Virus record (IMG/VR): IMGVR_UViG_3300037295_000333
Span: 13,537 to 77,536 of that record
Direction: 5' to 3' (one strand)
DNA from: a virus
Lineage: Duplodnaviria; Caudoviricetes
Length of the DNA stretch: 64,000 bases
Positions 1-64,000 of the stretch are shown one piece after another. Under the pieces are notes generated by a model. That model was not told the DNA's origin and searched no databases. It saw nothing but the letters and a program-made list of their open reading frames with translations. The translations under genes and the position numbers were made by a program. Numbering within the stretch: the first letter of the stretch is position 1; every line of letters begins with the position of its first letter.

Positions 1-1940
1 ATATGGCGATTTGCTAATATTGAAGCAAAAAGTAAACGTCCCCTTTCTCCTCCACTAAATGATGAAAAAGTTCTTTCAATGTTTCTAATAATTACAACAT
101 TAATTTCCTCTTTTGTGGTTCCGTTTGCCAGCATCTTAAAGCCTTCCATTTTAATGGTTAAATCACTTCCCATTTCGTCTAAATATCTATTACAATGATA
201 CTCAATTACCCCTAATGATTGGTTGGCTAAAAACATCTTAAATTGCTTGAAATTTTGAATCCATTGATTTTTTAAATAGATTTCATCACCTATTTTGTTA
301 AATTTTTTTTCTGCTTCAATTAGTTCAATTTCTTTAATTTTTAAATCAGATTTTAAATCACTAATTTGTTTTAAATTGTTTCCCAATTCTAATGAATCAA
401 TATCAACTTTTAATAATTCAATTTTATTATTCTTGTTTTGGATTTCCTTTGTTACTGATTCAATTTCTAAATCAACATTTGAAAGCTTTACTTTTAATTG
501 ACTTAATTTAAATTCCCTGTCTACTTCTTGACTTTGGTTTACTCTAATTTCTTGCTCAAAACCTTTCATTTTTGCATCTTCAAAATTTAGTTTTTTTACT
601 ACAATTTGAAGTGCAGAGTTTAACTCTTGCTTTAACCCTATTTCTATTCCCTCTTTTTGATTTATATCTGATAAATCAGACTCAATGCTTAATATCTTAT
701 CCTTTAAATCAGATATTTTAATTTCATTTAAATCAAAATTAGTCTTTACAACTTCTCTTAATTCACTAACTTTTACCTTTTTCTCATTAAGTGCGTCAAT
801 GTCATCATCTAGTATAAAGTCGTGACTACATTTTGGACATGTAATTTTTCCGCTTAAACTTATGTCAACTTTATGAAGAATCTCAATTATTTTCTTTTCT
901 TGACTTTCAAAGCCTTGTTTTGATTCATTTAAAGGCTTTAAATTGTTTTTACAATCTAATACATCATCTTGAAAAGTTTTTCGCTCTAAGACCCAATTTT
1001 TAGCCTTAAAGTCATCAACAAGACTTTGAGCTTCATCTAATTCTAAACCAACTTTTTTAATATTAGGAAGCAAGTCACTTTTATTACTTTCAATTATACA
1101 AAATTTTGCAGCTAAAATTGATTTTTGTTCTTCATTTTCTTTTATTTCAATTTCAATACTAGGCGTTTTTAATCTAATTTTTTCAACAGATAAATGTAAA
1201 GCATCAATTTGATAGTTTACATTTTCAATTTCAGCTTTTAGCTTTTGTTTTTCAAATTCACTTTCCTCAGTAAAGTTTCGAGATTGTTCCTTTAAAATAC
1301 TTGTTTTTAAAAAGTCAATTGTCCCCTTTGTTCCATCTACTAAAGATGAAGCAGCTTTATGTTCAGCATTAATTTTTGTTAAATCAATTTGTTCAATCCC
1401 ATCAATAATGCTTGCATCTGAAAATCGATTAATTAGGGCAACTTTGTCTGTATTTGAGGACTTAAAAAAAGATTTGAATTGAGTATTATTAACTACATAA
1501 TAATTAAATAAATCTTCTCGACTAATTGCAAACCAATCCATAATAGCCTTCTTTCCATCGGCAACATTTGAAAAACTAACATCTACCCAATGATCTGAAT
1601 CATACTCTTTTGTTTTTAAACGCAATACGTTTGAACCAGTAATTTTTATTTCCCAATCAATATGTAAAGATTGTTTCCTAATATTACAACTGGCATATAG
1701 TTGACATCTAGCCTGTTTTTTACCGTATGTAATAATTTCACTATCCCTTACCCCCCTACTATTTGAAGCCGTAATACACTGCTCAATTCCAGTTTGTAGT
1801 CCTGATTTACCTGTTCCATTAGTTACTTGACCGTCATCAGTTAAATTAAGCCCTTGAATTAACAAAGGCTTATTTTCAAAAGTGTAATCAAGAAATTCGT
1901 ATGTAAGAAAGTCGTTTAAAATTAGTCTATCTAAAGTCAT
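1..1940 (-). CDS. sbcC: SbcC/Rad50 (gp46-like) ABC ATPase, recombination nuclease subunit; runs off the left edge
   Basis: Not in the ORF track because there is no stop in the window. Translated by hand from ATG 1940: MTLDRLILNDFLTYEFLDYTF, Walker A NGTGKS, long coiled coil, zinc hook CPKC near 830-845, signature FSGGERGRL near 30-60. Confidence 0.9.
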   Translation of the reverse strand, partial: MTLDRLILNDFLTYEFLDYTFENKPLLIQGLNLTDDGQVTNGTGKSGLQTGIEQCITASNSRGVRDSEIITYGKKQARCQLYASCNIRKQSLHIDWEIKITGSNVLRLKTKEYDSDHWVDVSFSNVADGKKAIMDWFAISREDLFNYYVVNNTQFKSFFKSSNTDKVALINRFSDASIIDGIEQIDLTKINAEHKAASSLVDGTKGTIDFLKTSILKEQSRNFTEESEFEKQKLKAEIENVNYQIDALHLSVEKIRLKTPSIEIEIKENEEQKSILAAKFCIIESNKSDLLPNIKKVGLELDEAQSLVDDFKAKNWVLERKTFQDDVLDCKNNLKPLNESKQGFESQEKKIIEILHKVDISLSGKITCPKCSHDFILDDDIDALNEKKVKVSELREVVKTNFDLNEIKISDLKDKILSIESDLSDINQKEGIEIGLKQELNSALQIVVKKLNFEDAKMKGFEQEIRVNQSQEVDREFKLSQLKVKLSNVDLEIESVTKEIQNKNNKIELLKVDIDSLELGNNLKQISDLKSDLKIKEIELIEAEKKFNKIGDEIYLKNQWIQNFKQFKMFLANQSLGVIEYHCNRYLDEMGSDLTIKMEGFKMLANGTTKEEINVVIIRNIERTFSSFSGGERGRLLFASILANRH

Positions 1941-1941
1941 T

Positions 1942-2412
1942 TTATTTTTGTTTTAGTTCTTCAATTTTAATATTGTTTTCTAACATTAATATTTTAATAG
2001 ATTTAATTGCCTCTATTTTTTTAAGGTCAATTTTTCTAGCATGTCTCCATTTACAAAAGTACCCCTCTTCATTCTCAACGACAATATTACCATCTTTAGA
2101 ATATCCTATAAACAAACCTTTTTCATTGTAATATATACCATCACTAACTTCAATCTCTTCTAAATGTTCAAACTTTGGTTTAATTTCTTTAAAAGAAATA
2201 ATTTCTGCAAACCCTAAATCTTTATCCCATAGATTTAAACACTTTCCTGGAAATGAGTTTATATCTATCCAATACTCCTCAAAATCCAAATAAATATCTT
2301 TAACGATATGTACAGAAATATCACATACTATTTCAGAGTAAACGCATTTTACTTCTTTTGCATTTTTAAAATACTCTTTTACTTCTTCTAATGTTGGAGT
2401 CTCTTTTTTCAT
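1942..2412 (-). CDS. hypothetical phage protein (LEEVKEYFKNA N-terminal family)
   Basis: ORF track; in operon; N-terminus shared with 2431-2853 and 58177-58626. Confidence 0.75.
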   Translation of the reverse strand: MKKETPTLEEVKEYFKNAKEVKCVYSEIVCDISVHIVKDIYLDFEEYWIDINSFPGKCLNLWDKDLGFAEIISFKEIKPKFEHLEEIEVSDGIYYNEKGLFIGYSKDGNIVVENEEGYFCKWRHARKIDLKKIEAIKSIKILMLENNIKIEELKQK

Positions 2413-2430
2413 AATTTTTTGTTTTTAAAT

Positions 2431-2853
2431 TTATTTTTCTTGTCCTATTAAAAATGATATATTATTAGTTACATTTTCATTTAAAATTGATATACATTCC
2501 CCTTTTTTATTCATAACCATTAAAGTTTTTCCCTTAATGTTATACAAGTAATCTGTAAGTCCTTTATTATCTCTCAAGCTATAGCCCCTTATAAGTAATT
2601 TACCTTCAAAAATTACATCAAAATAATTTAAAAGTCTTTTAGGCTTTTTATCATTATTCATTTCAATAATTTCTGAAAAATTACCGTTTATATATGCTGC
2701 ATAAGAAATTCCTTTTACATCAAAGTAATAACTATCTTCTATCCATACACCCTCTCTAGGAACAATATTTTTTATATTAACTACTTGACCATATGGATAA
2801 GTTTTAATATTTTCTGCATCCTTAAAATGCTCAATAACATCTTTTAAATTCAT
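2431..2853 (-). CDS. hypothetical phage protein
   Basis: ORF track; downstream of a TACATTTG promoter element at 2881-2888. Confidence 0.75.
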   Translation of the reverse strand: MNLKDVIEHFKDAENIKTYPYGQVVNIKNIVPREGVWIEDSYYFDVKGISYAAYINGNFSEIIEMNNDKKPKRLLNYFDVIFEGKLLIRGYSLRDNKGLTDYLYNIKGKTLMVMNKKGECISILNENVTNNISFLIGQEK

Positions 2854-2880
2854 ATTTTATTTTTTAATTATTTATAATAG

Positions 2881-2888
2881 CAAATGTA
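2881..2888 (-). promoter_or_regulatory. Bacteroidota primary-sigma promoter -7 element (TAnnTTTG)
   Basis: Minus strand TACATTTG with TTG about 20 nt upstream. The same element is at 6895, 7716, 9492, 15838, 43131, 44346, 45175, 48077, 61921 and 63544, each a short distance upstream of a gene start or RNA-like element. Confidence 0.75.
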
Positions 2889-2930
2889 ATAATATTATTT
2901 TAATAAACAAGTTTTTATTCATAAATTTTA

Positions 2931-2965
2931 AAAACAAAAAGTCCCAATCTATTTGATGGGACTTA
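2931..2965 (-). terminator. intrinsic terminator after recA
   Basis: GTCCCATC...GATTGGGAC hairpin followed by a T-tract on the minus strand. Confidence 0.75.
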
Positions 2966-2971
2966 GTTTAA

Positions 2972-3973
2972 TTATTTATTTTTTAAAGTTGATCTTAACT
3001 CCTCATATAGTTCTGGATTGTCATCTAAAACTACCCTTAATTTCTTTATACCTTGAGCAATATTGCTACCTTTATATTTAAACCAAGCACCTGCCTTTTC
3101 AAGAATTTCTTCAAAAACAAGTGATTCAATAAGTCCAGGAAAATCATCAACTCCTATACCGTATGTAATGTTATTTTCAATTACCTTAAAAGGTGGTGCA
3201 ACTTTATTTTTTACTGAAGTAATTTGTTGTTTAAATCCAATTACATCTTCCCCTTCCTTTATTTGACCTTTATTTTTTACTTCAAGTCTTTGGGAAGCAT
3301 AGAACTTTAAAGCCATTCCTCCTGAAGTAGTTTCTGCTGGACCGTACATGGCAATAGTTTTTCTAAGTTGATTTATAAAAATTATTGTGCATCCTACCGT
3401 AGAAGCTGGACCTGCAATTAACTTCATACCTTGAGACATCATTCTTGCTTGTAACGCCATTTTTACCTCCCCCGATTCCCCTTCTAATTCTGCTTTTGGA
3501 ACTAATGCAGAAACGGAATCAACGACAATTAAATCAACTTCTGCTGTATTAATTAATGCTCTAATTGTTTCAAATGCCTGTTCTCCGTATGATGGTTGAG
3601 ATATAAGCAAATCATCTACGTTTACCCCAATAGAGGTGCAATATTCAGTATTTAAAGCGTGTTCTGCATCTATAATGGCAGCTAATCCGCCTGCCTTCTG
3701 TATTTCTCTAATTGCCTCTAATGCAAGACCTGTTTTCCCTGCTCCTGATTGAGCAAAAATTTCAATTATTTTTCCCACTGCATAACCTCCACCCAATGCA
3801 ATATCTAAATCAGCTCTTCCAGTTGAAAATGTATCAATTCCCGTATTAGCATCAGACATTCTCATTACAACAGGCTCTCCAAATCTTTTGGCTAGTGCTG
3901 CAATTGCAGCATCAATTGCTTTTGAATTTTTCTTTTGCGGTTCTTCTTTTTTTACTACTTTTTCTTTAGACAT
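2972..3973 (-). CDS. recA: RecA recombinase
   Basis: GGGYAVGKIIEIFAQSGAGKT, IDAEHAL, SQPSYGEQA, VVDSVSALVPKAELEG, QARMMSQ, FINQLR, KNKVAPPF. Confidence 0.97.
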   Translation of the reverse strand: MSKEKVVKKEEPQKKNSKAIDAAIAALAKRFGEPVVMRMSDANTGIDTFSTGRADLDIALGGGYAVGKIIEIFAQSGAGKTGLALEAIREIQKAGGLAAIIDAEHALNTEYCTSIGVNVDDLLISQPSYGEQAFETIRALINTAEVDLIVVDSVSALVPKAELEGESGEVKMALQARMMSQGMKLIAGPASTVGCTIIFINQLRKTIAMYGPAETTSGGMALKFYASQRLEVKNKGQIKEGEDVIGFKQQITSVKNKVAPPFKVIENNITYGIGVDDFPGLIESLVFEEILEKAGAWFKYKGSNIAQGIKKLRVVLDDNPELYEELRSTLKNK

Positions 3974-3978
3974 ATAGT

Positions 3979-4704
3979 TTACTTTTTGTTTATTCTCTCC
4001 TCAGCTATTTTAAAATAATTGTCATCCATTTCGATACCAATAAAGTTACGGTTAGTATTGACACAAGCCACTCCAGTTGATCCGCTTCCCATGCAATTAT
4101 CTAAAACGGTTTCATTTTTGTTTGTGTAGGTTTTGATTAAATACTCCATTAGTTCAACAGGTTTTTGCGTGGGGTGTAATTTTGACTTTTGCTTGTTACT
4201 GGAAAATTTTAATACGCTTCTAGGGTATCTTTCAGTAGAGTCATAAGTAGTTAATTTTTGCCCTTTATTGTAAACCTCACTTTCAGAGCAATTAACTTTA
4301 TGTTCAGCTTTACTGACTTTTCTTTTATGTCCCTCCGTTTTTTGATAATTATAAATAGGATTTTTTTTGTAAAAAACCAAAACATTTTTATGCGCCTTCA
4401 TAGGCATTTTTTTTGCATTTAAATGTCCAGTTGCACTTGATTTTTCCCAAATCCATTCATATCTTAATAATTTTAAGTTTGAAGCTCCTAAAACCTTATC
4501 AAACGGAGTTTGAGCTGTCAATAAAATTGCTCCATTGGGCTTTATAATTCTCTCATATTGTAACCACATTAATTTTAAGTCTATAATGCAATCCCACTTA
4601 CATTTAGTTGTACCATAAGGTAAATCACAAAGAATCATATCTACGCTACCATCTGGTATGTTTTTCATTAGTTCTAGGCAGTCGCCATGCATTAAATTTA
4701 TCAT
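3979..4704 (-). CDS. DNA methyltransferase, N4C/N6A beta class
   Basis: Motif IV DLPY near the N-terminus, HPTQKP, motif I DNCMGSGSTG near the C-terminus. Confidence 0.9.
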   Translation of the reverse strand: MINLMHGDCLELMKNIPDGSVDMILCDLPYGTTKCKWDCIIDLKLMWLQYERIIKPNGAILLTAQTPFDKVLGASNLKLLRYEWIWEKSSATGHLNAKKMPMKAHKNVLVFYKKNPIYNYQKTEGHKRKVSKAEHKVNCSESEVYNKGQKLTTYDSTERYPRSVLKFSSNKQKSKLHPTQKPVELMEYLIKTYTNKNETVLDNCMGSGSTGVACVNTNRNFIGIEMDDNYFKIAEERINKK

Positions 4705-4709
4705 ATTAA

Positions 4710-5735
4710 TTACTTTTTATTTAAAAATTCATCTAATATTTCATAACCTACTTTATGGTCAAGTTTTTTTTCTTCACAAAAAGTTTTGAAGGCATTTACA
4801 ACTGTTCCCAAATCAAACTTTTTAATTAATTTAGGTGACTCTTTTTTTTTGTCACTTGCATATACTTTTGTGTAATTCAATTTTACATCAATACCGCTTC
4901 CTTCAAAAATACTTTTATCCAAAGACTTTAATTTTGCCTCGCTTCCTACAAACTCAAATCTAACCGCATCTTGACTTTGTTTATTGCTCTCTATGAGCTT
5001 AACTATTTCTTTAGCGGTAAGTTTGTCAATATCTAAAGTTATCTTCTTAAACTCTCTAAAAACGCCTTGTATGTGCGTATGAGTTAAGTCATTATAAATC
5101 AAAGAAAATCCTTTTACATTATCTTCTCCAAAATCCTGTTGTCTAAAAGAAGCTAAATGAATAATATCTTTTGTTATCTTGTGCGTATTATGATAGTGAC
5201 CCAAGTAAGTCTTTTTCCATTTATTTAATGTCCTTCGGGTTATATTTCCTTTCTCGCTAACTTTTCCCAAATGACTCGACCCTTTCATTTCAAAGTGACT
5301 AATCAACATATCTGAATCTTTAGTTTCTTCTAGCATTGGAACTAGAATAGAGTCGTCAAAAAATGGAATTAAAGTAACTGATTTTCCCTCTATATTAATT
5401 AAAGTAGGTTTAGTGTACAGTTCAAAATTAGGATGAAATCTATAAATGTCTAAGAAAGAAGTAAAACTAAAATAATCTGTTTTGTCGTGATTACCTGGTA
5501 TTGCAATTAGTCTAATTCCAGCACCATTTATAATAGAAAAAATTTCATCACACGCATTTAGTACACTCTCTTTTTGATTGCTCCTTGAGTGAAACAAATC
5601 ACCTGCAAAAACAATAGTTTTAATACTGTTTTCATTTGCATAATTTACCATATGGCGAGTGGAGATAAGAGTTTCCTCTTCATTTCCTGATTTTAAGTGA
5701 ACGTCATTAAAAATTATAAATAATGGTTTTTTCAT
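4710..5735 (-). CDS. sbcD: SbcD/Mre11 (gp47-like) metallophosphoesterase nuclease
   Basis: NDVH, AGDLFH, PGNHD, SHF and LGHYH motifs; same operon as the SbcC-like gene. Confidence 0.9.
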   Translation of the reverse strand: MKKPLFIIFNDVHLKSGNEEETLISTRHMVNYANENSIKTIVFAGDLFHSRSNQKESVLNACDEIFSIINGAGIRLIAIPGNHDKTDYFSFTSFLDIYRFHPNFELYTKPTLINIEGKSVTLIPFFDDSILVPMLEETKDSDMLISHFEMKGSSHLGKVSEKGNITRRTLNKWKKTYLGHYHNTHKITKDIIHLASFRQQDFGEDNVKGFSLIYNDLTHTHIQGVFREFKKITLDIDKLTAKEIVKLIESNKQSQDAVRFEFVGSEAKLKSLDKSIFEGSGIDVKLNYTKVYASDKKKESPKLIKKFDLGTVVNAFKTFCEEKKLDHKVGYEILDEFLNKK

Positions 5736-5784
5736 GTTATTGTTTCTTTACTGCATTTCTAGATATTCTCATAGCTTTTTATAT

Positions 5785-5812
5785 AAAAACCCACCCGTAA
5801 TGGATGGGTTAA
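5785..5812 (-). terminator. intrinsic terminator after putative SSB
   Basis: AACCCATCC-ATTAC-GGGTGGGTT hairpin with T-tract on the minus strand. Confidence 0.65.
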
Positions 5813-5836
5813 ATTAATTAATATTAAAATTGTTTT

Positions 5837-6766
5837 TTAGTTTCCCATTAAGGCATCAAGTTGACTATCAATGTCAGTTTTTTCAACCTCTGCATTTGCA
5901 GAACCAAATGGAAGCTCTTCTTCATTTTGACTTAAATTATACCAAGTAACTAAATCTTCTTTACTTAAATCAGGTAAACTTTTACCTTCATAATTTTCAG
6001 AAATATAGTTTTTTAACTCTCTTTTCATCTTTAATGGAGTTGCCCCTAAAACTTCTTTAAACTCTTCTTTTTCAATTACTTTTGCCTTTACTGGCTTTTC
6101 TATTGACTCACTAAAATCAGCATCTTCATCTTCATCAGATTGTACAATCTCTTCTTTTTCCTTAACCTTTGCAACCTCTTTTTTTGGTAATTCACTTAAT
6201 GGTTTAAATTTTGGAATTACACTTTCTTCAATTTCTGCTACATACCACTCAGTCAAATCTTCAAAGTATCTTTTTACTTTCTTTTTATCTCCTGATTTAA
6301 ACAGCCCCTCTGCAGCTTGTGGCGCATCATCATTTCTCAAATCAATTTTTTGACCATCTTGTTTAAATGAAATTCCTTGAGCTCGCTTTTTATCTGTACC
6401 AATAAAGTCATATGGCTTTATGTAAACTGGTTTTGATAAATCGGCTTTTAACATCATTTTCATAATGTCTTGACTATTTCTATTGTTTGTAGAAATAGAT
6501 AGGATATATCTATCTCCTGAAGCATCAACGGTAACATTAATATTCTCACCGTATTGTTCATGCGTTCTAAATTGTGCCCCTACAATAGTACCTGTAAGGT
6601 CACTGTATCTTGCACCTTGCCTTTGATCTTCTTCTCCGTTTGCTCTTACAAATTTTTGTGTTGCAAAATTAACGTCTGATTCATCCGCTTTTCTATCCCA
6701 AATGTAACCACCTGCAATTGATAAAAATGTTGCTCCACCTTCTTGTACTGTACCTAATCCACTCAT
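5837..6766 (-). CDS. putative single-stranded DNA-binding protein
   Basis: Aromatic/beta-rich N-terminal domain, long acidic tail (QSDEDEDADFSE...DIDSQLDALMGN), next to RecA and SbcD. Assignment is an inference. Confidence 0.5.
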   Translation of the reverse strand: MSGLGTVQEGGATFLSIAGGYIWDRKADESDVNFATQKFVRANGEEDQRQGARYSDLTGTIVGAQFRTHEQYGENINVTVDASGDRYILSISTNNRNSQDIMKMMLKADLSKPVYIKPYDFIGTDKKRAQGISFKQDGQKIDLRNDDAPQAAEGLFKSGDKKKVKRYFEDLTEWYVAEIEESVIPKFKPLSELPKKEVAKVKEKEEIVQSDEDEDADFSESIEKPVKAKVIEKEEFKEVLGATPLKMKRELKNYISENYEGKSLPDLSKEDLVTWYNLSQNEEELPFGSANAEVEKTDIDSQLDALMGN

Positions 6767-6936
6767 AATAATGTTTTTTAAAATTGTTTTTTATTTAAGG
6801 ACTTTTATTTTAGGGTAAATTTTGCCTTATATTTTTATACCCGACTAGCAATCTAATTACTTTTACATAATGTATTATTTAAATTAATATTTTACAAAGT
6901 TAATTATTTTATTTGCCTTTGCAACTATTTTTATAT

Positions 6937-7494
6937 TTATTTTAAACTTGAATTTTTGCCACTCTTTTGAATTAAAATACCATTTATTTTACCCTCTATA
7001 ATTCCAGCTATAAAATCTTCAGGGGTTGTTCGGGAAACTAATCCATTTAACTTTCTACTTTTATCTTGAACTGCCCAATAAAGGGAATCTAAAGCATTAA
7101 AGTTTCGCTCTGATTTATAAAATTGTTTTTCTAATACAATCCATTTTTCCTCATTGTGAAAGCAAGTACTTAATGAACTCTCTGTAAGTTTTACTTTTAC
7201 ATATTCATTGTCAACTCTAATTGTATAGTTTCCTGAGTTTTTTGAAGCCTCGCTTCTTAGCTTTGATTTATAAGCCCCTTCAAAAATCTTGATTTCTAAT
7301 TTTAAGTCAGCCATAATGCCACCTACTTCAGCTTTTAATAAACCAATTCTATTTGTAGCTGCCGATATAGTAACTGCTTCACCAAACAAGTTTGAAGTAT
7401 CAATTCTAGTTAAATCATCAACATTAATAACGTCATCAAAGTTATCATGTGAAAGCGTTATTTCTTGTTGCCCTATTTGAATTTTGTATTCCAT
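6937..7494 (-). CDS. putative UvsY-like recombination mediator
   Basis: Helical protein; DDLTRIDTSNLFGEAV resembles the T4 UvsY N-terminus by eye; recombination operon context. Confidence 0.4.
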   Translation of the reverse strand: MEYKIQIGQQEITLSHDNFDDVINVDDLTRIDTSNLFGEAVTISAATNRIGLLKAEVGGIMADLKLEIKIFEGAYKSKLRSEASKNSGNYTIRVDNEYVKVKLTESSLSTCFHNEEKWIVLEKQFYKSERNFNALDSLYWAVQDKSRKLNGLVSRTTPEDFIAGIIEGKINGILIQKSGKNSSLK

Positions 7495-7505
7495 AATTTT
7501 AATAT

Positions 7506-7697
7506 TTAGTTTAAATTAAATTTTTTTTTAAATTCTTTTTCTGCCCATTTTTCCCAATAAATATGTCCTTCTTTTGTATTTTACCAGTTAAATGCTGGAT
7601 CTAAGTTATCTGTTGTTTTGTCCCAATCTTTATTTGCATTTCTTTGATTCACTAATGCCCTTTCTTTTACCTCTTGTGGTAGTTGTGATATTTTCAT
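7506..7697 (-). pseudogene. free-standing paralog of the dUTPase N-terminal extension, with in-frame TAA
   Basis: MKISQLPQEVKERALVNQRNANKDWDKTTDNLDPAFNW*NTKEGHIYWEKWAEKEFKK; similarity to 15902-16537 continues past the TAA at 7583-7581. Confidence 0.7.
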
Positions 7698-7757
7698 AAT
7701 TTCTATTTTTTTTATCAAAGATAATAATTAATTTAACATAAACAAGTTTTTTGTAAA

Positions 7758-8609
7758 TTAAATTGCAATTTCCAATTTTTTGCTCAATACTGTTGGTTCA
7801 TATGGATTTTCAATAATAAAATCAGAAAAAGTATATAAGTAAAAGTTTTTATTCTCTTTTAATTTCATAGAAAAAGATTTTTCTGAACATTCTCTTTCCC
7901 TTAATTCATCAATGGCAAACATATGCCTATCGTATATATGAATGTTTTGAACATTGTATTTAAAATTATTTAATTTATGTTCAATTCCTGTTTTATAAGT
8001 AAGGTGCCCACAAATAGCCATTCCAAACATTACATATTGAATTGGATTAATTGAGGACGTCATTATGTAATCTTGTGATCTTTGATTTAGTGTCATATCA
8101 ACATACATTTCCCCATTTGATTTTGATAAAGTATATAATGTTTCATAAGCGCATGGAACCAATGCTTTATTATCTTCAATCATTTGTTGCTCTTGCCACA
8201 AATTAATTATATGCCTTCTACTAAATGGATTGCCTATCATTCCATTTAATAACTTATTCATTAAGTCATATCTTCTTACTGTGTGACCGTATGTTTGACC
8301 AATACAATTATTTTTCACTTTAAATGGTTTCCACCAAGGCTGAATCGAAGGATGCATTTCTGAGATAATGTTTGTTTGATTTATATAAATTGCCTCAATA
8401 TCAAACCATGCACATCTAATGGCTGTAGGTCTTAATGAGGTTATTGGGAATTCTACTTTTAATATGTTGTAATCAAAAGTTTTTTGAGTAATGAATTTAC
8501 TATAAGATTGAGTTCCATCTAACCATTTAGGTCTAGGATTTTTATCCCATTGTCCAAAAGTATTTATTTCCTCTAATGTTTCTAAAAAGTATTTATCGGC
8601 TTTGTTCAT
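7758..8609 (-). CDS. thyA: thymidylate synthase
   Basis: GQTYG, PFSRRHIINLW, LVPC catalytic Cys, NQRSQD, N of SSINP, NIHIYDRH; start moved to MNKADK at 8609. Confidence 0.93.
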   Translation of the reverse strand: MNKADKYFLETLEEINTFGQWDKNPRPKWLDGTQSYSKFITQKTFDYNILKVEFPITSLRPTAIRCAWFDIEAIYINQTNIISEMHPSIQPWWKPFKVKNNCIGQTYGHTVRRYDLMNKLLNGMIGNPFSRRHIINLWQEQQMIEDNKALVPCAYETLYTLSKSNGEMYVDMTLNQRSQDYIMTSSINPIQYVMFGMAICGHLTYKTGIEHKLNNFKYNVQNIHIYDRHMFAIDELRERECSEKSFSMKLKENKNFYLYTFSDFIIENPYEPTVLSKKLEIAI

Positions 8610-8741
8610 TTTTATTTTAGTAATTATAATTTTAATACCTTTATAGCATGTAGTCAATAGTTGTGGTGCAATTAAAAATAACACAACACGTTATATAATT
8701 AATGCTCGGTTTAGTTCGGTTAATAAAGTTCGTGATTCTTG

Positions 8742-9467
8742 TCAAATTTTGCTTAATATATGATATTGTGGATATTGTTTTAATAATTTTTCCTTTAATA
8801 AAATTGGGTTTTCATTATTATAATTTTTAGTTTTTTTAGCTTGTAAATTAGCACTACTGCAAACTATCCTTAATACTGAACGATTTTCATGAAATTTATA
8901 AAATGAGTTAATTATATTTTTGTCTAATATTTCTTGAATTTCTGATGTTCCTAAGTCTTTTGATAATTTTATTTCATCTAAATTAATTTTATTTACTAAG
9001 ATAAATTCAAGCATAATACTATTAAAGGTTAAAGGGTAAACATGGTCAACATGAGAATATATTTTTTTAAATTTTAAATTTGTTTGACTGCAAATAAATT
9101 TATCTTTATCGCCAACTATTTTAAATGCAGAATCTCTAAAAGAATCAGTTTGATCTTTAACAACATTCCTAAAAATAGATCCCCAATTTTTGTTTTTAGA
9201 AAATTTTTGTTGTGGATTAAGGCATTTATAAAAACTGAAATCGGTAGTAGTTCCATCAATTCTTTGAACCATAAAATTAAATTGATTTACTCTCCATTTA
9301 GATTTTTGAACAAAAAAATAATCAAGACCACCGCCTATCTTTTCATTAACATTTGGATGGGATTTTAAAAGTTCAAATAGTATTTTGTGTTCATAGCTAT
9401 ATTTATCAATTTTTAAATTAGCAAATTTATATAAAATTTTTTGTATTTTTTCTTTAGTCATTTTCAT
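8742..9467 (-). CDS. DCL/DUF3223-like domain fused to an HNH-like C-terminal domain
   Basis: LLKSHPNVNEKIGGGLDYFFV...RIDGTTTDFSFYKCL matches the DCL pattern; HVDHVYP...FH...VCSSANL is beta-beta-alpha-metal-like. Confidence 0.65.
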   Translation of the reverse strand: MKMTKEKIQKILYKFANLKIDKYSYEHKILFELLKSHPNVNEKIGGGLDYFFVQKSKWRVNQFNFMVQRIDGTTTDFSFYKCLNPQQKFSKNKNWGSIFRNVVKDQTDSFRDSAFKIVGDKDKFICSQTNLKFKKIYSHVDHVYPLTFNSIMLEFILVNKINLDEIKLSKDLGTSEIQEILDKNIINSFYKFHENRSVLRIVCSSANLQAKKTKNYNNENPILLKEKLLKQYPQYHILSKI

Positions 9468-9563
9468 AAGTTATTTTTTAAGTTTATTTTTCAAAGATAG
9501 TTATAATAATTTAATATGCAAATAAAAAAACAAAAAAGCCTTTAAAAAAATAAGGGCTTAAAA

Positions 9564-9902
9564 TTAAATTTTCATTTCTTTTAATAAAAGATAAATGATA
9601 TTTATTTCATTGGAAGAAAATTTCTTGTAATCAATGTTTCTAATAAACCTTAACTTTATTTCAATTTTTAGTTTATCTGAATTTGATTCATCTGACTTTA
9701 TGTAAGATTCACCAAAATGTTTACCTCCCCCAATACCTTTATTGTCTTGTCTTATGCAAGATAAATCGGGTAAATATTTTCTATTAAAAACTTTATTTTC
9801 GCTATAAGCAAAATCATCAACTACTTTGTCAATAACAATTTTTTCCTCTGCCGTTCCAAATCTTAATTTATAAACAACGTCATTAATTTCTAAATTTTTC
9901 AT
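9564..9902 (-). CDS. hypothetical protein
   Basis: ORF track, in operon. Confidence 0.7.
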   Translation of the reverse strand: MKNLEINDVVYKLRFGTAEEKIVIDKVVDDFAYSENKVFNRKYLPDLSCIRQDNKGIGGGKHFGESYIKSDESNSDKLKIEIKLRFIRNIDYKKFSSNEINIIYLLLKEMKI

Positions 9903-9908
9903 ATATTT

Positions 9909-12900
9909 TTATTTTAATACTTTTAGAATACTTTTATTTGTAAGGGTTAATTGATTTCCCTTTGTCCACTTATCTTCATACTTTAAGTTTGCCGAAAAGA
10001 TGATTATAGACTTCTCACAGCCCGTTAATTCTTTTTCGTACAACATATACTCATCAGACCAAACTATCAGTTTAAATAGCTTATAATTGTGTTCTATGGT
10101 TAACCTTGCAAACTTTCCTTTCTTGCTTTTTGATACCTTACACTCTACAATGTAACCTCCAAATAATCTAAATATACCAAAACCTTGTTTTGTGTTTAGT
10201 TCAATTTGAGTAAAAAATTTAGTATCAATTCCCATTGTACTGGCTATTTCACTATAATTTACATCAGCTAATCCAGTTAACTCTTTTTGCTTTAACAGCC
10301 ACCACCACTTTTGTGTAATTGCACCAACGGTATAGCAATCCTTTTCTTTGTTTGCAATTTTTACTCCATACCTTTCTCTAAAGTCTTTGATTAAATTACC
10401 TCTTTCTGACTCATTTTTAATATGATATAAGCGGTCAAATGCTCCAGAAGATATAAGTGCTTCATAAGTTTGTTTTTTTACCTTAGAGCCTGTAAAACTA
10501 TGTCTGTCATGAAAGTCATCAAAATCTGTGTAGTCTCCATTCTTATCCCTTTCAGCAATTACCTGTAAAGCGGTATCTTCACCAATTCCTTTTATAGAAC
10601 CAATTCCCCAAAAGATATTTTGACTCTTCATATCTGAAATCATTTCTATTCCTGAGCCATTTATGTCAGATGGAAGTATCTTTACTTTTTTTGCAGAAAA
10701 TATTTCAGCTAAATATTTTAAAGTATCTTTTTCATTCGCATAGTCCAATGCAACTGTCCAATACTCTAATGGAAAATTAACCTTTAAATACATTCCCACA
10801 TAAGCCGTGAGGGCATAAGCTGCAGAATGCGATAAATTAAAAGAATATTTGGCAAACTCGAGCATAACAGACCAAATTGTGTTAAATTCTTGAGAAGAAC
10901 ACCCTTTTTTAACAAAGCCCTCTTTTACTATATCTTTCCATCCCTCTAAAACAGATGCCTTTTTTTTACCCATTGCACGTCTAACGTCATCAGCTTCTCT
11001 CATACTTAGTCCTCCAACTTGTTGGCAAACTTGCATGATCTGTTCTTGATAGCAATTGTGGACAATTAAACCTCCAGAATGAAAACTATGTTCGTCTTTA
11101 ACTGTAATGTCATACGTATCAATAATTTCATTTTCTGTTATTCTAAGTATTCTTCCCCAAACCTTATGGTTAACATCTTCAAATTCAGTAAACTTTGATA
11201 TGGTGTCTCTTGAAACATAAGATGCATTACAATTTTTATTATAATATCTTGCCCTCATAGATTTCCATTTAGGTTTTGAACTCCAAATTAATCCATTAGT
11301 AGGGTAGTATATTTTAGCACCTTTAAAGTCTTCTTTGATTATTCTAAACTTTAACTTATCGTTTTTTCCAATTGATACTGTAAAAACATTTCCTTCTTCT
11401 TTGTAGGTACAAGGTATCCTGTAAGACTGTAACGCTAAAAATAAATCATAAGAAAGTTCTTTGTTTGCAAGTCTTATTATTCCATTTTGAAAACATCCAT
11501 CACCTTCAAATAACCCAGAAAGCATATGTATTGAATAATTTTTTGGAAGTCTTTTTGTGTATACATTTTGCTTGTTAGTTATTCCATATTCCAATAACTT
11601 TTTTTTCATTAGATTAACTTTAAAATCTTTAGAAAAATAAGCATTTTTGTTTTCTGCAAATGAAACTTGAATTCTATGACAACCTCCAAGCCTTTCTTTG
11701 TTTTTACGAAAAGTTACCTTTGGAACTGAAGTTGGAAATACTTTTTTAACTACTTTTAAAACTTCATTGGTTCTATCTTCGCTGCCTACGTATATTGTAG
11801 GCGTACACTTTCCGCCTCCCTCAGCTAAATAGTAACCTATTAGCCAATGTTCTAAAGCAGTATCTTTATCAATATCATCAAATTTTTCCTCACCTATCCA
11901 GTTCCCCTTTATTAAGTCTGATGAAGTGTTTAAATCTTTTGCCTCTTTCCATCCAAACTGAGTCATAACTTTATGATCTGGGGTCAATATTAATTCTTCC
12001 CCAAAAGTAGTTCTTATTCTTATGGTTTCTTTTTTTCCAGAATAAAAACTATCAGTTACTGTATCCCAATTATTTGACTTATTTCTTACTTTATCATTTA
12101 TTTTTACATCTTTTAATTTAACTATACCTCTTTTTGTAATTATATTTGATTCTCCAGAAAGACACAGAAGTCCATAGGTATTTTTTGTTATTTCCTCAGT
12201 CCCCCAAAGATATTCCACTTTTCTCCCCTCATTTTTACATTTTACGTAAATTTCATGATAGTGGTTCTCCATTGGTCCAGGTCTGTAAAGTGCATTGGCT
12301 GCAGTTAAATCATTAATATTTTTTGGCTTTAATGCTTTTGAATATTCAGTTAATCCTTCTGACCCCATTTGAAAAATATCACCGTTCCAACCATTTCCAA
12401 AATACCTGTAGACTTCAGGGTCATCAGGTAAATTATATATATCTGGCACTTCTTTGCCATTATTTTTTATGATTTCTAATATGTCGCCAAACTTGTCTAA
12501 TTGCTTAATTCCTAAAATATCTTCTTTTAAAAAACCAGCATCTTCCATTTGTCCACCATCCCACTCTGAAACAATTAATCCGTTTTGACTTCTCATTGGA
12601 GACCATTGTGAAGCTGTCATAACTTCAGGGAAAATAATCATTGCACACGGGTGAATTGATTTGGTTTTTGGCTGATTTAGTATTGTAGGCAATAATTTAA
12701 AGATGTCAGACTGTTGTTTTATGTATTGCTTTAGTCTAGGCTCTGTAGTTGAACGCTTGAATAAATCTAACATTGTAGAATCTTTTTCGTCTATAATGGC
12801 AGTCATTAAGTTTGCATTTGAAAAGTCATTCTCAAATTGCCTGTCCAAATCCTTTATTGCTCCTTTCAATTTTAAAGTTACCGTTGAGCCTACTGAGCAT

Positions 12901-12977
12901 ATCTGATTTTCTCCAAATCTTTTTTCCATATATGACTTTATATAAGCCCTATCTTTCCCTGCAAAATCGGAGTCAAT
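9909..12977 (-). CDS. dnaE: DNA polymerase III alpha, C-terminal piece (palm to OB fold) with cis intein; open frame begins upstream of the annotated ATG 12929 at ATT-GAC-TCC-GAT-TTT (IDSDF)
   Basis: IDSDFAGKDRAYIKSYMEKRFG, SIHPCA, KEDILGI, GDIFQM, LYRPGP, YQEQIM, RRAMGKK, AKYSFNLSHS, GIGSIKGIG. Confidence 0.9.
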   Translation of the reverse strand: MDSDFAGKDRAYIKSYMEKRFGENQICSVGSTVTLKLKGAIKDLDRQFENDFSNANLMTAIIDEKDSTMLDLFKRSTTEPRLKQYIKQQSDIFKLLPTILNQPKTKSIHPCAMIIFPEVMTASQWSPMRSQNGLIVSEWDGGQMEDAGFLKEDILGIKQLDKFGDILEIIKNNGKEVPDIYNLPDDPEVYRYFGNGWNGDIFQMGSEGLTEYSKALKPKNINDLTAANALYRPGPMENHYHEIYVKCKNEGRKVEYLWGTEEITKNTYGLLCLSGESNIITKRGIVKLKDVKINDKVRNKSNNWDTVTDSFYSGKKETIRIRTTFGEELILTPDHKVMTQFGWKEAKDLNTSSDLIKGNWIGEEKFDDIDKDTALEHWLIGYYLAEGGGKCTPTIYVGSEDRTNEVLKVVKKVFPTSVPKVTFRKNKERLGGCHRIQVSFAENKNAYFSKDFKVNLMKKKLLEYGITNKQNVYTKRLPKNYSIHMLSGLFEGDGCFQNGIIRLANKELSYDLFLALQSYRIPCTYKEEGNVFTVSIGKNDKLKFRIIKEDFKGAKIYYPTNGLIWSSKPKWKSMRARYYNKNCNASYVSRDTISKFTEFEDVNHKVWGRILRITENEIIDTYDITVKDEHSFHSGGLIVHNCYQEQIMQVCQQVGGLSMREADDVRRAMGKKKASVLEGWKDIVKEGFVKKGCSSQEFNTIWSVMLEFAKYSFNLSHSAAYALTAYVGMYLKVNFPLEYWTVALDYANEKDTLKYLAEIFSAKKVKILPSDINGSGIEMISDMKSQNIFWGIGSIKGIGEDTALQVIAERDKNGDYTDFDDFHDRHSFTGSKVKKQTYEALISSGAFDRLYHIKNESERGNLIKDFRERYGVKIANKEKDCYTVGAITQKWWWLLKQKELTGLADVNYSEIASTMGIDTKFFTQIELNTKQGFGIFRLFGGYIVECKVSKSKKGKFARLTIEHNYKLFKLIVWSDEYMLYEKELTGCEKSIIIFSANLKYEDKWTKGNQLTLTNKSILKVLK
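11055..12164 (-). mobile_element. cis-splicing intein with LAGLIDADG homing endonuclease in DnaE (370 aa)
   Basis: TYGLL|CLSGESNIIT...LTPDHKV...WLIGYYLAEG...LSGLFEGDG...GGLIVHN|CYQEQIM. Confidence 0.93.
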
Positions 12978-13045
12978 TAAATGTCGGGAAGAGTGCCTTC
13001 ATAAAGCTTCTTCCCGACTACTTGTTTTATAGTTTTTACAATCAT
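12977..13045 (-). CDS. dnaE: 22-codon DnaE mini-ORF MIVKTIKQVVGKKLYEGTLPDI* (probable N-terminus of the last DnaE chain)
   Basis: ATG at 13045 in an A-rich context 7 nt after the previous stop; ends in LPDI, the first half of the DnaE catalytic PDIDxDF motif. Confidence 0.8.
   Translation of the reverse strand: MIVKTIKQVVGKKLYEGTLPDI
12983..13018 (-). promoter_or_regulatory. GC-rich hairpin immediately 5' of the candidate take-off codon
   Basis: GTCGGGAAGA (13018-13009) is the perfect reverse complement of TCTTCCCGAC (12992-12983); 16-nt loop with an inner GCTTT/AAGGC helix. Confidence 0.75.
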
Positions 13046-13052
13046 TTTATTT

Positions 13053-13421
13053 TTAATTATAGTTTATAATTTTGTCGCCCTCAAGCAAGTCTTCGACAAA
13101 TATAATACTTTCTTTTTGATTTCTAACTATTTTTATTAAACTTCCTTCTGTTAAAATTATATTTTCTAAATCTGTTTTTATTTCAAATGCAGGACAATCT
13201 CTCAGTTCCCCCATTCTTCCTACATTTAGGAATCTTTCAAAGAGTAGGTCAAATTCAATGGGATCAATTTGTATTATTCCAAGTAAGTAGGAAACAAGGC
13301 TTCCTCCAGCTGAGTTGTGAACTATTGCACCATTTACACTATAGCTATGATCTTGTGTTTGTACACCAATGTCATAAACTTTTCCTGTATGTTGTAAGTA
13401 TTTTTTAGACTTTAGTTTCAT
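13053..13421 (-). CDS. dnaE: DnaE middle piece: 36-aa split intein C-part, extein, degenerate Hint-like tail
   Basis: [20 protein letters not shown]...GAIVHN|[33 protein letters not shown] followed by 53 aa not expected in DnaE. Confidence 0.9.
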
Positions 13422-15840
13422 TGTAAAATTTTATTTTATAGTTATAGTTATGTACATATCTTCTTTTTGAAATATATTTGCAAGTTAAGTCTTTTTCCTG
13501 AATTATATTATAATTTTCTTCACATAATTCAATTTTAGCATAATGTGACTTTTTATTTACTTGAATTAATCTTTCACTTAATAAGTTATCCATATTCCTC
13601 TTTACTTCTATAACCTTGCCGTTAACAATAAAGTCTGGAAAATAACTTCTATATTCTTCATTGTCTTTAATTTTGTATTTTATTGGAAGTCTATCATAAT
13701 TTTTAAAATTAATTATATTTAAATTTTTATCACAGTCTATTATGTAAGCCAATTCTAATAATCCATTAAATATAATTTTTCCAAATCTAACAGTATGAAC
13801 TTCTCCGCTATTTTTAAGTGCATTTGTAACATTTTTTATATATTTTGGATTACTTATATAAAGGTTTCTCATTATAGCTGAAGCTTTATCTTTATTTTCT
13901 TTTACATTCCAATATTTTTGCGCATTTATTTTATTATTTAATTTTTGATTTGGCTTGTTTTGTGCTATTATCTGAGCCTTAGAGTTATTACTTTTTGCTA
14001 ATTTAGAATTTAAAGCCTCACTTAATGCACATTTACTGCAATTGTTTAATTTGTGAACATTTATTTTTAATCCTGATATAGATTTGCTATATTTTTTTTC
14101 ACATTTTAAACAAAAATCAGTAAAACTTCTTTTACTTGAAAAACCATTTTTTAAAAATAATAAAGCATCATTAAAGTTCATTTTACCTTCATAAACTTTT
14201 AGTAAAACAGATACACTACATCCTATTTTTTTAACTGCATCTAAAAATTTACCTTGCCTTTTATTTTCTTGTACTTCATCAAGTTCAGTAAGTTTATCGG
14301 CTTCCACCCAGCCCCTATTTTTTGTAAAAAACTTGTGATCTTTTGTGCATCTTATTACATTTTCTCCAAAATTAAGTTCCACTATTTCTTCATTTATATC
14401 GTAAATAAAAGTATTTATTACTTCTGACTTTCCAAAAAAGTGATTAAAGGTATTGTCTCCAACTTTAACATCTTCAATACTTTTAAATGTTCCGTTTGAC
14501 ATTTTTACCTTACTGCCTGCAACAAAACAACCTCTGCCTATTCCAGTCAACATTCCCTTTTCTTTTGCCTCAGCTATAATATCTCTTTGTACTAAAAAGT
14601 AGTCTATTACGTCACCTTTTTTCAAAACTGATATTTCTTCTTTTAGTCTTTCTACATATTTATTTTTATCTACTATTTTTTTTTGTGCAAATCCTAACTT
14701 TATGTAATGCATAAACAAATCTTCATTTGCCTTAAAGTTGTCTTTTTCCCACTCATTCATCTTATATTTTGGAAGCCTTCTGTTAACCGTATCATACATA
14801 AAATTACATTGTGATACTAATTCATCTAAATTTTTATTTGATTCCTTATACAGCCTAATCCAGCTTGTATTGCCTTGTTCAAACAATCCTATTAATTCAG
14901 ATGCATATATATCATTGTTCTTAAAATATTGATTTTTTGTTTTGTCGCTAAACTTTTTTCCAATTCCCCAAAGAATTTCTCTTGCTTCCCAATCAGATTT
15001 TTCCAAACAATAAGCGTCAAAAATTGCTATTGGCTTTAAATCAGATTTTAAATACAATTCTAAATTATCTATATATTTTTTATCTGTTTCTGCAATATCG
15101 AATTCTACCGTATCTACCATATAAAAATCAGCTTGTTTAAACCTGCTTTCAAACGATGTGGTTTTGGGATCTGTAATTACAAAAATTCCTTCTAAATTAT
15201 CTTTTAGAAAATCTTCTTTTACTGCAGTGTCTCCATTCACGTTTATTATCTCACTAAATTTTAATAAATTAAGCCAACCTTGAAAGTTTTTTGTATATAG
15301 TTTTACTTCATAACTTTCTTTTTCATTCACCACACTCAAGGTCATTCCAATTATTGACTTAATGTTAGAATCTTTACAATCATTTTGAAACCCCATTACA
15401 CCTGACAAAGAGTTTTTTTCACAAATTCCCAGTGTGTTTACGCCTAAAAATTTAGCTTTTTTTATCCAATCCTTATATGAGCCAATTCCATTTAACAATT
15501 CATTTCCTGAGTGAATTCCTAAAAATGATTTTGTAGGTAATTTTTGTTTTGCTTTACCTGTATTTTTTAATTCTGTCATTGATACATCTTCACCTACTTT
15601 TTGTATATACCAAATTCCTCCAAACTCATATACAATTCCATTTGCGTATTGGTCTACTTTAGAATAAATATCTTTGTGTATTTGAAATTTCTCATCAAAT
15701 ATAGTTATATTTTTATCTACAATCATAAACACTTCATCTTTTAGTATTAGATGACCCTCTTCTATTGTGTAGTCTAATAGGTGTCTATCACAATGTTTTT
15801 TTATACTTTTTAATTGATCCATAATGTTAATTTTTATCAA
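13405..15840 (-). CDS. dnaE: DnaE N-terminal piece (PHP domain) fused to split intein N-part carrying a PD-(D/E)xK-like endonuclease
   Basis: [25 protein letters not shown]|CFVAGSKV (Cys at 14529), CTKDHKF, then [15 protein letters not shown]; ends without HN, overlapping the next ATG by 17 nt. Confidence 0.92.
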
Positions 15841-15901
15841 AGATAGTTTATTTTAATTATAAACCAAAAAAAACCCTTAAAATTAATTAAGGGTAAAGCT
15901 T

Positions 15902-16537
15902 TTATTTTTTATCAGATGATCCGAATCCTTTTTCTGCTCTTTCACTTTTAGTAATATCATTTGAAAAAGACATTTCAAAATCATGCATCTTGTAAGGTAT
16001 TAATTGAGAAACCGCTTTTCCTTTTCCTATAAATACTTCTTCATCCGATAAGTTAAAAAGTTTTAACTTTATCTCTCCTCTATATCCATTGTCAATTATT
16101 CCACCAAATGAAATTACATCTTGATTGAATCCAAGTCCTGAACGGCTTTCAAACTTTATAAAATAGCCTTCACTTATATCTGCTACTTGTAAACCTATTG
16201 GAACCACCGCTGAACTAAATGGATTTATTGCAATATCTTCTAAGCAAAATACATCATACCCTGCATCTCCTGTTTGTGGGTTGTTGTGATTTTTTTCTGG
16301 AAGCCTTGCATTTTTATCTAATTTTATAAACTTTACTTTAAATGTTTTCTTTATTTCTTCTATTTTAAATTCTTTTTCCTCGTCCCATTCGTACCAATAA
16401 ATATGTTTTTCTTCTGTTGAACCCCAATTAAAAGCTTGACCTAAAAAATCTGTTGTTTTGTCCCAATATTGATCTGCATTTTTTTGATGCTCTAATGCTT
16501 TTTCTTTTACTTCTTGTGGTAGTTGTGATATTTTCAT
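15902..16537 (-). CDS. dut: trimeric dUTPase with ~65-aa N-terminal extension
   Basis: DAGYDV, ESRSGLG, GGIIDNGYRGEI, ERAEKGFGSSD. Confidence 0.93.
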   Translation of the reverse strand: MKISQLPQEVKEKALEHQKNADQYWDKTTDFLGQAFNWGSTEEKHIYWYEWDEEKEFKIEEIKKTFKVKFIKLDKNARLPEKNHNNPQTGDAGYDVFCLEDIAINPFSSAVVPIGLQVADISEGYFIKFESRSGLGFNQDVISFGGIIDNGYRGEIKLKLFNLSDEEVFIGKGKAVSQLIPYKMHDFEMSFSNDITKSERAEKGFGSSDKK

Positions 16538-16539
16538 AA

Positions 16540-16857
16540 TTATAATATTTTTCTAAAAATTACTTCAATGTTATTTTTTATTGCATAATCAAGTGCATAT
16601 TGCATACCGCTACTGATTCCATAGTCAATGTAAAAAGCGTGTAAATTAGCTACTTCTTTCCAAGCTAAACCTGCATTTATTCCCCACATTCTTTCTTCTT
16701 CTATATCGTCGTTTAAAATGCCTTCTTGTGTATATAGAAGATGACTTGCAATTGGAGCCTCTCCTTTACTTAAACTATCTTTTACGCATTTTCTTGCGTA
16801 TTCAATATTTTTTTGTATGTCTCCTGCAAAAGGACTTTCTAAAATTACTCTTTTCAT
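16540..16857 (-). CDS. conserved phage protein, nucleoside deoxyribosyltransferase-like fold
   Basis: ESPFAGD...APIASHLLY...GISSGM pattern. Confidence 0.55.
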   Translation of the reverse strand: MKRVILESPFAGDIQKNIEYARKCVKDSLSKGEAPIASHLLYTQEGILNDDIEEERMWGINAGLAWKEVANLHAFYIDYGISSGMQYALDYAIKNNIEVIFRKIL

Positions 16858-17534
16858 ATTGTTTTATTTATTCTCTCCTCAGCTATTTTAAAATAATTGT
16901 CGTCCATTTCTATGCCAATAAAATTGCGGTTTAAATTTTTAGCAGCAACTCCAGTTGTTCCTGAAACCATAAACATATCTAATATAATGTCTTTTTCATT
17001 GGTATGTATTTTTATTATCTCTTGCATTAGCCACAATGGCTTTTGTGTAGTATGAGATGTTTTTTCACTTTTTTTTGTAAGTGAACCTTTAAATAAAGGT
17101 CTTTGATAACTTATATCTTGCCTATTAAAAACCCACTTTGCATTTTTATTAGTTAACCATATAGCGCACTCATAATCTGTAATATATCTCCTGTCTCTAT
17201 TCCTAGGCATTGGATTTGATTTTTCCCAACGCAAAATATCTTTTATAGTAAGTCCTAAACTTTCTGCATACCTTGCAATTTCTCCGATATTTTTCCAGTC
17301 ATTAAATATAACAACGCTTCCGTTTTTATTTAAAATTCTAGGTATGTCATTTATATAACTAAATAAATCGAATCCTTTGTCCCATTCTCCAAAATCAATT
17401 CCAGATCTACCCATAGTTTTAAAATTATTTTTTCTAGCTATGTTGTAAGGTGGGTCTGTAATTATGGCATCTATGCTACCATCAGGTATGTTTTTCATCA
17501 GTTCTAGGCAATCACCATGCATTAAATTTATCAT
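16854..17534 (-). CDS. DNA methyltransferase, N6A/N4C beta class
   Basis: TDPPY, HTTQKP; motif I reads DMFMVSGTTG, with Val where Gly is usual. Confidence 0.85.
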   Translation of the reverse strand: MINLMHGDCLELMKNIPDGSIDAIITDPPYNIARKNNFKTMGRSGIDFGEWDKGFDLFSYINDIPRILNKNGSVVIFNDWKNIGEIARYAESLGLTIKDILRWEKSNPMPRNRDRRYITDYECAIWLTNKNAKWVFNRQDISYQRPLFKGSLTKKSEKTSHTTQKPLWLMQEIIKIHTNEKDIILDMFMVSGTTGVAAKNLNRNFIGIEMDDNYFKIAEERINKTI

Positions 17535-17535
17535 A

Positions 17536-18000
17536 TTAATAAGATTTTATAAAGTCGCATTCGACTTGTGTTAATAAATAATTTTGTAAACCCTTCATTC
17601 CTAAACTCTCGTCTCCCTCAATTGCTTGTTCAAATGTAATTTTTGCATCTTTTTCATCACCTCTTTTTAAAAATCTGTCTTTTAAAATATGTCTTGGACA
17701 AATTAAATAAACAAAAGAAACGTTGTCAGATAGCGTTAAAATCTTTTTTGCTAAAGTTTCTTGCCTTAAACCTGTTATAATTAGGTATTCATTTTCCATA
17801 GATTGCATTGTATGTTTAATGCTTTCAATAAAATAATCTTCTAAGCTATTGTTAAAAATCCTTTCTTTTGTTTTAAACTTTTCTCGAACTAAATTTCCTA
17901 AGTCAATGTGAGTTATACTTACTCCCGTTTCCTTTAGTTTTTTTACCATTGTATCTTTGCCTGAACAAATTTCTCCTGATATTAAGATTATTTTTATCAT
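17536..18000 (-). CDS. P-loop nucleotide monophosphate kinase-like protein
   Basis: ILISGEICSGKDT Walker A, ITGLRQ, ILKDRFLKRG lid. Confidence 0.7.
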   Translation of the reverse strand: MIKIILISGEICSGKDTMVKKLKETGVSITHIDLGNLVREKFKTKERIFNNSLEDYFIESIKHTMQSMENEYLIITGLRQETLAKKILTLSDNVSFVYLICPRHILKDRFLKRGDEKDAKITFEQAIEGDESLGMKGLQNYLLTQVECDFIKSY

Positions 18001-18003
18001 AAT

Positions 18004-18783
18004 TTATCTTTTATATTTTTTAATTAGATAATCAATACCTTTTTGAAAAACCATAGTTTTTAAGTAAATACTTACACTTCCATCTGGTCTTGTAAAGCTA
18101 CTTTCAATTACTCTAAAAAATCCTAAATCTATATAATTTTGATATGGAACATTATTTGACTTTAAAACTTTGCTATTTCTAAGTAATTCAAATAGTCTGT
18201 TTCTACCTATTCCCATATTACATATTTTTGCAACATCTGCCATGTCAAAACAATCTGAACTTCCAGTAACTTGATCAAAAAATTCTACTTTAGGTTTATC
18301 TTCTTTTATTTTTAATTCTCTTTCATTTAGTAATATTTGATTTTGCTCTATTTGTAGCTGTTGATCAGCTGCCAAAAGTAAAGCTTCCCTAAAGTTATTA
18401 GGGACTTTTGTATTTTGTAAAAGTTGTTTTTCACACTCTATGAAGTATAACCTTGCCTCTCTACCTTTATCGTTTTTTTGAAGCATTGCAATTTCCTTAG
18501 CCATCTCTAAAGTAAGTGCGTATTCTATTTTATGTACCTTAACTCTCTTAGTATCAGTTTCCCCATTATTGGGTAGTGGTATTACATTACCCTTGTGATC
18601 AAATTTTAATACTGAATAATCTACGTTTAAAATATATCCAAAGTCTAACTTATCTTTTATCCAATTACTAAAGTCTCTACCTACCAAATTTCCATCTGAC
18701 TCAGATATTAAAAATTTATGCAAATCTCTAGCGGAAACTATACTATTTCCAAAATTTTTTGTAATCTTAATTAATTCTTTCAT
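18004..18783 (-). CDS. AntA/AntB plus KilAC antirepressor-like protein
   Basis: VSARDLHKFL, FSNWIK, EYALTLEMAKEIAM, ARLYFIECEK, KPKVEFFD, VAKICNMGIGRNRLFELLR. Confidence 0.88.
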   Translation of the reverse strand: MKELIKITKNFGNSIVSARDLHKFLISESDGNLVGRDFSNWIKDKLDFGYILNVDYSVLKFDHKGNVIPLPNNGETDTKRVKVHKIEYALTLEMAKEIAMLQKNDKGREARLYFIECEKQLLQNTKVPNNFREALLLAADQQLQIEQNQILLNERELKIKEDKPKVEFFDQVTGSSDCFDMADVAKICNMGIGRNRLFELLRNSKVLKSNNVPYQNYIDLGFFRVIESSFTRPDGSVSIYLKTMVFQKGIDYLIKKYKR

Positions 18784-18852
18784 AATTTTTTTATTTTAAG
18801 TTATTGATAATGAGACTCGCCAATAGTGGCGAGTGGTATTTTAAATTAGTAT

Positions 18853-19734
18853 TTAATAATTTAATGAATATTTTTTTCTTTTATAGTTTGATTCTTCACC
18901 GCACTCACTCCTTAAACTTTGTAAAAGTTTTATTAAAAGTTGAGCGTTTGCAATGGTATCAGGCAATGCCCTATGCGCCTCTTTAAGTGTCAACCCTAAT
19001 GCGGCTGCACATATACCTAATGAATAGCTAGATAATTCAGACCATCTTAATCTTACCATTTCTAAAGTATCAATTTCAAAACTGTTTATTGATTTTTTAA
19101 AATCGCCGCCATTTTCTTCAAAAAACTTTATGGTAAATGGATTATCAAACGCTTTTATGTTGTGTCCTGCTATAATTGGTTTATTGCTTCCTGAGGTGTG
19201 TTTTTTAATTAAGTCATTAAAGGCGTTGTAAGCCTCTGAAAACTCTAAGCCTTCATCTAGTAGCAATTTTACATTTATATGCGTTATTTCAAGTGCCCGT
19301 GGGTTGTATGAGTGATTAAAATATACTTTTGAAATATCTTTAAATTCACCTTCTTGTAATTTTATATATTCTTCGTAAGAAAATATAACTGACTTCCTTT
19401 GTTTTAAAAATTCTACAAAAAATGAAATGTCATCAGCTAACAATTTTAGTGTTTTTAAAGTTATTTTTACTCCTTTGTAGTTTAGAGTTTTAATTCCTGA
19501 TTCTTCATCTTTTTGAGCTAAATTGTTAAATATTATTTTAGCTTCTTTGATTGGTTCCTCTACTATATGACAAAGATTTAGTCTTGGCTTTATAGCAACT
19601 GAAAATTCTTCAATTATTTCTAAAGTTTCAAGCGATATTACAACCGCTGCCAATTCTGTAATTGGGTTATACTTTTCACTTAATCCTCCCGTTTCAAGGT
19701 CGTAAACTATAATTGTTTTTAGCGGTGATTTCAT
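18853..19734 (-). CDS. DEDDh 3'-5' exonuclease (DnaQ/epsilon-like)
   Basis: VYDLETGGL, AGHNIKAFD, IDTL, AHRALPD. Confidence 0.9.
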   Translation of the reverse strand: MKSPLKTIIVYDLETGGLSEKYNPITELAAVVISLETLEIIEEFSVAIKPRLNLCHIVEEPIKEAKIIFNNLAQKDEESGIKTLNYKGVKITLKTLKLLADDISFFVEFLKQRKSVIFSYEEYIKLQEGEFKDISKVYFNHSYNPRALEITHINVKLLLDEGLEFSEAYNAFNDLIKKHTSGSNKPIIAGHNIKAFDNPFTIKFFEENGGDFKKSINSFEIDTLEMVRLRWSELSSYSLGICAAALGLTLKEAHRALPDTIANAQLLIKLLQSLRSECGEESNYKRKKYSLNY

Positions 19735-19781
19735 AATTTTATTTTTGTAAATGTATAAATTTTATTTTAATTTTTCTATAA

Positions 19782-21197
19782 TTATTTTTTATATTCTTCA
19801 GGCAAAGAAAAACCTTTTAATTTACCGTATGCTTGATTCAATATATACCAATTTTCAATGTATTTAAATTTAATGTGCATTGTACCCTTTTTAAAAAACT
19901 TTACTTCAAAAAATCTAAATTCAAACCATTTATTTGATTCAAATTCTACTGTTCTGTGCCAATTATATAAATCCATTGCCACAATTTTATTTTTTTGCTC
20001 TTTTGTATCAAAAACTTTTACGTTATAATCTTCTCCAATTAAATTACACACAACCTTTATCAAATCATCTATTTTTCTTGAACCGTATGAATCGTATCTT
20101 ATTTGAAGTTTTCCTCCATAGCTAATTTCTGAAATTCCTTCTACAATAAATTTTCTATTTAACATATACCCACTATTAGTTTTCCAACCTGATACTCCAA
20201 ATCTGTTTTCGTGACTATATTTTGTAAAATTGTCAATTGCTTCTTCTAATGCTTTATCGAATGTTTGCTGTCTTGTACCTACAATTATTTGCAACATCTT
20301 GTAAATATTTTTCATTGTAAAGGGGATTTTAGTTTGAGTTTCAACAAATTTATTGATGTCCCTCATTACTCCAGATGTAACATATTTTTCTAAATTCATT
20401 TTTTTAAATACGTGATCCCAAGATTGCTTTTGAATTATTTTTGAAAAATCAGCTTTATTGGTTATGCCTTTGTTATATCCAATTTCCATTCCTATTGTAC
20501 TTAATCCAATTTCTTTTGTATTGTAATTTAAATTGTCTAATTGTTCTTTTAGGTTGTCAAAAGATTTCATGATAAATACGTATCTATTTACTAATGCCCT
20601 TACTTCATTGTATTGCATTATCCCTTCTTGATCTTCTTCTTTTTCATCTTCTTCCATAAAGAAACCTTCAAACTCAAAATTACTTGATGTAACAGGTTTA
20701 AATAATCTAATTAATCCTATATCTATTACAGTTTTCCTTTCTGCATTAGAAAAGCAGTCACCCAAGTTTTCAGTATTTCCGTATTGTGAAATTACTGTTC
20801 CTAATCTAGGAAACCTTCTAATGTGTTCTATAGTTTCATAGTTGCATAACGAAACTATTTCACAGCCTTCAGGTGCAATTGTCCAAGCGTGCATTATGTG
20901 ACGCTCAACATTTGAAAAAGGTGGATTCATATAAATAGCATTTATATGACTTATTTCTTCTGGTTTACAATCAAAAAAATCTGTTCCTATTATCTTGCAT
21001 TTAGATTTTAAAATTGCCTGACACCTTTCATTAATTTCTATTGTTAAAACCTCTTTTGCTCCATTATTTTTACAGTAATCTACAATATGACCAAACCCTC
21101 CATGAGGCTCAAGGATTACCTTTCCCTCACATTCTAAATTCATTAATTCAATTGCCTCTAATGGAGTTGGGTATAACTCTTGATGAAATTCGTTCAT
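19782..21197 (-). CDS. methyltransferase (NPPF) with DUF4942-like C-terminal domain
   Basis: LYPTP, ILEPHGGFG, YMNPPF, C-terminal FFEVKFFKKGTMHIKF. Confidence 0.8.
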   Translation of the reverse strand: MNEFHQELYPTPLEAIELMNLECEGKVILEPHGGFGHIVDYCKNNGAKEVLTIEINERCQAILKSKCKIIGTDFFDCKPEEISHINAIYMNPPFSNVERHIMHAWTIAPEGCEIVSLCNYETIEHIRRFPRLGTVISQYGNTENLGDCFSNAERKTVIDIGLIRLFKPVTSSNFEFEGFFMEEDEKEEDQEGIMQYNEVRALVNRYVFIMKSFDNLKEQLDNLNYNTKEIGLSTIGMEIGYNKGITNKADFSKIIQKQSWDHVFKKMNLEKYVTSGVMRDINKFVETQTKIPFTMKNIYKMLQIIVGTRQQTFDKALEEAIDNFTKYSHENRFGVSGWKTNSGYMLNRKFIVEGISEISYGGKLQIRYDSYGSRKIDDLIKVVCNLIGEDYNVKVFDTKEQKNKIVAMDLYNWHRTVEFESNKWFEFRFFEVKFFKKGTMHIKFKYIENWYILNQAYGKLKGFSLPEEYKK

Positions 21198-21213
21198 AAT
21201 TTTGTTTTTTATA

Positions 21214-21453
21214 TTATCCTTTTGGGTTACAGTTTATTCCTCCAAATAGAAAGTGGCTAATTGTATTGTAAATACCTCCATTGCCTTTTATAGACTTTAA
21301 TAATTTTTTAATTATTTTCATATTTTTATTTTCTAATTCAACTTTACATTCCGTAAAACCATACTTTTTTTTAGCAATTTCAAAAACCTCTGTCGCTATA
21401 ATATTATTAAAGTAGTTATCAATTTTTTCTTTTAATTCTTTAGAAAGTTTCAT
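21214..21453 (-). CDS. hypothetical protein
   Basis: ORF track, in operon. Confidence 0.6.
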   Translation of the reverse strand: MKLSKELKEKIDNYFNNIIATEVFEIAKKKYGFTECKVELENKNMKIIKKLLKSIKGNGGIYNTISHFLFGGINCNPKG

Positions 21454-21533
21454 ATTTTTATTTTTTGTAAATGTATAATTAATTATTTGATAAACAATAC
21501 CTAAAACGAAATTTTTTAGTAATTTTAAAATTA

Positions 21534-21557
21534 CTTTTCTATCTATATGGGTGGAGT
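21534..21557 (-). promoter_or_regulatory. candidate phage RNAP promoter, copy 1 (fires leftward into replication genes)
   Basis: Minus strand ACTCCACCCATATAGATAGAAAAG; one of four near-identical copies. Confidence 0.7.
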
Positions 21558-22112
21558 CTAACTCAATCCTTTGATTTTCACTGCGTTAAGATAATTAGAA
21601 AAATTAGTATAATTGTTGTTAAATATGTTCATTTTAAACTTGTTTCCATTCTCCCATTCTTGATGACATTGTAGGCATAAATTATTTATATTTAATAAAT
21701 TGTGCCTTAATTCTGGTGCAATTGATTTTGGAATTACATGACTATAACGCCACCTTGCTATAACTTTTCCATCTTCACCTCTAAAATCTGTGGGCAATTG
21801 TTTATTACACTCTTCGCATTTGTGATTAGATAGATTAAAACTTTGTTCATAAAACTTTTCATCTTCAATTATTGCACTATTTCTTTTCTTTTCATTTGTT
21901 TTCCTTCTTAAAGATTCTTTAAATTCAAATTTAAGCCTATTTTCAGCCGCACTGCTTAACTTTTTATCTTTTTGTATATACTTTGTTGCTTCATTTTTTT
22001 TAACGCCTCTATTTGACTGTAAACGATTATTATTACATATCAAACATAGACCAAAAAAAGCATTCGAAATTTTTTGCTGCTTTTTGCAGTTTTTACATAT
22101 TTTTTCCATCAT
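21558..22112 (-). CDS. HNH/NinG-like endonuclease
   Basis: CKNC...CLIC zinc motif, HKCEEC, YSHVIPK, NINNLCLQCH. Confidence 0.75.
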   Translation of the reverse strand: MMEKICKNCKKQQKISNAFFGLCLICNNNRLQSNRGVKKNEATKYIQKDKKLSSAAENRLKFEFKESLRRKTNEKKRNSAIIEDEKFYEQSFNLSNHKCEECNKQLPTDFRGEDGKVIARWRYSHVIPKSIAPELRHNLLNINNLCLQCHQEWENGNKFKMNIFNNNYTNFSNYLNAVKIKGLS

Positions 22113-22211
22113 TTTTGTCTCTTTTTTTTGTGTAAATATAGGGTAAAAATAACGTTAAAATGAAATTTTTTACTCTTTTTTGTAACTTGTTGATTTTCAA
22201 TGAGTTTCTTA

Positions 22212-22235
22212 ACTCCACTCATATAGATAGAAAAG
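22212..22235 (+). promoter_or_regulatory. candidate phage RNAP promoter, copy 2 (fires rightward, antisense to the holin)
   Basis: Plus strand ACTCCACTCATATAGATAGAAAAG; predicted +1 G at 22226. Confidence 0.65.
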
Positions 22236-22313
22236 AACCCCCTTAAAAAAAACAAGGAATATATAAAAGGGTTTTATAGGGATGAATTATATCAACAATT
22301 CATCCCTTAAAAA

Positions 22314-22853
22314 CTACCCTTTTAAAAGTGATTTAATTTTATTTAAAATACCTTCATTTACTATCTTAATTATTTCATCTAGTAAAATAAAAAGTCGGCT
22401 TTTTTTATCAAACCTAACTTGTTCATTTTCTCCAATAGATTGCAATTCGATTAATACGACATATATCAACATTGTAAACTTTATGGCAAGAAGAATTGAT
22501 GAAATAAATCCAAATAATTCTAATCTTAAAGTTTCTATTTCTAAAGTGTATATAAACCAAATTATAATTGTAAAAATAAAGATTTTTTCAAACGCTCGCC
22601 ACCCACGACCGCTTTCAAATGTAAAGGGTTTTCCTAAATCATTTTTTCTCTTTGTATCTGCCTTAATGCCCGTATGGATGTCAACTATATTTATCCCTAG
22701 AGCTATTAGCCATAGAGTTGAGTTTATTCCAAACAAATATAATGGAGTAATTTGATTAATTGCTCCAATTATACTTGCAAATATAGTTCCAAGACTTGCT
22801 GAAACTATATATAAATCCTTGTGCATTAAGAAGTTTGTTATTAATTGCTTCAT
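22314..22853 (-). CDS. holin (phage holin family 4-like)
   Basis: Several TM segments, VDIHTGIKA, FESGRGWRAFEK, IELQSIGEN. Confidence 0.75.
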   Translation of the reverse strand: MKQLITNFLMHKDLYIVSASLGTIFASIIGAINQITPLYLFGINSTLWLIALGINIVDIHTGIKADTKRKNDLGKPFTFESGRGWRAFEKIFIFTIIIWFIYTLEIETLRLELFGFISSILLAIKFTMLIYVVLIELQSIGENEQVRFDKKSRLFILLDEIIKIVNEGILNKIKSLLKG

Positions 22854-22857
22854 AATG

Positions 22858-23286
22858 TTATTGGTCGTTTAAATCAATTGTAAAGTCGTCTCCACTTTGA
22901 AAAGTGTATGAAAAACGACTTAATTGTGCGGTACTGCTCTCATATCCAGTACTATTTGTTATATCAGCTGTAAATAAAATTGATCCCGTAAAAATAGTTT
23001 TTCTATTATCGGGTAAAAGTGGGTCTTCAATTAAATCTACATCAAAATACCAAGTTCCTACAACAGATTCAAATACAACTCCAAATGAATCTATATAATC
23101 GATAGCCTTTGATTTTGAAAGTATTAGGTAACGATTATTAAGAATTTCAAATGACCTATATGGCTGTAATTTTGGATCTTTTTTCATCCAAGAAGACATT
23201 GTTCCCATATAAGTTTTACCAAGGTCTATAACAAGTTTTTCGCCACGCCTTGCTTTAACTGTTTTTAAATTTGGTAGGTTACTCAT
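22858..23286 (-). CDS. putative virion protein
   Basis: Structural operon context; beta-rich. Confidence 0.5.
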   Translation of the reverse strand: MSNLPNLKTVKARRGEKLVIDLGKTYMGTMSSWMKKDPKLQPYRSFEILNNRYLILSKSKAIDYIDSFGVVFESVVGTWYFDVDLIEDPLLPDNRKTIFTGSILFTADITNSTGYESSTAQLSRFSYTFQSGDDFTIDLNDQ

Positions 23287-23305
23287 ATTTTATTTTTTAA
23301 TTGTT

Positions 23306-23878
23306 TTAAACTGCTGTTGTAATGCTTACAGCTAATTCTGGCATTGAAGTTTCTCTTACAACTGCAATATCTGGAGTAGCTAAAGTAACCACATAAAAGT
23401 TACTATTTTGTGCCCCAGTATAAGCTCTTTCTGCACCTGACATTCTCAACCCTTGATCTGCTCCAAATAATTCATAAAGTCCAGTTGAACGGTCAACTGT
23501 AATTGCAACAACCAAACCTCTTCCTAATGCTTCAATTGTCTTTCTGTCTTTTGCTAATTTACTATAAACGGTAAAAGCAATAGAATGAACGTGTGCAACA
23601 TCTCCATCTTCTTTTATTTCAGGAGTTGAACTAGGTACAACTGAATAATCAGTTCCTTGAAATACATATTGAATTGCTGCTGTTTTTAGTTTAATGGCAG
23701 TCAATCCTTCTTGGTTTTTATTAGCATCATCTATCTCTCTATTTGAAGGTAAAAGAGTAGCAACTTTGTCAAAATCACTATAATTTACTAATATTAAATC
23801 TTTTTCTGCCCCAATGGCAGCATTAACTGTAGCACAATCTCTTAAAATTCCGCTACTTATAACTCTTATACAACCCAT
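23306..23878 (-). CDS. putative major tail tube protein
   Basis: MGC...DC N-terminus, size and position typical of Bacteroidota siphovirus tube proteins; inference. Confidence 0.5.
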   Translation of the reverse strand: MGCIRVISSGILRDCATVNAAIGAEKDLILVNYSDFDKVATLLPSNREIDDANKNQEGLTAIKLKTAAIQYVFQGTDYSVVPSSTPEIKEDGDVAHVHSIAFTVYSKLAKDRKTIEALGRGLVVAITVDRSTGLYELFGADQGLRMSGAERAYTGAQNSNFYVVTLATPDIAVVRETSMPELAVSITTAV

Positions 23879-23901
23879 AATTATTTTTTTTATTTTTGTT
23901 A

Positions 23902-23928
23902 AAAAAAACCCCCAAAATAGGGGGATTT
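23902..23928 (-). terminator. intrinsic terminator after the major capsid gene
   Basis: CCCC-CTATTTT-GGGG hairpin followed by a T8 tract on the minus strand. Confidence 0.7.
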
Positions 23929-23958
23929 ATAAAATTTATACTTAAAATTATTTAAATA

Positions 23959-24945
23959 CTAGATAAGTGCAGAAGTTGTATAAAAACATACTTCTTCTGG
24001 ACGTACTACAAAAATGTCAAGTGCAAAAGTCAATAACATTCCATACTCACGACCAAAGTTAGATAATCTATTTACTTCAAGGTTGTTAAAGTCAGAACTC
24101 AATGAAGTACCCATTTGAATTGCATCTGTCTTCAAATCACCTGACATAGAACACAATAAAAGTGTGTTGTCTGGGAAAGATGGATTTTCAATCATTGAAT
24201 AACCTGCATATCTAAGGATACCCTCCTCAGTAACATCAACACCTTTGAAGTTTAAGTTTAAACGTTGTGCTTCTTTGATTAAATCGGCAGTTCCGTGAGA
24301 CATCATGAACTTTCTATTTGCTCTTTTTCTCATTCCTTTTGTTTGTCCTTTGATAAGGATTTCCAATTTTTGGAAAATGTTTGCTGCAGTCAAAGCTGCC
24401 CCTAATGCATCTCCTGAACCACCTGCATGAGCTCTAAATGCAATAGATGTGTTGTTTACTACTTGTGTTGCAGTTGGAGTTGCTCCTTGCAATGCAGTGT
24501 ATGCACTTGATTTTAGCTGAGGGATAAGTCCAGTTAATAGTGCAGTTGTGTTGTTTGTTAGCAATTCTTCAGCTGCTGAAGCAGCAGATCCCAAAAATAA
24601 TTCTTCTAAAGACGATTGAACAACAGTTGGTAACCCTTCCCACTGAAATTCTCCAGCTGGCTGGTAATCTTTCCAGTAAGAGTAGTAGTCTGCTGGATCA
24701 AAAGTTTCAAAACTTTCAATTACTGCCAAACTTCTTTTAAATGCTTGCTTTAAAGATGTATTAGATACTGTTGATGCAGGGTTTGCTGAACGTGCTCTTA
24801 ATACGTTTCTAATGTCATGTTTAAATGCGTTGTACCCATCTTTGTCTCCTTCATTCATAAATGCTAAAGAGTTTTCGATAAATACATTTCCTGTTAATGC
24901 TCTTGTCAATACGCCTACTGGTGCTGGTCCTACGTTAAATGCCAT
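23959..24945 (-). CDS. major capsid protein
   Basis: 328 aa, follows protease/scaffold, strong codon bias, own terminator, KFMMSHGT...YAGYSMIENPSFPDNTLL pattern. Confidence 0.8.
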   Translation of the reverse strand: MAFNVGPAPVGVLTRALTGNVFIENSLAFMNEGDKDGYNAFKHDIRNVLRARSANPASTVSNTSLKQAFKRSLAVIESFETFDPADYYSYWKDYQPAGEFQWEGLPTVVQSSLEELFLGSAASAAEELLTNNTTALLTGLIPQLKSSAYTALQGATPTATQVVNNTSIAFRAHAGGSGDALGAALTAANIFQKLEILIKGQTKGMRKRANRKFMMSHGTADLIKEAQRLNLNFKGVDVTEEGILRYAGYSMIENPSFPDNTLLLCSMSGDLKTDAIQMGTSLSSDFNNLEVNRLSNFGREYGMLLTFALDIFVVRPEEVCFYTTSALI

Positions 24946-25031
24946 AATTTTGTAATTTATTTATTATATTTATTGAGATATTTGTGTAGGCTATCCCTGC
25001 TCCTTATTTTTTATTATAATTTTAAAAAAGT

Positions 25032-26897
25032 TTATTTTTTAAAATCTGATTCTTGCATTTTATTTGCCAAAGCTCTTTGAAAAATACTTCCTGTTGGAGA
25101 TGCACCTACTTTTGCTCTTGCGGATGGCTTAAAATTTGAAGTAGTATTTTTTGCCAAAGTATCAATAGCTTGAGCTGCTAATTCTTCAAAAGCCTTTGCC
25201 TCTAAAAATTTTGCTTCAACGGCTCCACTTTCGTCTGTAAGTCTATTTACTTCAACCACTAATGCATCTACAATTTCTTGTAACTTCATAAAGTCTTCCA
25301 TTGTAATTGAAGGCTGACTGTGATCCATTTCTGGAACTGGCTCAATTACCATTTCCTTTTCTTTCATTGGGTCGTCCATAGAGATAATCATTTCTTTTTC
25401 TTTATCTTTCATGGGGTCTGCAGCCATTTCCTCTTTTTTCATAGGGTCATCCATAGCAACAACTTTTTCTTCTTTTGGTGCAACTGCTGGTGCAGGATTT
25501 GTAATAACTGGCATATCTGCCATTCTTTCTTTACCATAACTTAAATCTTCAACTTCAGGAACACTTGTTTCACCTGGAACATTTTTTTCAATAGATGTGA
25601 TTAAAAAATCAACTATTGTAATTTTTGCACCATCAGATAAAATAATTTCACCACTCTCTAAACTCGTACGGTCTCCCGTTTGATATTGAGATGGATCTTT
25701 TTGGAAAATTTCAAATTCCCCACCTTTGTCGTCATAGTACAACTGATTTACGAATTGTGCACCATTGACCATTCCTATCACTCGATGTAATAGATTTAGC
25801 GTGTTTTTCATATTGGATTCTTTTTTAATATTTGCGGCAACTGACTTTTGCCTCTTTTTAATATCAACTACTTTGTCAGCAAATCCGTAGTTAACAGCTT
25901 GTTTTGCATCAAGATAAGTTTCTTTATCCATCAACTTTTTTATTTCTTCTCTGCTTAAATCTGTAAATAAAATATAAAGTTCATACATCACATCTTCAAG
26001 ATTCCTTAAAGAAGTTAAATGTATCTCCAAGTCATTAGCGTTTGCATACTGAATTTCAGGCACCATAGGATTATGTACCATTATGTCTGCACTGTTCGAT
26101 ATAAGTTTATTATTTGCAGCCAACATAATTAAAGATGCAATACTATAGGCATTTGCCGTGACTATAGTGGTAACATTTTTACCCATTTCTGAAAGTAAGT
26201 TCATCCAAACCATTATTAATAGTCCCTCGTATACACTACCGCCTGGACTTGCAATTTCAATAACCAAATTATCAAATTCATCAATTTTTCCCGCTTGTTC
26301 TTGTAGGTTTTTTAACGTTTCCCCTTCAATAACTGCACCTTCTAATTTAATGAGTCTTATAACTGAATTTTCTTCATTTTTTATTTCCACATTATTTATT
26401 GATTTTATTTTGTTAGCTGAGCCTTTTGTTGTATATTTGTTAACCATCCAATTTTTAAATGAATCTAAACTAAAAGAGGTAATTGAACTAAATCCTTTCC
26501 AATCTTTTGAGTAGCTATCTAAATAACCTTGCTTTGCAGAATCAATGTCTTTAAACCCAAACATAACTTTATGTTCGTCAAAAATTCCACTTTTAGGGTC
26601 AATTTGATTTACAACATAAACTTCAAAATCACTTTCAAGAAAATCACCTAGAAATACATCAATTTCGTCACCGTCAACTCCAATAGTATTTTCAAAATAG
26701 CCATAAGAGTAAGGCATAAATACAGACCATTTAACGCCTGATTTATCTGTTCCTGTTCTATTTGACCCAGACGGGTTTTCTATCGCTATATCGAAGCCAT
26801 ATACACTTAATTTGTCCTTTATATAGTTACCTGATTCCTTTTGATGCTTACTTGGATTTAATTCTGTTTCTTTGTCTGCTTTTATTTTTTCATCCAT
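25032..26897 (-). CDS. ClpP-type prohead protease with N-terminal InPase-like domain and C-terminal scaffold
   Basis: Start moved to MDEKIK at 26897 (tape-measure stop at 26899); IASPGGSVYEG, AYSIAS, MVHNP, ETYLDAKQAVNYGFAD; YGYFENTIGVDGDEIDVFLG...FDEHKVMFGF; Met/Asp/Glu-rich repeats. Confidence 0.85.
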   Translation of the reverse strand: MDEKIKADKETELNPSKHQKESGNYIKDKLSVYGFDIAIENPSGSNRTGTDKSGVKWSVFMPYSYGYFENTIGVDGDEIDVFLGDFLESDFEVYVVNQIDPKSGIFDEHKVMFGFKDIDSAKQGYLDSYSKDWKGFSSITSFSLDSFKNWMVNKYTTKGSANKIKSINNVEIKNEENSVIRLIKLEGAVIEGETLKNLQEQAGKIDEFDNLVIEIASPGGSVYEGLLIMVWMNLLSEMGKNVTTIVTANAYSIASLIMLAANNKLISNSADIMVHNPMVPEIQYANANDLEIHLTSLRNLEDVMYELYILFTDLSREEIKKLMDKETYLDAKQAVNYGFADKVVDIKKRQKSVAANIKKESNMKNTLNLLHRVIGMVNGAQFVNQLYYDDKGGEFEIFQKDPSQYQTGDRTSLESGEIILSDGAKITIVDFLITSIEKNVPGETSVPEVEDLSYGKERMADMPVITNPAPAVAPKEEKVVAMDDPMKKEEMAADPMKDKEKEMIISMDDPMKEKEMVIEPVPEMDHSQPSITMEDFMKLQEIVDALVVEVNRLTDESGAVEAKFLEAKAFEELAAQAIDTLAKNTTSNFKPSARAKVGASPTGSIFQRALANKMQESDFKK

Positions 26898-26898
26898 T

Positions 26899-29800
26899 TT
26901 ATATTTTAGTTTTATTTTCTTTAAAAGCAACTTGTGTTTTAAAATCATTATATCTACTTTCTGAAAAAACAATTCCTTGAGACATTCCTCCCCTTGCATT
27001 ATTTGCGGCATTTGCATTTGCATTTGAACCAATTGAAGGGTCAATTCCTAATCTTGCAGCATTGTTTGCAGCTATACTTGAAACTCCAGCTGTGGCAACT
27101 GATGTTGCTGCAGAAGAAATAGATCCACCTCCTGCTCCACCTCCTCCACTTTTTCTTGAAGGAAACCTAACTTTTTTAATATCAGCCAAACCTTTTATAA
27201 TTGGTATTATAGTTGTTGCGGTTTCTGCTGCTTTAAATGCAACTGATAATGGAAATGGATATGGAGACTTAGCTGACCATATATTACTTATTGCTGTAGG
27301 TGCATTCATTATAGCCTGAGCTATTGCAACTTCTCTCTGAATACCAAAAAGCTCTGCAGCTTTATCCATTTGCCTATTAGCCTCCTTTGTCCTTATATCT
27401 CCAATAGACTTTTCTGAAACCGCTACAATCTCACCCCTTGCAGTAGCATATTTATTTATTATATCATTTTTTTGAGATTCCGTAAGCTCAGTATTTTCAA
27501 GTTCTTTTATCTTTTTTGCATCTAAGAAGGTAAAATCTCTAGTTTGTTTATCAATAAGTTGTTGCAATTCTAAAGCAAATGTGTTTTCTCCTTTTAATCT
27601 TTTTGCTTCAAGTTCTTTTTGGTCGGAATCTAATTGTGCTTGCTCTGCTAAATCGTGGTACTTTATGTCAATTAATGCTTTTTCACTTTCGGTCAAATCT
27701 TTTTTAAAAACCTCTGCTTGCCTCTGTCTTTCTAAAAAATCTAATTGTAAGGCTAAAACATTTTCACCATTAGCTTGCCTGTCTTGCAAGTCCTTTTCCT
27801 CTAAAGCAATTTTTGAATCAGACTCTCTTTGCAATCTATTAGCCTTAACTTCATCTTCTAAAACTTGATACCTTCCCCTTATTTCTGCCTTACCTATTTC
27901 AGTAAGTTCATCATTTTGAAGTTCATTATTTTTTCTTCTTTCAAGAAGGTCAATTTGTAATTTATCGGTATTTTCACCCAAAGATTTTCTTCTTTGAATG
28001 TCCATTTCATCAATTTTAGACTGATTGTCAAACTCTAATTTTGCAGCTTTTATTTTTTCGTCTTGAGCCCTTTTTCTTTCAGCTTCAGCTTTTTTTTGTG
28101 CAGCATCTCTTTTTGCCATAGCTTTTTCGTTTGCAGCTATTTCTTTTTCATCTAATCCAGAATCTCCGCCTACAACTCCACCACTTTTTGGCTGTAATGA
28201 TTTTAATGCTGCATTTGCAGCTTGAATTCTTCCACGCCTTACTCCTAAATCTTTGTTAATTTTATCAATGTCCTCTTTTGCTTGAGCTCTATCTTGTCTA
28301 TTAGACCTTTTTAAATTACTTAACTTTAATTTATCTAACTCTTCAAATATTTTTGTTGATTCTTTTAATCTTTTGTTAAGTGTATTGGTTTCTTCAATAG
28401 CTATTTTTTTATTTTCTTCAGCTATTGCCTTTGTTCTTTTTGGATCTAAACCTAAATAAATTTGAGTATCAGCTTTTAATGATTCTCCTGCGGCAATATT
28501 TCTAAGGTCAGAAAAAGTGGCGTTAAATTTAGTTAAAGTGTTAAGTGCTTCGGTAATTATTTGAACTGTTCCTGTAAAGAATTTGCTCAATGCACCATCT
28601 CCATTATTTAAAGATAAAATTAATCCATCAAAAGCTGAACTCATCAAAGTAGTTTGACCTGACAAACTATTTAATTGTTCATCTGCCATTTTTTGTGCAG
28701 CTCCTCCAGCTTCATTTAATGCAATTCCAAGAGCTTCAATTTTAGGTATATTTTTCCCCAAAACAAGAAGTGAAGTAGATGCTGTTCTACCAACTTCATC
28801 CATAGAGTCAGTTACAGAAATTCCATTTTTTGCAATTTCCCTTAAGCCTTCATTAAAAGGTTTTCCAGTTTTTGTAATTTCTGAAAAAATTCGTCTTAAT
28901 GAAGTACCTGCCATTGAACCTTTTATTCCATTGTCAGCTAAAACTCCAAGAAGTGCAGTAGTTTGTTCAATTGGAACGTTTAAAGCATTTGCAACTGGTG
29001 CAACAAATTTCATTGATTCTTTAAAAGTTGTAATGTCTAAAGCCGATGAAGTAAATGATTTAGCCATTACGTCAACAACCCTACCCATTTGAGATGCATC
29101 AAGATTAAATGCACGTAATGTTTGACCTGCAATTAAAGCTGCATTTGCCAAATCTGTGTCAACTGCTGAAGCCAAAGTACTTATTGCCTTTGTAGATGCT
29201 AAAATTTCAGGTTCAGAAAAACCTAATTTACCAAGCTCTTTTTGCAAACCTACAATTTCAGAGGCAGTAAATCTTGTTGTTGCTCCTAGCTCTTTTGCAT
29301 TGTCCGTTAGTCCCTTTATACCTTCTCTATTTGTTCCTAAAGTAGCAGCTAAATCAGCACTTACTTTGTCAAAATCTTTTATTGTATTATATGCACCTTT
29401 TAATACATTTGCAAACAAACTTATTCCTGCAACTAATCCAAAAGCACCAACTAAGTTTTTTACACCTGATGTAAGAGAGCCAATTGTACCACTTATTCCC
29501 TTTGAACTTTTACTAAAATCGCCAACCGCTCTATCTGCTTTTCTTACTTTTGTATCAAGTGTATCAAATTCTTTTTGAGCCTTTTTTATTGCATCTGTAG
29601 AAGCATTTTCACTAGAAATTAAGTCTAGTAACTTTCTTTTTGATTCACTTCTAGCATTAGTAAGTTTATTATATGCACTATTTAAAGTAATACTAGCAGA
29701 AGTTTCTTTTTTAAGGGAAGAATTTAGTCTATCTTCTACTTTAATGCCTGCCTCACTAACTTTTAAAGAATCGAGTTTTGCTTTATTTAATTTATCAAAT

Positions 29801-30039
29801 ATTGCTTTTAATTCTTTTTCCGTTGCACCTCTTCCTTCGAGAGTTCGCCTTTCATTTTCTAAGGCATCAATTGTTTTTTTTGAAAGTGCATTTTGAAGTT
29901 CAACTGCTTTATTTTTAGCAATTATCCTTTCCTCTAGTGTTTTAGTTCCATTACTAGCAATGGAATTCAATTGCACTATACTTCGTTGAGCCTGATTAGT
30001 ATCAATTTCAACTGTTGTTTTAATTAAATTGTCTGCCAT
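26899..30039 (-). CDS. tail tape measure protein (TP901-type core)
   Basis: ATRFTASEIV, LGKLGFS, LADNGIKGSMAGTSLR, long coiled coils. Confidence 0.93.
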   Translation of the reverse strand: MADNLIKTTVEIDTNQAQRSIVQLNSIASNGTKTLEERIIAKNKAVELQNALSKKTIDALENERRTLEGRGATEKELKAIFDKLNKAKLDSLKVSEAGIKVEDRLNSSLKKETSASITLNSAYNKLTNARSESKRKLLDLISSENASTDAIKKAQKEFDTLDTKVRKADRAVGDFSKSSKGISGTIGSLTSGVKNLVGAFGLVAGISLFANVLKGAYNTIKDFDKVSADLAATLGTNREGIKGLTDNAKELGATTRFTASEIVGLQKELGKLGFSEPEILASTKAISTLASAVDTDLANAALIAGQTLRAFNLDASQMGRVVDVMAKSFTSSALDITTFKESMKFVAPVANALNVPIEQTTALLGVLADNGIKGSMAGTSLRRIFSEITKTGKPFNEGLREIAKNGISVTDSMDEVGRTASTSLLVLGKNIPKIEALGIALNEAGGAAQKMADEQLNSLSGQTTLMSSAFDGLILSLNNGDGALSKFFTGTVQIITEALNTLTKFNATFSDLRNIAAGESLKADTQIYLGLDPKRTKAIAEENKKIAIEETNTLNKRLKESTKIFEELDKLKLSNLKRSNRQDRAQAKEDIDKINKDLGVRRGRIQAANAALKSLQPKSGGVVGGDSGLDEKEIAANEKAMAKRDAAQKKAEAERKRAQDEKIKAAKLEFDNQSKIDEMDIQRRKSLGENTDKLQIDLLERRKNNELQNDELTEIGKAEIRGRYQVLEDEVKANRLQRESDSKIALEEKDLQDRQANGENVLALQLDFLERQRQAEVFKKDLTESEKALIDIKYHDLAEQAQLDSDQKELEAKRLKGENTFALELQQLIDKQTRDFTFLDAKKIKELENTELTESQKNDIINKYATARGEIVAVSEKSIGDIRTKEANRQMDKAAELFGIQREVAIAQAIMNAPTAISNIWSAKSPYPFPLSVAFKAAETATTIIPIIKGLADIKKVRFPSRKSGGGGAGGGSISSAATSVATAGVSSIAANNAARLGIDPSIGSNANANAANNARGGMSQGIVFSESRYNDFKTQVAFKENKTKI

Positions 30040-30066
30040 TGCTTTGTAATTTTATTTTTAATTTAT

Positions 30067-30591
30067 TTAATAAATCGTATTGTCTATATAAAAAGTAGTA
30101 AAGCGTATTCCAAAAAATGTAGCGTCTGCTTGTGTGTCGTTATTTGTATTAGGAATAGAAAAAGGAGAAGCTTGTATTGTTAAAGTATCTATTCCATAGT
30201 AAATAATGGTTTTATCGCTATTTTTCCAGCTAATGGTTATTCCTTGTCCAGAAGTTCTCCCCCCATCTAATGGATATTGACCGTTAATTATGTTAGCTGT
30301 ATCACCTACTGTATATCCTGCAAAACCTGAAGTCTTACAATACAATTCTGCTGTAGTTGAAAGTATGGTTACATCTTGGGTAGATAAAAAATCACTACTT
30401 ACCGATGAACGGGTGTCATTTGACCAAGTGGTTTTTACAACAACTTTTACTTGAATTACACTAGGGTTAAATGTTTTTATAGAACCATCCGCCATCAAAT
30501 ATTGACTAGAAGTACCACCTTTTTTTATCAAAGAGTCAGCAGTTACTGTTCCATCTACTTCTAAATCTGCTTTAATTTTTTGTTTTGCCAT
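30067..30591 (-). CDS. tail fibre-associated protein
   Basis: KKGGTSSQYLMADGS motif typical of Bacteroidota phage fibres. Confidence 0.6.
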   Translation of the reverse strand: MAKQKIKADLEVDGTVTADSLIKKGGTSSQYLMADGSIKTFNPSVIQVKVVVKTTWSNDTRSSVSSDFLSTQDVTILSTTAELYCKTSGFAGYTVGDTANIINGQYPLDGGRTSGQGITISWKNSDKTIIYYGIDTLTIQASPFSIPNTNNDTQADATFFGIRFTTFYIDNTIY

Positions 30592-33086
30592 TATCCTATG
30601 ATTATAAATTTAACTGAATTAGCAACAATTGGTGTATTTACGTTAAAAGTCACTAAATTATTTGTCATAATTACTTCACATAAAAAAACGCTATTATCGC
30701 TTACAAATTTTGAAGTTGCTATTACATCAGTTCCAAAAGTATGAGCTATCGCAAAAGTAGAAACGAGAGAAGTACTTGATGAAATAGATACAAGTTTGCC
30801 TGTAAAACTACTTGGATTAGTTGATGAATAAAAGTCAGTACTATTAAATCCATCTAGTAAATCAGCATTTAAGTTGTTTACTTTAGTAGTTGATGTCACA
30901 ACTAATGGTGATGTCCCTTGTGGTATAGTAGAAGTTAATACTGTAACAGCAGCAGCAGCTGGAGTATTTGCTCCTAATGTACCGTTTAGTACATTTGCGC
31001 CTGTCATTGTTTTTGCCCCTGTAATTGTTTGCGCTCCCGCTAATTTTACAACATCAGTATCATTAGATTTTGTGTCTAATTGTCCTTTAGTAACTAAATG
31101 GGTAGCTACTGTTCCGTCTGCCGATGAAACTGTACCGCTAAACTTACCATTACCCACTACGTCAAGTTTTTCTGTTGGAATTTTTTGATTTATCCCTAAG
31201 TTACCTTGATTGGATAATTGCATTAAATTAGTCCAGTTTATATCATTACTTCCATTGTTAAGAGAATGGTCAAAAGAAAAACCTGCATTACCGCCTGCTC
31301 CAGTTCCTGAACCTAATATTCTAACGGCAGATATTGAATCTGTTCTTGAATGCTTCCAAGATCCATTACTGGATCTGTATGCATTGTGTGCTGAATAAAA
31401 TCCATAATCTTGATTTCCGAAAGTAGGAGAACCAATTCCTGATGCTCCAAAGTGAGCGTCTCCTGTAGAACCTTGCTGTCCTATACTTATTTTAGCAACA
31501 TTTTGATTAACTAACATATCTCCATTTGATACGTGAAGTTTTTCTGTTGGGTTGGCTTGGCTTATACCTACATTGCCGTTAGCTAATTCAGTAATACCAC
31601 TATCCCCTACAACACCACTTGCTGTAAATTTAGCTATTTTATTTGTCGTCCCTGAACCTGAAACTTTAGTGTTTATTTGCCCTTGCAACTTCCCACTTGC
31701 AATTAAAACAGTATCCGCAGCAACTATAGGAGTAGCAGTTGCTGTGCTTAATCCTGTTAATGGAGTCGCTCTAACTCTAACATCTGTATAATATAAATTA
31801 CTACCCTCTGGTACTACAGTTGTATTTAAAGTCTGAAAAGTTTTATCACCTCTAAAATACTGAGAAGTTGTACCTGCGGTAATGCCCCCTTCTTTATTGT
31901 TTAGTTGCGCTTGAACTTTTCCAAAAGCAACTAAAATACTATCTGCTGAAGTTATCGTAGAATTTGCACCTACAACAAATCCAACTAAAAGAGTACTTAA
32001 TACATCTGGTATATTTTTATTAATTACAACCCAATGCGCTCTAGTTGTAGGAGAATCTTGTCTTGCTATAAGTAAATCACCTGCTTCAACTGCTTCTGTA
32101 AAGAAATCTCCAGCAGCACTAACTGCATAAGTCCAGCCTCTTTTAATACCAGTAGCAAAAGGTGTTGAATCTAATTTAGGAGTATCCGTACTTGCATCAT
32201 ATCCATCTTGAAAAACTAACGCTCCATAGCTTAATACTAATGAATCTACATAGGATTTAGTCGCTTTTTGAGATGCTATTTTTTCATCTGAATTTTCAGC
32301 TAAACTAGCACTTAAACTTAGAAAAGAAGCTGTAATTACACTTTGTGTAGTCAATACTGCATTGTTAACTTTAACTTTATCTGCAGCATTTAATAAACCA
32401 GCTTCTGTAATAGAAGCTTCTGGAATAGTAACTCCAGTACCGTTGCTATTTGTTACAGGAAAAGTTGTTGCCGTTCTTGTTCCTGCTGCTAAATTAGTAG
32501 CTACATTTTGTTGAGCATTGGTAGCTACCGTATCGAGTTTAGTCTTGTCTTCACTACTCATTACACCATCAGTAGATGTAGTTGCTTTTTTTAAAGTCAA
32601 TTGTTGTCCTAATAAACTAGCAGCTTGTGCCGTTGTATCAACAACTGCATCCAAAGTAACTGCAGCGTGTAAGCCAGATCTTTCTCCAGTTGTTATAATT
32701 GAACCTGAACCTAAATCTAAAACTCCACCTAACTTTGTTTTTTCTGCTGGAGATAAAAGTCCTGCTTTATTTGTTCCAGATACAAGTGTTGCTAAAGGTA
32801 TAGTTGCATTGTTGCCTGTACTAGAAGTTACTGAACCGTTAGTTTCTGAGGCTATATAATCTAAGTTTGTAATACCACTAGATCCTAAGTCCACCCATTC
32901 TCCAAAGGGAGCAGATGCAGGTACTGGATCATATGCTTTCCAGACATAAAGTGTTTTGTCCGCTGTGTCCCAATATATTTGACCATCTTTAGGGTTATTT
33001 GGTGCTACCGCTAAATTCTGAACCACTGCGTTCAATAGTTGATTTTTTGTTAAATCTAAATCAACTAAGTATTTTATTGCTGCCAT
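30591..33086 (-). CDS. tail fibre / receptor-binding protein
   Basis: GQIYWDT, AGLLSPAEKTKL, GNVGISQANPTEKLHV repeats, VTKGQLD, NADLLDG. Confidence 0.85.
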   Translation of the reverse strand: MAAIKYLVDLDLTKNQLLNAVVQNLAVAPNNPKDGQIYWDTADKTLYVWKAYDPVPASAPFGEWVDLGSSGITNLDYIASETNGSVTSSTGNNATIPLATLVSGTNKAGLLSPAEKTKLGGVLDLGSGSIITTGERSGLHAAVTLDAVVDTTAQAASLLGQQLTLKKATTSTDGVMSSEDKTKLDTVATNAQQNVATNLAAGTRTATTFPVTNSNGTGVTIPEASITEAGLLNAADKVKVNNAVLTTQSVITASFLSLSASLAENSDEKIASQKATKSYVDSLVLSYGALVFQDGYDASTDTPKLDSTPFATGIKRGWTYAVSAAGDFFTEAVEAGDLLIARQDSPTTRAHWVVINKNIPDVLSTLLVGFVVGANSTITSADSILVAFGKVQAQLNNKEGGITAGTTSQYFRGDKTFQTLNTTVVPEGSNLYYTDVRVRATPLTGLSTATATPIVAADTVLIASGKLQGQINTKVSGSGTTNKIAKFTASGVVGDSGITELANGNVGISQANPTEKLHVSNGDMLVNQNVAKISIGQQGSTGDAHFGASGIGSPTFGNQDYGFYSAHNAYRSSNGSWKHSRTDSISAVRILGSGTGAGGNAGFSFDHSLNNGSNDINWTNLMQLSNQGNLGINQKIPTEKLDVVGNGKFSGTVSSADGTVATHLVTKGQLDTKSNDTDVVKLAGAQTITGAKTMTGANVLNGTLGANTPAAAAVTVLTSTIPQGTSPLVVTSTTKVNNLNADLLDGFNSTDFYSSTNPSSFTGKLVSISSSTSLVSTFAIAHTFGTDVIATSKFVSDNSVFLCEVIMTNNLVTFNVNTPIVANSVKFIIIG

Positions 33087-33100
33087 TTTTTTTATTTTTA

Positions 33101-33745
33101 TTAGTTAAAATATGCATATCCGCTAAATGATGCTTTAAATGTTATTGTCACCTGATTGTTATTTATATAGTTAACTTGTCCTATCACATGACTATCTGCT
33201 GTATCTACAACTGTTACAGATGGCTTTTTATCTAGATTATGAGTTATACTCCAAACTGATGATGCGTTGGTTTGATTATAAATAAAATTCTTATCTTGTT
33301 TTATTTTACTTAAAGCTTCATTAATTGTATCTACAGTAGGATATTTATCTCCACTCCCATCTACATCTAAACTATCTTGTTTATTTGATTTACTTTCTTT
33401 TAAGTCTAATTGAGCTTTATTTACTAAATGATTTGGAGATGTTGCTTCAGATGCGGAAACCGTACCATTAAATTGCCCAATTGCTCCGCTTCCATTGTCA
33501 GAAACTTCTCCAAAGAATAACTTTGTTCCTTGTGTAAAAATCGGAGAATCTACTAATCCTGATGGTGAAGTATATGGAACCTTTCCATCTGTAAGGTTTG
33601 AAGGACGAACAAGATTAATTTTTCGTGCCTTAAAACTTGAACCTTCTGAGTCTTGATCTGTATTTGTTGGATCAACAATATGTATCCAAGCTGTGTTTGG
33701 TACTGTTGTTATTTCGGTTAATTCTGTTAATTTTTCTTTTGCCAT
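33101..33745 (-). CDS. minor tail/fibre protein
   Basis: KESKSNKQDSL...KYPTV, C-terminal WSITHNLDKKPSVTVVD domain. Confidence 0.7.
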   Translation of the reverse strand: MAKEKLTELTEITTVPNTAWIHIVDPTNTDQDSEGSSFKARKINLVRPSNLTDGKVPYTSPSGLVDSPIFTQGTKLFFGEVSDNGSGAIGQFNGTVSASEATSPNHLVNKAQLDLKESKSNKQDSLDVDGSGDKYPTVDTINEALSKIKQDKNFIYNQTNASSVWSITHNLDKKPSVTVVDTADSHVIGQVNYINNNQVTITFKASFSGYAYFN

Positions 33746-33757
33746 TTTATTTTTTTA

Positions 33758-36004
33758 TTAATTATTAAATAAATAATCATTACCTTGTTGAAACGTGTAA
33801 TCGTTTTGATTTTGAAATATATATGTATTATCTCCAAAGATATATTGATTTATAATTAATTTTATTAGTTTTACTCTTACGTTTGTTTCAGAGTCTACAT
33901 ATTCCTGAATTGATTCGATTATATAAAATCCACCAAGACTTTCTACGTAAATTGGTTCAGCCAATTCAACATTTTTAACAACCTCAATGGGAAGTAAAAA
34001 AGAAGCTTCAGACCTTACTGATTCATCAATTATATTATACCAATCTTTCATTCCACTAGGAATTATCAAACCATTTACATTTGAAACTGCAGGCAATGAT
34101 GATATTGTGCCTTGACTTGCTTGACTTGCTCTTATTTGAGCCAATCCTGTAATTGATCCCGTAACTTCTACTAATCCCAAACCTTTATTTGTATATTCAA
34201 AATAAGGCGAATTTGTGTTGGCTACATAGTCAATTGCTTCAACATCCTTAAATAATTTAGAAAAGTTTTGAGTAAAATCTTTATACTTGCTGTCTGAACC
34301 CTGATTTGTCAACTGATAAACTGCGGAGTTTCCCTTAAATGGGTCAGACAATGCAATTTCGTTATTTTTTGCATAATCTTGTCCGTAGTCCGTGTTATAT
34401 AGCGGACTTATATATTGCAAGTGATACTTTGTCCAATCTTGATAATTTCCTTCGGTTTTTCTAGTTTCATATGAACCGTATGAGAACAGTTTAATTGTTT
34501 TTGTTGGTGTAACTACCCCATTAATTAATATGTTACTCAAACCTATACTTATTAAAATTCCCTCCCTATCCATTATTGCAGATAATACATTTTTAATTGT
34601 ATCTCTAGGTGCTGCATGGGTTAAATTTATATCATTTGATTCATATTGATTAAATTCATCGTAAGAAATTGCCCCTTTAGGTAAAAACTCATCTTCAAAA
34701 ATCATATTTGAAATGAATACATCTTGTTGATTTTTAAAGTCATCAGAATTTTGATCTACAACCATTGCAACTCCAAACAATCTATCGGCTCCAGACGGAA
34801 CAACACTTAATTGCGATTTACTAGATTTTACAATAAACAGTGTACCATCATCTATCACTTCTTTGGTCATTACACTTTGTATAAAAGGGTCTCCAGCGGT
34901 CGTTGGATACCACAATGAAATTACGTATGGGTCTAACATAAAGTCAGTATAATTACATTTCCAAGTTAAACTCCCAAACGCTATATTACTTAAATTAGGA
35001 ACTACGATCATTTTATCGGTTACCTTGTAATTTTTAGTTTCACTTGCACCTATATTTAAATTAAAATTAGGTGGTGGATTTAAATCATTTGGAAAAAACG
35101 CATTAGCTTCATCTGGATAAACAAAAGATGTGTTATATCTATAATCAAAAGGATCTAAATCATTTTGAATAAAATTGTGAGAAGTATTTTCTACTACAGG
35201 GGTATATATTTTCTTAACTAGAAAATTATCATTTTGACTTTGAAATAAATCTTTGTCAATCATGTAAGTATTTTCTAATTTTGCCCAATCTATTGAGTTA
35301 TCATAATATGGTGTATATCCATATGACTCTATGGCAATATCAAATAATGCCTTTACATTAAAAATTGGTCTTGATTGATAAGGATTAAACGAATCATCAA
35401 GTCTAAGGTCATTTTCTCTAGTGCCATCTAATTTAAGCGCACCCTGACTTATTTGAAACTTATCGCCTATTGCATTCAAATTATTTGGATACTTTGCTAT
35501 TCCATAAGTTTTTCCTGATATATTTGTAAGTGCAGGAAGAACTGTTGTCTTTGACATTTTATATTCAGTCATTTCTAAAATTGCATCTTTATAAATTTGT
35601 GGAGTTTCTGGTAAGTCTGCATTTAGTAAATCAAAATAACTTGAAGTTCCCCATTTTTCTACAATATCCAGTGCTTCATCAATAAAATTTACATTAATTT
35701 CTCCCATTTCTGTGTTATTAATTAACAAAAATCCAGATTGAAAAAGCTTATCTTTTATTAAATATTTTGCTACGTATTTTATATTAAACGCCTTTGCTAA
35801 TTCTTTTTTGTTAAAAACATTAATTCCCAGTGCATCTATATTTTGTTTAACATATGGTAATGTAAAAGTGTTTGTGTGCTGTAATTGTCTACCAGAAATG
35901 CTTCCTATAGAATTAATAATTGCATTATATTTCACATCATTTTGTTCACTTAAAATTAATTCTTTCCAAAAACCATCTTTTAAAATTTCTATTCTTGTAT
36001 TCAT
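33758..36004 (-). CDS. putative tail tip/hub protein
   Basis: 748 aa, TNTFTLP N-terminal motif, tail module context. Confidence 0.6.
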   Translation of the reverse strand: MNTRIEILKDGFWKELILSEQNDVKYNAIINSIGSISGRQLQHTNTFTLPYVKQNIDALGINVFNKKELAKAFNIKYVAKYLIKDKLFQSGFLLINNTEMGEINVNFIDEALDIVEKWGTSSYFDLLNADLPETPQIYKDAILEMTEYKMSKTTVLPALTNISGKTYGIAKYPNNLNAIGDKFQISQGALKLDGTRENDLRLDDSFNPYQSRPIFNVKALFDIAIESYGYTPYYDNSIDWAKLENTYMIDKDLFQSQNDNFLVKKIYTPVVENTSHNFIQNDLDPFDYRYNTSFVYPDEANAFFPNDLNPPPNFNLNIGASETKNYKVTDKMIVVPNLSNIAFGSLTWKCNYTDFMLDPYVISLWYPTTAGDPFIQSVMTKEVIDDGTLFIVKSSKSQLSVVPSGADRLFGVAMVVDQNSDDFKNQQDVFISNMIFEDEFLPKGAISYDEFNQYESNDINLTHAAPRDTIKNVLSAIMDREGILISIGLSNILINGVVTPTKTIKLFSYGSYETRKTEGNYQDWTKYHLQYISPLYNTDYGQDYAKNNEIALSDPFKGNSAVYQLTNQGSDSKYKDFTQNFSKLFKDVEAIDYVANTNSPYFEYTNKGLGLVEVTGSITGLAQIRASQASQGTISSLPAVSNVNGLIIPSGMKDWYNIIDESVRSEASFLLPIEVVKNVELAEPIYVESLGGFYIIESIQEYVDSETNVRVKLIKLIINQYIFGDNTYIFQNQNDYTFQQGNDYLFNN

Positions 36005-36007
36005 AGT

Positions 36008-37855
36008 TTATCTTGTTTGATGATTAGACATTGAAATGCTTGAAAGAGTTACTGAAAAATCTCCACCATTTGCAGTATTTTGAAGTGGTGTGGTAGCTGA
36101 TGAAAGTTTCATTACTTCAAGCCTTGATGTTCCATTTTCAGCATATAAAACTATTGGCGATGAATGTATGCCCATCATTGATTTCATTTCTAATAAATTT
36201 AAGTTTAAAGCTTTTAAGTCTAAACTGTATGAAGAGGAAACTGACGTATAGTTCAATGGCACGTATGTTTTACCTCCTAATTTATTTGTACTTTCGAATA
36301 AACCTCCTTGTATCATTCCATTTTCTGATCTTGAGTAATTCTTTTTACTCAAATCCATTCCCCAAAACATCCAGCCTGAAAATCTACTTTTAAAATAAAT
36401 GAACCCTCCACAAGACTCTTTACCATTTCCTAATATTTGCGTATTTTTTGGAGTTATTGTATTTGTTGACCCCAAAATAGTTGAAACTCCTTCAGGCGTT
36501 ATTTTTGAAACATTATTAGATGTAGCATTAGCTGTATAAATATTTCCACTTGTATCAATTGTTATACCTTGAGGGTTTGTTCCCGTTGTTCCCAAAATAG
36601 TTGAAACGCCTTCAGGCGTTATTTTTGAAACGTTATTTGAACTGATATTTGAAGTATAAATGTTATTTGAGCTATCAATTGTAATTGCTTGTGGCAAATC
36701 TCCAGTTGTTCCTAAAATAGTTGAAACGCCTTCAGGAGTTATTTTTGAAACGTTATTTGAATTATAATTGGCGGTATAAATGTTATTTGAGCTATCAACT
36801 GTAATTGCGGTTGGGTTTATTTCTGTATTTCCCAAAATAGTTGAAACTCCTTCAGGCGTTATTTTTGAAACGTTATTTGAATTATAATTGGCGGTATAAA
36901 TGTTATTTGAGATATCAATTGTAATTGCTTGTGGCAAATCTCCAGTTGTTCCTAAAATAGTTGAAACTCCTTCAGGCGTTATTTTTGAAACATTATTAGA
37001 TGTAGCATTAGCTGTATAAATATTTCCACTTGTATCAATTGTTATACCTTGAGGGTTTGTTCCCGTTGTTCCCAAAATAGTTGAAACGCCTTCAGGCGTT
37101 ATTTTTGAAACGTTATTATATGTAGCATTAGCTGTATAAATATTTCCACTTGTATCAATTGTTATACCTTGAGGGTTTGTTCCCGTTGTTCCCAAAATAG
37201 AAAAAAACTCACTTGGAGTTATTTTAGTTACGTTGTTCGAAACTGAATTTGAAGTGTAAATATTTCCATTTGTATCAATTGTTATACCTTGAGGACTTAA
37301 TCCTAAAAATGTATTACCATTTAAAAATGAAAGTTCCGTTTTTATTAATTTTGTATTAAATTTTAAAGCTAAGCTTTCAATGCTAATGCCATATAAATCA
37401 AATTCCGTTAAAGGTTGTGTTTTTTCTACTTTTGGAATAAAATCAATATATTCCCTTCCACCATTTAAAGGAAATTTTTGTATTGCAGTAGGATTTGAAG
37501 TAGTGTCAGTATATATTAGATACTTGTAGTAAAATTTTGATGTTGTTGTATTGCTTGCTAAAATGTCTGAAAAATCAGAAATTTTATAAATATCTGAATC
37601 ATGCAATTGTCTTGTAATTTCCATTAAGTCAAATGATACTGAAATTCCTGAATTAATATCAAAATCTGCATACTTCACTTGTGTACTATTTAATGTTTGA
37701 TTTTCCGCATTGTAAATCTCTATATCTATATACATTTTATTTGCTAGCAAATTGCTTTCAATGACATTAATTCTTAACGGCTCATATATATAACAGTAAG
37801 TTAATGTTGATGTTGCCTCTTGTCCTATTATTTCCGTGTTAATTGTTATTGCCAT
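36008..37855 (-). CDS. virion protein containing seven NHL-like beta-propeller blades
   Basis: 40-aa repeats PQGITIDTSGNIYTANATSNNVSKITPEGVSTILGTTGTN. Confidence 0.85.
   Translation of the reverse strand: MAITINTEIIGQEATSTLTYCYIYEPLRINVIESNLLANKMYIDIEIYNAENQTLNSTQVKYADFDINSGISVSFDLMEITRQLHDSDIYKISDFSDILASNTTTSKFYYKYLIYTDTTSNPTAIQKFPLNGGREYIDFIPKVEKTQPLTEFDLYGISIESLALKFNTKLIKTELSFLNGNTFLGLSPQGITIDTNGNIYTSNSVSNNVTKITPSEFFSILGTTGTNPQGITIDTSGNIYTANATYNNVSKITPEGVSTILGTTGTNPQGITIDTSGNIYTANATSNNVSKITPEGVSTILGTTGDLPQAITIDISNNIYTANYNSNNVSKITPEGVSTILGNTEINPTAITVDSSNNIYTANYNSNNVSKITPEGVSTILGTTGDLPQAITIDSSNNIYTSNISSNNVSKITPEGVSTILGTTGTNPQGITIDTSGNIYTANATSNNVSKITPEGVSTILGSTNTITPKNTQILGNGKESCGGFIYFKSRFSGWMFWGMDLSKKNYSRSENGMIQGGLFESTNKLGGKTYVPLNYTSVSSSYSLDLKALNLNLLEMKSMMGIHSSPIVLYAENGTSRLEVMKLSSATTPLQNTANGGDFSVTLSSISMSNHQTR
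36471..37310. repeat. 120-bp tandem repeat, 7 units
   Basis: TTGAAAC recurs at 36481, 36601, 36721, 36841, 36961 and 37081; units 36481-36600 and 36961-37080 read identical. Confidence 0.95.
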
Positions 37856-37867
37856 GTTTTTTAATTT

Positions 37868-38014
37868 TTATCCGAATTTTGAGCCAAAATTATTTAGCCA
37901 ATCTTTTCTTTTGTTACAGTTACATCCTTTTTCTTTTGCTATTTTTGCTAGTGTTGGTACAACGGTTTCAATTATCTTTTCTACCGTGTCACCTAGCTTC
38001 AATTTTTGTTTCAT
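37868..38014 (-). CDS. small conserved phage protein (48 aa)
   Basis: Hand-translated MKQKLKLGDTVEKIIETVVPTLAKIAKEKGCNCNKRKDWLNNFGSKFG; not in the ORF track. Confidence 0.75.
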   Translation of the reverse strand: MKQKLKLGDTVEKIIETVVPTLAKIAKEKGCNCNKRKDWLNNFGSKFG

Positions 38015-38029
38015 TTTTTATTATTTTAT

Positions 38030-38078
38030 TTGTTGAGGCAAGGGAATCGAACCCAATTTAAATTACCAAATACCCCAA
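38030..38078 (-). ncRNA. mini tRNA-like element (acceptor stem plus T arm only)
   Basis: TTGGGGTA-16 nt-GGGTTCGATTCCC-T-TGCCTCAA-CA. Confidence 0.6.
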
Positions 38079-38537
38079 TTATTTTGCATACTTTTTAAAG
38101 TCAAACAAATTTTCTTTAACCACTTTGTTGATTTCTTTTTGAATATTAATTTTTACAGAATCTCCTAGTTTTTTATTAAATTGTAAAAAGTTTTCTGCAA
38201 TAGCTTCTTCCAGTGCATTTGGTGCATTTTTTACAAAGTTTTTTGTACCCTTTTTCCCTATACTGGCTTGAATTGCAAATGCAGTTCCTCGTTCACTTAG
38301 TCCTTCAAATTTTATATTCTCTTTTTTTACAAATTGTAATATATTGTCAAAGGGAGGTCTCTTTCCTGGTCCACGACCATATACCGCAAACTGAATGTGA
38401 GATGGTGTTAATAATATTACCTTACTTTCACTTACAACTATTTTACCTTTGTTTGAAGTTTTTTTGTCTAAAATTGCAGTAGTCATTTGTAAAAATTCTT
38501 TTGCAATTTCTATAAATCCTATATCTATCCTAGCCAT
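38079..38537 (-). CDS. putative head-tail joining/neck protein
   Basis: GRGPGKRPPF...FAIQASIGKKGT pattern; context. Confidence 0.55.
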   Translation of the reverse strand: MARIDIGFIEIAKEFLQMTTAILDKKTSNKGKIVVSESKVILLTPSHIQFAVYGRGPGKRPPFDNILQFVKKENIKFEGLSERGTAFAIQASIGKKGTKNFVKNAPNALEEAIAENFLQFNKKLGDSVKINIQKEINKVVKENLFDFKKYAK

Positions 38538-38538
38538 A

Positions 38539-38991
38539 TTAACAGTTTACCGTATTGGAAATTTCAGTATTCATAGTCCATTTACATAAAACTCCACTAT
38601 GCTTACCTGCCCCATGAGCAGGAACTAACTTATAACTTGCATTTGTAATTGAAGGTGAAGTACTTCTTTGAAAAGGAATTAATTTATCATAAAGTTTTTG
38701 TAAAAACAATTGAAATAAACTTCCCATTTGTTGACTTGCAAGTTCTAAATCATTTTTTTTCATACTCTCTGCTTTTTTAACTAGCAATGCCGTAATTACT
38801 GAAGATGGATTTTCTAAAAATCCATTTGAATCAAAGCTTAAAACAGTATCAATGTCCCAAGAAATTAGAAAAACTGGAGAATCTTCCTCTCTAGTTAGTG
38901 CATTTAATTGCGTTTCAATTCTTTCATAACTATTTGTAAAGACTGCACTTACACCTACTTCTAGTGCAGCCTCTTTAATTAATTCTATCAT
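38539..38991 (-). CDS. putative tail terminator/completion protein
   Basis: Size and position in the tail module. Confidence 0.45.
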   Translation of the reverse strand: MIELIKEAALEVGVSAVFTNSYERIETQLNALTREEDSPVFLISWDIDTVLSFDSNGFLENPSSVITALLVKKAESMKKNDLELASQQMGSLFQLFLQKLYDKLIPFQRSTSPSITNASYKLVPAHGAGKHSGVLCKWTMNTEISNTVNC

Positions 38992-38995
38992 ATAA

Positions 38996-39649
38996 TCATT
39001 TTATTTGATTTACTGTAGATGCGGTTAAAAATCCTAAAAAGAATATAGCAACTTTGGATTCATACCATTTTACATCTTCCTTTCTTTCATAATACTTTCC
39101 ACCTACAACAGTAACATTTTTATTTGAATGAACCTCATCTAGTGTATAGGTCTTTTTGCCTAAAAACCACTTTCTCTTCATTCCTTCAATTCTATATACC
39201 GTATCGACTATTTTAAAATCTTTTAATACAAAATCTTTTTCCGTACTTTTGTAACTAAATGAATAATCTTTATTAATTACTTCTCCAGTTACTTTAAATG
39301 GAATTTTTATTGTATCTTTGTACTTTATGACAATTGAGTCGTATTTTGTTTCTTGTATACTTTCACTAAAAGTATTTACTTTTTCAAACTTATTTCTAAG
39401 CAGTTTAAGGCTTGAATTTTTTTCATCTATAAGTTTGTTAAGTTCTTTAACTTTTAGTTCAGCACGTGCCATAGATGCTACTTGAGTACCATCTTTTAAC
39501 TCATACTTTACTAATTCAATTTTAGCATTATTTATTTTTAGATTTGCATTTTTAGCTAAACTATTTTGAATATAAATTATTGCACAAAGAGAGAGTAAAA
39601 CTAATAGTAAAATAAATTTTTTTTTAATCCAATTTTGAACGTCTTTCAT
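38996..39649 (-). CDS. Rz/spanin-like membrane protein
   Basis: N-terminal TM, coiled coil, C-terminal hydrophobic tail; adjacent to the endolysin; start moved to MKDVQ at 39649. Confidence 0.55.
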   Translation of the reverse strand: MKDVQNWIKKKFILLLVLLSLCAIIYIQNSLAKNANLKINNAKIELVKYELKDGTQVASMARAELKVKELNKLIDEKNSSLKLLRNKFEKVNTFSESIQETKYDSIVIKYKDTIKIPFKVTGEVINKDYSFSYKSTEKDFVLKDFKIVDTVYRIEGMKRKWFLGKKTYTLDEVHSNKNVTVVGGKYYERKEDVKWYESKVAIFFLGFLTASTVNQIK

Positions 39650-40208
39650 AAATTTCCTTTCTATCTTTAAAACCATTTGCATCGCCATATCTTTGCGTTT
39701 GTCTCCCTATGTTTACAATATCACTTATAGAATCAAGGTCATTTAGGTCAGCAAACTTATTTAAATTATTTACCTTCCAATACCACAGTGAACTAATGAG
39801 TGCATCGGCTTCTGTTTCTAAAAGTTCAGGATTTTTTAAATAATCAATTTTAGTATCTTTACTTAATTTTGTAAAATTATTTTTACCTGTAATTCCAATA
39901 AATCCACCTGCTCTATACTTCCACCCATCGCCACTTTCTTCATCGCCATTACCCATTCTATTTGCATAAACATAATTTGCCATTTTTTCAGAATTCCTCA
40001 AATAAGAAGAAACAAACAAATTAGTTTTGCCTTTAAATGGTGTATAAAAAATTTCTTTTGCCTGCTTAATTGTTGTGTAGTATGTATCTTCTCTAACTGG
40101 TTTTAAATTACTTTCATGCTCCAATTGTGTCATTAAGTGGTTGTACCTAAGTTTTGTGTTAATGTAAAAAGACTCCAAAAGACTTTTGTATTTTTCTCTA
40201 AATTCCAT
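39624..40208 (-). CDS. glycoside hydrolase family 19 endolysin
   Basis: QLEHES, YANRMGNGDEESGDGWKYR, GITGKNN, SLWYWK. Confidence 0.92.
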   Translation of the reverse strand: MEFREKYKSLLESFYINTKLRYNHLMTQLEHESNLKPVREDTYYTTIKQAKEIFYTPFKGKTNLFVSSYLRNSEKMANYVYANRMGNGDEESGDGWKYRAGGFIGITGKNNFTKLSKDTKIDYLKNPELLETEADALISSLWYWKVNNLNKFADLNDLDSISDIVNIGRQTQRYGDANGFKDRKEIYERRSKLD

Positions 40209-40218
40209 TTTTTAATTT

Positions 40219-40740
40219 TTAAGTGAACGAAAAAGTGGCAATTATATCTCCTGATAAAATTGTTCCTGAGTTTCCATCTGATGCACCCGAGGTAATTGCA
40301 AAAGCCAAACCTAAACTAAAATTAATTCCAACTAAGGCGGGCACCGTAAATCCACACTGTCCAGATGGCAATGGTATTGTAATTAAAGGTATGTCTACCC
40401 CTACATTGGGTGCAGTTGCCTTGTTGTATAGTTTAAAAAACTTTATTGTTGCAGATGTGTTTACAACAAATAAGTTGCTTAAATTACTTTTTCCTGTTTT
40501 TATTAAATTTGAATTGCTTCCTGCTGCAGAAATAAAATTCTCATATATCTGTGGGCTGTCACTTTGATTTACAACTTTAATTGATTTAATTTCTCCTCCA
40601 TTTGAACCAGTATCAAATCCTGTATTTTTCTCTATAAATTTTTCAAAATCAATTTTTGTAAAAGCTACATTATTAATATCTACAATTTCATTTAACCTTA
40701 TGGATAAAATGGCTCCCCCTAATTTAAAAATAGTGTACAT
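40219..40740 (-). CDS. putative virion protein; possible disrupted N-terminal extension to 40859
   Basis: KFFKLYNKATAPNVG domain; upstream frame reads KKVYTNGNYLYIVDTINNDVISG*KSNF. Confidence 0.65.
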   Translation of the reverse strand: MYTIFKLGGAILSIRLNEIVDINNVAFTKIDFEKFIEKNTGFDTGSNGGEIKSIKVVNQSDSPQIYENFISAAGSNSNLIKTGKSNLSNLFVVNTSATIKFFKLYNKATAPNVGVDIPLITIPLPSGQCGFTVPALVGINFSLGLAFAITSGASDGNSGTILSGDIIATFSFT

Positions 40741-40876
40741 ATCTACATCTTGATCGTATTTAAAAAATTCAAAATTAGATTTTCATCCTGATATTACATC
40801 ATTATTTATTGTGTCAACTATATATAAATAGTTTCCATTTGTGTATACTTTTTTGCCATTTTATTAAATTATTTTG

Positions 40877-41605
40877 TTATCTTTGTCTTTTCATTCTATC
40901 CTCAGCAATTTTTGTCATAAGGTGTTGTATATGCGCTTGCTTTGCCTTAGATAAACTATTTATTTGAGTGAGTCCATAATCAAATTGTAGTGCCTCATTA
41001 AATTTTAAATTAAAGTCTGTACAAATACTTTTAATTGTATTTATAACATTAAATTGATTCATACCTTCTCCCCCTGCAGATGAATAGTCTTTATCGGGAA
41101 ACTCAACTTCAAAAAATAGTTTTTTCCAATTCAATTCTGACTGTTCAAGCGAACTATCAATCCAATTATATAGCCCTAGCATGTCAAATAGGTTCTCATC
41201 TAGTATTTTTTCTCTAAAATTTTTGAACTCTATGGAATCAATGTCAAAATCTTGCTCATTGTTGGAGCTAAAACAGACAATTGATATAATTTCTGTCATC
41301 AATTGTCCTATTTTTTCTTCCGAATTGTCTTTTCCAAGCAATGTTTGCAACTCCATCATGGCAATAAAGGTAATATTGTCCACGTTTTGAGGCTTTTTTA
41401 TTAAACTTTCCTCGTTTACCCTAGCTTTTTTAGGATCAATTTGTTTAATTTCCTCAATTTGAGCCTGCATTTTTCGAAAAAATCTAATAAAATCAAATAT
41501 TTTCCAAAATTTCCACCTATTGTAAGTGTAAACCTCCTTCATAATTTTATTAAAATCTACTTTTTCCTCACATATTTGGTCTAAAAACCTTAATTTGTAT
41601 ATCAT
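40877..41605 (-). CDS. hypothetical protein (possible tail assembly chaperone)
   Basis: ORF track; context only. Confidence 0.6.
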   Translation of the reverse strand: MIYKLRFLDQICEEKVDFNKIMKEVYTYNRWKFWKIFDFIRFFRKMQAQIEEIKQIDPKKARVNEESLIKKPQNVDNITFIAMMELQTLLGKDNSEEKIGQLMTEIISIVCFSSNNEQDFDIDSIEFKNFREKILDENLFDMLGLYNWIDSSLEQSELNWKKLFFEVEFPDKDYSSAGGEGMNQFNVINTIKSICTDFNLKFNEALQFDYGLTQINSLSKAKQAHIQHLMTKIAEDRMKRQR

Positions 41606-42106
41606 TTAGTCTAAAAAATCATCTAACATAATGAGAAGTTCAGCTTGTTTTTCAAAAAGTAACGTTCTATGCAATGGTGTAGCTTGATATAGGTTACATA
41701 TAATAAGTTCAAGATTCTCTTCTATTTCTTCTTTGGTATAATTGTGTGCTACTTTTTCTTTAGTATCTTCTTCTTTAGTTTGGCTTTCATCTATTACAAT
41801 TTCCTCAACTACCTCTATTTCTTTAAATGAAGCGTCTGTAATCAATTCTTTTTCTTTTTCTTCCTCTAGCTTGCTTTTAACAATTGGGTCGCTCAAATCA
41901 ATTCCTTTTGCTTCAATAGCTTTCACCTCTTCTAATCTTTGCAAAGCTAGATTTATTAAATCTACTTTTTTCTTTCCTTGATGCCACACCTCAGGGATGC
42001 CCAACTCAGTAAACTTTTCCTTCAAGTCTCCATAAGCCACTGCTTCCAATTCTAATTTTTGATCCAATGCTCTTTGGTATTCAATTTGTTCTAATGCTTT
42101 ACTCAT
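41606..42106 (-). CDS. acidic hypothetical protein
   Basis: ORF track. Confidence 0.7.
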   Translation of the reverse strand: MSKALEQIEYQRALDQKLELEAVAYGDLKEKFTELGIPEVWHQGKKKVDLINLALQRLEEVKAIEAKGIDLSDPIVKSKLEEEKEKELITDASFKEIEVVEEIVIDESQTKEEDTKEKVAHNYTKEEIEENLELIICNLYQATPLHRTLLFEKQAELLIMLDDFLD

Positions 42107-42246
42107 AATATTTTGTTTTTAAATTATTTACTTATCTCTATTTTAAAGCCTGTATTTTTAGGTATACGGCTTTGTTATTGTTTTTTGGTAATATATTACC
42201 ACTTTATTTTTTTAATGCCTTAAATCAAACGTATTGACTTTATGAC

Positions 42247-42286
42247 AAAAAGAAACCCACTCTATTTTTAATAAAGTGGGTTTCTG
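42247..42286 (-). terminator. intrinsic terminator; same hairpin as 63585-63623
   Basis: AAACCCACTCTATTTTTAATAAAGTGGGTTT at both loci. Confidence 0.7.
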
Positions 42287-42454
42287 CTATTGTTTTGTTT
42301 TTTAAAAATTTTTACCCTTTTAATTAATTTAATTGTATTTCAGTATTGTTAAAAATCTTGTATCCAATTTTTTTAAATGCTTTATATTGTTCAATTACCC
42401 AATCTTTATATAAACAATACTTTTAAAAACATTTTTAACAAAACTTTAACAAAT

Positions 42455-42655
42455 CTACCTTACTATAAAAATTACATTTTTAGGAGCCATCTTTCGAAAA
42501 GAATCTTCCTCCTCTTTATTTTCTACAGTATGAAGTGTTACTTTGTATTTCTTTTGCTTTGTGTCTAAAACAAAGTTTATAAAATTGTCTTTTGCATCAC
42601 ATCTATATTCTCTTGCTTCCAACTCTCTTGGATAAATTTCTTTTTTCTTATTCAT
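42455..42655 (-). CDS. hypothetical protein
   Basis: ORF track. Confidence 0.6.
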   Translation of the reverse strand: MNKKKEIYPRELEAREYRCDAKDNFINFVLDTKQKKYKVTLHTVENKEEEDSFRKMAPKNVIFIVR

Positions 42656-42658
42656 GTC

Positions 42659-42907
42659 TTAAAATTTTTTATTTAAATTGTCTTTTATGATAAAATCCAT
42701 TTCATCAATAGGGATTGATATAAAGTTTAGCTCTATTTCATAATCACTAGAAAATATGCTTAAATCAAAAATATGTTCCTTTACATATATTCTAGCTATT
42801 CTATCAAATAAAATACATCTGTAATAGTTAGTACTGATTTTTTGAAATCCGTATTTGTCTAAGATATACAAATCAACTTCCGATATTTTATGCTCTGTAT
42901 TTTTCAT
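42659..42907 (-). CDS. hypothetical protein
   Basis: ORF track. Confidence 0.6.
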   Translation of the reverse strand: MKNTEHKISEVDLYILDKYGFQKISTNYYRCILFDRIARIYVKEHIFDLSIFSSDYEIELNFISIPIDEMDFIIKDNLNKKF

Positions 42908-42919
42908 AACTTTTTTTTT

Positions 42920-42997
42920 TGATAAAGAGTCAGGATTCGAACCTGAAAGAATTGGGGTTTTTGTCCACTCGTTTTGCCTACTTAAACTATCTCTCTA
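42920..42997 (-). tRNA. degenerate tRNA-like element (anticodon arm mispaired)
   Basis: TAGAGAG/CTCTTTA acceptor, GTTT-AAGTAGGCA-AAAC D arm, TCAGG-TTCGAAT-CCTGA T arm; anticodon loop ACAAAAA lacks U33. Confidence 0.6.
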
Positions 42998-43001
42998 TTT
43001 T

Positions 43002-43076
43002 TTGGACAAGGTGGGATTCAAGCCAACTTTATATTCAACGCTCATTGTCTCACATTTTAAGCGACTCCCCGTGTCC
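43002..43076 (-). tRNA. degenerate tRNA-like element
   Basis: GGACACGG/CCTTGTCC-A acceptor; eroded T arm GTTGGCTTGAATCCCAC. Confidence 0.45.
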
Positions 43077-43184
43077 TACGCTATATTGTGTATTTTAATA
43101 ATTATTTTGAACTTTGCCTTATCGACTTTACAAAGATAAGAAACTTTATTTAATAAACAATACTTTTTAAATATTATTTTTAAT

Positions 43185-44306
43185 CTATTTTAACATACAT
43201 GGCATAATCAAAACCGTATGTAAAGATTCTTTCCCTTGTGGATGCATTAGCATAGCTCTATTTGGCAAAGAAAATTTTAATACAATAGTTTTTTCCTTTA
43301 TATTTTTTAAGCCCGTTAAAAGAAGTTTATAATTCAATCCTATTGTAATGTTTTCGTCAATAAGTTTTTTGCAATGTAGACTATCATACATATCAATTTC
43401 ATTTCCTTCGTATGTATGAATTTTCATTAGGTCTTTTACTATCTCTAATTTTACTATTGAAGTTACTTTATTTGTAATTGCACCTATATTTTTTAAAGCA
43501 GTTTCAAATTCCTTTTTGTCTACATAAATTTCAATATTGTTTTCTTTTGGAATAACGGCTTCATAGTTTGGATATTTCCCATCAATTACATTTGATCTAA
43601 TTTCGTAGTCTTCAAATTTTAAATTAATTTCTTTACCGTTAAAATCAATTTTACAAATTCCCTTTTTCTTATTCGTTATTTGTTTCACGAATTTTAAAAA
43701 TCCTATTGGTAAAATTATTTTTGATTCAATAGGCATTCCGTCTAGTGATTGAATTGTATCTTTGTATTTATATTGAATTAATTTGTGCGCATCTGTTGCA
43801 GCTAAAGTTAATTCTAAATCGTGAAAGTCAAATAATACTCCTGACATAACAGGTCTTAAATCATCCTTTCCTGCAAATTCAATTGTTTGCGTTATTCCTT
43901 CATTCAGTTTTTCTGCATCCATTTCAAAAGAGTACATACTTTCTAAATCTTCTTTTATAAAAACATCAGCTTTTAATTCAGTGTTTAGTTTAAATGATTT
44001 TTCAAAGTATGAGAACGTACATTGTTTCTCTCCATTCTCAATTGTTAAATCTTGTTTTCCAATTGATTTTAAACAAGCAAACAGTTTCTTTGCATCTACC
44101 ATGAAAGCATTGCTAGGATCACATACTGCCTCTACAGTGAATTGAAAGTATTGGTCTATGTTTCTTGTACTTAAAACAATTTGATTACCTTGTGCCTCTA
44201 TTAATATGTTATCAAGGTCTGGATTCCTATTGCTTGCTTTTTGAATAGTTGTTACTAATTCTTTTACACCTTTCAATAATTCAATTGATTGTACTTGTAT
44301 TTTCAT
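43185..44306 (-). CDS. dnaN: DNA polymerase III beta sliding clamp
   Basis: DDLRPVMSGVLF, AATDAHKL, IDGKYPNYEAVIP, IGLNYKLL, C-terminal VLIMPC. Confidence 0.93.
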   Translation of the reverse strand: MKIQVQSIELLKGVKELVTTIQKASNRNPDLDNILIEAQGNQIVLSTRNIDQYFQFTVEAVCDPSNAFMVDAKKLFACLKSIGKQDLTIENGEKQCTFSYFEKSFKLNTELKADVFIKEDLESMYSFEMDAEKLNEGITQTIEFAGKDDLRPVMSGVLFDFHDLELTLAATDAHKLIQYKYKDTIQSLDGMPIESKIILPIGFLKFVKQITNKKKGICKIDFNGKEINLKFEDYEIRSNVIDGKYPNYEAVIPKENNIEIYVDKKEFETALKNIGAITNKVTSIVKLEIVKDLMKIHTYEGNEIDMYDSLHCKKLIDENITIGLNYKLLLTGLKNIKEKTIVLKFSLPNRAMLMHPQGKESLHTVLIMPCMLK

Positions 44307-44404
44307 CTTGTAATTTTATTATATGGTTTGGAAATATTTCCTTTGCAAAGTTAATTAAAAAAATTGGTTATTCAATAATTTTTTAAATATTATTTAATAA
44401 AATA

Positions 44405-44430
44405 AAAACCCCACTATTTCTAATGGGGCT
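44405..44430 (-). terminator. intrinsic terminator
   Basis: CCCCA-TTAGAAATAG-TGGGG followed by a T-tract on the minus strand. Confidence 0.65.
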
Positions 44431-44610
44431 AATAGGTCTCAGTTACCTATCTTGCTATCTAAAGATGTGCATTGTATTATAATCCCCAATACCTGGGTCG
44501 TAGCTTGATAGCATCCCTTAGCCGACTCTGATTATAAATAAAGAAAATGAAGGGCTATTAACACGTCTATTAAATTATCGCCACGCATTAAGCTTTATTT
44601 GACATTATTT

Positions 44611-44904
44611 TTATAAACTTGTATATAGTCCTGTAGCTTCAGTAAACAAATTTTGTAACTGATCGCAATAAATATCTTCATAAAGTACTTTAACTTTCTT
44701 TTCAAAGTTTTTATTCATACTATAGAATTCCATTGTATATGTATCCATAGGCGTTAATATTATTTTTAAGTACTTTGCTTTGGACTTATTGGTTTGTATT
44801 GTCATATTGATACCATCACTATATGAACCAAAGTTTTTAGTTCCTGTCATTGCAATAAATTCTCTTCCTCCTAATTGTTCCAATATTGTTTTAGCTACTT
44901 CCAT
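44611..44904 (-). CDS. conserved early phage protein
   Basis: MEVAKTILEQLGGREFIAMTG; under a host-type promoter. Confidence 0.75.
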   Translation of the reverse strand: MEVAKTILEQLGGREFIAMTGTKNFGSYSDGINMTIQTNKSKAKYLKIILTPMDTYTMEFYSMNKNFEKKVKVLYEDIYCDQLQNLFTEATGLYTSL

Positions 44905-44931
44905 CTTTCTAATTTTAATAAAATTTAGTTT

Positions 44932-45141
44932 TTAATTATTTCTATTTAAAAATAATTTTGCATTTCTTTCAGCGTCTCCTAATCTTGCAAACATAGTTGT
45001 GAAAACTAATTTTCCATCTCTCTCCACTTTAAAGAAGGTTCTTTTTGTGCCCTCTTTTAATACCTTTGATACATTTACACTCTCACCTGTTTTTGGGTTG
45101 CTTATTTTAGATACTTTATTTAAGGTAGTGAAAGTTTTCAT
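44932..45141 (-). CDS. small basic early protein
   Basis: ORF track; directly downstream of the promoter at 45175. Confidence 0.7.
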   Translation of the reverse strand: MKTFTTLNKVSKISNPKTGESVNVSKVLKEGTKRTFFKVERDGKLVFTTMFARLGDAERNAKLFLNRNN

Positions 45142-45174
45142 AGTGTCTTTTTTTACTTTGCCTTATTGGCTCTA

Positions 45175-45293
45175 CAAAGATACGAAACTTAATGAGAAAT
45201 CAAATAAAGTTTAATGTTAAAATTTTGTTAAAAATTATTTTAAAAAATAATCAAATAAAAGTATTGTTTATTAAATAAACATTCGTATCTTTG
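45175..45293. promoter_or_regulatory. divergent pair of Bacteroidota sigma promoters
   Basis: Minus TATCTTTG at 45182-45175 and plus TATCTTTG at 45286-45293, each with TTG about 20 nt upstream. Confidence 0.8.
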
Positions 45294-45328
45294 TACCAGC
45301 AATAAAGCTAAACACTAAAACAAATATT

Positions 45329-45496
45329 ATGACAACTATTTCAAACACTACAGCAACACAAACAGCAATTCAATTAGTAATTATGGATGCGATAGAAAAA
45401 GGACACATAAATAAAAACGATTTAATTGAATTTATGAAATCAGAAGTTTTTGAAAAAGCTGTTAAAAACTACGTTAAACTTTTAAAAACACTATAA
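45329..45496 (+). CDS. 55-aa early protein; the only well-supported plus-strand CDS
   Basis: Hand-translated MTTISNTTATQTAIQLVIMDAIEKGHINKNDLIEFMKSEVFEKAVKNYVKLLKTL; follows the plus-strand promoter. Confidence 0.7.
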   Translation: MTTISNTTATQTAIQLVIMDAIEKGHINKNDLIEFMKSEVFEKAVKNYVKLLKTL

Positions 45497-45499
45497 ATG

Positions 45500-47150
45500 A
45501 AAATTCAAAAATATCTAGCAACATTTAGCCTGGCTTTATTGGAAACACTTTATTTAAAAAAATTATTTTTAAAAATAAATGTTAAAAAACTTGTGAGAAC
45601 AAAACTATAGTTGTATCTTTACACTATAATAAAAAGCAAAGTTAAACACTTGAGACGTAGACTCCGTCAAACCTTATAATTAAATCTTGATTTACAAAAA
45701 ACCTTTTTAGTAAAGGTACGTAAAAAATAATGAATAAAAAAATAGGATATTAAAAATATTGTTTTCAAAAATAATCCTTCCGTACAATTTATGTTAATTA
45801 TTTGTTAAAAGTTTGGTTTTTAAAAATATTGTTTTTGCAAATAAACTTTAACAAATGTTATTTTGAAAACCCGATTTTTTGAAATCAAAAGTTTTTGAAA
45901 ATAAATTTGTTTTGTATTATTATATTTTGTATCTTTACGTTGGCGCTTTTTACTTTTTAAAAAAATGAATTTGGAAAAAAGTTTTTTAGTAAAAATACAA
46001 CAAAAATAGTTTTAAAAAAAATAGGATATTAAAAATTTTTAGTTATTAGGTTTTGTTAAATATTGTTTTTGGAAAACTGTTTTTTTAAAAACCAAACTTT
46101 TAACAAAACTTTAACATAAGAGCCACTGAAGAAACTTTATGGAAAGATTAACAAATGTTTTTTGGAAATATGATTTTTTTAAATAACTTTTTAAAATTTG
46201 ACTTATACAAGTTTTTAACAAAACTTTAACACAGAAGCCACTGAAGAATTTAAAACAAATCGGTATCATAAAGTTACGACTTATTTTTGTATTTTACAAA
46301 TTTATTTTTAAAAACTTTTGATTTTAAAAAATCGGATTTTGCAAGTTTTTTTTTAGAAAAGATTTTTGTATAGCTACTATGTATAACATAGTACCGTCCA
46401 CTGAATTTTTGGAAACATATTTTTTTAAATCCTATTTTTTTATTCAATTTTTTTTACGTATCTTTGTAGAAAAAGGATTTTTGTAAATTGGTTTTTTAAA
46501 AAAAAGACTTTTAGTGAAGGTACGAATAAAATTTGTCTTTGACAAACTATTTTATACTTTTGTTTTAAAAATAATTTATGTCCTATATTTATCCAGTTCT
46601 TATACTATATGAAACGATTACAATTTTTACCCCATTTTTGTAGGAAAAATTAAATTTTTGCAAAAACAACGATGTCAATGAGAGTCGCACTTTAGTATAC
46701 TTTTTTTCGGGGTTATATAAAACTTTTTTTGTAGGAAAAATTTTTTAAAAAGTAGGTTTAAAATTAGGATTTGTCGAAAAAAAGTGTATTGTGCAATAAT
46801 GGTGGTCAAAAAATTGGATTTGAAAAATTTTTTTTCAAAATATAAAAATCGCACGTTTTAAAAACTTTTTTTTGTAAAATACTTTTTGATAAAAAAATTA
46901 TCCAAACTTTTCATGACAAATCTTGTCATAAAATAACCTTTTACCGACAATTATTATAAAAAATTACTCTTTGATGGTTTATATTTTTTAAAATCTTTTT
47001 TTTACAAAATATACTATATCAACAACTTACAAAAATTTAAGTGGGAAAAAGTCATAAAAAAAACATATAAAACCTTAAAAATCAAAACAAATCATTTAAA
47101 ACCCTTCTTTTTTCTTTATAATCCTATGCTAATATCTTACTCTATTCTAT
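45500..47150. repeat. AT-rich non-coding region with nested inverted and direct repeats
   Basis: ~70-bp imperfect inverted repeat 45690-45758 / 46418-46488; TTTTAACAAAACTTTAACA..AGCCACTGAAGAA twice (about 46099 and 46213); inverted copy near 45790-45830. Confidence 0.7.
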
Positions 47151-47350
47151 TTACTTTATGATTGATTTATTGTTTTTATTTATTTCTCTTCTTTATTTTT
47201 GTTGTAGTTTATTTTTTTTATTATTCCTTATCTTTATTTTCCATTAAGTTAAACTTTTTATTAAAATCATTTTTAGGCTATTTTAAGGCATTAAAAATTA
47301 TTTTCTATATAAGTAGGCATAAAATGTATTATCTTGTCTTAGAACAGCCT

Positions 47351-47575
47351 TTAAATTACTACAATTTGATTCTCATGCATATTGTTGTTCACCTTTAATC
47401 TCATTCCTTTGTAATAAAAATAATTAGTCTTTTTTATATGAGTTTTATTTACTAGATTTTTAAAGTCTTTCTCGCCCAACATTATTACAGATGGACTTTG
47501 TATGCTTGCTTTTAGATTTGACTTTGATATTAATTCTATCTTTGCCTTAATCTTTCCTTCTAGTATTTTATTCAT
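47351..47575 (-). CDS. hypothetical protein
   Basis: ORF track. Confidence 0.6.
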   Translation of the reverse strand: MNKILEGKIKAKIELISKSNLKASIQSPSVIMLGEKDFKNLVNKTHIKKTNYFYYKGMRLKVNNNMHENQIVVI

Positions 47576-47603
47576 CGTTTGTATTTTATTTTAATTTATA
47601 ATT

Positions 47604-47687
47604 TTGTAGTTGCAATGGATTTGAACCACTATAAATTTAAGCTCCATTCACTTTAACTCCTTTGAGTATTATTTATTTAACAACTCC
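47604..47687 (-). tRNA. degenerate tRNA-like element
   Basis: GGAGTTGT/GCAACTAC acceptor with one mismatch; AGTGG-TTCAAAT-CCATT T arm; no recognisable D or anticodon arm. Confidence 0.45.
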
Positions 47688-47854
47688 ATGAGATACCTCT
47701 CATTTAGGCACATAAGATTAACTTTTTTATGTGAGAAAATTAGTTTTGATAGCTTAGCTTCCGTCCAAGTATCCCAGACATTACTGATTTTTAAGTCTTT
47801 AGACCTTAAGGAGCAGATTCCCTCACGATATAGTTTTTTTGAAATGGTGGTCGC

Positions 47855-47935
47855 TAACCATTTTTGTTGCAGTAAAGGGACTCGAACCCTCTTTTATACC
47901 TATTTTCATGGGTAAGAAATTAAAGTAACCTTACA
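47855..47935 (-). tRNA. degenerate tRNA-like element
   Basis: GAGGG-TTCGAGT-CCCTT T arm then TACTGCA-ACA; 5' half eroded. Confidence 0.4.
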
Positions 47936-48212
47936 CGATTCTCATTTATTTAGTTAACATTATAAATGGTTGTCTTATTCTTTTTATACCACACTCCTTC
48001 GCAAGACTTTCATCAAGCATCCTTATAGCTTAATTAATTAGGCTTTTGGCTGGACTCTACCAATTTTAATTTTTATCAAAGATAAACTAATTTATTTAAT
48101 ATGCTAAATTTATATATGATTTTTATTATAATTATAAATGCGTTGCTGAACTGTTATTTCTTTCGTCTAAGATGAGGCATAGTTCCTTATCGCACTGGTA
48201 CGCATTAATAAA

Positions 48213-48404
48213 TTATTTCATTATATCTTTTAATTGGTTTATTATTGATTGACTTCTTTCTCCCCAAAACATATCACACTTTCCCATTTTTATAGGTGGA
48301 TCTACAAAAAAGGATTGCCTAAACTCTGATTTTTTTGCATTGAATCTATAACATCCGACTTTTAATGGACAATCTTTTCCTGAACACATAGTTATATCTG
48401 CCAT
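48213..48404 (-). CDS. small Cys-rich phage protein
   Basis: MADITMCSGKDCPLKVGCYRF...CDMFW. Confidence 0.7.
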   Translation of the reverse strand: MADITMCSGKDCPLKVGCYRFNAKKSEFRQSFFVDPPIKMGKCDMFWGERSQSIINQLKDIMK

Positions 48405-48471
48405 ACTTTTTGTTGGTATTTACAAACATTAAGTGATTTTTATAGACTTAATGTTATGGTTAGTACTGTTT

Positions 48472-49773
48472 TTATATATATCCTTTTATTCTTCTAGCTT
48501 TACGAACTATTCTAAACTCTCCACCTCTTAAATTTTCTCTAGGTTTACGACTATTAATTCCATATCTTAATGCAGCTAGTTCATCTGGTTCGTGAGGTAG
48601 TTTATTATTTTTATCTCTTCTAAAGGTCATATAAGCATAGTATAGTCCTGAATCTTCACTACCTATCATTACAATTGATTTATCTTGTACTTTCTTTATT
48701 CCTGATTCTACGTTACCCTTTGTACATCTTCTTATTCCACCGTAACCACCTAATCTAATTTCTTCAATTAATAACGGCATGGCAGAATCAGCATATATTT
48801 TAGCCGTAAATGAAACTTCAGCCATTCTTATTTCTCTTAACGTTTGCTTTATAGTTAAGCCTGCCTTTGAAAACATTTCTTGTACATAGTAAGTTTGCTC
48901 AAAGTAAGTAATTTTTATCAAAGAAGTTTTATCTTTTCCTCCATATCCAAAATCCAATCCATACCAAGTATCGCCTTCATTATCAAAGTTATCCCATCTA
49001 TCCCATCCACCATAAATTCTGCCTGAAACTTCTAATGTCCATTCAGCCATAATGGTATTGGTATAGTAAGTTGGATTTGTTTTTTCTAAGTCTCTATATC
49101 TTTTTACTACAGACTCATTTAAATTATCAATATTGTCTAAAAAAGTAGAATGAATATAAATAGTATCATCTAACCTTTCTCTTTTTTCAACTCCTTCTTT
49201 AAACCATTCCTTGTGTATCCAAGACTGTATGGATGAGGTTGGGTTGTAGATTAGAATTATCTTTAATGGTTTTCCCTTTATTCTTATTGATTCATCTACC
49301 TTTGAGAATTCGTCAAAACTTTCAACTTCTTCTGCTTCCTCAACGACTAAAGTTGTTATTCCTGATAGCGACTTTAGTTTTGCGGTTTGTGTTCCCGTTG
49401 ACCTTATGCCCTTAAATATTATTGTTGATCCTGTTTTTTTATTAGTAATTACTCCATTTGCAATTCTAAAATCAGAAGCTAAACCCATTGTTTCAATTGC
49501 ATTTTCTACGTCTGCGATTGTTGAGTCTTCAGAAGATGACATTGTTTGTCTTAAAAATAATATTTTATGTTTATACGGGCTATATGTTTTTTCTACCATA
49601 GCCACGGAGACAGTAAAAGATTTTCCTGATCCACGTCCACCATATACTTGATAATACCTAGGGTCTTCTAAGTTATCTTTAAATAAATCTGAAAACAATG
49701 GATTAATTAATAATTCTTTTATTTCGGGAGCGTTGTCTTTTTCAATTTCTGCATTGGTTCTCCTCTTTGCCAT
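48472..49773 (-). CDS. terL: terminase large subunit (PBSX-like)
   Basis: YGGRGSGKS, LVVEEAEE, IYNP, YGLDFGY, IYADSA, HEPDELAALRY. Confidence 0.95.
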   Translation of the reverse strand: MAKRRTNAEIEKDNAPEIKELLINPLFSDLFKDNLEDPRYYQVYGGRGSGKSFTVSVAMVEKTYSPYKHKILFLRQTMSSSEDSTIADVENAIETMGLASDFRIANGVITNKKTGSTIIFKGIRSTGTQTAKLKSLSGITTLVVEEAEEVESFDEFSKVDESIRIKGKPLKIILIYNPTSSIQSWIHKEWFKEGVEKRERLDDTIYIHSTFLDNIDNLNESVVKRYRDLEKTNPTYYTNTIMAEWTLEVSGRIYGGWDRWDNFDNEGDTWYGLDFGYGGKDKTSLIKITYFEQTYYVQEMFSKAGLTIKQTLREIRMAEVSFTAKIYADSAMPLLIEEIRLGGYGGIRRCTKGNVESGIKKVQDKSIVMIGSEDSGLYYAYMTFRRDKNNKLPHEPDELAALRYGINSRKPRENLRGGEFRIVRKARRIKGYI

Positions 49774-49776
49774 ATT

Positions 49777-50193
49777 TTATTTTTTTAATCCAAATGTTAT
49801 TTTAATGGGACTTACTCCACCATTGCCACTAAGAGTGGCTTCCATTTCTTCAGAGTCTTTTGCTTCTAAGTTAGTATCTAAATCTGATTTGTAAGTCTGC
49901 AATATATACTTTGATGCTTGAAAGTGTTGTGGATGCTCTTTGTCTTCTAATATTTTTTGAACATTATCTGCTGCCATATCAACTAAGGTTCTTCTCATTA
50001 TTTGAAACATTGCCCTTAACTCTGGACTTTCAGAAAATGCACCTGAAACCTGCCAAAGTGGAATGTTACAATTTTTAGCTATCTCGCCTTTCGTTGTAAA
50101 TCCTAAAATCATTGCCTGTTCTATAAGAGTTGATATTCTTTTTAATTTTTCACTTTTTTCTCTGCTTGCTTTTTTTGCTACTGGTTTTCCCAT
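49777..50193 (-). CDS. terS: terminase small subunit
   Basis: HTH-like N-terminus, helical oligomerisation segment, directly upstream of terL. Confidence 0.7.
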   Translation of the reverse strand: MGKPVAKKASREKSEKLKRISTLIEQAMILGFTTKGEIAKNCNIPLWQVSGAFSESPELRAMFQIMRRTLVDMAADNVQKILEDKEHPQHFQASKYILQTYKSDLDTNLEAKDSEEMEATLSGNGGVSPIKITFGLKK

Positions 50194-50390
50194 TTTTATC
50201 TATTTTTTTATTGTCTCGTCTTCAATTGACTTTATGAAGAACTCTAAAGTTTTGCAACATATATTTAAAAATCCTGTTACTAATTTTATTGAGATTAAAA
50301 AAATCTTTGGTAAAAAGAGTAAAATTATAATAAATATTGATACAAATAATTTTCCTAATAATTTTACTACTTTCATTTGTTTTTTTGTTT

Positions 50391-50464
50391 TTGGAGATGG
50401 TTCGGGCTTTGAACCCGAATCTTTTCACTTTTGCAATTGCTTTTCCAATTAAGCTATCCATCTC
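50391..50464 (-). tRNA. tRNA-like element with a collapsed 4-nt anticodon loop
   Basis: GAGATGG/CCATCTC acceptor, GCTT-AATTGGAA-AAGC D arm, TCGGG-TTCAAAG-CCCGA T arm, anticodon arm TTGC-AAAA-GTGA. Confidence 0.65.
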
Positions 50465-50523
50465 TTTTTTTTAAACTTTTTTAATTAGATTTTCCTCCGT
50501 TCTTTTAAATTTGCATTATTTGT

Positions 50524-50787
50524 TTAAACTTCAGATGCTCTAGTTGTAGTTCTTAATGAATTATAAATTGATCCTGTAAATGCATTTCCTCCTGAGTATA
50601 TTGGGTTATATTTGTTACTTAACAATGCTTCCCAACTATTTACCTCAGAGACTTTAACTACTGACTTATCTTCTAATTTGCTTTCTAACCACTTTATGTA
50701 AAGAGAGCCTTGACTGTCATACAAAAATTGTGTAGACTTTTTGTATTTTTCAATCAATTCTTTTTCAAATTCTTTTCTTGTACTCAT
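50524..50787 (-). CDS. hypothetical protein
   Basis: ORF track. Confidence 0.6.
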   Translation of the reverse strand: MSTRKEFEKELIEKYKKSTQFLYDSQGSLYIKWLESKLEDKSVVKVSEVNSWEALLSNKYNPIYSGGNAFTGSIYNSLRTTTRASEV

Positions 50788-50802
50788 ATTTAATTTTTTA
50801 AA

Positions 50803-51291
50803 TTATTTTCCTCTATTCTCTTCTCCCCCAAAAACTCTAATTCTAGGCGTTAAATTTTCTTTCTTTACCTTTAAATCATTTGGAGTTTCAATTTGTAAAA
50901 ATTCAAGAATGTCTCCCATATAAACTTCTGCAATAGAATAATACTCAGATGCAGCCATTCTTGTAACATTTTTGTCTGAAGCCTCTTTGTCAATTATATA
51001 GCCTGAATCCGTAAAGGTTCCAGGAAACATTTTCAACAACCTAGAATATGTATAATAACACAATGCAGGTACAACTAAATTATAAAGTTCAATGTCTGCA
51101 GCTAATGTTGCATCAATACATCTTAGTAAATTAGGCTTTCCAATTATTCTTTGTATATCAACCCTTTGTGCTACAAGTGCCGCAGCTTTTAATTTTGTCT
51201 CATCAATGTCAGGCTGTATAGAAGTTGTGTCAACCATAGCATCAACGATATTATGAACAATTAATTGATTTTCATTTAGTATATTGTTCAT
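50803..51291 (-). CDS. putative head-tail adaptor
   Basis: Follows the portal; AQRVDIQRIIG...PALCYYTYSR pattern of Bacteroidota phage adaptors. Confidence 0.6.
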   Translation of the reverse strand: MNNILNENQLIVHNIVDAMVDTTSIQPDIDETKLKAAALVAQRVDIQRIIGKPNLLRCIDATLAADIELYNLVVPALCYYTYSRLLKMFPGTFTDSGYIIDKEASDKNVTRMAASEYYSIAEVYMGDILEFLQIETPNDLKVKKENLTPRIRVFGGEENRGK

Positions 51292-51294
51292 AAT

Positions 51295-52458
51295 TTATAT
51301 TTTTTGTGGAATTACATCTACATCAGTTTCGTCTAAATCTAGTTTTAATTTATTAATTTTTATACCTTTAGTTTTAAAAACTGATTTACTTAAAACTCTA
51401 TTTAGTTCTGACTCTATCGAATCTCTACCGCCTTGAGTTAAAGAATTAAAGACAAAGTAAGCGTCTGTTAAGTCAGCAGAACTAAAACCTGTTTTTTGGT
51501 CTGCACCTGATAAAATAGGTGGAATTAAATATGCTCCATTAATTACTTTATTAGAAATATCATACCCCTTTACAACTGCATCTATTACTGCACCTGCTCC
51601 AGCTGCCCCTGTTCCAATTTCTTCTAATATCGTTCCTTTTAATTCATTTTCAGAAAGTCCTGATAAGGTAATTACTTTTCCAGTTCCCCTTGCCCCTTGT
51701 GCTTGCACAATTGCATCTTCAAACTTTTCTAGGTTTGGGTCATCGGCATCCATCATTGTTTTTAAGATATAGGAAGAAATAAAACCAGTTGAGGTTTCTT
51801 TTCTAGCTAAAATACTATTTTCTATATCAGCTAATACAAAATTAACTGGAGCCTGTAAAGGTGGTACTGGATAGCTTGAATGTCCTGTTTCTGAGAAATA
51901 AAGTATTTGTCCATTGTAGTTGTCAATTCCTCCGTCAGTGGATTCGATTTGTTCTAACGCTCTACTTGGATTGTATCTATCAAACCATTTTACTCTATTT
52001 TTTGTAACTGGTCTTCTAACATTAAGTACAACTTCGGAGTTAAGTCCAAAATTTTTGTGATATCCTACTTGTGAAGAATAATTCAATTCATCAAATTCAT
52101 TAAACCTTAATTCAGCAATTCTCATCGGCATAATGCTTGATACTTCGCCTTTTAAATTAAAATTGCAATGAATTGCAAATGCTTCAAAGTAAGCATAATC
52201 ATCTGCTAAAATAGATACTACATTTTTTAAAGTAAGTCCTTGTAAACTTACTACTTCATCTTCTCCTTCAAATCCTGCACCTTTGTAGAATTGCGATACT
52301 CTCTTTACTGCAGGCTTTGCACTTGGACTTTGTTCTATTAGATTTTTTAAAGTTTGAGGAAAAGCGTTAACTTTTCCCCACTTCATTATTCCAACTGCAG
52401 TATCTTGTACAGTTTCTACAGAAGTAACTTCTGATAAATTTTGTATACTAAATGCCAT
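51295..52458 (-). CDS. portal protein
   Basis: WGKVNAFPQTLKNLIEQSPS...YKGAGF N-terminus, YPVP, IPPILSG; next to the terminase genes. Confidence 0.8.
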   Translation of the reverse strand: MAFSIQNLSEVTSVETVQDTAVGIMKWGKVNAFPQTLKNLIEQSPSAKPAVKRVSQFYKGAGFEGEDEVVSLQGLTLKNVVSILADDYAYFEAFAIHCNFNLKGEVSSIMPMRIAELRFNEFDELNYSSQVGYHKNFGLNSEVVLNVRRPVTKNRVKWFDRYNPSRALEQIESTDGGIDNYNGQILYFSETGHSSYPVPPLQAPVNFVLADIENSILARKETSTGFISSYILKTMMDADDPNLEKFEDAIVQAQGARGTGKVITLSGLSENELKGTILEEIGTGAAGAGAVIDAVVKGYDISNKVINGAYLIPPILSGADQKTGFSSADLTDAYFVFNSLTQGGRDSIESELNRVLSKSVFKTKGIKINKLKLDLDETDVDVIPQKI

Positions 52459-52504
52459 ATTTAAATTTTTTATTATTTACATCCGACATTTTAAATATCT
52501 GATT

Positions 52505-52762
52505 TTAAAATTCTCCAACAAACTCAACGTCTGAATGGGATTTGTTAACTGGGTCTTTGTAAGTTGGGTCTTCCAATCTTCTCAATGCATTTACGCAATG
52601 AGTAAATGAATAATCTCTTATCTTTGATTGATCTACTCCAAATTTTGCTGAAAAAATTTCATAAATAGCTTTTACGCTTATTACTCCAAATTGACTTCTC
52701 CATACATCTACCGCTAAAAATTGTTTTTTTTGTGAACCTTTATTCTTTTTTTTATTTTCCAT
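52505..52762 (-). CDS. hypothetical protein
   Basis: ORF track; shares its 5' leader with the C5 methyltransferase gene. Confidence 0.65.
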   Translation of the reverse strand: MENKKKNKGSQKKQFLAVDVWRSQFGVISVKAIYEIFSAKFGVDQSKIRDYSFTHCVNALRRLEDPTYKDPVNKSHSDVEFVGEF

Positions 52763-53719
52763 CTTGTTTTTGTTTGATGGTTGTGTGACAATATTGTCGT
52801 AATTAATTATTTTGCTTTAATCCCTTAAAAATATGTGCTATGACATCAACTGTCCATCCGTTGCCTATTGCATTTTTTCTAATATTTTCGCTAAACCCTA
52901 ATGTGTAATTATTAGGTAATGTTTGTAGTGACTCCCAATAATTTGAATTAGCCATTTCATAAACCCCCTCGTTATTATAAATGATGCTAGCAGATGTTGT
53001 CTGTCTGTTGCCAGTAGCTGTAAGTGTGGGTGTTTTTTCTTTTAAAATTGACTTATTATATGGGTTGAAAAAACAATTTACAGTTTCCCAGTTAATTAAT
53101 TTTCTATCTACAAATGGAACTACATCAATTTTATTAAACCATTGCTTACGGTATTCTATAACTTTTTTATTATCAATTGACTCTTTTATGTTAGGTATAT
53201 TTGTCCAATACAATCTTGGTCTATTTTGTGCAGAAACAATTCTGCTGTTAATTTTAATAGGCTTCACACCTAATGCTTCTGTAATTATGTTCTCCCACTC
53301 TTTTTTCATTACAACATTTTCAAGTAAAAAATATTTAGGACTACATTCTTTTAAAACTCTAACATATTCCCAAAACAAACCACTTTTGCCTTCAAAACCA
53401 GCGCCATTGCCTACACTTGAAAAACTTTGACAAGGGCTACCCCCAATTAATAAATCTATTTTTGGTAGTTCGTTAGTTTTTAATTCAATAATGTCACCTA
53501 ATTGTTTAGTGTTTGGGTAATTATTCATTGTTATTTTAATTCCATATTTGTCAATTTCACTAGCATAATAGTTATTAACTTTTATTCCCACTCTTTCTAG
53601 TGCAATTTGACCACATGACATTCCATCAAATAATGACAATACATTTATTCCTTCCTTATTTTCCATCTTGTTTTTTGTTTGATGGTTGTGTGGCAATATT
53701 GCCGTAATTTAATTATTTT
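52755..53719. repeat. ~60-bp direct repeat (52755-52813 and 53659-53719) flanking the C5 methyltransferase gene
   Basis: TTTTCCATCTTGTTTT(T)TGTTTGATGGTTGTGTGRCAATATTGYCGTAATT in both copies. Confidence 0.9.
52803..53666 (-). CDS. DNA cytosine-C5 methyltransferase
   Basis: LSLFDGMSCG, IGGSPCQ, LLENV, AQNRPRLYW, IGNGW; start moved to MENKEG at 53666. Confidence 0.93.
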   Translation of the reverse strand: MENKEGINVLSLFDGMSCGQIALERVGIKVNNYYASEIDKYGIKITMNNYPNTKQLGDIIELKTNELPKIDLLIGGSPCQSFSSVGNGAGFEGKSGLFWEYVRVLKECSPKYFLLENVVMKKEWENIITEALGVKPIKINSRIVSAQNRPRLYWTNIPNIKESIDNKKVIEYRKQWFNKIDVVPFVDRKLINWETVNCFFNPYNKSILKEKTPTLTATGNRQTTSASIIYNNEGVYEMANSNYWESLQTLPNNYTLGFSENIRKNAIGNGWTVDVIAHIFKGLKQNN

Positions 53720-53729
53720 TCTTTATATA

Positions 53730-53825
53730 AAATGAGGCAATACCTAGCACTTAGACGTTTTATTCACGGCTATGAATTGTATCTTAATTTTATTTCCTTT
53801 GTGTGCTGACCTCTTCGCCTCATTT
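53730..53825 (-). ncRNA. candidate structured RNA between the phage promoter and the methyltransferase gene
   Basis: AAATGAGGCGA/TTGCCTCATTT closing stem, AGCAC/GTGCT inner stem, ATTCA-TAGCCG-TGAAT hairpin. Confidence 0.4.
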
Positions 53826-53874
53826 ACATATAATTCTAAAGTTATTTTTAATATTAATTGAAATTTAAAAACGA

Positions 53875-53902
53875 CTTTTCTATCTATATGGGTGGAGTTA
53901 AG
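53875..53902 (-). promoter_or_regulatory. candidate phage RNAP promoter, copy 3 (drives MTase-portal-terminase operon)
   Basis: Minus strand CTTAACTCCACCCATATAGATAGAAAAG. Confidence 0.75.
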
Positions 53903-53951
53903 GGAATCTGTTGATAATCAACTATTTACAAATACCCATTTTTATCTAATT

Positions 53952-54913
53952 TTAACTAAAAAACCAATGCGATTTTATTACTAAATCAAAGTCGGTATCG
54001 GTATTTAGTCCTCCTAAATTTGGTATTTTAATTGTATTAATTAATTTTTGACTTGCCTTTGAGTCATCACATTGAGCCCTTAATTGATTGTCTAATGCCT
54101 TCAATGGATTTGACTTCATGAGTGAACTAAACACTTCTTTTGTTATCTCAAGCATTAAGCTAACGTGATTTGGATGACAGCCAAATGAGTCGTGAATCCA
54201 ATCGGTTTGAAATATTCCCTCTTCCTGCATTTTTAAAGCAACTCTTCGCAAAAGTTCAGCATCTAAAGAATGAACATAATTAGGACTAATTGCTGACTTC
54301 ATTTTTACTGGATTAATGTCCTCGGAATATGTTTTTTTCCATATCACTGTTGCTTTTCTTGAGCCTGGCAACAAACATGTAACTTGCTTTGGCTTCAATT
54401 CTTTTTTCTTTACGTGAATAACATGGAAGCCATCTGAGGTGTCCCACGTTATATGCTTGCCCCTTTTAGATATAACATTATTCATCTTGTGAATGTATGC
54501 TTCGAATGCTTTTCCCCCGTTTAAAACTCCAGCAATTGAGTCTCCAACAAACGAACTCAATAAAGATGAATTCTTTTTTGTTATGAACTTTCTATCTATA
54601 TCTTGAGTTCTAAGCATATCCCACATAATTTCTGACCTACCTCCTGCAGTTCCGCCGTAATTTGAAACCATTACTGGTTTTTTACATATTTTTCTTCCAT
54701 CTTTTTCTAAAAGCTGAAATAACGTCTGTAAGGCTTCCAAATTATCTTCTGGGGTAATTTTATCTATTTTTGTTTTTAGTAGCTCTAAAGACCTGCTAGA
54801 TACCAACAAATAGGCGTCCTGCCTTTTTTGTATCCCATACTCATCGTAAATTGGAATTACATTTGTTGCAATACATCCTGCTTTGTCCCCTGTCATTGCG
54901 CTTGTAAATTGTG
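53952..54913 (-). CDS. T7-type single-subunit RNA polymerase, exon 2
   Basis: (S)QFTSAMTGD, motif B RKICKKPVMVSNYGG, SPNYVHSLDA, motif C IHDSFG. Confidence 0.93.
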
Positions 54914-55607
54914 CGTTTGTGTTCAAATGAGTTTGTTAGGCTCACCCTGTTTACTTGATGAAAAGCAACTACTGCATCTTTATCATTGATTGCAGACCAG
55001 ACTATATCTTCACCTTTCTTTTTAGTTAAGGTGTCTCCCGTTTCGAATCACTTGATTCTACGAACTTTCGTTCTAGTCGTTGAAGATTACAAACTAACAC
55101 CTAGCTTTATACCAATCTTTTCCACTACAATATAAACCATTTTTTATGGCGTGTTTTACGTTTTCAATATGACTAACCACTTCTAAGTTATTTAGTCTGT
55201 TGTTATCTGTAACTCCGTCCTTATGATTTACAAACTCACTTTTTAAAAGTTGTCGCCCTATTTGTATTGAAGCTAAAAGTCTATGAACTAAATAGTTTTT
55301 TTGATTGACTTTTATTCTCATATATGGGTTTTTACTTTTACCATAATGAATGTGAGGCTTTAAAGTTTTTAGTTTTAAGCTTTTCTTTGTGCTATAAATT
55401 ACCCCATTTTTATCCGCAAAATAATTTTGCATTTCTGGAATTTGAATAATTTTAATTTGTCTTTCCTGCTGATTGTCCATATTAATTATTTTTACAACTT
55501 TAAAGCAAAATTCATGCCAAAAAATATTAAAACAAAGTTTGAAGGAGTTCCCAGACAATTAAAGAGATTATCTTTTAATATTTCTACCAAAAGGGGCTAC
55601 TAAATTA
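54914..55607 (-). mobile_element. group I intron (694 nt) in the RNAP gene
   Basis: 5' splice after ...TCAGGGT (55608) with IGS GCCCC; P element TTGTCTGGGAACTCC, Q AATCAGCAGG, R TCAACGACTAG, S AAGATATAGTCT; terminal G at 54914; joining restores DACNSG-SQFTSAM in frame (2322 nt, 773 aa). Confidence 0.92.
55094..55480 (-). CDS. intron-encoded HNH homing endonuclease
   Basis: LVHRLLA...FVNHKDGVTDNNRLNNLEVVSHIEN; lies between the Q and R elements; start moved to MDNQQ at 55480. Confidence 0.9.
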   Translation of the reverse strand: MDNQQERQIKIIQIPEMQNYFADKNGVIYSTKKSLKLKTLKPHIHYGKSKNPYMRIKVNQKNYLVHRLLASIQIGRQLLKSEFVNHKDGVTDNNRLNNLEVVSHIENVKHAIKNGLYCSGKDWYKARC

Positions 55608-56967
55608 ACCCTGAATTACACGCATCGAGATGAACCCTGCCTTTAAATAAATAGTTTTTGTCTTTCAAAAACTCTTTTAATTCTAGTTGATGAGAAAGGA
55701 ATTGGTAAGGCTCATCGGCTTCCATGTAGTTCGCTTCAATTAGTTCCCTTCCTCTTTCAACTCTATGAATAAATGCAATCTTGTCGTCTCCAAAGAGTGA
55801 TGCTAAATAAGCCCACGCCCAACTTTCTCCGCTTTCTGTAAGGATTTCGCCATCGGTATAATCAATCATTGACTTTATTGCATCTGACCCTTGAGGTGAA
55901 AGTCCAACTGAAATAGGATAAATTCTACCTCTAGAGTCATAAGAATGAGGAAAATAAATATGTTCTTCATCTCTATATCTGTTTGCAATTCCAATTGCTA
56001 ATTGAACTGCTCTATATTTTCCTACCGCAGATTCATAATCTCTCACCTCTGCATTGTATAGTTCAACTAATGAGCCGTATTTATCTCTCGCTTTTTTTAT
56101 TTGATCCGCTTCTTGTTCACTAAGTTTTTCATCCTTAATATCTTGTTCCCAATTTGAATCCGTACTATCAGGGTATTCTGATTTTACATAATCTTCTCTA
56201 TTTGGAATCTTAATATCTTGAATAACAATGTCTAGCATTTTAGTATTGATTTTCCAACTAACTGACTGTATGTAATTTACCGTATCGAATATCTTTTTAG
56301 AATACTTTGAATAGTTTACTTTTCCTGCTCTAGACCTAATTAAATCATATTGAAAAGTATGATAGCCTCCTAAAATAGAACCATCTTCATCAATATTCCA
56401 TTCTAAAGGCTTGATAACAATAGGCTCAGGAAAGAAAGCAATGTGTGCATCTGCTGCCAATTTGACAGTAATCGTTTCGGGCAAAGTGCATATATATCTT
56501 AAATGCGTGTAAATTTTAGCATCTTTAAAAAGAGATTGCCTTTGAACTTCAAAATATTGGCTTGCTTCAACCAAAACTTCTAAGAATCTCCAAGTAATGT
56601 CGAATGATAATTCAGGCATCACCTTTTTTTGAATTAAATTAACTCGCTTATGTCTTGTTGATGATTTTCCATTAAACTCACGGGACGTGTAAGAAGATAA
56701 TGTTAACAACAACATGGTGTCCATAATCTTTTGTAAAAGGAGTTGGTCGTCCACAAAGTAATCTTGTAATTGCTTTCGGTGAATGTTTGAACACTTACTT
56801 TCTATCCAGTCTCTAATCACTTCCACCAACTCTATGGATTCAGTCATTAAAAGTTGTTGACCCAATTGTGTCTGTCCTACCTTTTTAAAAGACCCGTTAC
56901 TTGATGAAATGTTTTTCCAAACTTTTTTTTCGCCCTTTGATTTCATTTCTTTTTCAAAATCGCACAT
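55608..56967 (-). CDS. T7-type single-subunit RNA polymerase, exon 1
   Basis: PLEW...GGY, DSRGRIYP, LSPQGSDAIKSMI, EADEPYQFL, motif A HLDACNSG. Confidence 0.93.
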
Positions 56968-57120
56968 TTTTTTATTTTTTAGATTGTTTTTAATTTACAA
57001 ATTAACTCTATTTTATTTTAAATACCTATTTTTAAACCTTTTTATTTGTTTAACAATTATTCTACTTCATATATCCCTATAAATACTATATATATACTCC
57101 CTTTTTTTTCAAGGGGGGTG

Positions 57121-57147
57121 TTTTCTATCTATATGAGTGGAGTTAAG
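57121..57147 (-). promoter_or_regulatory. candidate phage RNAP promoter, copy 4 (upstream of the RNAP gene itself)
   Basis: Minus strand CTTAACTCCACTCATATAGATAGAAAA. Confidence 0.7.
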
Positions 57148-57272
57148 GGGGGTACTGATAATCAATTAGTTACAAAAAAAAAAAAGTAGGGCAATTCTTA
57201 CGCTGATTAACAACCAAATTGTAAGAAAAACCGCTTACAATTACTACAATTTTAATTGATTTTAAGTAAGTA

Positions 57273-57827
57273 CTACCTACGCACTCCAAAATCACTTTTA
57301 CGTATTTTACACATCCTGTTATCTGTTTTGTGATGAAAAACAATTCCTTCAATATCATTTTCAGGATTAGATAAATATTCTTTTAAATATTCAAACGAAT
57401 TATCTTCTAAATTAATTCGTTCACATCCGTGAGCAATTAATTGATGTCCATTTATTTTTTCAGGGTTCCCTTGTATTTTAATTCCGCATAATTCATAAGT
57501 ATCATCTTGCCACTCTTCTTGTTGGTCGTATGCTTCAAAAAAATATTTATCTTCTTTCTTATTTCTATCGCATTTTAACCAGTGGGGATAATGTCCTGTA
57601 ATTAAATCAGCTTCTTGACAAGGAATTGCACCTTCAGGTATTTTCCTACCGTTTTTCACATCATATCTTTTATAAAGTTCCCCATTTAAAATAGTACAAC
57701 TTGTTCCGTCAAATTTCCTAGTCGGAATTCCTTCTTTAAAAGCCCATTCATTTTCAGGATTTACTTTGTTAATTACTCGTCTTAAATTGTTAGGGTTTTT
57801 TTTAAATAATGTGCTAATTTTTTTCAT
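57273..57827 (-). CDS. RNA ligase-like nucleotidyltransferase (DUF5565-like)
   Basis: TRKFDGT (KxDG motif I), TYELCG, IEGIVFHH, CKIRKSDFG. Confidence 0.7.
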   Translation of the reverse strand: MKKISTLFKKNPNNLRRVINKVNPENEWAFKEGIPTRKFDGTSCTILNGELYKRYDVKNGRKIPEGAIPCQEADLITGHYPHWLKCDRNKKEDKYFFEAYDQQEEWQDDTYELCGIKIQGNPEKINGHQLIAHGCERINLEDNSFEYLKEYLSNPENDIEGIVFHHKTDNRMCKIRKSDFGVRR

Positions 57828-57934
57828 TTTCTATTTTTTAAATTAATTTTCTGTAAAGATATAACTTTTATTCTTATAAAACAAAAAACCACTTAAAATA
57901 AATTAAGTGGTTAAATAAAATATAAAAATGAATA

Positions 57935-58165
57935 TTAAAATCTGTCATACTTAATTGCGTTATTGGCTGCCCTTCTCGCATCTTTAGGGGACATACCAGC
58001 AATCATAATGAAATCCTGCTCCAATTGTTGCACTTCAAAATTATCGTGGCTTAAAAACGCTGTTTCAAGTGTATTAAAATTTTCATTGTCAAAGTTTGGG
58101 TCGTTAATTACTGAATTAATTGTACCTACATTCAAAAATTCATTAGAACTGTTAATTTTTTTCAT
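57935..58165 (-). CDS. hypothetical protein
   Basis: ORF track. Confidence 0.6.
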   Translation of the reverse strand: MKKINSSNEFLNVGTINSVINDPNFDNENFNTLETAFLSHDNFEVQQLEQDFIMIAGMSPKDARRAANNAIKYDRF

Positions 58166-58176
58166 ATATTATTTAT

Positions 58177-58626
58177 TTATTTATTTGTTAATTGTTTTTT
58201 TAATATAACTAATCTTAACTTTTGATTCCACAAAGTATCTCTATCAAGCTTTGCTATAAATCTACCTTTATGTTGAGCTATTGTTAAATCAGTTTTTAAC
58301 ATTTCTCTACCCAATACATGAGTAGCAAATATATATTTTCTAAAAAAATATTTAGCTGTTTTTAAATTGTTTTTAATCATTTCAATTTCATCTATTACCT
58401 TTATTTTTTCATAGGTAATAATTTGAGAATAACCAAAATCTTTTATCCACAAATAACAACTGGATGTGCCTTCTTTTAAAAGGTTTTTTTGTTTTAAGAT
58501 TGTAACTGAAACTTTATCTATAACAATTTCTTGAGTTAGGTCTAAAATATAATGATTTTTGCCTATTGAACATTTTACTGCTACTACATTTTTAAAATGT
58601 TCTTTTACTTCTTTTTCTGTTTTCAT
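58177..58626 (-). CDS. hypothetical protein (EVKEHFKN family)
   Basis: ORF track; paralogous N-terminus with 1942-2412. Confidence 0.7.
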   Translation of the reverse strand: MKTEKEVKEHFKNVVAVKCSIGKNHYILDLTQEIVIDKVSVTILKQKNLLKEGTSSCYLWIKDFGYSQIITYEKIKVIDEIEMIKNNLKTAKYFFRKYIFATHVLGREMLKTDLTIAQHKGRFIAKLDRDTLWNQKLRLVILKKQLTNK

Positions 58627-58633
58627 ATATTAT

Positions 58634-59413
58634 TTATTTGTTAATTGTTTTGTTTATTCTTTCCTCGGCTATTTTGCAATATTCGCTTGACATCTCAGAG
58701 CCTATCCAGTTTCTTTTATTAATAATTGACATTTTAGCCGTTGTTCCGCTTCCCATAAATGGGTCATAAATTAAGTCATTTTCATTACTCCATGATAGTA
58801 TGTGGTCGTTTGCAAGTTTTTCTGGGAATGGAGCTGGATGTCCAGTTTTCTCTCGCCCCAAGGTATAACTAAAAATATTTGGAGCTATTTTAGTTTGATT
58901 GGTAGATTTTAATTCCGTTTTTTCATATAGTCTCATAGAGTGATTATTTCCGTGATTTTGCCTCCTTTCTAATCCATATTTTTCAACTTTACCTGGAAAC
59001 TTACAAGGTATTTTTTTAGGATTAAATGTTTTTGGACTTTTTTTACTTAAAATAAACATAAATTCAAAAGATTGTTCATATCTTTTGTGAGTTAAAGGAA
59101 CATAGTTTATTTTTTGATATATCATTGTATCGTGTAAATTAAAGCCACATTCTTTAAAAAAAAGTGCTTGCCTAAAACTAGTACCAGTTTCACTACCCTT
59201 TAAAGTAGAATCACCCACAACCCAAACAACTACACCCCCTATCTTTGTGGTTCTATATAATTCTTTTGCTATGCTTTCAAAGTTAAATGAATAGCCATTG
59301 TACTCCCTTAATCCATCATAAGGTGGAGATGTAACTGTTAAATCAATGAAATTATCAGGCATTTTAGCCATTGTGTTAAGGCAGTTTTCATTGTAGATTT
59401 TATTTATTTCCAT
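58634..59413 (-). CDS. DNA methyltransferase, N4C/N6A beta class
   Basis: TSPPY, HPAPFP, DPFMGSGTT; start moved to MEINK at 59413. Confidence 0.92.
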   Translation of the reverse strand: MEINKIYNENCLNTMAKMPDNFIDLTVTSPPYDGLREYNGYSFNFESIAKELYRTTKIGGVVVWVVGDSTLKGSETGTSFRQALFFKECGFNLHDTMIYQKINYVPLTHKRYEQSFEFMFILSKKSPKTFNPKKIPCKFPGKVEKYGLERRQNHGNNHSMRLYEKTELKSTNQTKIAPNIFSYTLGREKTGHPAPFPEKLANDHILSWSNENDLIYDPFMGSGTTAKMSIINKRNWIGSEMSSEYCKIAEERINKTINK

Positions 59414-59424
59414 TTTTTTATTTG

Positions 59425-61341
59425 TTAATTGTTTTTTAATTCTATTGCTTTTTCTAACCAATCCGAATCCCTGTGGTCTCCTGATTCTTCGTTTCCATCT
59501 TCATCAATTGGTAAATATCTACCTGAATTCTTATCATAAAAAAAGTTTACTTCACCTGCCGTTATACCTAAATTACTTTGTTTAACTTTTAAAACTTTGA
59601 CCAATACTGGGTCAGATGACATATATCCAGTTCTATGAATAACTAAACCGTGATAAGACATTTCATAAAAAGCAGATGATCCCTTAACAGAATAAAAATC
59701 AGGAATTTCGTAAGTCTTAGTTTTTTCGTCTTTTCTCATCTTAAAAGGATGTGCCACAACTATAGCCATCACACCCATTTGATGAGAAAATTGAGTTATT
59801 GACCTTAGAATTTCCTCAATTTTTTCGTGTCCACTTAATTTTCCCTTAATGGATAGCATATTAAAAGGGTCTAAAACTAAGTACTTCGGATCACCTCCAT
59901 TGTCCCTAGAGAGTTTAATTTGTTTGGCTGCACATTCTAATATTAGCATAATGTTTCCCCCTATCGTAGTGGTATCTATATGTTTAATCTTACTTACTAT
60001 AAAATCATAAGCCAATTTAAACCTTTCAATATTACTTTCATCTTTTATGAATGTCGCACAAGTTACATCACAATTCAATAATTTTCTTACAAGTTTTACA
60101 ATATGCTCTTCGGGGGTTTGTTCAAAACCTGCTAAAATTGTCTCATGTCCATATAGCCTAGCTAAATCTAAAATGCATTGATCCATAAATTCAGACTTTC
60201 CAAAACCTGGAATTCCAGTAACTGTAAGTATTCCCGTACCTTTAAATCTAAATATATTAGAAAAAGATTTTAAAGAAATCTCTGAACCTACTCTATCGCC
60301 TTCTTTTGCAGTAGACAAAACCTTTTCAAATAGCCCTGAATAGCAAATAAGTCCGTTAGATTCAATTGTTTTTTCTTTTAGGTAATCTATATCCACTTTA
60401 TTTTTATCGTGGCTTAAAACGCTTGTTTCTTTGTATTCAGAATAATCAAATTCAACTTCCTCTTCATCATCTTGAAAAAACTTATAAGCCCATTTAGTAT
60501 GTCCCACCTGTTTTGCAACTTCAACTACCTCTAAAAATCTAGTTTTGTTATCCTTTGAGTACTTAAAGTTTTCCTCTGCATAATTTATTACAAAACTTAA
60601 ATCTTGATTTGGATGATGAAATCCAAACTTTGCCAAATCTAAAACTGCAACTTGAATGTAGTGAAAATTGCTATTTGTTCTATCAGAGATTTCTTTAGCT
60701 AAAACGGTATCAAAAAAATCTTCAACATTATCCCATAAATCAATTGAAAAATCACGTTCCTCTAAAACCGAATTTTTAGAAATTGGCTCAGGAAAATAAA
60801 TAAAAGCTGGAGTAACATCGTAATTAATTACAATTTTTTCATCCCAAGTGACAATCAAACAATCAGTAACGGAAAGGTAATCCACTTTTCCATAAATTGC
60901 AAAATTATCAACAAGTTGTTTTCCTATGTTCCTATAATTATCTACTGTTATTAAAAATTGGTCAACATAATAGAGAACCTTTAATCCGTTACCTGATGGG
61001 GAGGTCATCACAGCCAATACATGGTTACTTTCTGACATTATATCTGACTTTATATCCTCTAGGTCATCTTCAGGATTTATGTCGTCTATATCAAGTATAA
61101 TTAAACCGCTGGCTTCTTCAAAATCAACTGCCTTTCTAAACTGATTAAAAATTCCGTGAAATGCAATTGTCGGTAACTGCTTTTTTAATTCAGAATTTCC
61201 TTCCCTAATTTTTAATATCTGATTTTTATATGTTCCATCTCTAATATGCTTTAACCAAGACTCTATGGTTAAATCTTTTTTTATTTTTTGTGTTTCTAAA
61301 GTGCTTTTAAATGCACTTATTTTTGAATTAAATATACTCAT
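59425..61341 (-). CDS. primase-helicase (VirE-N/BT4734-like N-terminal domain plus SF4 helicase)
   Basis: LKKQLPTIAFHG, LIILDID, TSPSGNGLK; TGIPGFGKS, LVLDPFN, VVAHP, VKGS, KVKQ. Confidence 0.88.
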   Translation of the reverse strand: MSIFNSKISAFKSTLETQKIKKDLTIESWLKHIRDGTYKNQILKIREGNSELKKQLPTIAFHGIFNQFRKAVDFEEASGLIILDIDDINPEDDLEDIKSDIMSESNHVLAVMTSPSGNGLKVLYYVDQFLITVDNYRNIGKQLVDNFAIYGKVDYLSVTDCLIVTWDEKIVINYDVTPAFIYFPEPISKNSVLEERDFSIDLWDNVEDFFDTVLAKEISDRTNSNFHYIQVAVLDLAKFGFHHPNQDLSFVINYAEENFKYSKDNKTRFLEVVEVAKQVGHTKWAYKFFQDDEEEVEFDYSEYKETSVLSHDKNKVDIDYLKEKTIESNGLICYSGLFEKVLSTAKEGDRVGSEISLKSFSNIFRFKGTGILTVTGIPGFGKSEFMDQCILDLARLYGHETILAGFEQTPEEHIVKLVRKLLNCDVTCATFIKDESNIERFKLAYDFIVSKIKHIDTTTIGGNIMLILECAAKQIKLSRDNGGDPKYLVLDPFNMLSIKGKLSGHEKIEEILRSITQFSHQMGVMAIVVAHPFKMRKDEKTKTYEIPDFYSVKGSSAFYEMSYHGLVIHRTGYMSSDPVLVKVLKVKQSNLGITAGEVNFFYDKNSGRYLPIDEDGNEESGDHRDSDWLEKAIELKNN

Positions 61342-61352
61342 ATAGTTATAAA

Positions 61353-61583
61353 TTATTGATATTTAAAACAATTTTTACCCTCTACTTTAGACATATCAAT
61401 TTTTAAATCTTTTGTTTTTACTAATTTAAAATGATCGGATATATTATTTATCCAAAGTTGACTATTTTTTTCAAGATTATCTATTAAGTGATTGTCTTGA
61501 ACGGATAAATAATTTTTTCCTTCAGTATACAGGGTACCATTCCACTTAATGCATTTATAAACATTACCTTTTTCTATTTTCAT
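61353..61583 (-). CDS. hypothetical protein
   Basis: ORF track. Confidence 0.6.
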   Translation of the reverse strand: MKIEKGNVYKCIKWNGTLYTEGKNYLSVQDNHLIDNLEKNSQLWINNISDHFKLVKTKDLKIDMSKVEGKNCFKYQ

Positions 61584-61584
61584 A

Positions 61585-61893
61585 TTAATCCCAGTTTTTA
61601 AATTTAGTTTTAAATTCTTCCAATATTAACAAAACTTTATTTGAATTGTCAATTATTTGATCTAAGTTTTTTATAGAATTACTAGACAATTTTACGTATT
61701 TTTCAATTGCTTGACCTGCCGTTAAAAAGAAGCATTTATCGATAAAAATAAAAGGCTCTTTTTCTCTTGTAATTTTATTTTGCTTTAATCTTTTTTCTTG
61801 AAAGACTAGGATTACTCCATTTTCTTTGTCAGTTTCTAAACTGTAATTCTCGTCTAATTCAATTGCTTTTTTTTTCTTAAATAAATTGTTCAT
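61585..61893 (-). CDS. hypothetical protein
   Basis: ORF track. Confidence 0.65.
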   Translation of the reverse strand: MNNLFKKKKAIELDENYSLETDKENGVILVFQEKRLKQNKITREKEPFIFIDKCFFLTAGQAIEKYVKLSSNSIKNLDQIIDNSNKVLLILEEFKTKFKNWD

Positions 61894-61955
61894 AATTATT
61901 ATTTTTTTAAATTAATTTTACAAATATACTCTTTTTTATTATTACTTTTACAAAT

Positions 61956-62714
61956 CTATTTTAATTTATAAATATATTTAAATTCTACTTTGCCACCACG
62001 CTTTAAATTGTTTTCATTTATATTTAATGTCTTCTTAATATCCTTGCCATACTTAACACTTTTTTCACCATTTCCAATACTTTTACCGTATGAATCTAAG
62101 GTAAAAATAATTAGATTATAAGTGTCTGTATCTGAAAGTGTTTTTGAAATATTAAAAGTTATTTCATCCCCATCGTTTAAGTCATTTTTAACCGCATTTA
62201 AGAGACTTTCTCCCTGTTTAGTTCTATTAGATTCTTGAAGGTATTTTTCAAACTTAGACGGTCTAAAAATGGTCATTGGGTTTAAGTGAACATTCATAAC
62301 TAAATCATCTTTCCAAATTTTATATCGATTAGCTACAACCAACTTACACTCATCAACTGTATAGTCTTGCAATCTATTTACAATACCAGTATTTGTAGAC
62401 TTGCTTTCTGATTTAAAATTTGTTCCGTATAAATTATTCATAAAGCCTATTACCTCAATTACCTTTGGGTTAATAATTTTGCTTTCAATTGATTTTACTG
62501 CTAAATTATAGCCACTCCATACAATTGCACCAACTTTATGAAGATAAATTAATTCATCTTTAATTTCATTTATCTTAACTTTTGCTTTAAACTTTGCCAA
62601 AGTTAATTTTGAATCATCGTCCTTTAAGAGTAAAATAGTTATTAAAATACCTCTTTGGATTAAAGAAAATCTGTCATCTTGTATAAACGAAATTTTTTCT
62701 AAATTAAATTTCAT
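61956..62714 (-). CDS. replication initiator-like protein with conserved phage C-terminal domain
   Basis: EVIGFMNNLYGTNFK...LNPMTIFRPSKFEKYL matches the phg_2220_C-type pattern. Confidence 0.7.
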   Translation of the reverse strand: MKFNLEKISFIQDDRFSLIQRGILITILLLKDDDSKLTLAKFKAKVKINEIKDELIYLHKVGAIVWSGYNLAVKSIESKIINPKVIEVIGFMNNLYGTNFKSESKSTNTGIVNRLQDYTVDECKLVVANRYKIWKDDLVMNVHLNPMTIFRPSKFEKYLQESNRTKQGESLLNAVKNDLNDGDEITFNISKTLSDTDTYNLIIFTLDSYGKSIGNGEKSVKYGKDIKKTLNINENNLKRGGKVEFKYIYKLK

Positions 62715-62716
62715 AA

Positions 62717-63406
62717 TTATATTTTTTTATTTATTTCAAAAATATTACCAAAGCTACTTAATTTTCCAAACTTTCCATCAGTCACTACACTTCCATTTGA
62801 AAATATAGTATCTAAATTTGCCAACTTCATTTGTCCAGCATTATATATTCCATCGGTTGTATGTATGTGTCCATATAGGTGCAATATAGGCTTAACTCTA
62901 AAAATGTGCTTTAAAAGGGCACTGCATCCACAGAATTCTAAGCTATGATTTCTATCATAAGATAAATCTAAACACCCTTTAGGTGGGGTATTTGTAATTA
63001 ATATATCTGTATCACCTGGTATATTTTGCCACAATTTATCCATTTTATCCCTTGATTTCATAAAGTGCCAGTTTCCAAATGTGGGAGAAAAAGGACTTCC
63101 CCAGATTTTAAACCCCTCTATAATAACCTCTTCATTCTCTAGGTAAATTATATTTTTATCCTTACAGATTTTTCTAAATTCTTTATTGCTTTTTGCTATA
63201 AATGCAGAATGGTTTCCCGCAATCATAACTTTATGCTTTACATATAGGCTTGAAAACCAATTTATAAAATCTCTACATTCTGACTCATTTTTCCAAGAGT
63301 CGTAATAATTACTTTCATCTCCACTAAAAATAATTAAATCAATATCTAAGGGAATAGTTAAAAGTGAATGATATGAATGCGTGTCGCTAAAATGAAATAC
63401 TTTCAT
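62717..63406 (-). CDS. calcineurin-like metallophosphoesterase
   Basis: FSDTH, FSGD, AGNH, WGSP, LYGHIH. Confidence 0.9.
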   Translation of the reverse strand: MKVFHFSDTHSYHSLLTIPLDIDLIIFSGDESNYYDSWKNESECRDFINWFSSLYVKHKVMIAGNHSAFIAKSNKEFRKICKDKNIIYLENEEVIIEGFKIWGSPFSPTFGNWHFMKSRDKMDKLWQNIPGDTDILITNTPPKGCLDLSYDRNHSLEFCGCSALLKHIFRVKPILHLYGHIHTTDGIYNAGQMKLANLDTIFSNGSVVTDGKFGKLSSFGNIFEINKKI

Positions 63407-63410
63407 AGTT

Positions 63411-63527
63411 TTATAAATTAAAGATTATAGACAAAATTGCAATTGTTAATTTAAGGCACAAATAAATTGCCCACAAACCCAAACAGCCAAATAATAATGT
63501 ACTTAAAATAAAGTTTCTATTTTTCAT
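63411..63527 (-). CDS. 38-aa membrane peptide
   Basis: Hand-translated MKNRNFILSTLLFGCLGLWAIYLCLKLTIAILSIIFNL; promoter at 63544. Confidence 0.5.
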   Translation of the reverse strand: MKNRNFILSTLLFGCLGLWAIYLCLKLTIAILSIIFNL

Positions 63528-63635
63528 AATTTCTATTTTTTTTCAAAGTTACAAATACTTTTTGGATAAACAATTTTTTAAACAAAAAAAAACCCACTCT
63601 ATTTTTAATAAAGTGGGTTTTTGGTTATTTAAATG

Positions 63636-64000
63636 TTAAATTACTACGTGAGACCATCCAATACCCTGACAAATTTTATCAAATCCAGATCTAGCTATTT
63701 TATGTTTAAACTTATCAAATAATTTTTCATTTGATGTATATTTTACGTAACTCTGCCTTATTTCAATCACATCAAGTTCTTTTAGTTTTGTATTAGGGTG
63801 ATCTTCTCCTTTCAATGAAATGTGATTATCAAAACAACCATTTTTAACAGCATGAATCATATTTTCAGACCTGCTACACCACTCTAAGTTAGATATTCTA
63901 TTGTCCCATTTAATTGTGTTTTTATGGTTAACTTGTTCTAAGTTTAAATTATTGGTCAAAAAGTGTTCTGCAATTACCCTATGCCCTAAAAAGTTATATC
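63636..64000 (-). CDS. HNH homing endonuclease, 5' end beyond the window
   Basis: Frame open to the edge: LGHRVIAEHF...VNHKNTIKWDNRISNLEWCSRSEN. Confidence 0.88.
   Translation of the reverse strand, partial: YNFLGHRVIAEHFLTNNLNLEQVNHKNTIKWDNRISNLEWCSRSENMIHAVKNGCFDNHISLKGEDHPNTKLKELDVIEIRQSYVKYTSNEKLFDKFKHKIARSGFDKICQGIGWSHVVI

Follow-up and report, generated by a model that had tools for sequence, protein, structure and literature searches.

A phage DNA polymerase gene with four interruptions: a candidate natural family of short ribosome hops beside inteins in a two-subunit DnaE

Comparison with relatives suggests that the DnaE polymerase of an uncultured 77-kb phage is a two-subunit enzyme, whose gene selfish elements have entered on at least four occasions, and that each of these insertions is undone at a different level; the four joins would involve a split intein, an intein-like clasp that is dead, a ribosome hop of 5 bases over a stop codon, and an ordinary intein. 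We consider this overall explanation probable. A little less firmly, but still as the favoured interpretation, we propose that a mobile cassette consisting of a hairpin and a stop-hop spreads among split DnaE genes, probably as the immunity part of a homing endonuclease, and that it represents the first family of short translational hops from nature (+5 to +22 nt, with a gradation down to a +1 shift), driven by the hairpin re-forming at the exit side of the ribosome; here it would act beside trans-splicing, cis-splicing and a dead split-intein clasp. The source is a metagenome-assembled virus record (G000), of which a stretch of 64,000 nt, hereafter called the window, was analysed. The evidence for all joins is comparative, i.e. 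anatomy, homologies and the pattern among relatives, from which we infer splicing activity, hopping and subunit association.

DnaE is the sole DNA polymerase of this 96%-complete genome, and its parts lie consecutively on the minus strand (15840-9909), spread over four ORFs. ORF A (15840-13405) starts with the DnaE N-extein (14530-15840; 437 aa), which comprises the PHP domain (Pfam, E 1.4e-13) and the start of the polymerase core (DNA_pol3_alpha positions 20-74) and runs to ..GIGRG|CFVAG... ORF B (13421-13053) continues from ..AIVHN|SAGGS.. with an extein segment of 33 aa (SAGGS...FERFLNVGR, 13215-13313; profile positions 66-98), which is contiguous with GIGRG in relatives, and ends with a 53-aa tail. 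It is followed by a 22-codon ORF (13045-12977) with LPDI as its last residues before a TAA, and by ORF C, open from 12974 (DSDF..) to 9909. The latter encodes the N-extein of subunit 2 (DSDFAGK...TYGLL, 12165-12974; 270 aa; profile positions 121-260 and the finger domain in Pfam), the intein GLL|C...VHN|CYQEQ and the C-extein (CYQEQIM... to the end, 9909-11054; 381 aa plus stop), which contains the HHH_6 domain (E 9.9e-18) and the C-terminal part. The first ATG of ORF C is located at 12929, and no start codon upstream of it that could include DSDF was found in this ORF. The sequence-only reading had DnaE assembled from four reading frames; the four ORFs were found again, but they occupy three frames only, with ORF B and ORF C sharing one, and the DSDF frame starts at 12974, not at 12977.

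The predicted mature subunits of 523 aa (437+86) and 673 aa (22+15+255+381) equal the first and the second DnaE gene of relatives, respectively. The relatives, proposed beforehand as a check, carry all four junction motifs either contiguous or identically broken, and the breaks in the window are therefore not due to chance. No near-identical phage DNA was found by megablast in the phage collection, nothing closely related to the peptides of the window in IMG/VR, and no group I/II intron or other known RNA by Rfam in 9500-16200 at E <= 1.

The hop site (12975-12982, minus strand) lies inside the catalytic motif PDIDSDF and consists of the take-off codon AUU (12982-12980), the stop codon UAA (12979-12977) and the landing codon AUU (12977-12975). 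Under the hop reading, five bases (12979-12975) would remain untranslated and decoding would resume at GAC (12974), i.e. ATT|TA-ATT|GAC, where relatives read GAY ATT GAY without these bases. A recoding event at this position had been postulated from the window, and the family of variant gaps in relatives makes it the best-supported reading, specifically as a +5 stop-hop. Programmed translational bypassing, a rare mode of decoding, is the most fitting interpretation of the gap, which would make it a shorter equivalent of that in T4 gene 60/MobA.

Altogether, 15 distinct DnaE loci, including the window and leaving out the near-identical contigs L048 and L050, are broken in or just before PDIDxDF, with 11 gap sequences and one 1-nt shift. 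Besides the window, at least 13 phage sequences carry a candidate hop together with a hairpin, while the 14th has a 1-base shift instead. Across the loci the events measure +1, +5, +6, +7, +9 and +22 nt, and in 14 of them (window included) PDIDxDF is exactly restored by skipping 5, 6, 7, 9 or 22 nt. At every locus a stop codon directly follows the take-off codon, with all three stop codons represented, and the take-off/landing pairs are AUU/AUU, AUC/AUU, AUC/AUC, CCG/CCA, AUU/GUY and CCA/UCA. In most loci, take-off and landing codons are either the same or synonyms read by one tRNA, and in four (GUC, GUU, UCA) the match is limited to positions 2-3. The TAATT gap of the window is present in that one sequence only, and no second DnaE sequence with the exact ATTTAATT was found in IMG/VR or the metagenome scan; the sole IMG/VR match (L045) is a chance match in an unrelated gene. 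P0051 was also rejected as a gap case, its interruption being a scaffold N-run. The L047 contig is on record in 15 samples.

Other ways of reading across the gap were discarded. No slippery overlap fits -1/+1 frameshifting in the window, and for the family as a whole the in-frame variants (+6, +9) are not solvable by frameshifting, nor are the out-of-frame variants by read-through. Stop-codon reassignment was rejected since each of the three stops is found among the gaps and TAA terminates the genes of the window itself. Neither a phage-encoded tRNA-Ile nor a suppressor tRNA was found, the only tRNA call being tRNA-Phe(aaa).

Directly before the take-off codon lies an RNA hairpin, GUCGGGAAG-N18-CUUCCCGAC (12983-13018, minus strand), with a 9-bp outer stem and an inner stem; the L-P-D codons make up its 3' arm, which extends as far as the take-off codon. 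Its folding energy is -19.5 kcal/mol versus -3.1 +/- 1.9 after synonymous-codon randomisation (0 of 5000 sequences as low); the hairpin is made by synonymous codon choices. Folding 13 of the loci as one set gave a hairpin for each of them (-17 to -23 kcal/mol), always ending at the take-off codon; in L232 and L233 the end lies 1-2 nt before that codon. The stems comprise three unrelated sequences as well as compensatory changes in L225, and the 22-nt variant (L052) additionally has a take-off stem-loop containing the stop. No hairpin was found in eight intact relatives, among them L144, which encodes the same peptide. Most of the 88 metagenome matches to the stem pattern, and also L051, were unrelated palindromes.

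This geometry points to a stimulatory role of the hairpin at the hop site. Translation of subunit 2 would begin at ATG 13045, and once 22 codons have been read, AUU would occupy the P site and UAA the A site. By then the ribosome would have melted the 9-bp hairpin, the end of which coincides with the take-off codon. The hairpin would then re-form behind the ribosome, the peptidyl-tRNA-Ile would release, the mRNA would slide by 5 nt, and the tRNA would re-pair with the next AUU; GAC would be read next, restoring PDIDSDF with EGTLPDIDSDFAGK as the hop junction peptide. The efficiency of such a hop could be low. At take-off the nascent chain would comprise 22 aa and is nearly the same as in intact relatives (M.V..I....GKKL..G[TS]LPDI); since it is this short, a nascent-peptide signal of the gene 60 type is doubtful.

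In a quick-search tree, the gap-bearing genes are scattered among intact sisters, and homing-nuclease genes are located directly upstream in L046, L222 and L223. Together, the interruptions look like layers of selfish elements, i.e. inteins, homing endonucleases and the hairpin-plus-gap cassette. This bears on the proposal that maturation of the replicase is gated at several steps, as the sequence-only reading had it, for which we found no support: the interruptions are of selfish-element types, and close relatives work with neither the inteins nor the gap. That the interruptions are retained for regulation, with hop efficiency or splicing rates setting the timing or stoichiometry of the subunits, is in our opinion unlikely. 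A hop that fails often would reduce subunit 2 relative to subunit 1, and conditional protein splicing is known in other systems, but no regulatory element was found and the cassette's scattered distribution next to homing-nuclease genes argues against such a role. Regulation can, however, be compatible with the selfish-element explanation.

Somewhat less probable still is that the 5-base gap reflects a mistake in assembly or sequencing, or a mutation that recently inactivated the gene, DnaE thus being a pseudogene or the record slightly wrong, with no recoding at all. The metagenomic origin of the record and the lack of a second exact ATTTAATT in DnaE from IMG/VR and the metagenome scan would fit this. 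However, 14 other loci from different samples are interrupted at the same spot with the same logic of stop, landing codon and hairpin, one of them on a contig recorded in 15 samples. Moreover, the hairpin requires many coordinated synonymous choices and intact relatives are without it, and the remainder of this gene, which encodes the sole polymerase, is open and conserved.

For subunit 1, the best-supported reading places a split intein at GRG|S, one of the already described 'fractured gene' type, with ORF A and ORF B predicted to be joined by protein trans-splicing. This agrees with the original proposal and is based on a same-site split intein in four IMG/VR phages. The N-half (13405-14529, minus strand) consists of approximately 100 aa with Cys1 and block B (TKDH), followed in frame by a nuclease domain of approximately 270 aa and a stop, and it aligns with the IntN of L004, L005, L007 and L008, which ends after 89-105 aa. 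The C-half (MKLKSKKY...AIVHN, 13314-13421, minus strand; 36 aa) aligns with those of the same four relatives, sharing the MKL start and the invariant VHN|S. The blocks present, i.e. Cys1 and TKDH in ORF A and ..DHSY..AIVHN|S in ORF B, include TxxH, HN and the +1 Ser, and Pfam gave weak Intein_splicing and Hom_end_hint matches. As expected for a split intein, the halves are on separate ORFs with a nuclease between them. In the relatives (L004, L005/L006, L007, L008) the order is DnaE-N plus IntN, a free-standing nuclease gene, and MKL..VHN|S IntC plus DnaE, whereas the window has IntN and nuclease as one in-frame fusion. The fused domain shows the motifs CxxC..CxxC and then YFPDF..IEVK, and is homologous to the free-standing nuclease ORF of L005 (E 2e-16); Pfam matches to TnsA-N and DUF7487 were both weak, and a sequence search against PDB returned nothing meaningful. 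Fusions of this kind are uncommon, and this one might interfere with trans-splicing.

The ATG of ORF B (13421) overlaps the end of ORF A (13405) by 17 nt, and both frames are simultaneously open only at 13430-13405. ORF A and ORF B could thus be conceived as a single gene with a cis-splicing intein, with the +1 frame change at 13430-13405 put down to a frameshift or an error; in its favour, IntN and the nuclease domain share a frame, as they do in ordinary inteins, and the overlap of 26 nt is followed by an A-run. We give this possibility little credence, as the IntC of the four relatives begins with MKL.. at an ATG that either directly follows the nuclease gene's stop codon or overlaps it, and the ATG in the window sits inside the sole 26 nt open in both frames. 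Trans-splicing at GRG|S, therefore, stays the preferred reading for subunit 1, with GIGRGSAGGSL as the predicted junction peptide.

Between FLNVGR and LPDI, a non-covalent junction had been suggested, and after comparison with relatives this is the best-supported reading. The break before LPDID is clade-wide, with a 673-aa second gene in more than 100 relatives, which begins with M..I......KL..G[TS]LPDIDxDF; the two-gene form was found in phi13:1, Larrie, L003 and more than 100 metagenomic proteins. There are also fused forms (P0045, P0079) and forms without the insert (P0084, P0087). The cultured relatives infect Cellulophaga and Tenacibaculum, and the host group of these phages appears to be Bacteroidota.

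In an AF2 model of a naturally fused homologue (mean pLDDT 60), the insert between FLNxGR and LPDID forms a beta domain with a pLDDT of 66-89. The 13 best structural matches among 48,161 chains were all inteins or Hint domains, at Z scores of 8.0-5.3, i.e. a middling similarity. The conserved 53 aa at the C-terminus of subunit 1 (13053-13214 including the stop codon, minus strand) would correspond to the N-part of a truncated, non-catalytic Hint-like domain, while the first 22 codons of subunit 2 (MIVKTIKQVVGKKLYEGTLPDI, 12980-13045, minus strand), which share the start motif of the relatives, encode an N-terminal extension followed by LPDI of the catalytic motif. The equivalent of this extension is the long complementing strand (residues 125-139) of the modelled domain. 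With only about 70-85 aa, the insert aligns to roughly residues 37-107 of mini-inteins, its Cys is replaced by Arg in phi13:1, Larrie, L049, L222 and L223, and no terminal Asn was found in the sequences compared; it thus does not combine the complete Hint fold, catalytic Cys/Ser, Asn and +1 nucleophile of a functional intein. The model suggests a Hint-like fold, not a working intein, broken at the canonical split-intein site. Since the flanking extensions model as a truncated, non-catalytic Hint domain with this break, the 53-aa tail and the 17-aa head probably clasp the two subunits by strand complementation without a covalent bond.

The very improbable case that translation stops at UAA and restarts near the landing codon, yielding a 22-aa peptide (..LPDI) and a protein from DSDF or Met 12929 with the catalytic motif split or lost, might draw on AUU and AUC as possible rare start codons, on the overlap of stop and landing codon as in coupled genes and on a gene that already tolerates fragmentation, but it would put the first catalytic Asp on the 22-aa peptide, the landing codons GUC, GUU, CCA and UCA are not start codons and yet always match the take-off codon at positions 2-3, L053 and L224 are without a Met at the ME.RFG position, and the conserved hairpin position relative to the take-off codon would be left unexplained.

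After the predicted hop, the last interruption of subunit 2 would excise itself at GLL|C. The insert (11055-12164, minus strand) is, judged by its sequence, an ordinary LAGLIDADG intein of 370 aa with two LAGLIDADG-type motifs, beginning with C1 and ending in VHN with a +1 Cys (Pfam Intein_splicing, E 6.5e-14; weak matches to LAGLIDADG_3, E 0.005, and LAGLIDADG_1, E 0.05). Its boundaries are GLL|CLSG...VHN|CYQEQ, and intein-free relatives read GLL(I/V)YQEQ. Cis-splicing at this site, as initially assumed, is consequently the best-supported reading, and comparison with relatives also bears out the three junction peptides predicted from the window.

Programmed translational bypassing has long rested mainly on T4 gene 60 with its homologues and on yeast mitochondria. 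The natural variants described here differ in gap length, stop codon, take-off codon and stem, while sharing one geometry, i.e. a hairpin ending 0-2 nt before the take-off codon, and therefore provide a ready-made mutational series. With this series, both mRNA re-folding in the exit channel as the driver of forward sliding and the codon-anticodon match required for landing can be tested. Bacteroidota reportedly use little Shine-Dalgarno pairing, and since the relatives infect this group, the sites could show bypassing without that element. Furthermore, the truncated Hint clasp suggests a route by which a 'fractured' gene may survive the loss of splicing. For annotation, DnaE genes of this kind are currently called fragments or pseudogenes.

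Among known systems, 'fractured genes' are split inteins with a free-standing homing endonuclease, with DnaE among the hosts at three insertion sites (Dassa et al. 2009, PMC2677866). The layout of N-part plus IntN, nuclease, and IntC plus C-part in phage-like DNA is shared, as is the small IntC (36 aa); in contrast, the nuclease in the window is fused in frame to IntN and resembles PD-(D/E)xK enzymes of the TnsA-N/DUF7487 type, not GIY-YIG or Vsr-like ones. In the cyanobacterial split DnaE intein (Wu et al. 1998, as cited in PMC2677866), DnaE is likewise produced from two genes by trans-splicing, but the insertion site differs, the halves are at distant loci without a nuclease, and the hosts of the intein are cellular organisms.

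For E. coli, synthetic 'stop-hops' as well as +5/+6 hops have been reported (Weiss et al. 1987, as cited in PMC10732093 and PMC5009743); they took place at a low level and in artificial constructs, and natural in-frame stop-hops were not known according to a 2016 review (PMC5009743). In these synthetic hops, the peptidyl-tRNA also moves from the pre-stop codon to a matching codon a few bases on, and ATT-TAA-ATT of L046 is exactly the same pattern; the candidate hops presented here differ in being natural, recurrent, located within an essential motif and paired with a dedicated hairpin.

The T4 gene 60 bypass lies within a MobA homing-endonuclease element (Manning & Atkins, bioRxiv 10.1101/2022.08.31.505936; reviewed in PMC5009743). 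Both systems concern an essential replication gene in two halves, in some members with a free-standing homing nuclease in between, and a downstream half in which an N-terminal extension of the element type precedes a coding gap. They also share a stop directly after the take-off codon, a matching landing codon, a 5' stem-loop thought to drive forward sliding and, here in the 22-nt variant, a take-off stem-loop containing the stop. On the other hand, the host gene is DnaE instead of topoisomerase, with no sequence similarity, the gaps measure 5-22 nt versus 20-50 nt, and the hop takes place at codon 22 versus 46. The short variants have neither a take-off stem-loop nor a Shine-Dalgarno-like element, most relatives have the gene split without a gap, and the phages appear to be those of Bacteroidota.

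The DnaE polymerase of the window is encoded in consecutive parts over four ORFs at 15840-9909 (minus strand), i.e. ORF A (811 aa, the first DnaE part), ORF B (122 aa, the second), a 22-codon ORF ending in LPDI-TAA, and ORF C, with an open frame running from DSDF at 12974 and its first ATG at 12929. This anatomy, described in the sequence-only reading, stands. The source record is a 77.5-kb IMG/VR virus, estimated to be 96 % complete, of which the window covers 64 kb; its nearest cultured relatives are the Cbastvirus Cellulophaga phages phiST, phi13:1 and phi19:2 and Tenacibaculum phage Larrie (protein identity about 56-61 %). Neither PolA, PolB nor a second DnaE was found in the genome, and no Rfam family, introns included, matched the DnaE region. 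After all joins, the products would sum to 437+86 = 523 aa and 22+15+255+381 = 673 aa, which equals the lengths of the two DnaE genes in relatives, and on comparative and predicted evidence the four joining mechanisms proposed earlier all emerge as the best readings of the sequence; the proposal that they gate the maturation of the replicase found no support. In relatives the gene downstream of DnaE is a DNA ligase. The window has different genes there: on the minus strand, at 9564-9902 and 8742-9467, a 112-aa ORF matching no family and a DUF3223 protein of 241 aa (E 3e-14), and after them, at 7758-8684, a 308-aa ORF that we take from its sequence to be thymidylate synthase. The sole tRNA called by ARAGORN in the genome, at 42921-42997 (minus strand), is a tRNA-Phe with the unusual anticodon AAA.

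The join within PDIDSDF belongs to a whole family of gaps. Where relatives read GAY ATT GAY (uninterrupted site CTTCCNGAYATTGAY), the window has five extra bases, GAC ATT TA ATT GAC, so that TAA comes right after the last sense codon, ATT, which is repeated 5 nt on, immediately ahead of GAC; this TAATT gap has been seen only once, in an assembled record. Several proteins among the DnaE homologues start at an internal ME.RFG, like ORF C, or show odd N-termini. By fetching the contigs of such proteins, together with a stem scan of IMG/VR and a metagenome collection, we arrived at 15 distinct broken loci including the window, leaving out L048 and L050, which are near-identical to L047 and L049, respectively. 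Written as take-off codon (the last read before the gap)/skipped bases/resumption, these are +5 in the window (ATT/TA ATT/GAC) and L047 (ATT/TG ATT/GAT); +6 in L046 (ATT/TAA ATT/GAT), L049 and L053 (both ATT/TAA GTC/GAT), L222 (ATT/TAG GTT/GAT) and L223:2449-2470 (CCG/TAA CCA/GAC); +7 in L063 (ATT/TGAG ATT/GAT) and L232:415-440 (CCA/TAAT TCA/GAT); +9 in L224 (ATC/TAA GGG ATC/GAT) and L225 (ATC/TAA GGA ATT/GAT); and +22 in L052, L084 and L132 (ATC/19 nt + ATT/GAT), while L233:1690-1720 (protein P0074) has the classic +1 shift pattern CCC TGA C. In every broken locus a stop codon lies directly 3' of the take-off codon, and the landing codon, i.e. the one re-paired just before reading resumes, matches the take-off codon at least in positions 2-3; skipping restores the catalytic motif exactly. 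In L223 and L232 the hop would start two codons further upstream, at a Pro codon (CCG-TAA-CCA and CCA-TAAT-TCA), and in L233 a single C is added (CTG CCC TGA C for CTG CCT GAC) directly after a GCGUCC/GGACGC hairpin, which points to a graded series between a +1 shift and a 22-nt hop. Three further homologues have odd gene-call N-termini just before PDIDxDF (P0067, MGRYHNPDID..; P0052, MSWPDID..; P0118, MVPSPDID..) and probably hide more gap or shift variants.

Translational bypassing through re-pairing of the P-site tRNA would account for all broken loci and is our best reading; the recoding event previously suspected inside PDIDSDF would thus be a +5 hop, with EGTLPDIDSDFAGK as the predicted junction peptide. 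The gaps could instead be sequencing errors, which is unlikely since the samples are independent and the gap sequences differ. It is likewise unlikely that these genes are pseudogenes, because their features are coordinated and DnaE is the only polymerase, or that translation simply restarts at the landing codon, given that CCA, GUC and UCA are not start codons. The in-frame gap variants exclude frameshifting alone; the out-of-frame ones, together with the occurrence of all three stop codons, exclude read-through or a code change.

A hairpin of -17 to -23 kcal/mol ending at the take-off codon was found in all 13 loci folded together, and one ending 1-2 nt before that codon in the two loci added afterwards, L232 and L233; none of the eight intact relatives folded has such a hairpin (-3 to -9 kcal/mol). 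One of the intact relatives, L144, encodes the same VGKKLVDGTLPDI peptide with different codons. In the window the hairpin reaches -19.5 kcal/mol against -3.1 +/- 1.9 for synonymous randomisations, none of 5000 being as stable, and is thus far beyond what the peptide itself demands. The common stem, GUCGGGAAG/CUUCCCGAC, has a G.U pair in L222 and L224 and two compensatory pairs in L225. The stems of L223/L233 and of L232, where the take-off codon is Pro, are unrelated to it, and the L223 and L232 hairpins therefore seem to have arisen independently or to belong to cassettes (hairpin plus gap) that have diverged strongly. In a quick tree, the genes with a gap are dispersed among intact sister sequences, with 10 changes in total, at least six of them forced by well-supported branches. 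Nucleotide identity between gap-bearing loci peaks over the cassette, and in L222, L223 and L046 the two DnaE genes are separated by GIY-YIG, HNH/NUMOD4 and NUMOD3 genes.

The other joins involve inteins or what may remain of one. In ORF A, DnaE stops at GIGRG and is followed by Cys1 and a block B TKDH, while ORF B starts with MKLKSKKY..., continues to AIVHN and resumes DnaE from SAGGS; GIGRGSAGGS is unbroken in relatives. The same intein occupies the identical site in four IMG/VR phage contigs (L004, L005/L006, the high-GC phage L007, and L008), always in the order DnaE-N with an N-terminal intein half (IntN) of 89-105 aa, stop, free-standing nuclease gene (GIY-YIG in L004, YYPDF..IEVK type in L005 and L007) and an MKL.. 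ORF with a C-terminal half (IntC) of 35-36 aa. The window nuclease is of the L005/L007 type (E 2e-16 against the L005 ORF) and is fused in frame to IntN, its weak TnsA-N/DUF7487 matches suggesting a PD-(D/E)xK domain; the IntC ATG sits within the sole 26-nt stretch in which both frames are open. Our reading is that this element, predicted to splice in trans, is a genuine split intein; its kind is known, and the fusion of IntN to the nuclease is unusual. The more distant marine phages that also have this intein show an additional division of DnaE, into two genes with unrelated genes between them (L005:6800-8430, L015:6731-7900). The cis-splicing proposed at GLL/CYQEQ corresponds to a 370-aa element at 12164-11055 (Intein_splicing E 6.5e-14) with C1, VHN, a +1 Cys and two LAGLIDADG-like motifs, by its sequence an ordinary intein; intein-free relatives read GLL(I/V)YQEQ. 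The DnaE of this clade is an intein hot spot. Among P0014, P0097, P0108 and P0114, relatives carry another intein at EFAKYGFNK/...N/SHSAAYA, and P0014 and P0097 have a Cys at the empty GL.C/YQEQ site, possibly a footprint of intein loss.

The break at FLNVGR...LPDI coincides exactly with the boundary between two adjacent DnaE genes in the annotations of phi13:1 and Larrie and is shared by L003, and M..I......KL..G[TS]LPDIDxDF forms the start of over 100 metagenomic proteins, each about 673 aa long. Rare exceptions are P0045 and P0079, in which the two parts are fused around an insert of about 85 aa, and P0084 and P0087, which lack any insert and read FLNPGRMEVSLPDID. When the insert region of P0045 was modelled from an alignment built from both halves, the insert was the confident part (pLDDT 66-89) and predicted to be all-beta, with the equivalent of the subunit-2 head as one long strand. 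In a structural search of 48,161 PDB chains, the 13 best matches were all inteins or Hint domains, e.g. PI-PfuI (Z 8.0), the PolII mini-intein (Z 7.8), gp41-1 (Z 7.1) and Hedgehog Hint (Z 5.7), and Foldseek also ranked Hint domains first. The alignments span roughly residues 37-107 of mini-inteins, and the gene is interrupted at the position at which split inteins are divided and nucleases are inserted. Since the domain is too short and lacks the catalytic residues (Cys to Arg in several relatives, terminal Asn absent), the best reading of the insert is a split intein that has shrunk and died and would now only hold the two subunits together, through the 53-aa tail of subunit 1 and the 17-aa head of subunit 2, a reading moderately supported given the middling Z scores and the use of a homologue's model. 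The fused and insert-less forms nest inside the split clade in a quick tree, so that gain and loss, or repair by recombination, may also apply to the split and the Hint remnant that goes with it.

The overall picture is that of an essential, conserved gene repeatedly colonised by selfish elements, each of which would be neutralised at a level of its own. The literature searched contained no account of DnaE bypassing, and according to a 2016 review natural in-frame stop-hops were not known (PMC5009743). The split-intein layout of the four IMG/VR contigs is the classical 'fractured gene' arrangement, described by Dassa et al. 2009 with three DnaE loci among the cases (PMC2677866), from which the IntN-nuclease fusion of the window departs. 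As in T4 gene 60, for whose 5' stem-loop a zippering role has been proposed (PMC5009743), the 22-nt variant has a second hairpin containing the take-off codon and the stop. Finally, the DnaE cassette and its neighbouring nuclease genes parallel the T4 MobA/gene 60 element, which splits the topoisomerase gene and carries an N-terminal extension and a bypass; the study describing it deals with topoisomerase only (bioRxiv 10.1101/2022.08.31.505936).

Follow-up and report, generated by a model that had tools for sequence, protein, structure and literature searches.

Programmed translational bypassing in phages has hitherto meant T4 gene 60 and its homologues, all of them topoisomerase genes (10.1101/2022.08.31.505936). 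In T4 gene 60, according to the work cited in Manning & Atkins (Huang 1988, Bonocora 2011; 10.1101/2022.08.31.505936), ribosomes bypass 50 nt within a MobA homing-endonuclease element. Pairing of the mRNA that leaves the ribosome was proposed to drive the forward movement in gene 60 (10.1101/2024.12.09.627546; 10.1101/2022.08.31.505936). In E. coli, synthetic stop-hops of +5 and +6 were described (Weiss 1987, O'Connor 1989, as cited in 10.1101/2022.08.31.505936 and PMC5009743), and according to a 2016 review no natural in-frame stop-hop was known (PMC5009743). Furthermore, on 70S ribosomes, forward (+1) shifting at CUU-UGA is promoted when an upstream hairpin adjoining the shift site refolds (PMC6321510, PMC3639245).

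We analyzed a stretch of 64,000 nt (the window), which accounts for the greater part of a 77.5-kb IMG/VR virus record with a rated completeness of 96%. The source is an uncultured marine phage, and its nearest cultured kin are the Cellulophaga phages phi13:1 and phiST and the Tenacibaculum phage Larrie (genus Cbastvirus). In the window, the catalytic motif of the replicase gene dnaE is interrupted by a stop codon and a change of frame. Comparison with related sequences makes it quite likely that this break is a programmed translational hop (a short bypass) yielding LPDIDSDF, with both catalytic aspartates at normal spacing. With somewhat less assurance, we favor a broader reading, in which natural ribosome hops of 1 to 38 nt at the dnaE catalytic motif of Bacteroidota phages form a large family, hitherto undescribed, with the window as its shortest member. 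The main driver would be hairpin refolding behind the ribosome, not the nascent peptide or a Shine-Dalgarno (SD) contact; the gaps would have spread with homing-endonuclease cassettes as self-immunity marks; and the solution known from T4 gene 60/MobA would have been invented independently a second time. A literature search found no paper describing a dnaE bypass.

The locus shares many features with T4 gene 60 as outlined by Manning & Atkins. In both, an essential gene connected with replication is divided into two; the product of the first half is extended at its C terminus and that of the second at its N terminus, and the second gene is interrupted by a noncoding gap a few dozen codons from its start. 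Also common to both are take-off and landing codons that match, a stop immediately after take-off and a 5' stem-loop. Likewise, some members have an endonuclease gene between the halves and others (apparently including the window) have lost it, and some relatives retain the split and the tails without the gap. The two differ in the gene (dnaE here, topoisomerase there), in the hosts (Bacteroidota here, unlike those of T4), in the endonucleases (GIY-YIG and NUMOD3/phrog_314, families different from MobA) and in the take-off codon (Ile, Pro or Asp instead of Gly). Moreover, the gap of the window comprises 2 nt instead of 50, and no take-off stem-loop of the gene 60 type lies within it. The 5' hairpin is universally conserved here but, as the outline has it, unconserved among gene 60 homologues, and unlike in gene 60, no specific nascent-peptide signal was detected. 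The locus thus falls outside the gene 60 family, from which it differs in gene, endonucleases, take-off codons and dominant signal, although its working would be similar. The dnaE element, which has neither MobA homology nor a topoisomerase insertion site, thus appears to be an analogue of MobA/gene 60 and not a member.

The DnaE of the window is distributed across four frames. The first piece carries PHP/palm sequences and, C-terminally, an intein N-half fused to approximately 285 additional residues. The second is the last dnaE-N piece (13053..13421, minus strand), which begins with a C-intein half of 36 aa (13421-13314), continues with the extein SAGGSLV...RFLN and closes with a C-terminal extension of approximately 55 residues (about 13223-13056); its stop codon is at 13055-13053, and the N gene of relatives ends at the identical point. 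After a spacer of 7 nt, in which a homing endonuclease gene is absent, the third piece (12977..13045, minus strand) starts with ATG 13045-13043 and encodes a 22-codon N-terminal extension that ends with LPDI followed by TAA. The fourth piece is the main dnaE-C frame (9909..12974, minus strand), which extends from GAC 12974-12972, the codon of the second catalytic Asp, to its stop and comprises the palm, fingers and HhH domains as well as a LAGLIDADG intein of 370 aa (12164-11055, minus strand). This frame stays open for 1,022 codons, to position 9909, though stop triplets make up 7.8% of positions, and it is under purifying selection.

In the cultured Cbastviruses, two adjacent genes encode DnaE, and the same is true of most of the database relatives, which number more than 1,000. 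In such split relatives, the N gene ends with RFLN and a tail of approximately 45 aa, and the C gene begins with a leader of approximately 18 aa that leads in frame into LPDIDxDF; the window has this Cbastvirus-like layout of N tail and C leader. Other relatives are unsplit and without tails (P0084, P0087) or re-fused with tails (P0045, P0079). The original prediction described the ATG-to-LPDI-stop segment as a mini-ORF. The segment is present, but because the dnaE-C of relatives starts with a homologous in-frame leader, it is the 5' end of a split dnaE-C and not a stand-alone ORF. The N/C gene split is common in relatives, and what is unusual is solely the five extra bases. In an alignment with E. 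coli Pol III alpha, residue 403 is matched by the first Asp downstream of the gap, so that the aspartate of PD corresponds to 401. The break was predicted to separate the two catalytic aspartates, and this holds if D401/D403, which we take to be the catalytic pair of the E. coli enzyme, are indeed catalytic.

All parts of the break lie on the minus strand, where the original prediction had placed them. LPDI ends with the putative take-off codon ATT (Ile; 12982-12980), which is followed by TAA (12979-12977), the codon in the A site at take-off. A second ATT (12977-12975), the putative landing codon, lies 5 nt downstream of the first in the main dnaE-C frame, leaving TA (12979-12978) as a coding gap of 2 nt. 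A +1 shift would meet TGA at once and +5 is required, which does not accord with overlapping +1 re-pairing of the prfB type. Immediately upstream is a hairpin (12983..13018, minus strand) with a perfect, GC-rich stem of 10 bp, as had been claimed, composed of the 5' arm GTCGGGAAGA (13018-13009) and the 3' arm TCTTCCCGAC (12992-12983). Its last stem base is the base preceding the take-off codon, and its 16-nt loop carries an inner helix of 5 bp. The suggestion that atypical codons in the stem reflect selection was borne out: the codons of the arms are rare in this genome (GTC 3%, GGG 9%, CCC 4%), and when the peptide was recoded synonymously 20,000 times according to the codon usage of the window, no recoding reached the -19.7 kcal/mol of the window hairpin (mean of the recodings, -4.0; sd 1.9).

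Beyond this locus, interruptions of the same kind were found in relatives. Among the 120 best dnaE-C proteins, 107 have the full leader and read LPDIDxDF unbroken; the others start at an internal Met or have an odd N terminus. Ten proteins with truncated or odd starts, a choice unbiased towards the stem, were located on their contigs. Nine of them (L009, L010, L012, L036, L037, L044, L045, L046 and L047) are interrupted at the same three codons; the tenth (P0051, L038) is cut by a run of N, has no gap and was used as a control. Further alleles came from pattern scans of marine and gut contigs and from an unbiased IMG/VR sample, in which 76 loci represented 50 distinct contexts; of these, 27 were unsplit, 11 were split without an interruption and 12 were interrupted. 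Altogether, 27 distinct interrupted alleles were collected from approximately 38 contigs of diverged marine and human-gut phages, one of them a GenBank faecal phage scaffold, all at the same dnaE-C codons. Among these alleles, the geometry of the window recurred in L012 (ATT-TG-ATT), the contig of which occurs in 15 samples, and the stems covaried at wobble positions.

LPDIDxDF is unbroken in the cultured Cellulophaga phage phi13:1 and Tenacibaculum phage Larrie, and the cultured phages checked (these two, Chryseobacterium MA9V-3 and Bacteroides BS-TP1 and DAC23) lack the gap. When the phage collection was searched at the DNA level with two cassettes, all records returned were uncultured. As no cultured gap-bearing phage was found, the evidence for viability is the recurrence of the gap in metagenomes. 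The uninterrupted relative closest to the window, with a protein 80% identical, has no stem. Two kinds of matches were discarded: the single match of the exact-context IMG/VR scan (L007) was a chance hit in an unrelated gene on the opposite strand, and stem-pattern matches in other phages were unrelated hairpins.

The interrupted alleles follow common rules. Gap lengths are 1, 2, 3, 4, 6, 8, 19-21 and 34-38 nt, and all three frames are represented; the 1-nt gap (L046), CCC-TGA-C behind a hairpin, is a plain +1 shift. The take-off codon is that of Pro, Asp or Ile of LPDI. It is directly followed by a stop (TAA, TAG or TGA) in 21 of the 27 alleles, the stop comes one codon later in 2, and in the remaining 4 a sense codon (CAA, AGG or GTT) follows. 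The landing codon changes with the take-off codon. Alleles with Ile take-off land on ATT, ATC, GTC or GTT (one on AGC), and those with Pro take-off on CCG, CCA, CCT or TCA (one on GCG). Of the alleles with Asp take-off, four land on GAT or GAC and the others on GAA (four) or TAC (four), which match at two of three positions. Such a two-of-three match is seen in 10 of the 27 alleles (AGC, GCG, four GAA and four TAC). Nearly always, the landing codon is compatible with pairing to the take-off tRNA, and the first-position variants of Ile and Pro alleles mostly preserve a wobble pair with it. In line with this, two near-identical gut phages differ solely in the landing codon, GTC vs ATC. In every interrupted allele, the hop would restore LPD(I/V)DxD(F/V/Y).

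Because the gaps fall in all three frames, and one gap of 21 nt holds two in-frame stops, neither readthrough nor a single type of frameshift can be the common mechanism. An alternative genetic code was ruled out, as all three stop codons are used at the site and the length of most gaps is not divisible by three. Regarding a suppressor or otherwise unusual tRNA, the one tRNA predicted in the window is an odd tRNA-Phe(AAA). The leaders of alleles with and without a gap are alike, and nothing specific to a nascent-peptide signal was visible in them. The Lys-rich leader pointed out originally is present in the window, but it also occurs in unbroken relatives and is therefore not specific evidence for a hop.

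The upstream hairpin distinguishes interrupted from uninterrupted alleles. Its folding energy, computed on the 45 nt before the take-off codon, was -15.6 to -23.9 kcal/mol in all interrupted alleles and -3.2 to -13.9 kcal/mol in 46 uninterrupted contexts, without overlap (Mann-Whitney p about 1e-7 in the unbiased IMG/VR sample). The stem always ends at most approximately 3 bases from the take-off codon. While the 3' arm keeps coding for (S/T)-L-P, its wobble positions vary, with three to five pair types each, and the 5' arm changes to match. At the Leu wobble position, the pair is A-U in 11, C-G in 7 and G-C in 4 cases, and at the Pro wobble position it is G-C in 11, A-U in 4 and G-U in 6. Furthermore, the 5' arm is in a different reading frame in gut alleles, showing that RNA pairing and not the peptide is conserved. 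That the hairpin is maintained by rare codons and compensatory changes implies that the RNA is under selection. Relatives with long gaps additionally have a GC hairpin just after the stop, in some of them with a UUCG loop. The number of interrupted alleles, the rule linking take-off to landing and a covarying hairpin confined to interrupted alleles thus all support the programmed hop originally proposed.

The following course of events would account for these features. Translation of dnaE-C would begin at ATG 13045, and after 22 codons the ribosome would pause, its A site holding UAA and its peptidyl-tRNA-Ile paired to AUU 12982-12980, slow termination giving the tRNA time to unpair. The hairpin would have been opened for the passage of the ribosome, with the ten bases of its 3' arm now in the E site and exit channel; the 5' arm and the 5-bp inner helix would already be outside, and the hairpin would thus be nucleated. 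With the 3' arm still inside the ribosome, such a nucleated hairpin could close only by drawing mRNA out. Its re-zipping would then pull the mRNA through the ribosome, and after a slide of five bases the tRNA would re-pair with the identical AUU and decoding would restart at GAC 12974. A clean hop would give the junction peptide ...GTLPDIDSDFAGK, and a one-residue-longer product, LPDIIDSDF, may arise if solely the two gap bases are skipped. We infer the hop and its efficiency from sequence, and the pulling role of the hairpin is to be read in the same way. Bacteroidota make little use of SD pairing, and reliance on a hairpin instead of an SD contact would suit such hosts.

Other explanations of the break were weighed against a hop. 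A -1 (or +2) frameshift at the same place, resulting in LPDILIDSDF or LPDIIDSDF, is unlikely. Although the window by itself requires nothing but a change of frame, and a hairpin-driven slide that halts early is conceivable, there is no slippery heptamer at the window break, and the products would place extra residues between the catalytic aspartates. Moreover, a frameshift would not rescue the relatives that have in-frame stops in gaps of 3 or 6 nt, or the one with two stops in 21 nt. Termination at TAA, with release of the 22-aa leader, and re-initiation of a separate dnaE-C protein at the overlapping ATT is quite unlikely, too. TAATT does look like a stop and a start that overlap, ATT serves, though rarely, as a bacterial start codon, and DnaE is already built from separate polypeptides here. 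However, the resulting C protein would be without the first catalytic Asp, and L-P-D is conserved in the frame of the leader while the nucleotides vary. In addition, the equivalent codons of relatives (GTC, GTT, AGC, GCG, TAC, GAA and TCA) are not starts and follow the identity of the take-off codon.

It is very unlikely that the allele is dead or dying, with the insert a scar or immunity mark at the DNA level and the phage relying on another polymerase or a helper. The gene is heavily colonized by selfish elements (two inteins in the window and endonuclease genes in relatives), which would fit such decay. Nevertheless, the frame after the gap is intact over its 1,022 codons and in all interrupted relatives (called genes of 636-1,072 aa), the hairpin was retained through compensatory changes and rare codons, and one allele was seen across 15 samples. 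Removal of the gap from the RNA before translation, by a micro-intron or editing, is highly improbable. The hairpin adjoining the gap could serve as a recognition element, as could be imagined for the second hairpin within the gap of long-gap relatives, but bacteria and phages are not known to have any mechanism for excising 1-4 nt, no shared structure spans both borders of the gap, and neither the stop after take-off nor the codon-matching rule would play a part in splicing. Finally, a sequencing or assembly artefact can be practically dismissed, even for a sequence derived from a metagenome assembly: a second assembler yielded the identical sequence (Logan assembly of run SRR12693780; 100% identity over 6,369 nt, extra bases included), and homologous gaps are present in the approximately 38 contigs from unrelated samples.

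A mobile element had also been suggested as the source of the gap. In line with this idea, at least five interrupted lineages have a homing endonuclease gene between the two halves of dnaE, of the GIY-YIG type in L027 and L037 and of the NUMOD3/phrog_314 type in L009, L030 and L020/L034. None of the eight uninterrupted split loci had an endonuclease gene between the halves. In the dnaE-C tree, the interrupted alleles are scattered, and well-supported branches force at least seven changes. Most likely, a homing-endonuclease cassette, which also split the gene, left the gap behind as its footprint. The element would comprise the endonuclease, the gene split, the tails on both products and a gap early in the downstream gene, and some lineages appear to have lost the endonuclease, others the gap as well. 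The same pattern of loss is described for the MobA/gene 60 element, where the gap shields the carrier from its own endonuclease (10.1101/2022.08.31.505936). By analogy, the dnaE gap may protect the conserved DNA of the catalytic motif from cleavage. The endonuclease gene would since have been lost from the genome of the window, and the 7-nt spacer is consistent with a loss of the MobA type.

The proposed hop also has counterparts outside the gene 60 family. As in the synthetic E. coli stop-hops, in the form in which the sources cited above relate them, the peptidyl-tRNA would leave the codon before a stop and find a matching codon for re-pairing 5 or 6 nt further on, the geometry of the window corresponding to +5. 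Those hops are artificial and of low efficiency, whereas the site in the window is natural, lies in an essential gene and has a dedicated hairpin. With prfB-type (CUU-UGA-C) and hairpin-stimulated +1 shifting, it shares a stop in the A site and a duplex behind the ribosome that pushes forward (PMC6321510, PMC3639245). This duplex is an SD duplex in prfB and a refolding hairpin in the work on +1 stimulation, and the L046 allele is exactly of the latter kind. Unlike prfB, the window needs a non-overlapping +5 re-pairing and requires no SD-like element. The Byp elements of Magnusiomyces capitatus mitochondria (27-55 nt), as far as they are covered in 10.1101/2022.08.31.505936, are likewise mobile inserts in essential genes that are tolerated by ribosomal skipping, and they, too, have a slow-to-decode codon after take-off. 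In contrast to the window, they are mitochondrial, resemble GC clusters, are much longer and, according to the same coverage, have no endonuclease cassette.

If the reading as a hop is true, these loci would constitute a second, independent family, with dozens of natural variants in gap, take-off and landing that share a simple hairpin. Such variants would provide a ready mutational series on how the ribosome lets go and lands. They would also add a case in which homing endonucleases may colonize the most conserved parts of essential genes by supplying their own decoding fix. In current annotation, dnaE-C genes of this kind are called from an internal ATG, by which the catalytic aspartates are lost, or are left unannotated.

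The codon directly after the take-off codon of the proposed ribosome hop differed among the relatives. In three gut-phage alleles (L098, L111 and L129), a sense codon, CAA, takes the place of TAA directly after the take-off codon GAT, at a site approximately 40 nt upstream of the match start (2501/1001). In these alleles, the remainder of the 37-nt gap between the take-off and landing codons was retained, together with the gap hairpin. The corresponding codon is AGG in the relative L076 and GTT in L116. At the dnaE-C site that corresponds to the window's proposed hop, the relative L046 carries CCC-TGA-C (positions 1512-1520), a classical +1 frameshift motif that is preceded by a hairpin of -21 kcal/mol. 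This arrangement connects the dnaE hops to prfB-type shifting. ARAGORN predicted one tRNA in the window, a 77-nt tRNA-Phe (42921-42997, minus strand) with the unusual anticodon AAA, and this prediction may be spurious.

Judged from their sequences, the dnaE-N tail (13056-13223) and the dnaE-C leader (12983-13045), both on the minus strand, look like leftovers of a Hint/intein fold. The leader is similar to the beginning of an intein C-half, and a Cys is present at the junction in some relatives only. Among the relatives' proteins, P0084 and P0087 are unsplit DnaE without tails, while P0045 and P0079 are re-fused DnaE with tails.

At GRG|SAGG, the DnaE of the window also harbors an intein that is naturally split (13314-14529, minus strand). 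Its N-half (start at 14529, minus strand) carries approximately 285 additional residues as a fusion, which contain a PD...EVK nuclease-like motif and gave no Pfam matches. The 36-aa C-half (minus strand) has its own ATG at 13421, in a different frame from the upstream piece, and there is a 17-nt overlap between this C-half and the stop upstream of it. The gut relative L033 shows the same split-intein arrangement, and a separate 311-aa ORF in it matches the TnsA-like endonuclease family (PF08722). A further intein of 370 aa with LAGLIDADG motifs lies inside dnaE-C (11055-12164, minus strand), inserted at YGLL|C...HN|CYQEQ. It is absent from most relatives, in which the C gene encodes 673-674 aa.

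In some phages (L004/L050 and Bacteroides phage BS-TP1, L042), the dnaE halves are separated rather than neighbors. A PAPS-reductase-like gene sits between them in L004, and a Dda-like helicase gene in BS-TP1.

Follow-up and report, generated by a model that had tools for sequence, protein, structure and literature searches.

A repeated intergenic motif as the probable promoter of the T7-type RNA polymerase of a Cbastvirus-like phage

The promoters of the T7/T3/SP6 class (Autographiviridae) are about 23 bp long, occur as several near-identical intergenic copies, and lie in genomes which themselves encode the polymerase. Each combines an upstream recognition part with an A/T-rich stretch at -4 to -1 (TATA), a G at +1 and a purine-rich initial transcript, and these traits, with a predicted start, recur in the motif analyzed here. 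The mining of promoters of single-subunit RNA polymerases (ssRNAPs) has yielded T7-like, KP34-like, phiKMV-like and Syn5-like categories (PMC11880802). That work follows the same logic, whereby repeated intergenic motifs are sought in ssRNAP-bearing genomes and specificity is placed at a loop around T7 residues 746-758; no definite prediction was obtained there for 741 genomes, and the main text makes no mention of Cellulophaga, Tenacibaculum or Flavobacteria phages.

The present work concerns a marine-type, Cbastvirus-like genome of 77.5 kb (77,536 bp), whose relatives include phage phiST of Cellulophaga and phage Larrie of Tenacibaculum. The genome carries DnaE-type polymerase genes and only one gene for a T7-type ssRNAP, and a literature search found no paper on the promoters of this phage group. 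A motif repeated in this genome is likely to be the cognate promoter of the phage's own polymerase, as the initial annotation had proposed. The proposal is supported by the relatives, in which diverged polymerases are accompanied by motifs that have diverged too but retain the architecture and, where the flanks are covered, the gene boundaries at which they lie, and by a profile of the relatives' sites which picks out exactly the four copies.

The four copies and their neighboring genes

The 23-base motif ACTCCACYCATATAGATAGAAAA has exactly four matches in the window (the whole stretch of 64,000 nucleotides that was analyzed), at 21535-21557(-), 22212-22234(+), 53876-53898(-) and 57121-57143(-), where none is expected and none of 100 shuffled sequences gave a match. 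The initial annotation had thus counted the copies correctly, three of its coordinates being one base too long. The scan of the full genome which it had suggested was performed with up to five mismatches and recovered only these four sites, and no further site with up to three mismatches occurs in the window. A single variable position had also been claimed and was found to be Y, by which the copies fall into two classes: class A (Y = T, at 22212 and 57121) and class B (Y = C, at 21535 and 53876). Conservation extends past the 23-mer, as CTTAACTCC in three copies and GTTAGACTCC at 21535. The layout is bipartite (CTTAACTCCACYCA-TATA-GATAG), with an upstream region followed by an A/T-rich melting region and a predicted purine at +1, the register being ambiguous by one base.

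As described earlier, the near-identical copies are intergenic or at gene ends, all four cores lying outside the open reading frames; three run in the same direction as the genes downstream of them, and 22212(+) is antisense. The class A core at 57121..57143(-) lies 154 nt upstream of the start codon of the RNAP gene, with a predicted +1 at G 57129 or A 57130, and would drive this gene, for which a positive feedback may be proposed. The class B core at 53876..53898(-) is situated 53 nt past the RNAP stop (predicted +1 at G 53884 or A 53885) and precedes the C5-methylase, portal and terminase module; it would drive this module and, as there is no further copy before 22314, probably the late region in its entirety. 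The second class B core, at 21535..21557(-) (predicted +1 at G 21543 or A 21544), immediately follows the TAG stop of the Zn-finger/HNH-like gene of 184 aa at 21558-22112, and its upstream part is therefore coding. This copy would drive the genes found downstream of it, namely a 79-aa ORF, a DUF4942 gene, an exonuclease gene and the replication genes. These three copies would head transcription units on the coding (-) strand, with long predicted leaders of 90-220 nt. The assignment of the copies to the replication, portal/terminase and RNAP genes consequently stands for the three which face those genes; it fails for the inverted class A core at 22212..22234(+) (predicted +1 at G 22226 or A 22225), which is antisense to the gene at 22314-22853(-).

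The polymerase gene and the motifs of related phages

The RNAP gene is divided by an intervening sequence. Exon 1 (55608..56967, -) encodes the N-terminal part, ending in HLDACNSG, and is supported by phrog_414 (E 2e-60) and by alignment with intron-less homologues. The 694-nt insert (54914..55607, -) interrupts motif A and carries an HNH endonuclease ORF at 55094-55558, and exon 2 (53952..54913, -) encodes the palm, fingers and specificity loop (Pfam RNA_pol, E 1.7e-34; phrog_414, E 6e-67; T7 RNAP alignment; PDB matches). The edges of the insert are group-I-like, with a 5' exon that ends in T and an insert that ends in G; the Rfam model Intron_gpI gave only 17.5 bits (E 0.07), below its gathering score. 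Intact catalytic motifs need the removal of the insert by a predicted splicing event. The predicted junction restores NSGSQFTSA, as in the intron-less relatives, and this reading, together with the alignment to intron-less homologues, bears out the spliced polymerase of 773 aa that had been proposed. The enzyme is about 25% identical to T7 RNAP, and the alignment with the latter shows that the equivalents of D537, K631, Y639, R756, H811 and D812 are conserved, catalytic residues and the arginine of the specificity loop being among them.

A private version of the motif was found in each of nine relatives (phiST, Larrie, and the genomes or contigs designated G001/L005, G003/L010, G002/L018, L012, L013, L014 and L021). 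The common architecture consists of TTAAC/ACTC near -13, a variable center, a W-rich segment at -4 to -1 and then GAWRA, and the layout is the same in 21 sites of seven relatives when these are aligned at GA. Where the flanks are covered, the sites are common as well: past the RNAP gene, in the gap that separates the Zn-finger/HNH-like gene from the exonuclease gene and, in many cases, ahead of the RNAP gene. The motif occurs upstream of the RNAP gene in phiST (15996), Larrie (33729), L012, G001, L013 and L021, syntenically after it in phiST (11867), Larrie (27186), L012, G001, G003, G002 and L014, and, in phiST (50857), Larrie (69100), G001 and G003, between the Zn-finger/HNH-like homologue and the exonuclease gene. 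G001 likewise has exactly four copies, all in the sense orientation, and each genome examined carries the motif together with an ssRNAP gene. Since related phages have their own versions at the same places, the motif is very probably a start signal of the phage RNAP.

The synteny also bears on whether the copies might be the ends of mobile cassettes, or recombination modules, which box the HNH-like gene at 21558-22112 and have no promoter role. Such ends would account for the inverted arrangement of 21535(-) and 22212(+) around that gene, and the other two copies flank an RNAP gene with an HNH insert. Nevertheless, five relatives (phiST, Larrie, G001, G002 and G003) keep the flanked gene in synteny, its flanking copies in G001 are direct rather than inverted, only one of its sides bears a copy in phiST and G003, and the intron-less RNAP genes of L012 and G001 are flanked by copies as well. 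Terminal inverted repeats would be expected to delimit a segment whose presence or place varies among the relatives, and this explanation is considered very improbable.

Of the cores, nine were tested (that of L014 was left out), and these are lineage-private, save for one match of the L021 core in each of phiST and Larrie. L014 and L018, whose specificity loops are near-identical, have the core TCCATACTATA in common. The residue at the position of T7 Q758 (A, Q, K, E, I or S) follows no simple rule with respect to the promoter center, and no residue-to-base code between specificity loop and promoter center emerged from the approximately ten enzymes, a comparison with which phylogeny is confounded. 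An nhmmer profile built from the 21 sites of the relatives, leaving out the phage itself, places the four copies at ranks 1-4 among the hits in its genome, the single scores being non-significant (E 0.25-2.4) and similar maxima being reached in shuffled genomes. Wider searches extended the family no further: an exact-pattern core scan of IMG/VR gave no match, a single-protein search of IMG/VR detected no relatives, and megablast of 10 kb against phage records gave no match. A metagenome scan with ACTCCAC-N6-7-GATAGAAAA returned 120 single matches, none of them in a relative (tblastn with all phage ORFs gave one weak, unrelated match), and a blind all-against-all 16-mer search among the relatives was too noisy to use.

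The binding, start site, timing and feedback of these promoters are inferred. By analogy with T7, the 773-aa RNAP, once the HNH-bearing insert is spliced out, would read the four copies by binding the duplex upstream part CTTAACTCCACYC, melting TATA and initiating either at the first base of GATAG or at the A that precedes it, whereby transcripts would begin with (A)GAUAGAAAA. The G had been put forward as the start and is possible; the A one base upstream may be used instead, because one extra base lies here between ACTCCAC and GATAG compared to L012, and the ACT shared by the other relatives is one base nearer to the start. Several observations count against the promoter reading, namely the long leaders, the copy which faces no gene, this extra base, the non-significance of the single nhmmer scores, the missing rule at the Q758 position and the dependence of the RNAP on a predicted splicing event with weak Rfam support for a group I intron.

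The upstream palindrome and the inverted copy

A TGA-N3-TCA palindrome occupies a fixed place about 30 nt upstream of the motif, at about -36 to -28. It reads TGATTATCA both at 57156..57164 (about -27 to -35 of the 57121 copy) and at 53912..53920 (about -28 to -36 of the 53876 copy). The corresponding elements are TGATTTTCA at 22191..22199 (about -27 to -35 of the 22212 copy) and, as read on the - strand, TGAAAATCA at 21572..21580 (about -29 to -37 of the 21535 copy), the last being inside the 3' end of the gene at 21558-22112. The palindrome starts at -35 to -37 in each of the four copies as well as in 7 of 21 sites from five relatives, and only 35 such palindromes occur genome-wide. Its variants are not compensatory, which suggests the binding of a protein rather than an RNA hairpin.

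This fixed position, together with the scarcity of the palindrome and the nature of its variants, could also indicate a late promoter or operator for the host RNAP and a phage factor, in which the 23-mer is the extended site of a palindrome-binding dimeric regulator. A separate set of clear host-type promoters exists in the genome, at sites other than those of the motif. These read TTG-N19-TAnnTTTG (TTG-N19-TATCTTTGATAAAAA), with ATG about 20 nt further on; one example is TTG-N19-TATCTTTG at 15831..15845(-), likewise with ATG about 20 nt on, and other -7 boxes end at 7723, 9499, 48084 and 63551. Such Bacteroidota sigma-A promoters resemble the motif in sharing the genome and in lying upstream of same-strand genes, yet differ from it in sequence and architecture, and their layout (TTG at -33 and TAnnTTTG at -7, about 19 nt apart) is absent from the 23-mer and its flanks. 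A search of the genome for sigma-70 region 2 found none, nor any sigma factor, and many of the relatives' sites keep the core without the palindrome. The core has a T7-type architecture, down to ACTATA followed by G in phiST and G002, and an ssRNAP gene accompanies it in each genome. A host-RNAP site is therefore an improbable reading, and the Bacteroidota-type promoters would be those of other genes, most of which belong to the replication region.

The inverted copy lies between two genes on the - strand. The first, the Zn-finger/HNH-like gene (21558..22112; 184 aa), is a homologue of phiST CGPG_00073 and has the inverted pair of copies on either side. The second, at 22314..22853, is the last of the late module and encodes a hydrophobic protein of 179 aa (phrog_14595, E 1e-7). 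Codon-position statistics favor it over the overlapping + strand ORF at 22282-22755, which was rejected as the real gene. No Pfam family was found for its product and its resemblance to the holin of Larrie falls short of significance, so that a holin identity was rejected and the product is called only a membrane protein. The copy at 22212(+) is directed away from the first gene and antisense into the second, facing no gene; its equivalent in G001 is in the sense orientation, upstream of the homologous gene. A perfect 10-bp hairpin (22279..22306) is located at the 3' end of the second gene, 53 nt downstream of the + strand start, and the + strand RNA 22226-22310 folds with -21.7 kcal/mol (z -3.8), with one extra flanking hairpin pair.

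This hairpin beside the 22212 copy and the divergent pair at a module boundary might suggest that the copies act as signals for replication or packaging, or as sites of RNA processing or termination, and T7 origins do include phage promoters. The core itself, however, has no hairpin, four dispersed and gene-oriented copies are unlike a pac or cos site, and the leader folds predicted for three copies do not surpass those of shuffled sequence, all of which leaves such a role with little probability.

The 22212(+) copy is an inverted duplicate of the promoter module of the RNAP gene, and its RNA would be convergent with the end of the late operon. An unlikely elaboration is that this phage clade has composite ssRNAP promoters which are under regulation. 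A dimeric DNA-binding factor would sit on TGA-N3-TCA at about -36 to -28 and gate the ssRNAP, loosely like the upstream-bound factors of mitochondrial RNAPs; the best PDB matches of the C-terminal part of the RNAP are mitochondrial RNAPs. In the present genome, the inverted module would then yield an RNA, antisense or convergent, across the 3' end of the late operon, and this RNA might determine how late transcription ends or when lysis occurs.

Comparison with described polymerase-promoter pairs

As a promoter of the phage's own RNAP, the motif adds a new polymerase-promoter pair of an already known type, and is not surprising; a specialist would expect the main result, since the prediction of ssRNAP promoters from repeated motifs is routine. 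If confirmed, it would define the promoter for a previously uncharacterized T7-type RNAP branch of Cbastvirus-like phages, whose known members infect marine Flavobacteriia, and the comparison supplies about nine other enzymes with candidate promoters. The resulting pairs of polymerase and promoter are candidates for orthogonality, their promoters being A/T-rich and their initial transcripts A-rich. They may be useful in low-GC hosts, for instance the Bacteroidota, for which few expression tools of the T7 style exist. A testable transcription map is also obtained, which comprises two classes of promoter, promoters of the host type within the replication region, and just one phage promoter for about 31 kb of late genes.

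The upstream sequence had been described as unlike that of T7, T3 and SP6. This holds for the recognition part, which is CTTAACTCCACYC here versus TAATACGACTCAC in the T7/T3/SP6 class, but the family as a whole is not wholly unlike them: the phiST version reads CTTAACTCGATACTATA followed by GAAGAG (ACTATA, then GAAGAG), matching the T7/SP6 consensus from -6 onward, and SP6 reads the same way. The initial transcript differs as well, with the A-rich GATAGAAAA in place of GGGAGA, and only four copies are present in 77.5 kb, accompanied by TGA-N3-TCA at about -36 to -28. Compared to T7 RNAP, the polymerase has 773 aa, about 25% identity and an intron-like insert, yet it keeps the equivalents of D537, K631, Y639, R756 and D812. 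Its carrier, too, is distinct from the T7/T3/SP6 class, being a Cbastvirus-like phage with DnaE-type polymerase genes and kin among the phages of Flavobacteriia.

Distribution of the four-copy motif and its counterparts in relatives

The 23-mer ACTCCACYCATATAGATAGAAAA, with a T or C at its one variable base, occurs in the window as exact matches at 21535-21557 (-), 22212-22234 (+), 53876-53898 (-) and 57121-57143 (-), and the copies are named here by their starts. No further site was found in the window at up to three mismatches, and no match appeared in any of 100 dinucleotide-preserving shuffles. The whole record, a single virus sequence of 77,536 bp with a completeness rating of 96%, of which the window covers bases 13537-77536, contains only these four copies at up to five mismatches, which bears out the motif described in the initial annotation. 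All four cores lie outside ORFs, and the 21535 copy starts immediately past the TAG stop of the Zn-finger/HNH-like gene at 21558-22112 (-; 184 aa, homologue of phiST CGPG_00073). Conservation continues upstream of the 23-mer as CTTAACTCC (GTTAGACTCC in the 21535 copy), and a palindromic element is conserved about 30 nt further upstream of this extended motif.

The closest records are the Cellulophaga phages phiST, phi13:1 and phi19:2 and the Tenacibaculum phage Larrie, of the genus Cbastvirus, with which this phage shares 47-49% identity in the RNAP N-part and largely a common gene order. A further 17 IMG/VR loci, including the near-complete genomes G001 (L005), G002 (L018) and G003 (L010/L011), show 56-72% identity in the RNAP C-part. 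In phiST, a blind count of repeated 13-mers returned CTTAACTCGATAC on the coding strand, and six sites have the form CTTAACTCGAT(A/G)C-WWWA-GAWRA (with flanks): at 15996, upstream of the RNAP gene; at 11867, downstream of it and before the portal and terminase genes; at 50857, between CGPG_00073 and CGPG_00072; and three at 71604-72409, ahead of structural genes. Larrie carries TTTAAGTCTACAGATAA/GAAGAAA (in promoter motifs the slash precedes +1) upstream of both the RNAP gene and the portal module, and TTTAACTCTACCCATAA/GATAAC in the interval separating its CGPG_00073 and CGPG_00072 homologues. Comparison of the RNAP-gene flanks within each IMG/VR locus, made without the motif of this phage, gave the pairs CTTTACTCCACA-YMTAT/GATA in L012, ACTC(A/C)ATACATAA/GA(A/T)GAAAAAGC in G001 and TTGACTGGTCTATTAT/GAAGAAAC in L013. 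After the RNAP gene, G003 has GYTAACCTTCATATAATA/GAAGA, found identically between its Zn-finger/HNH-like and exonuclease genes, G002 has TCCATACTATAT/GAA, also present beside its Zn-finger/HNH-like gene, and L014 has TCCATACTATAA/GATAAA. G001 contains exactly four copies, all in sense orientation, two flanking the RNAP gene and two the Zn-finger/HNH-like gene. Nine cores were tested (that of L014 not among them), and eight are absent from every locus of other lineages; the ninth, from L021, matches once in phiST and once in Larrie. G002 (L090 / L018) also contains a repeat exceeding 60 nt (TTTTGACTACTCTCATACTGACCAGGAATTTCCTGTGTTAGGAGAG...) at two places, one in the vicinity of the Zn-finger/HNH-like gene and the other downstream of the RNAP gene, both near promoter motifs.

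An alignment of 21 sites from seven relatives, anchored at GA, exhibits A-C-T, mostly A-C-T-C, at -13 to -10, preceded by a T/A-rich stretch (often TTAA) and followed by a variable centre, a W-rich stretch at -4 to -1 and GAWRA at +1 to +5. An nhmmer profile built from these sites (-22 to +12, this phage excluded) and searched against both strands of its genome returned the four copies as hits 1-4; taken singly, their scores (5.7-8.8 bits, E 0.25-2.4) do not exceed those of the best shuffled-genome hits, so that it is only the ranking that counts. Independence from this motif holds for most of the relatives' sites, but not for the two L021 sites, which were obtained via a TTAACTC pattern. This comparative evidence gives good support to the earlier proposal of a cognate promoter for the T7-type RNAP, and the motif is quite probably such a promoter, with a new recognition sequence in a little-studied phage group.

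Other roles were also considered. A reading of the copies as inverted repeats boxing an HNH gene fails: five relatives keep the flanked gene in synteny, with direct copies around it in G001 and only one copy in phiST and in G003. An origin, packaging, processing or terminator role finds no specific support.

The interrupted RNAP gene and its specificity loop

The RNAP gene is represented by two ORFs, 55600-56967 (455 aa), which matches phrog_414, a family of full-length phage RNAPs, at positions 157-516 (E 2e-60), and 53952-54926 (324 aa), which matches positions 517-816 (E 6e-67) and Pfam RNA_pol (E 1.7e-34), with an HNH endonuclease ORF between them. Alignment with the uninterrupted phiST and Larrie homologues places the break within HLDACNSG/SQFTSA, such that motif A is split by a 694-nt insert carrying the HNH ORF (54914-55607, -), the - strand junctions reading ...AATTCAGGGT / insert ... 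ACAAACG / CACAATTTACAAGC.... Joining of 55608 to 54913 yields NSGSQFTSA in frame and a product of 773 aa. The last base of the 5' exon is T and that of the insert is G, a group I intron pattern, but the Rfam group I intron match to the insert is sub-threshold (17.5 bits, E 0.07). By its exon ends and the restored NSGSQFTSA the insert fits a group I intron, and we infer that it is spliced.

In the alignment with T7 RNAP, conservation reaches 90% or more in the columns of T7 D537, K631, Y639, R756, H811 and D812, and no second ssRNAP gene was found in the genome. In a phmmer comparison with solved structures, human mitochondrial RNAP (E 7e-14) outscores T7 RNAP (E 1.5e-9) for the C-part (53952-54911, -). 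Within the specificity loop, all members have K at the position of T7 R746 and R at that of R756, with V or I at N748. At Q758 the residue is A in this phage, Q in phiST, K in Larrie, L012 and L021, E in L013, I in G001 and S in G003. The loops of L014 and L018 are nearly identical and go with a common core, TCCATACTATA, which agrees with enzyme-promoter co-divergence and equally with shared ancestry; no residue-to-base rule is readable from so few enzymes.

Start site, upstream palindrome and inverted copy

The promoter reading leaves over three features, namely a one-base register shift, the upstream palindrome and the inverted fourth copy. Relative to L012, which has the closest core, ACTCCAC and GATAG stand one base further apart in this phage, and in the remaining relatives the shared ACT lies one base nearer GA, except in G003, whose spacing is that of this phage. 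The start of T7 RNAP is set by distance from the binding region, so that transcription could begin at A 21544, 22225, 53885 and 57130 instead of G 21543, 22226, 53884 and 57129; the G of TATA/GATAG, originally proposed as the start, thus has the A one base upstream as an alternative.

The palindrome TGA-N3-TCA, of which the genome has 35 occurrences, is present 27-37 nt upstream of +1 in all four copies and at 7 of the 21 relatives' sites, in five different phages, where it always starts at -35 or -36. Its variants (centres TTA, TTT, AAA and GTA) are not compensatory, and it looks like a protein-binding site more than an RNA hairpin. No tested explanation accounts for it. It is the palindrome that speaks for the strongest alternative, a late promoter of the host RNAP acting with a phage factor; against this stand a core layout that is T7-type and not host-type, the many relatives' sites lacking the palindrome, and the absence of a sigma domain, sigma-70 region 2 being undetectable in the genome.

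The ORFs of this phage are nearly all on the - strand, and copy 22212(+) faces no gene. The + ORF 22282-22755 was rejected as the gene served because its codon-position statistics are poor (0.13 for G at codon position 1, versus 0.20-0.40 in six - strand reference genes); the overlapping - ORF 22314-22853 is better (0.23) and matches phrog_14595 (E 1e-7). Its hydrophobic product of 179 aa falls in no Pfam family and is not significantly similar to the Larrie holin. The predicted + RNA 22226-22310 (-21.7 kcal/mol, z -3.8) folds stably, mainly through a 10-bp perfect hairpin at 22279-22306 (11 pairs in the fold), which is also located at the 3' end of the - strand gene 22314-22853. The G001 equivalent has sense orientation, and the Zn-finger/HNH-like gene would be under its control; the inversion is thus specific to the lineage of this phage. 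Three of the four copies lie at gene boundaries that bear a relative's own motif, and a gene-driving role would fit these three and not 22212(+).

At the variable base, 57121 and 22212 have T. In their common leader a C-run, an A8 run and a G-run occur together with the 9-mer TATAGGGAT around +49 to +57, and downstream identity is 50/73, versus about 50% for other pairs; 53876 and 21535, which have C, share GAAAAGT-NN-TTTT. G001 pairs its sites alike, before the RNAP gene with before the Zn-finger/HNH-like gene, and after with after. An AAAG-N-TTTT leader follows the post-RNAP-gene site of Larrie and L012 and the second sites of L013 and L021. The leaders past the post-RNAP promoter in this phage (~53740-53830, -) and L012 (~2860-2940) have common non-coding blocks, GCACACAA ... 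GCCGTGAA-AAACGT ... GTG-TAGGTAT, and could form a conserved structured leader RNA. A perfect palindrome, GGCAATATTGCC, at 53692-53703, some 25 nt ahead of the ATG that opens the first gene past the 53876 promoter, may be an operator or translational control site; Larrie has GGCAATATTGCC then (A/G)CA-AACC before the first gene past the corresponding promoter, and L021 the near-identical GGTAATATTGCC.

Host-type signals and known promoter systems

Another recurrent word of the genome, TATCTTTGATAAAAA, lies on the - strand at 7709-7723, 9485-9499, 15831-15845, 48070-48084 and 63537-63551 of the window, the -7 boxes ending at 7723, 9499, 15845, 48084 and 63551, with a sixth copy at genome position 9794-9808 (-). 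TTG stands 19-20 nt upstream (TGG and TTA in two cases), and an ATG follows after about 20 nt in all but one case. The units conform to TTG-N19-TAnnTTTG, the Bacteroidota sigma-A layout, and the four-copy motif is thus a second, different class of signal. The replication region contains most TATCTTTGATAAAAA copies, and a similar word, TATCTTTATCAAA, occurs in phiST. The 3.5 kb at 44904-48472, without an ORF of at least 80 aa, contain, on both strands, recurring units that resemble promoters (TTTTTAATATCCTATTTTTTT..., then TAnnTTT(A/G)) and may be an early/regulatory region or origin. Elsewhere, a 615-aa structural-module gene (36008-37855, -) contains about seven tandem 120-nt (40-aa) units at about 36471-37294, judged by k-mer spacing; a tRNA at 50394-50463 (-) is called by Rfam (32.4 bits) and not ARAGORN, and a tRNA-Phe at 42921-42997 (-), whose anticodon AAA is unusual, by ARAGORN and not Rfam.

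No description of promoters for Cbastvirus, phiST or Larrie emerged from the literature searched. A study of 2025 (PMC11880802) mined 1,757 ssRNAP-encoding phage genomes and distinguished T7-, KP34-, phiKMV- and Syn5-like promoter categories, with 741 of the genomes receiving no definite prediction; its main text has no mention of these phages, and its dataset may include phiST. The two classes of copy in this phage may recall the T7 promoter classes of different timing or strength. The phiST site CTTAACTCGATACTATA/GAAGAG coincides with the consensus of both T7 and SP6 over -6 to +1, and with that of SP6 as far as +6.
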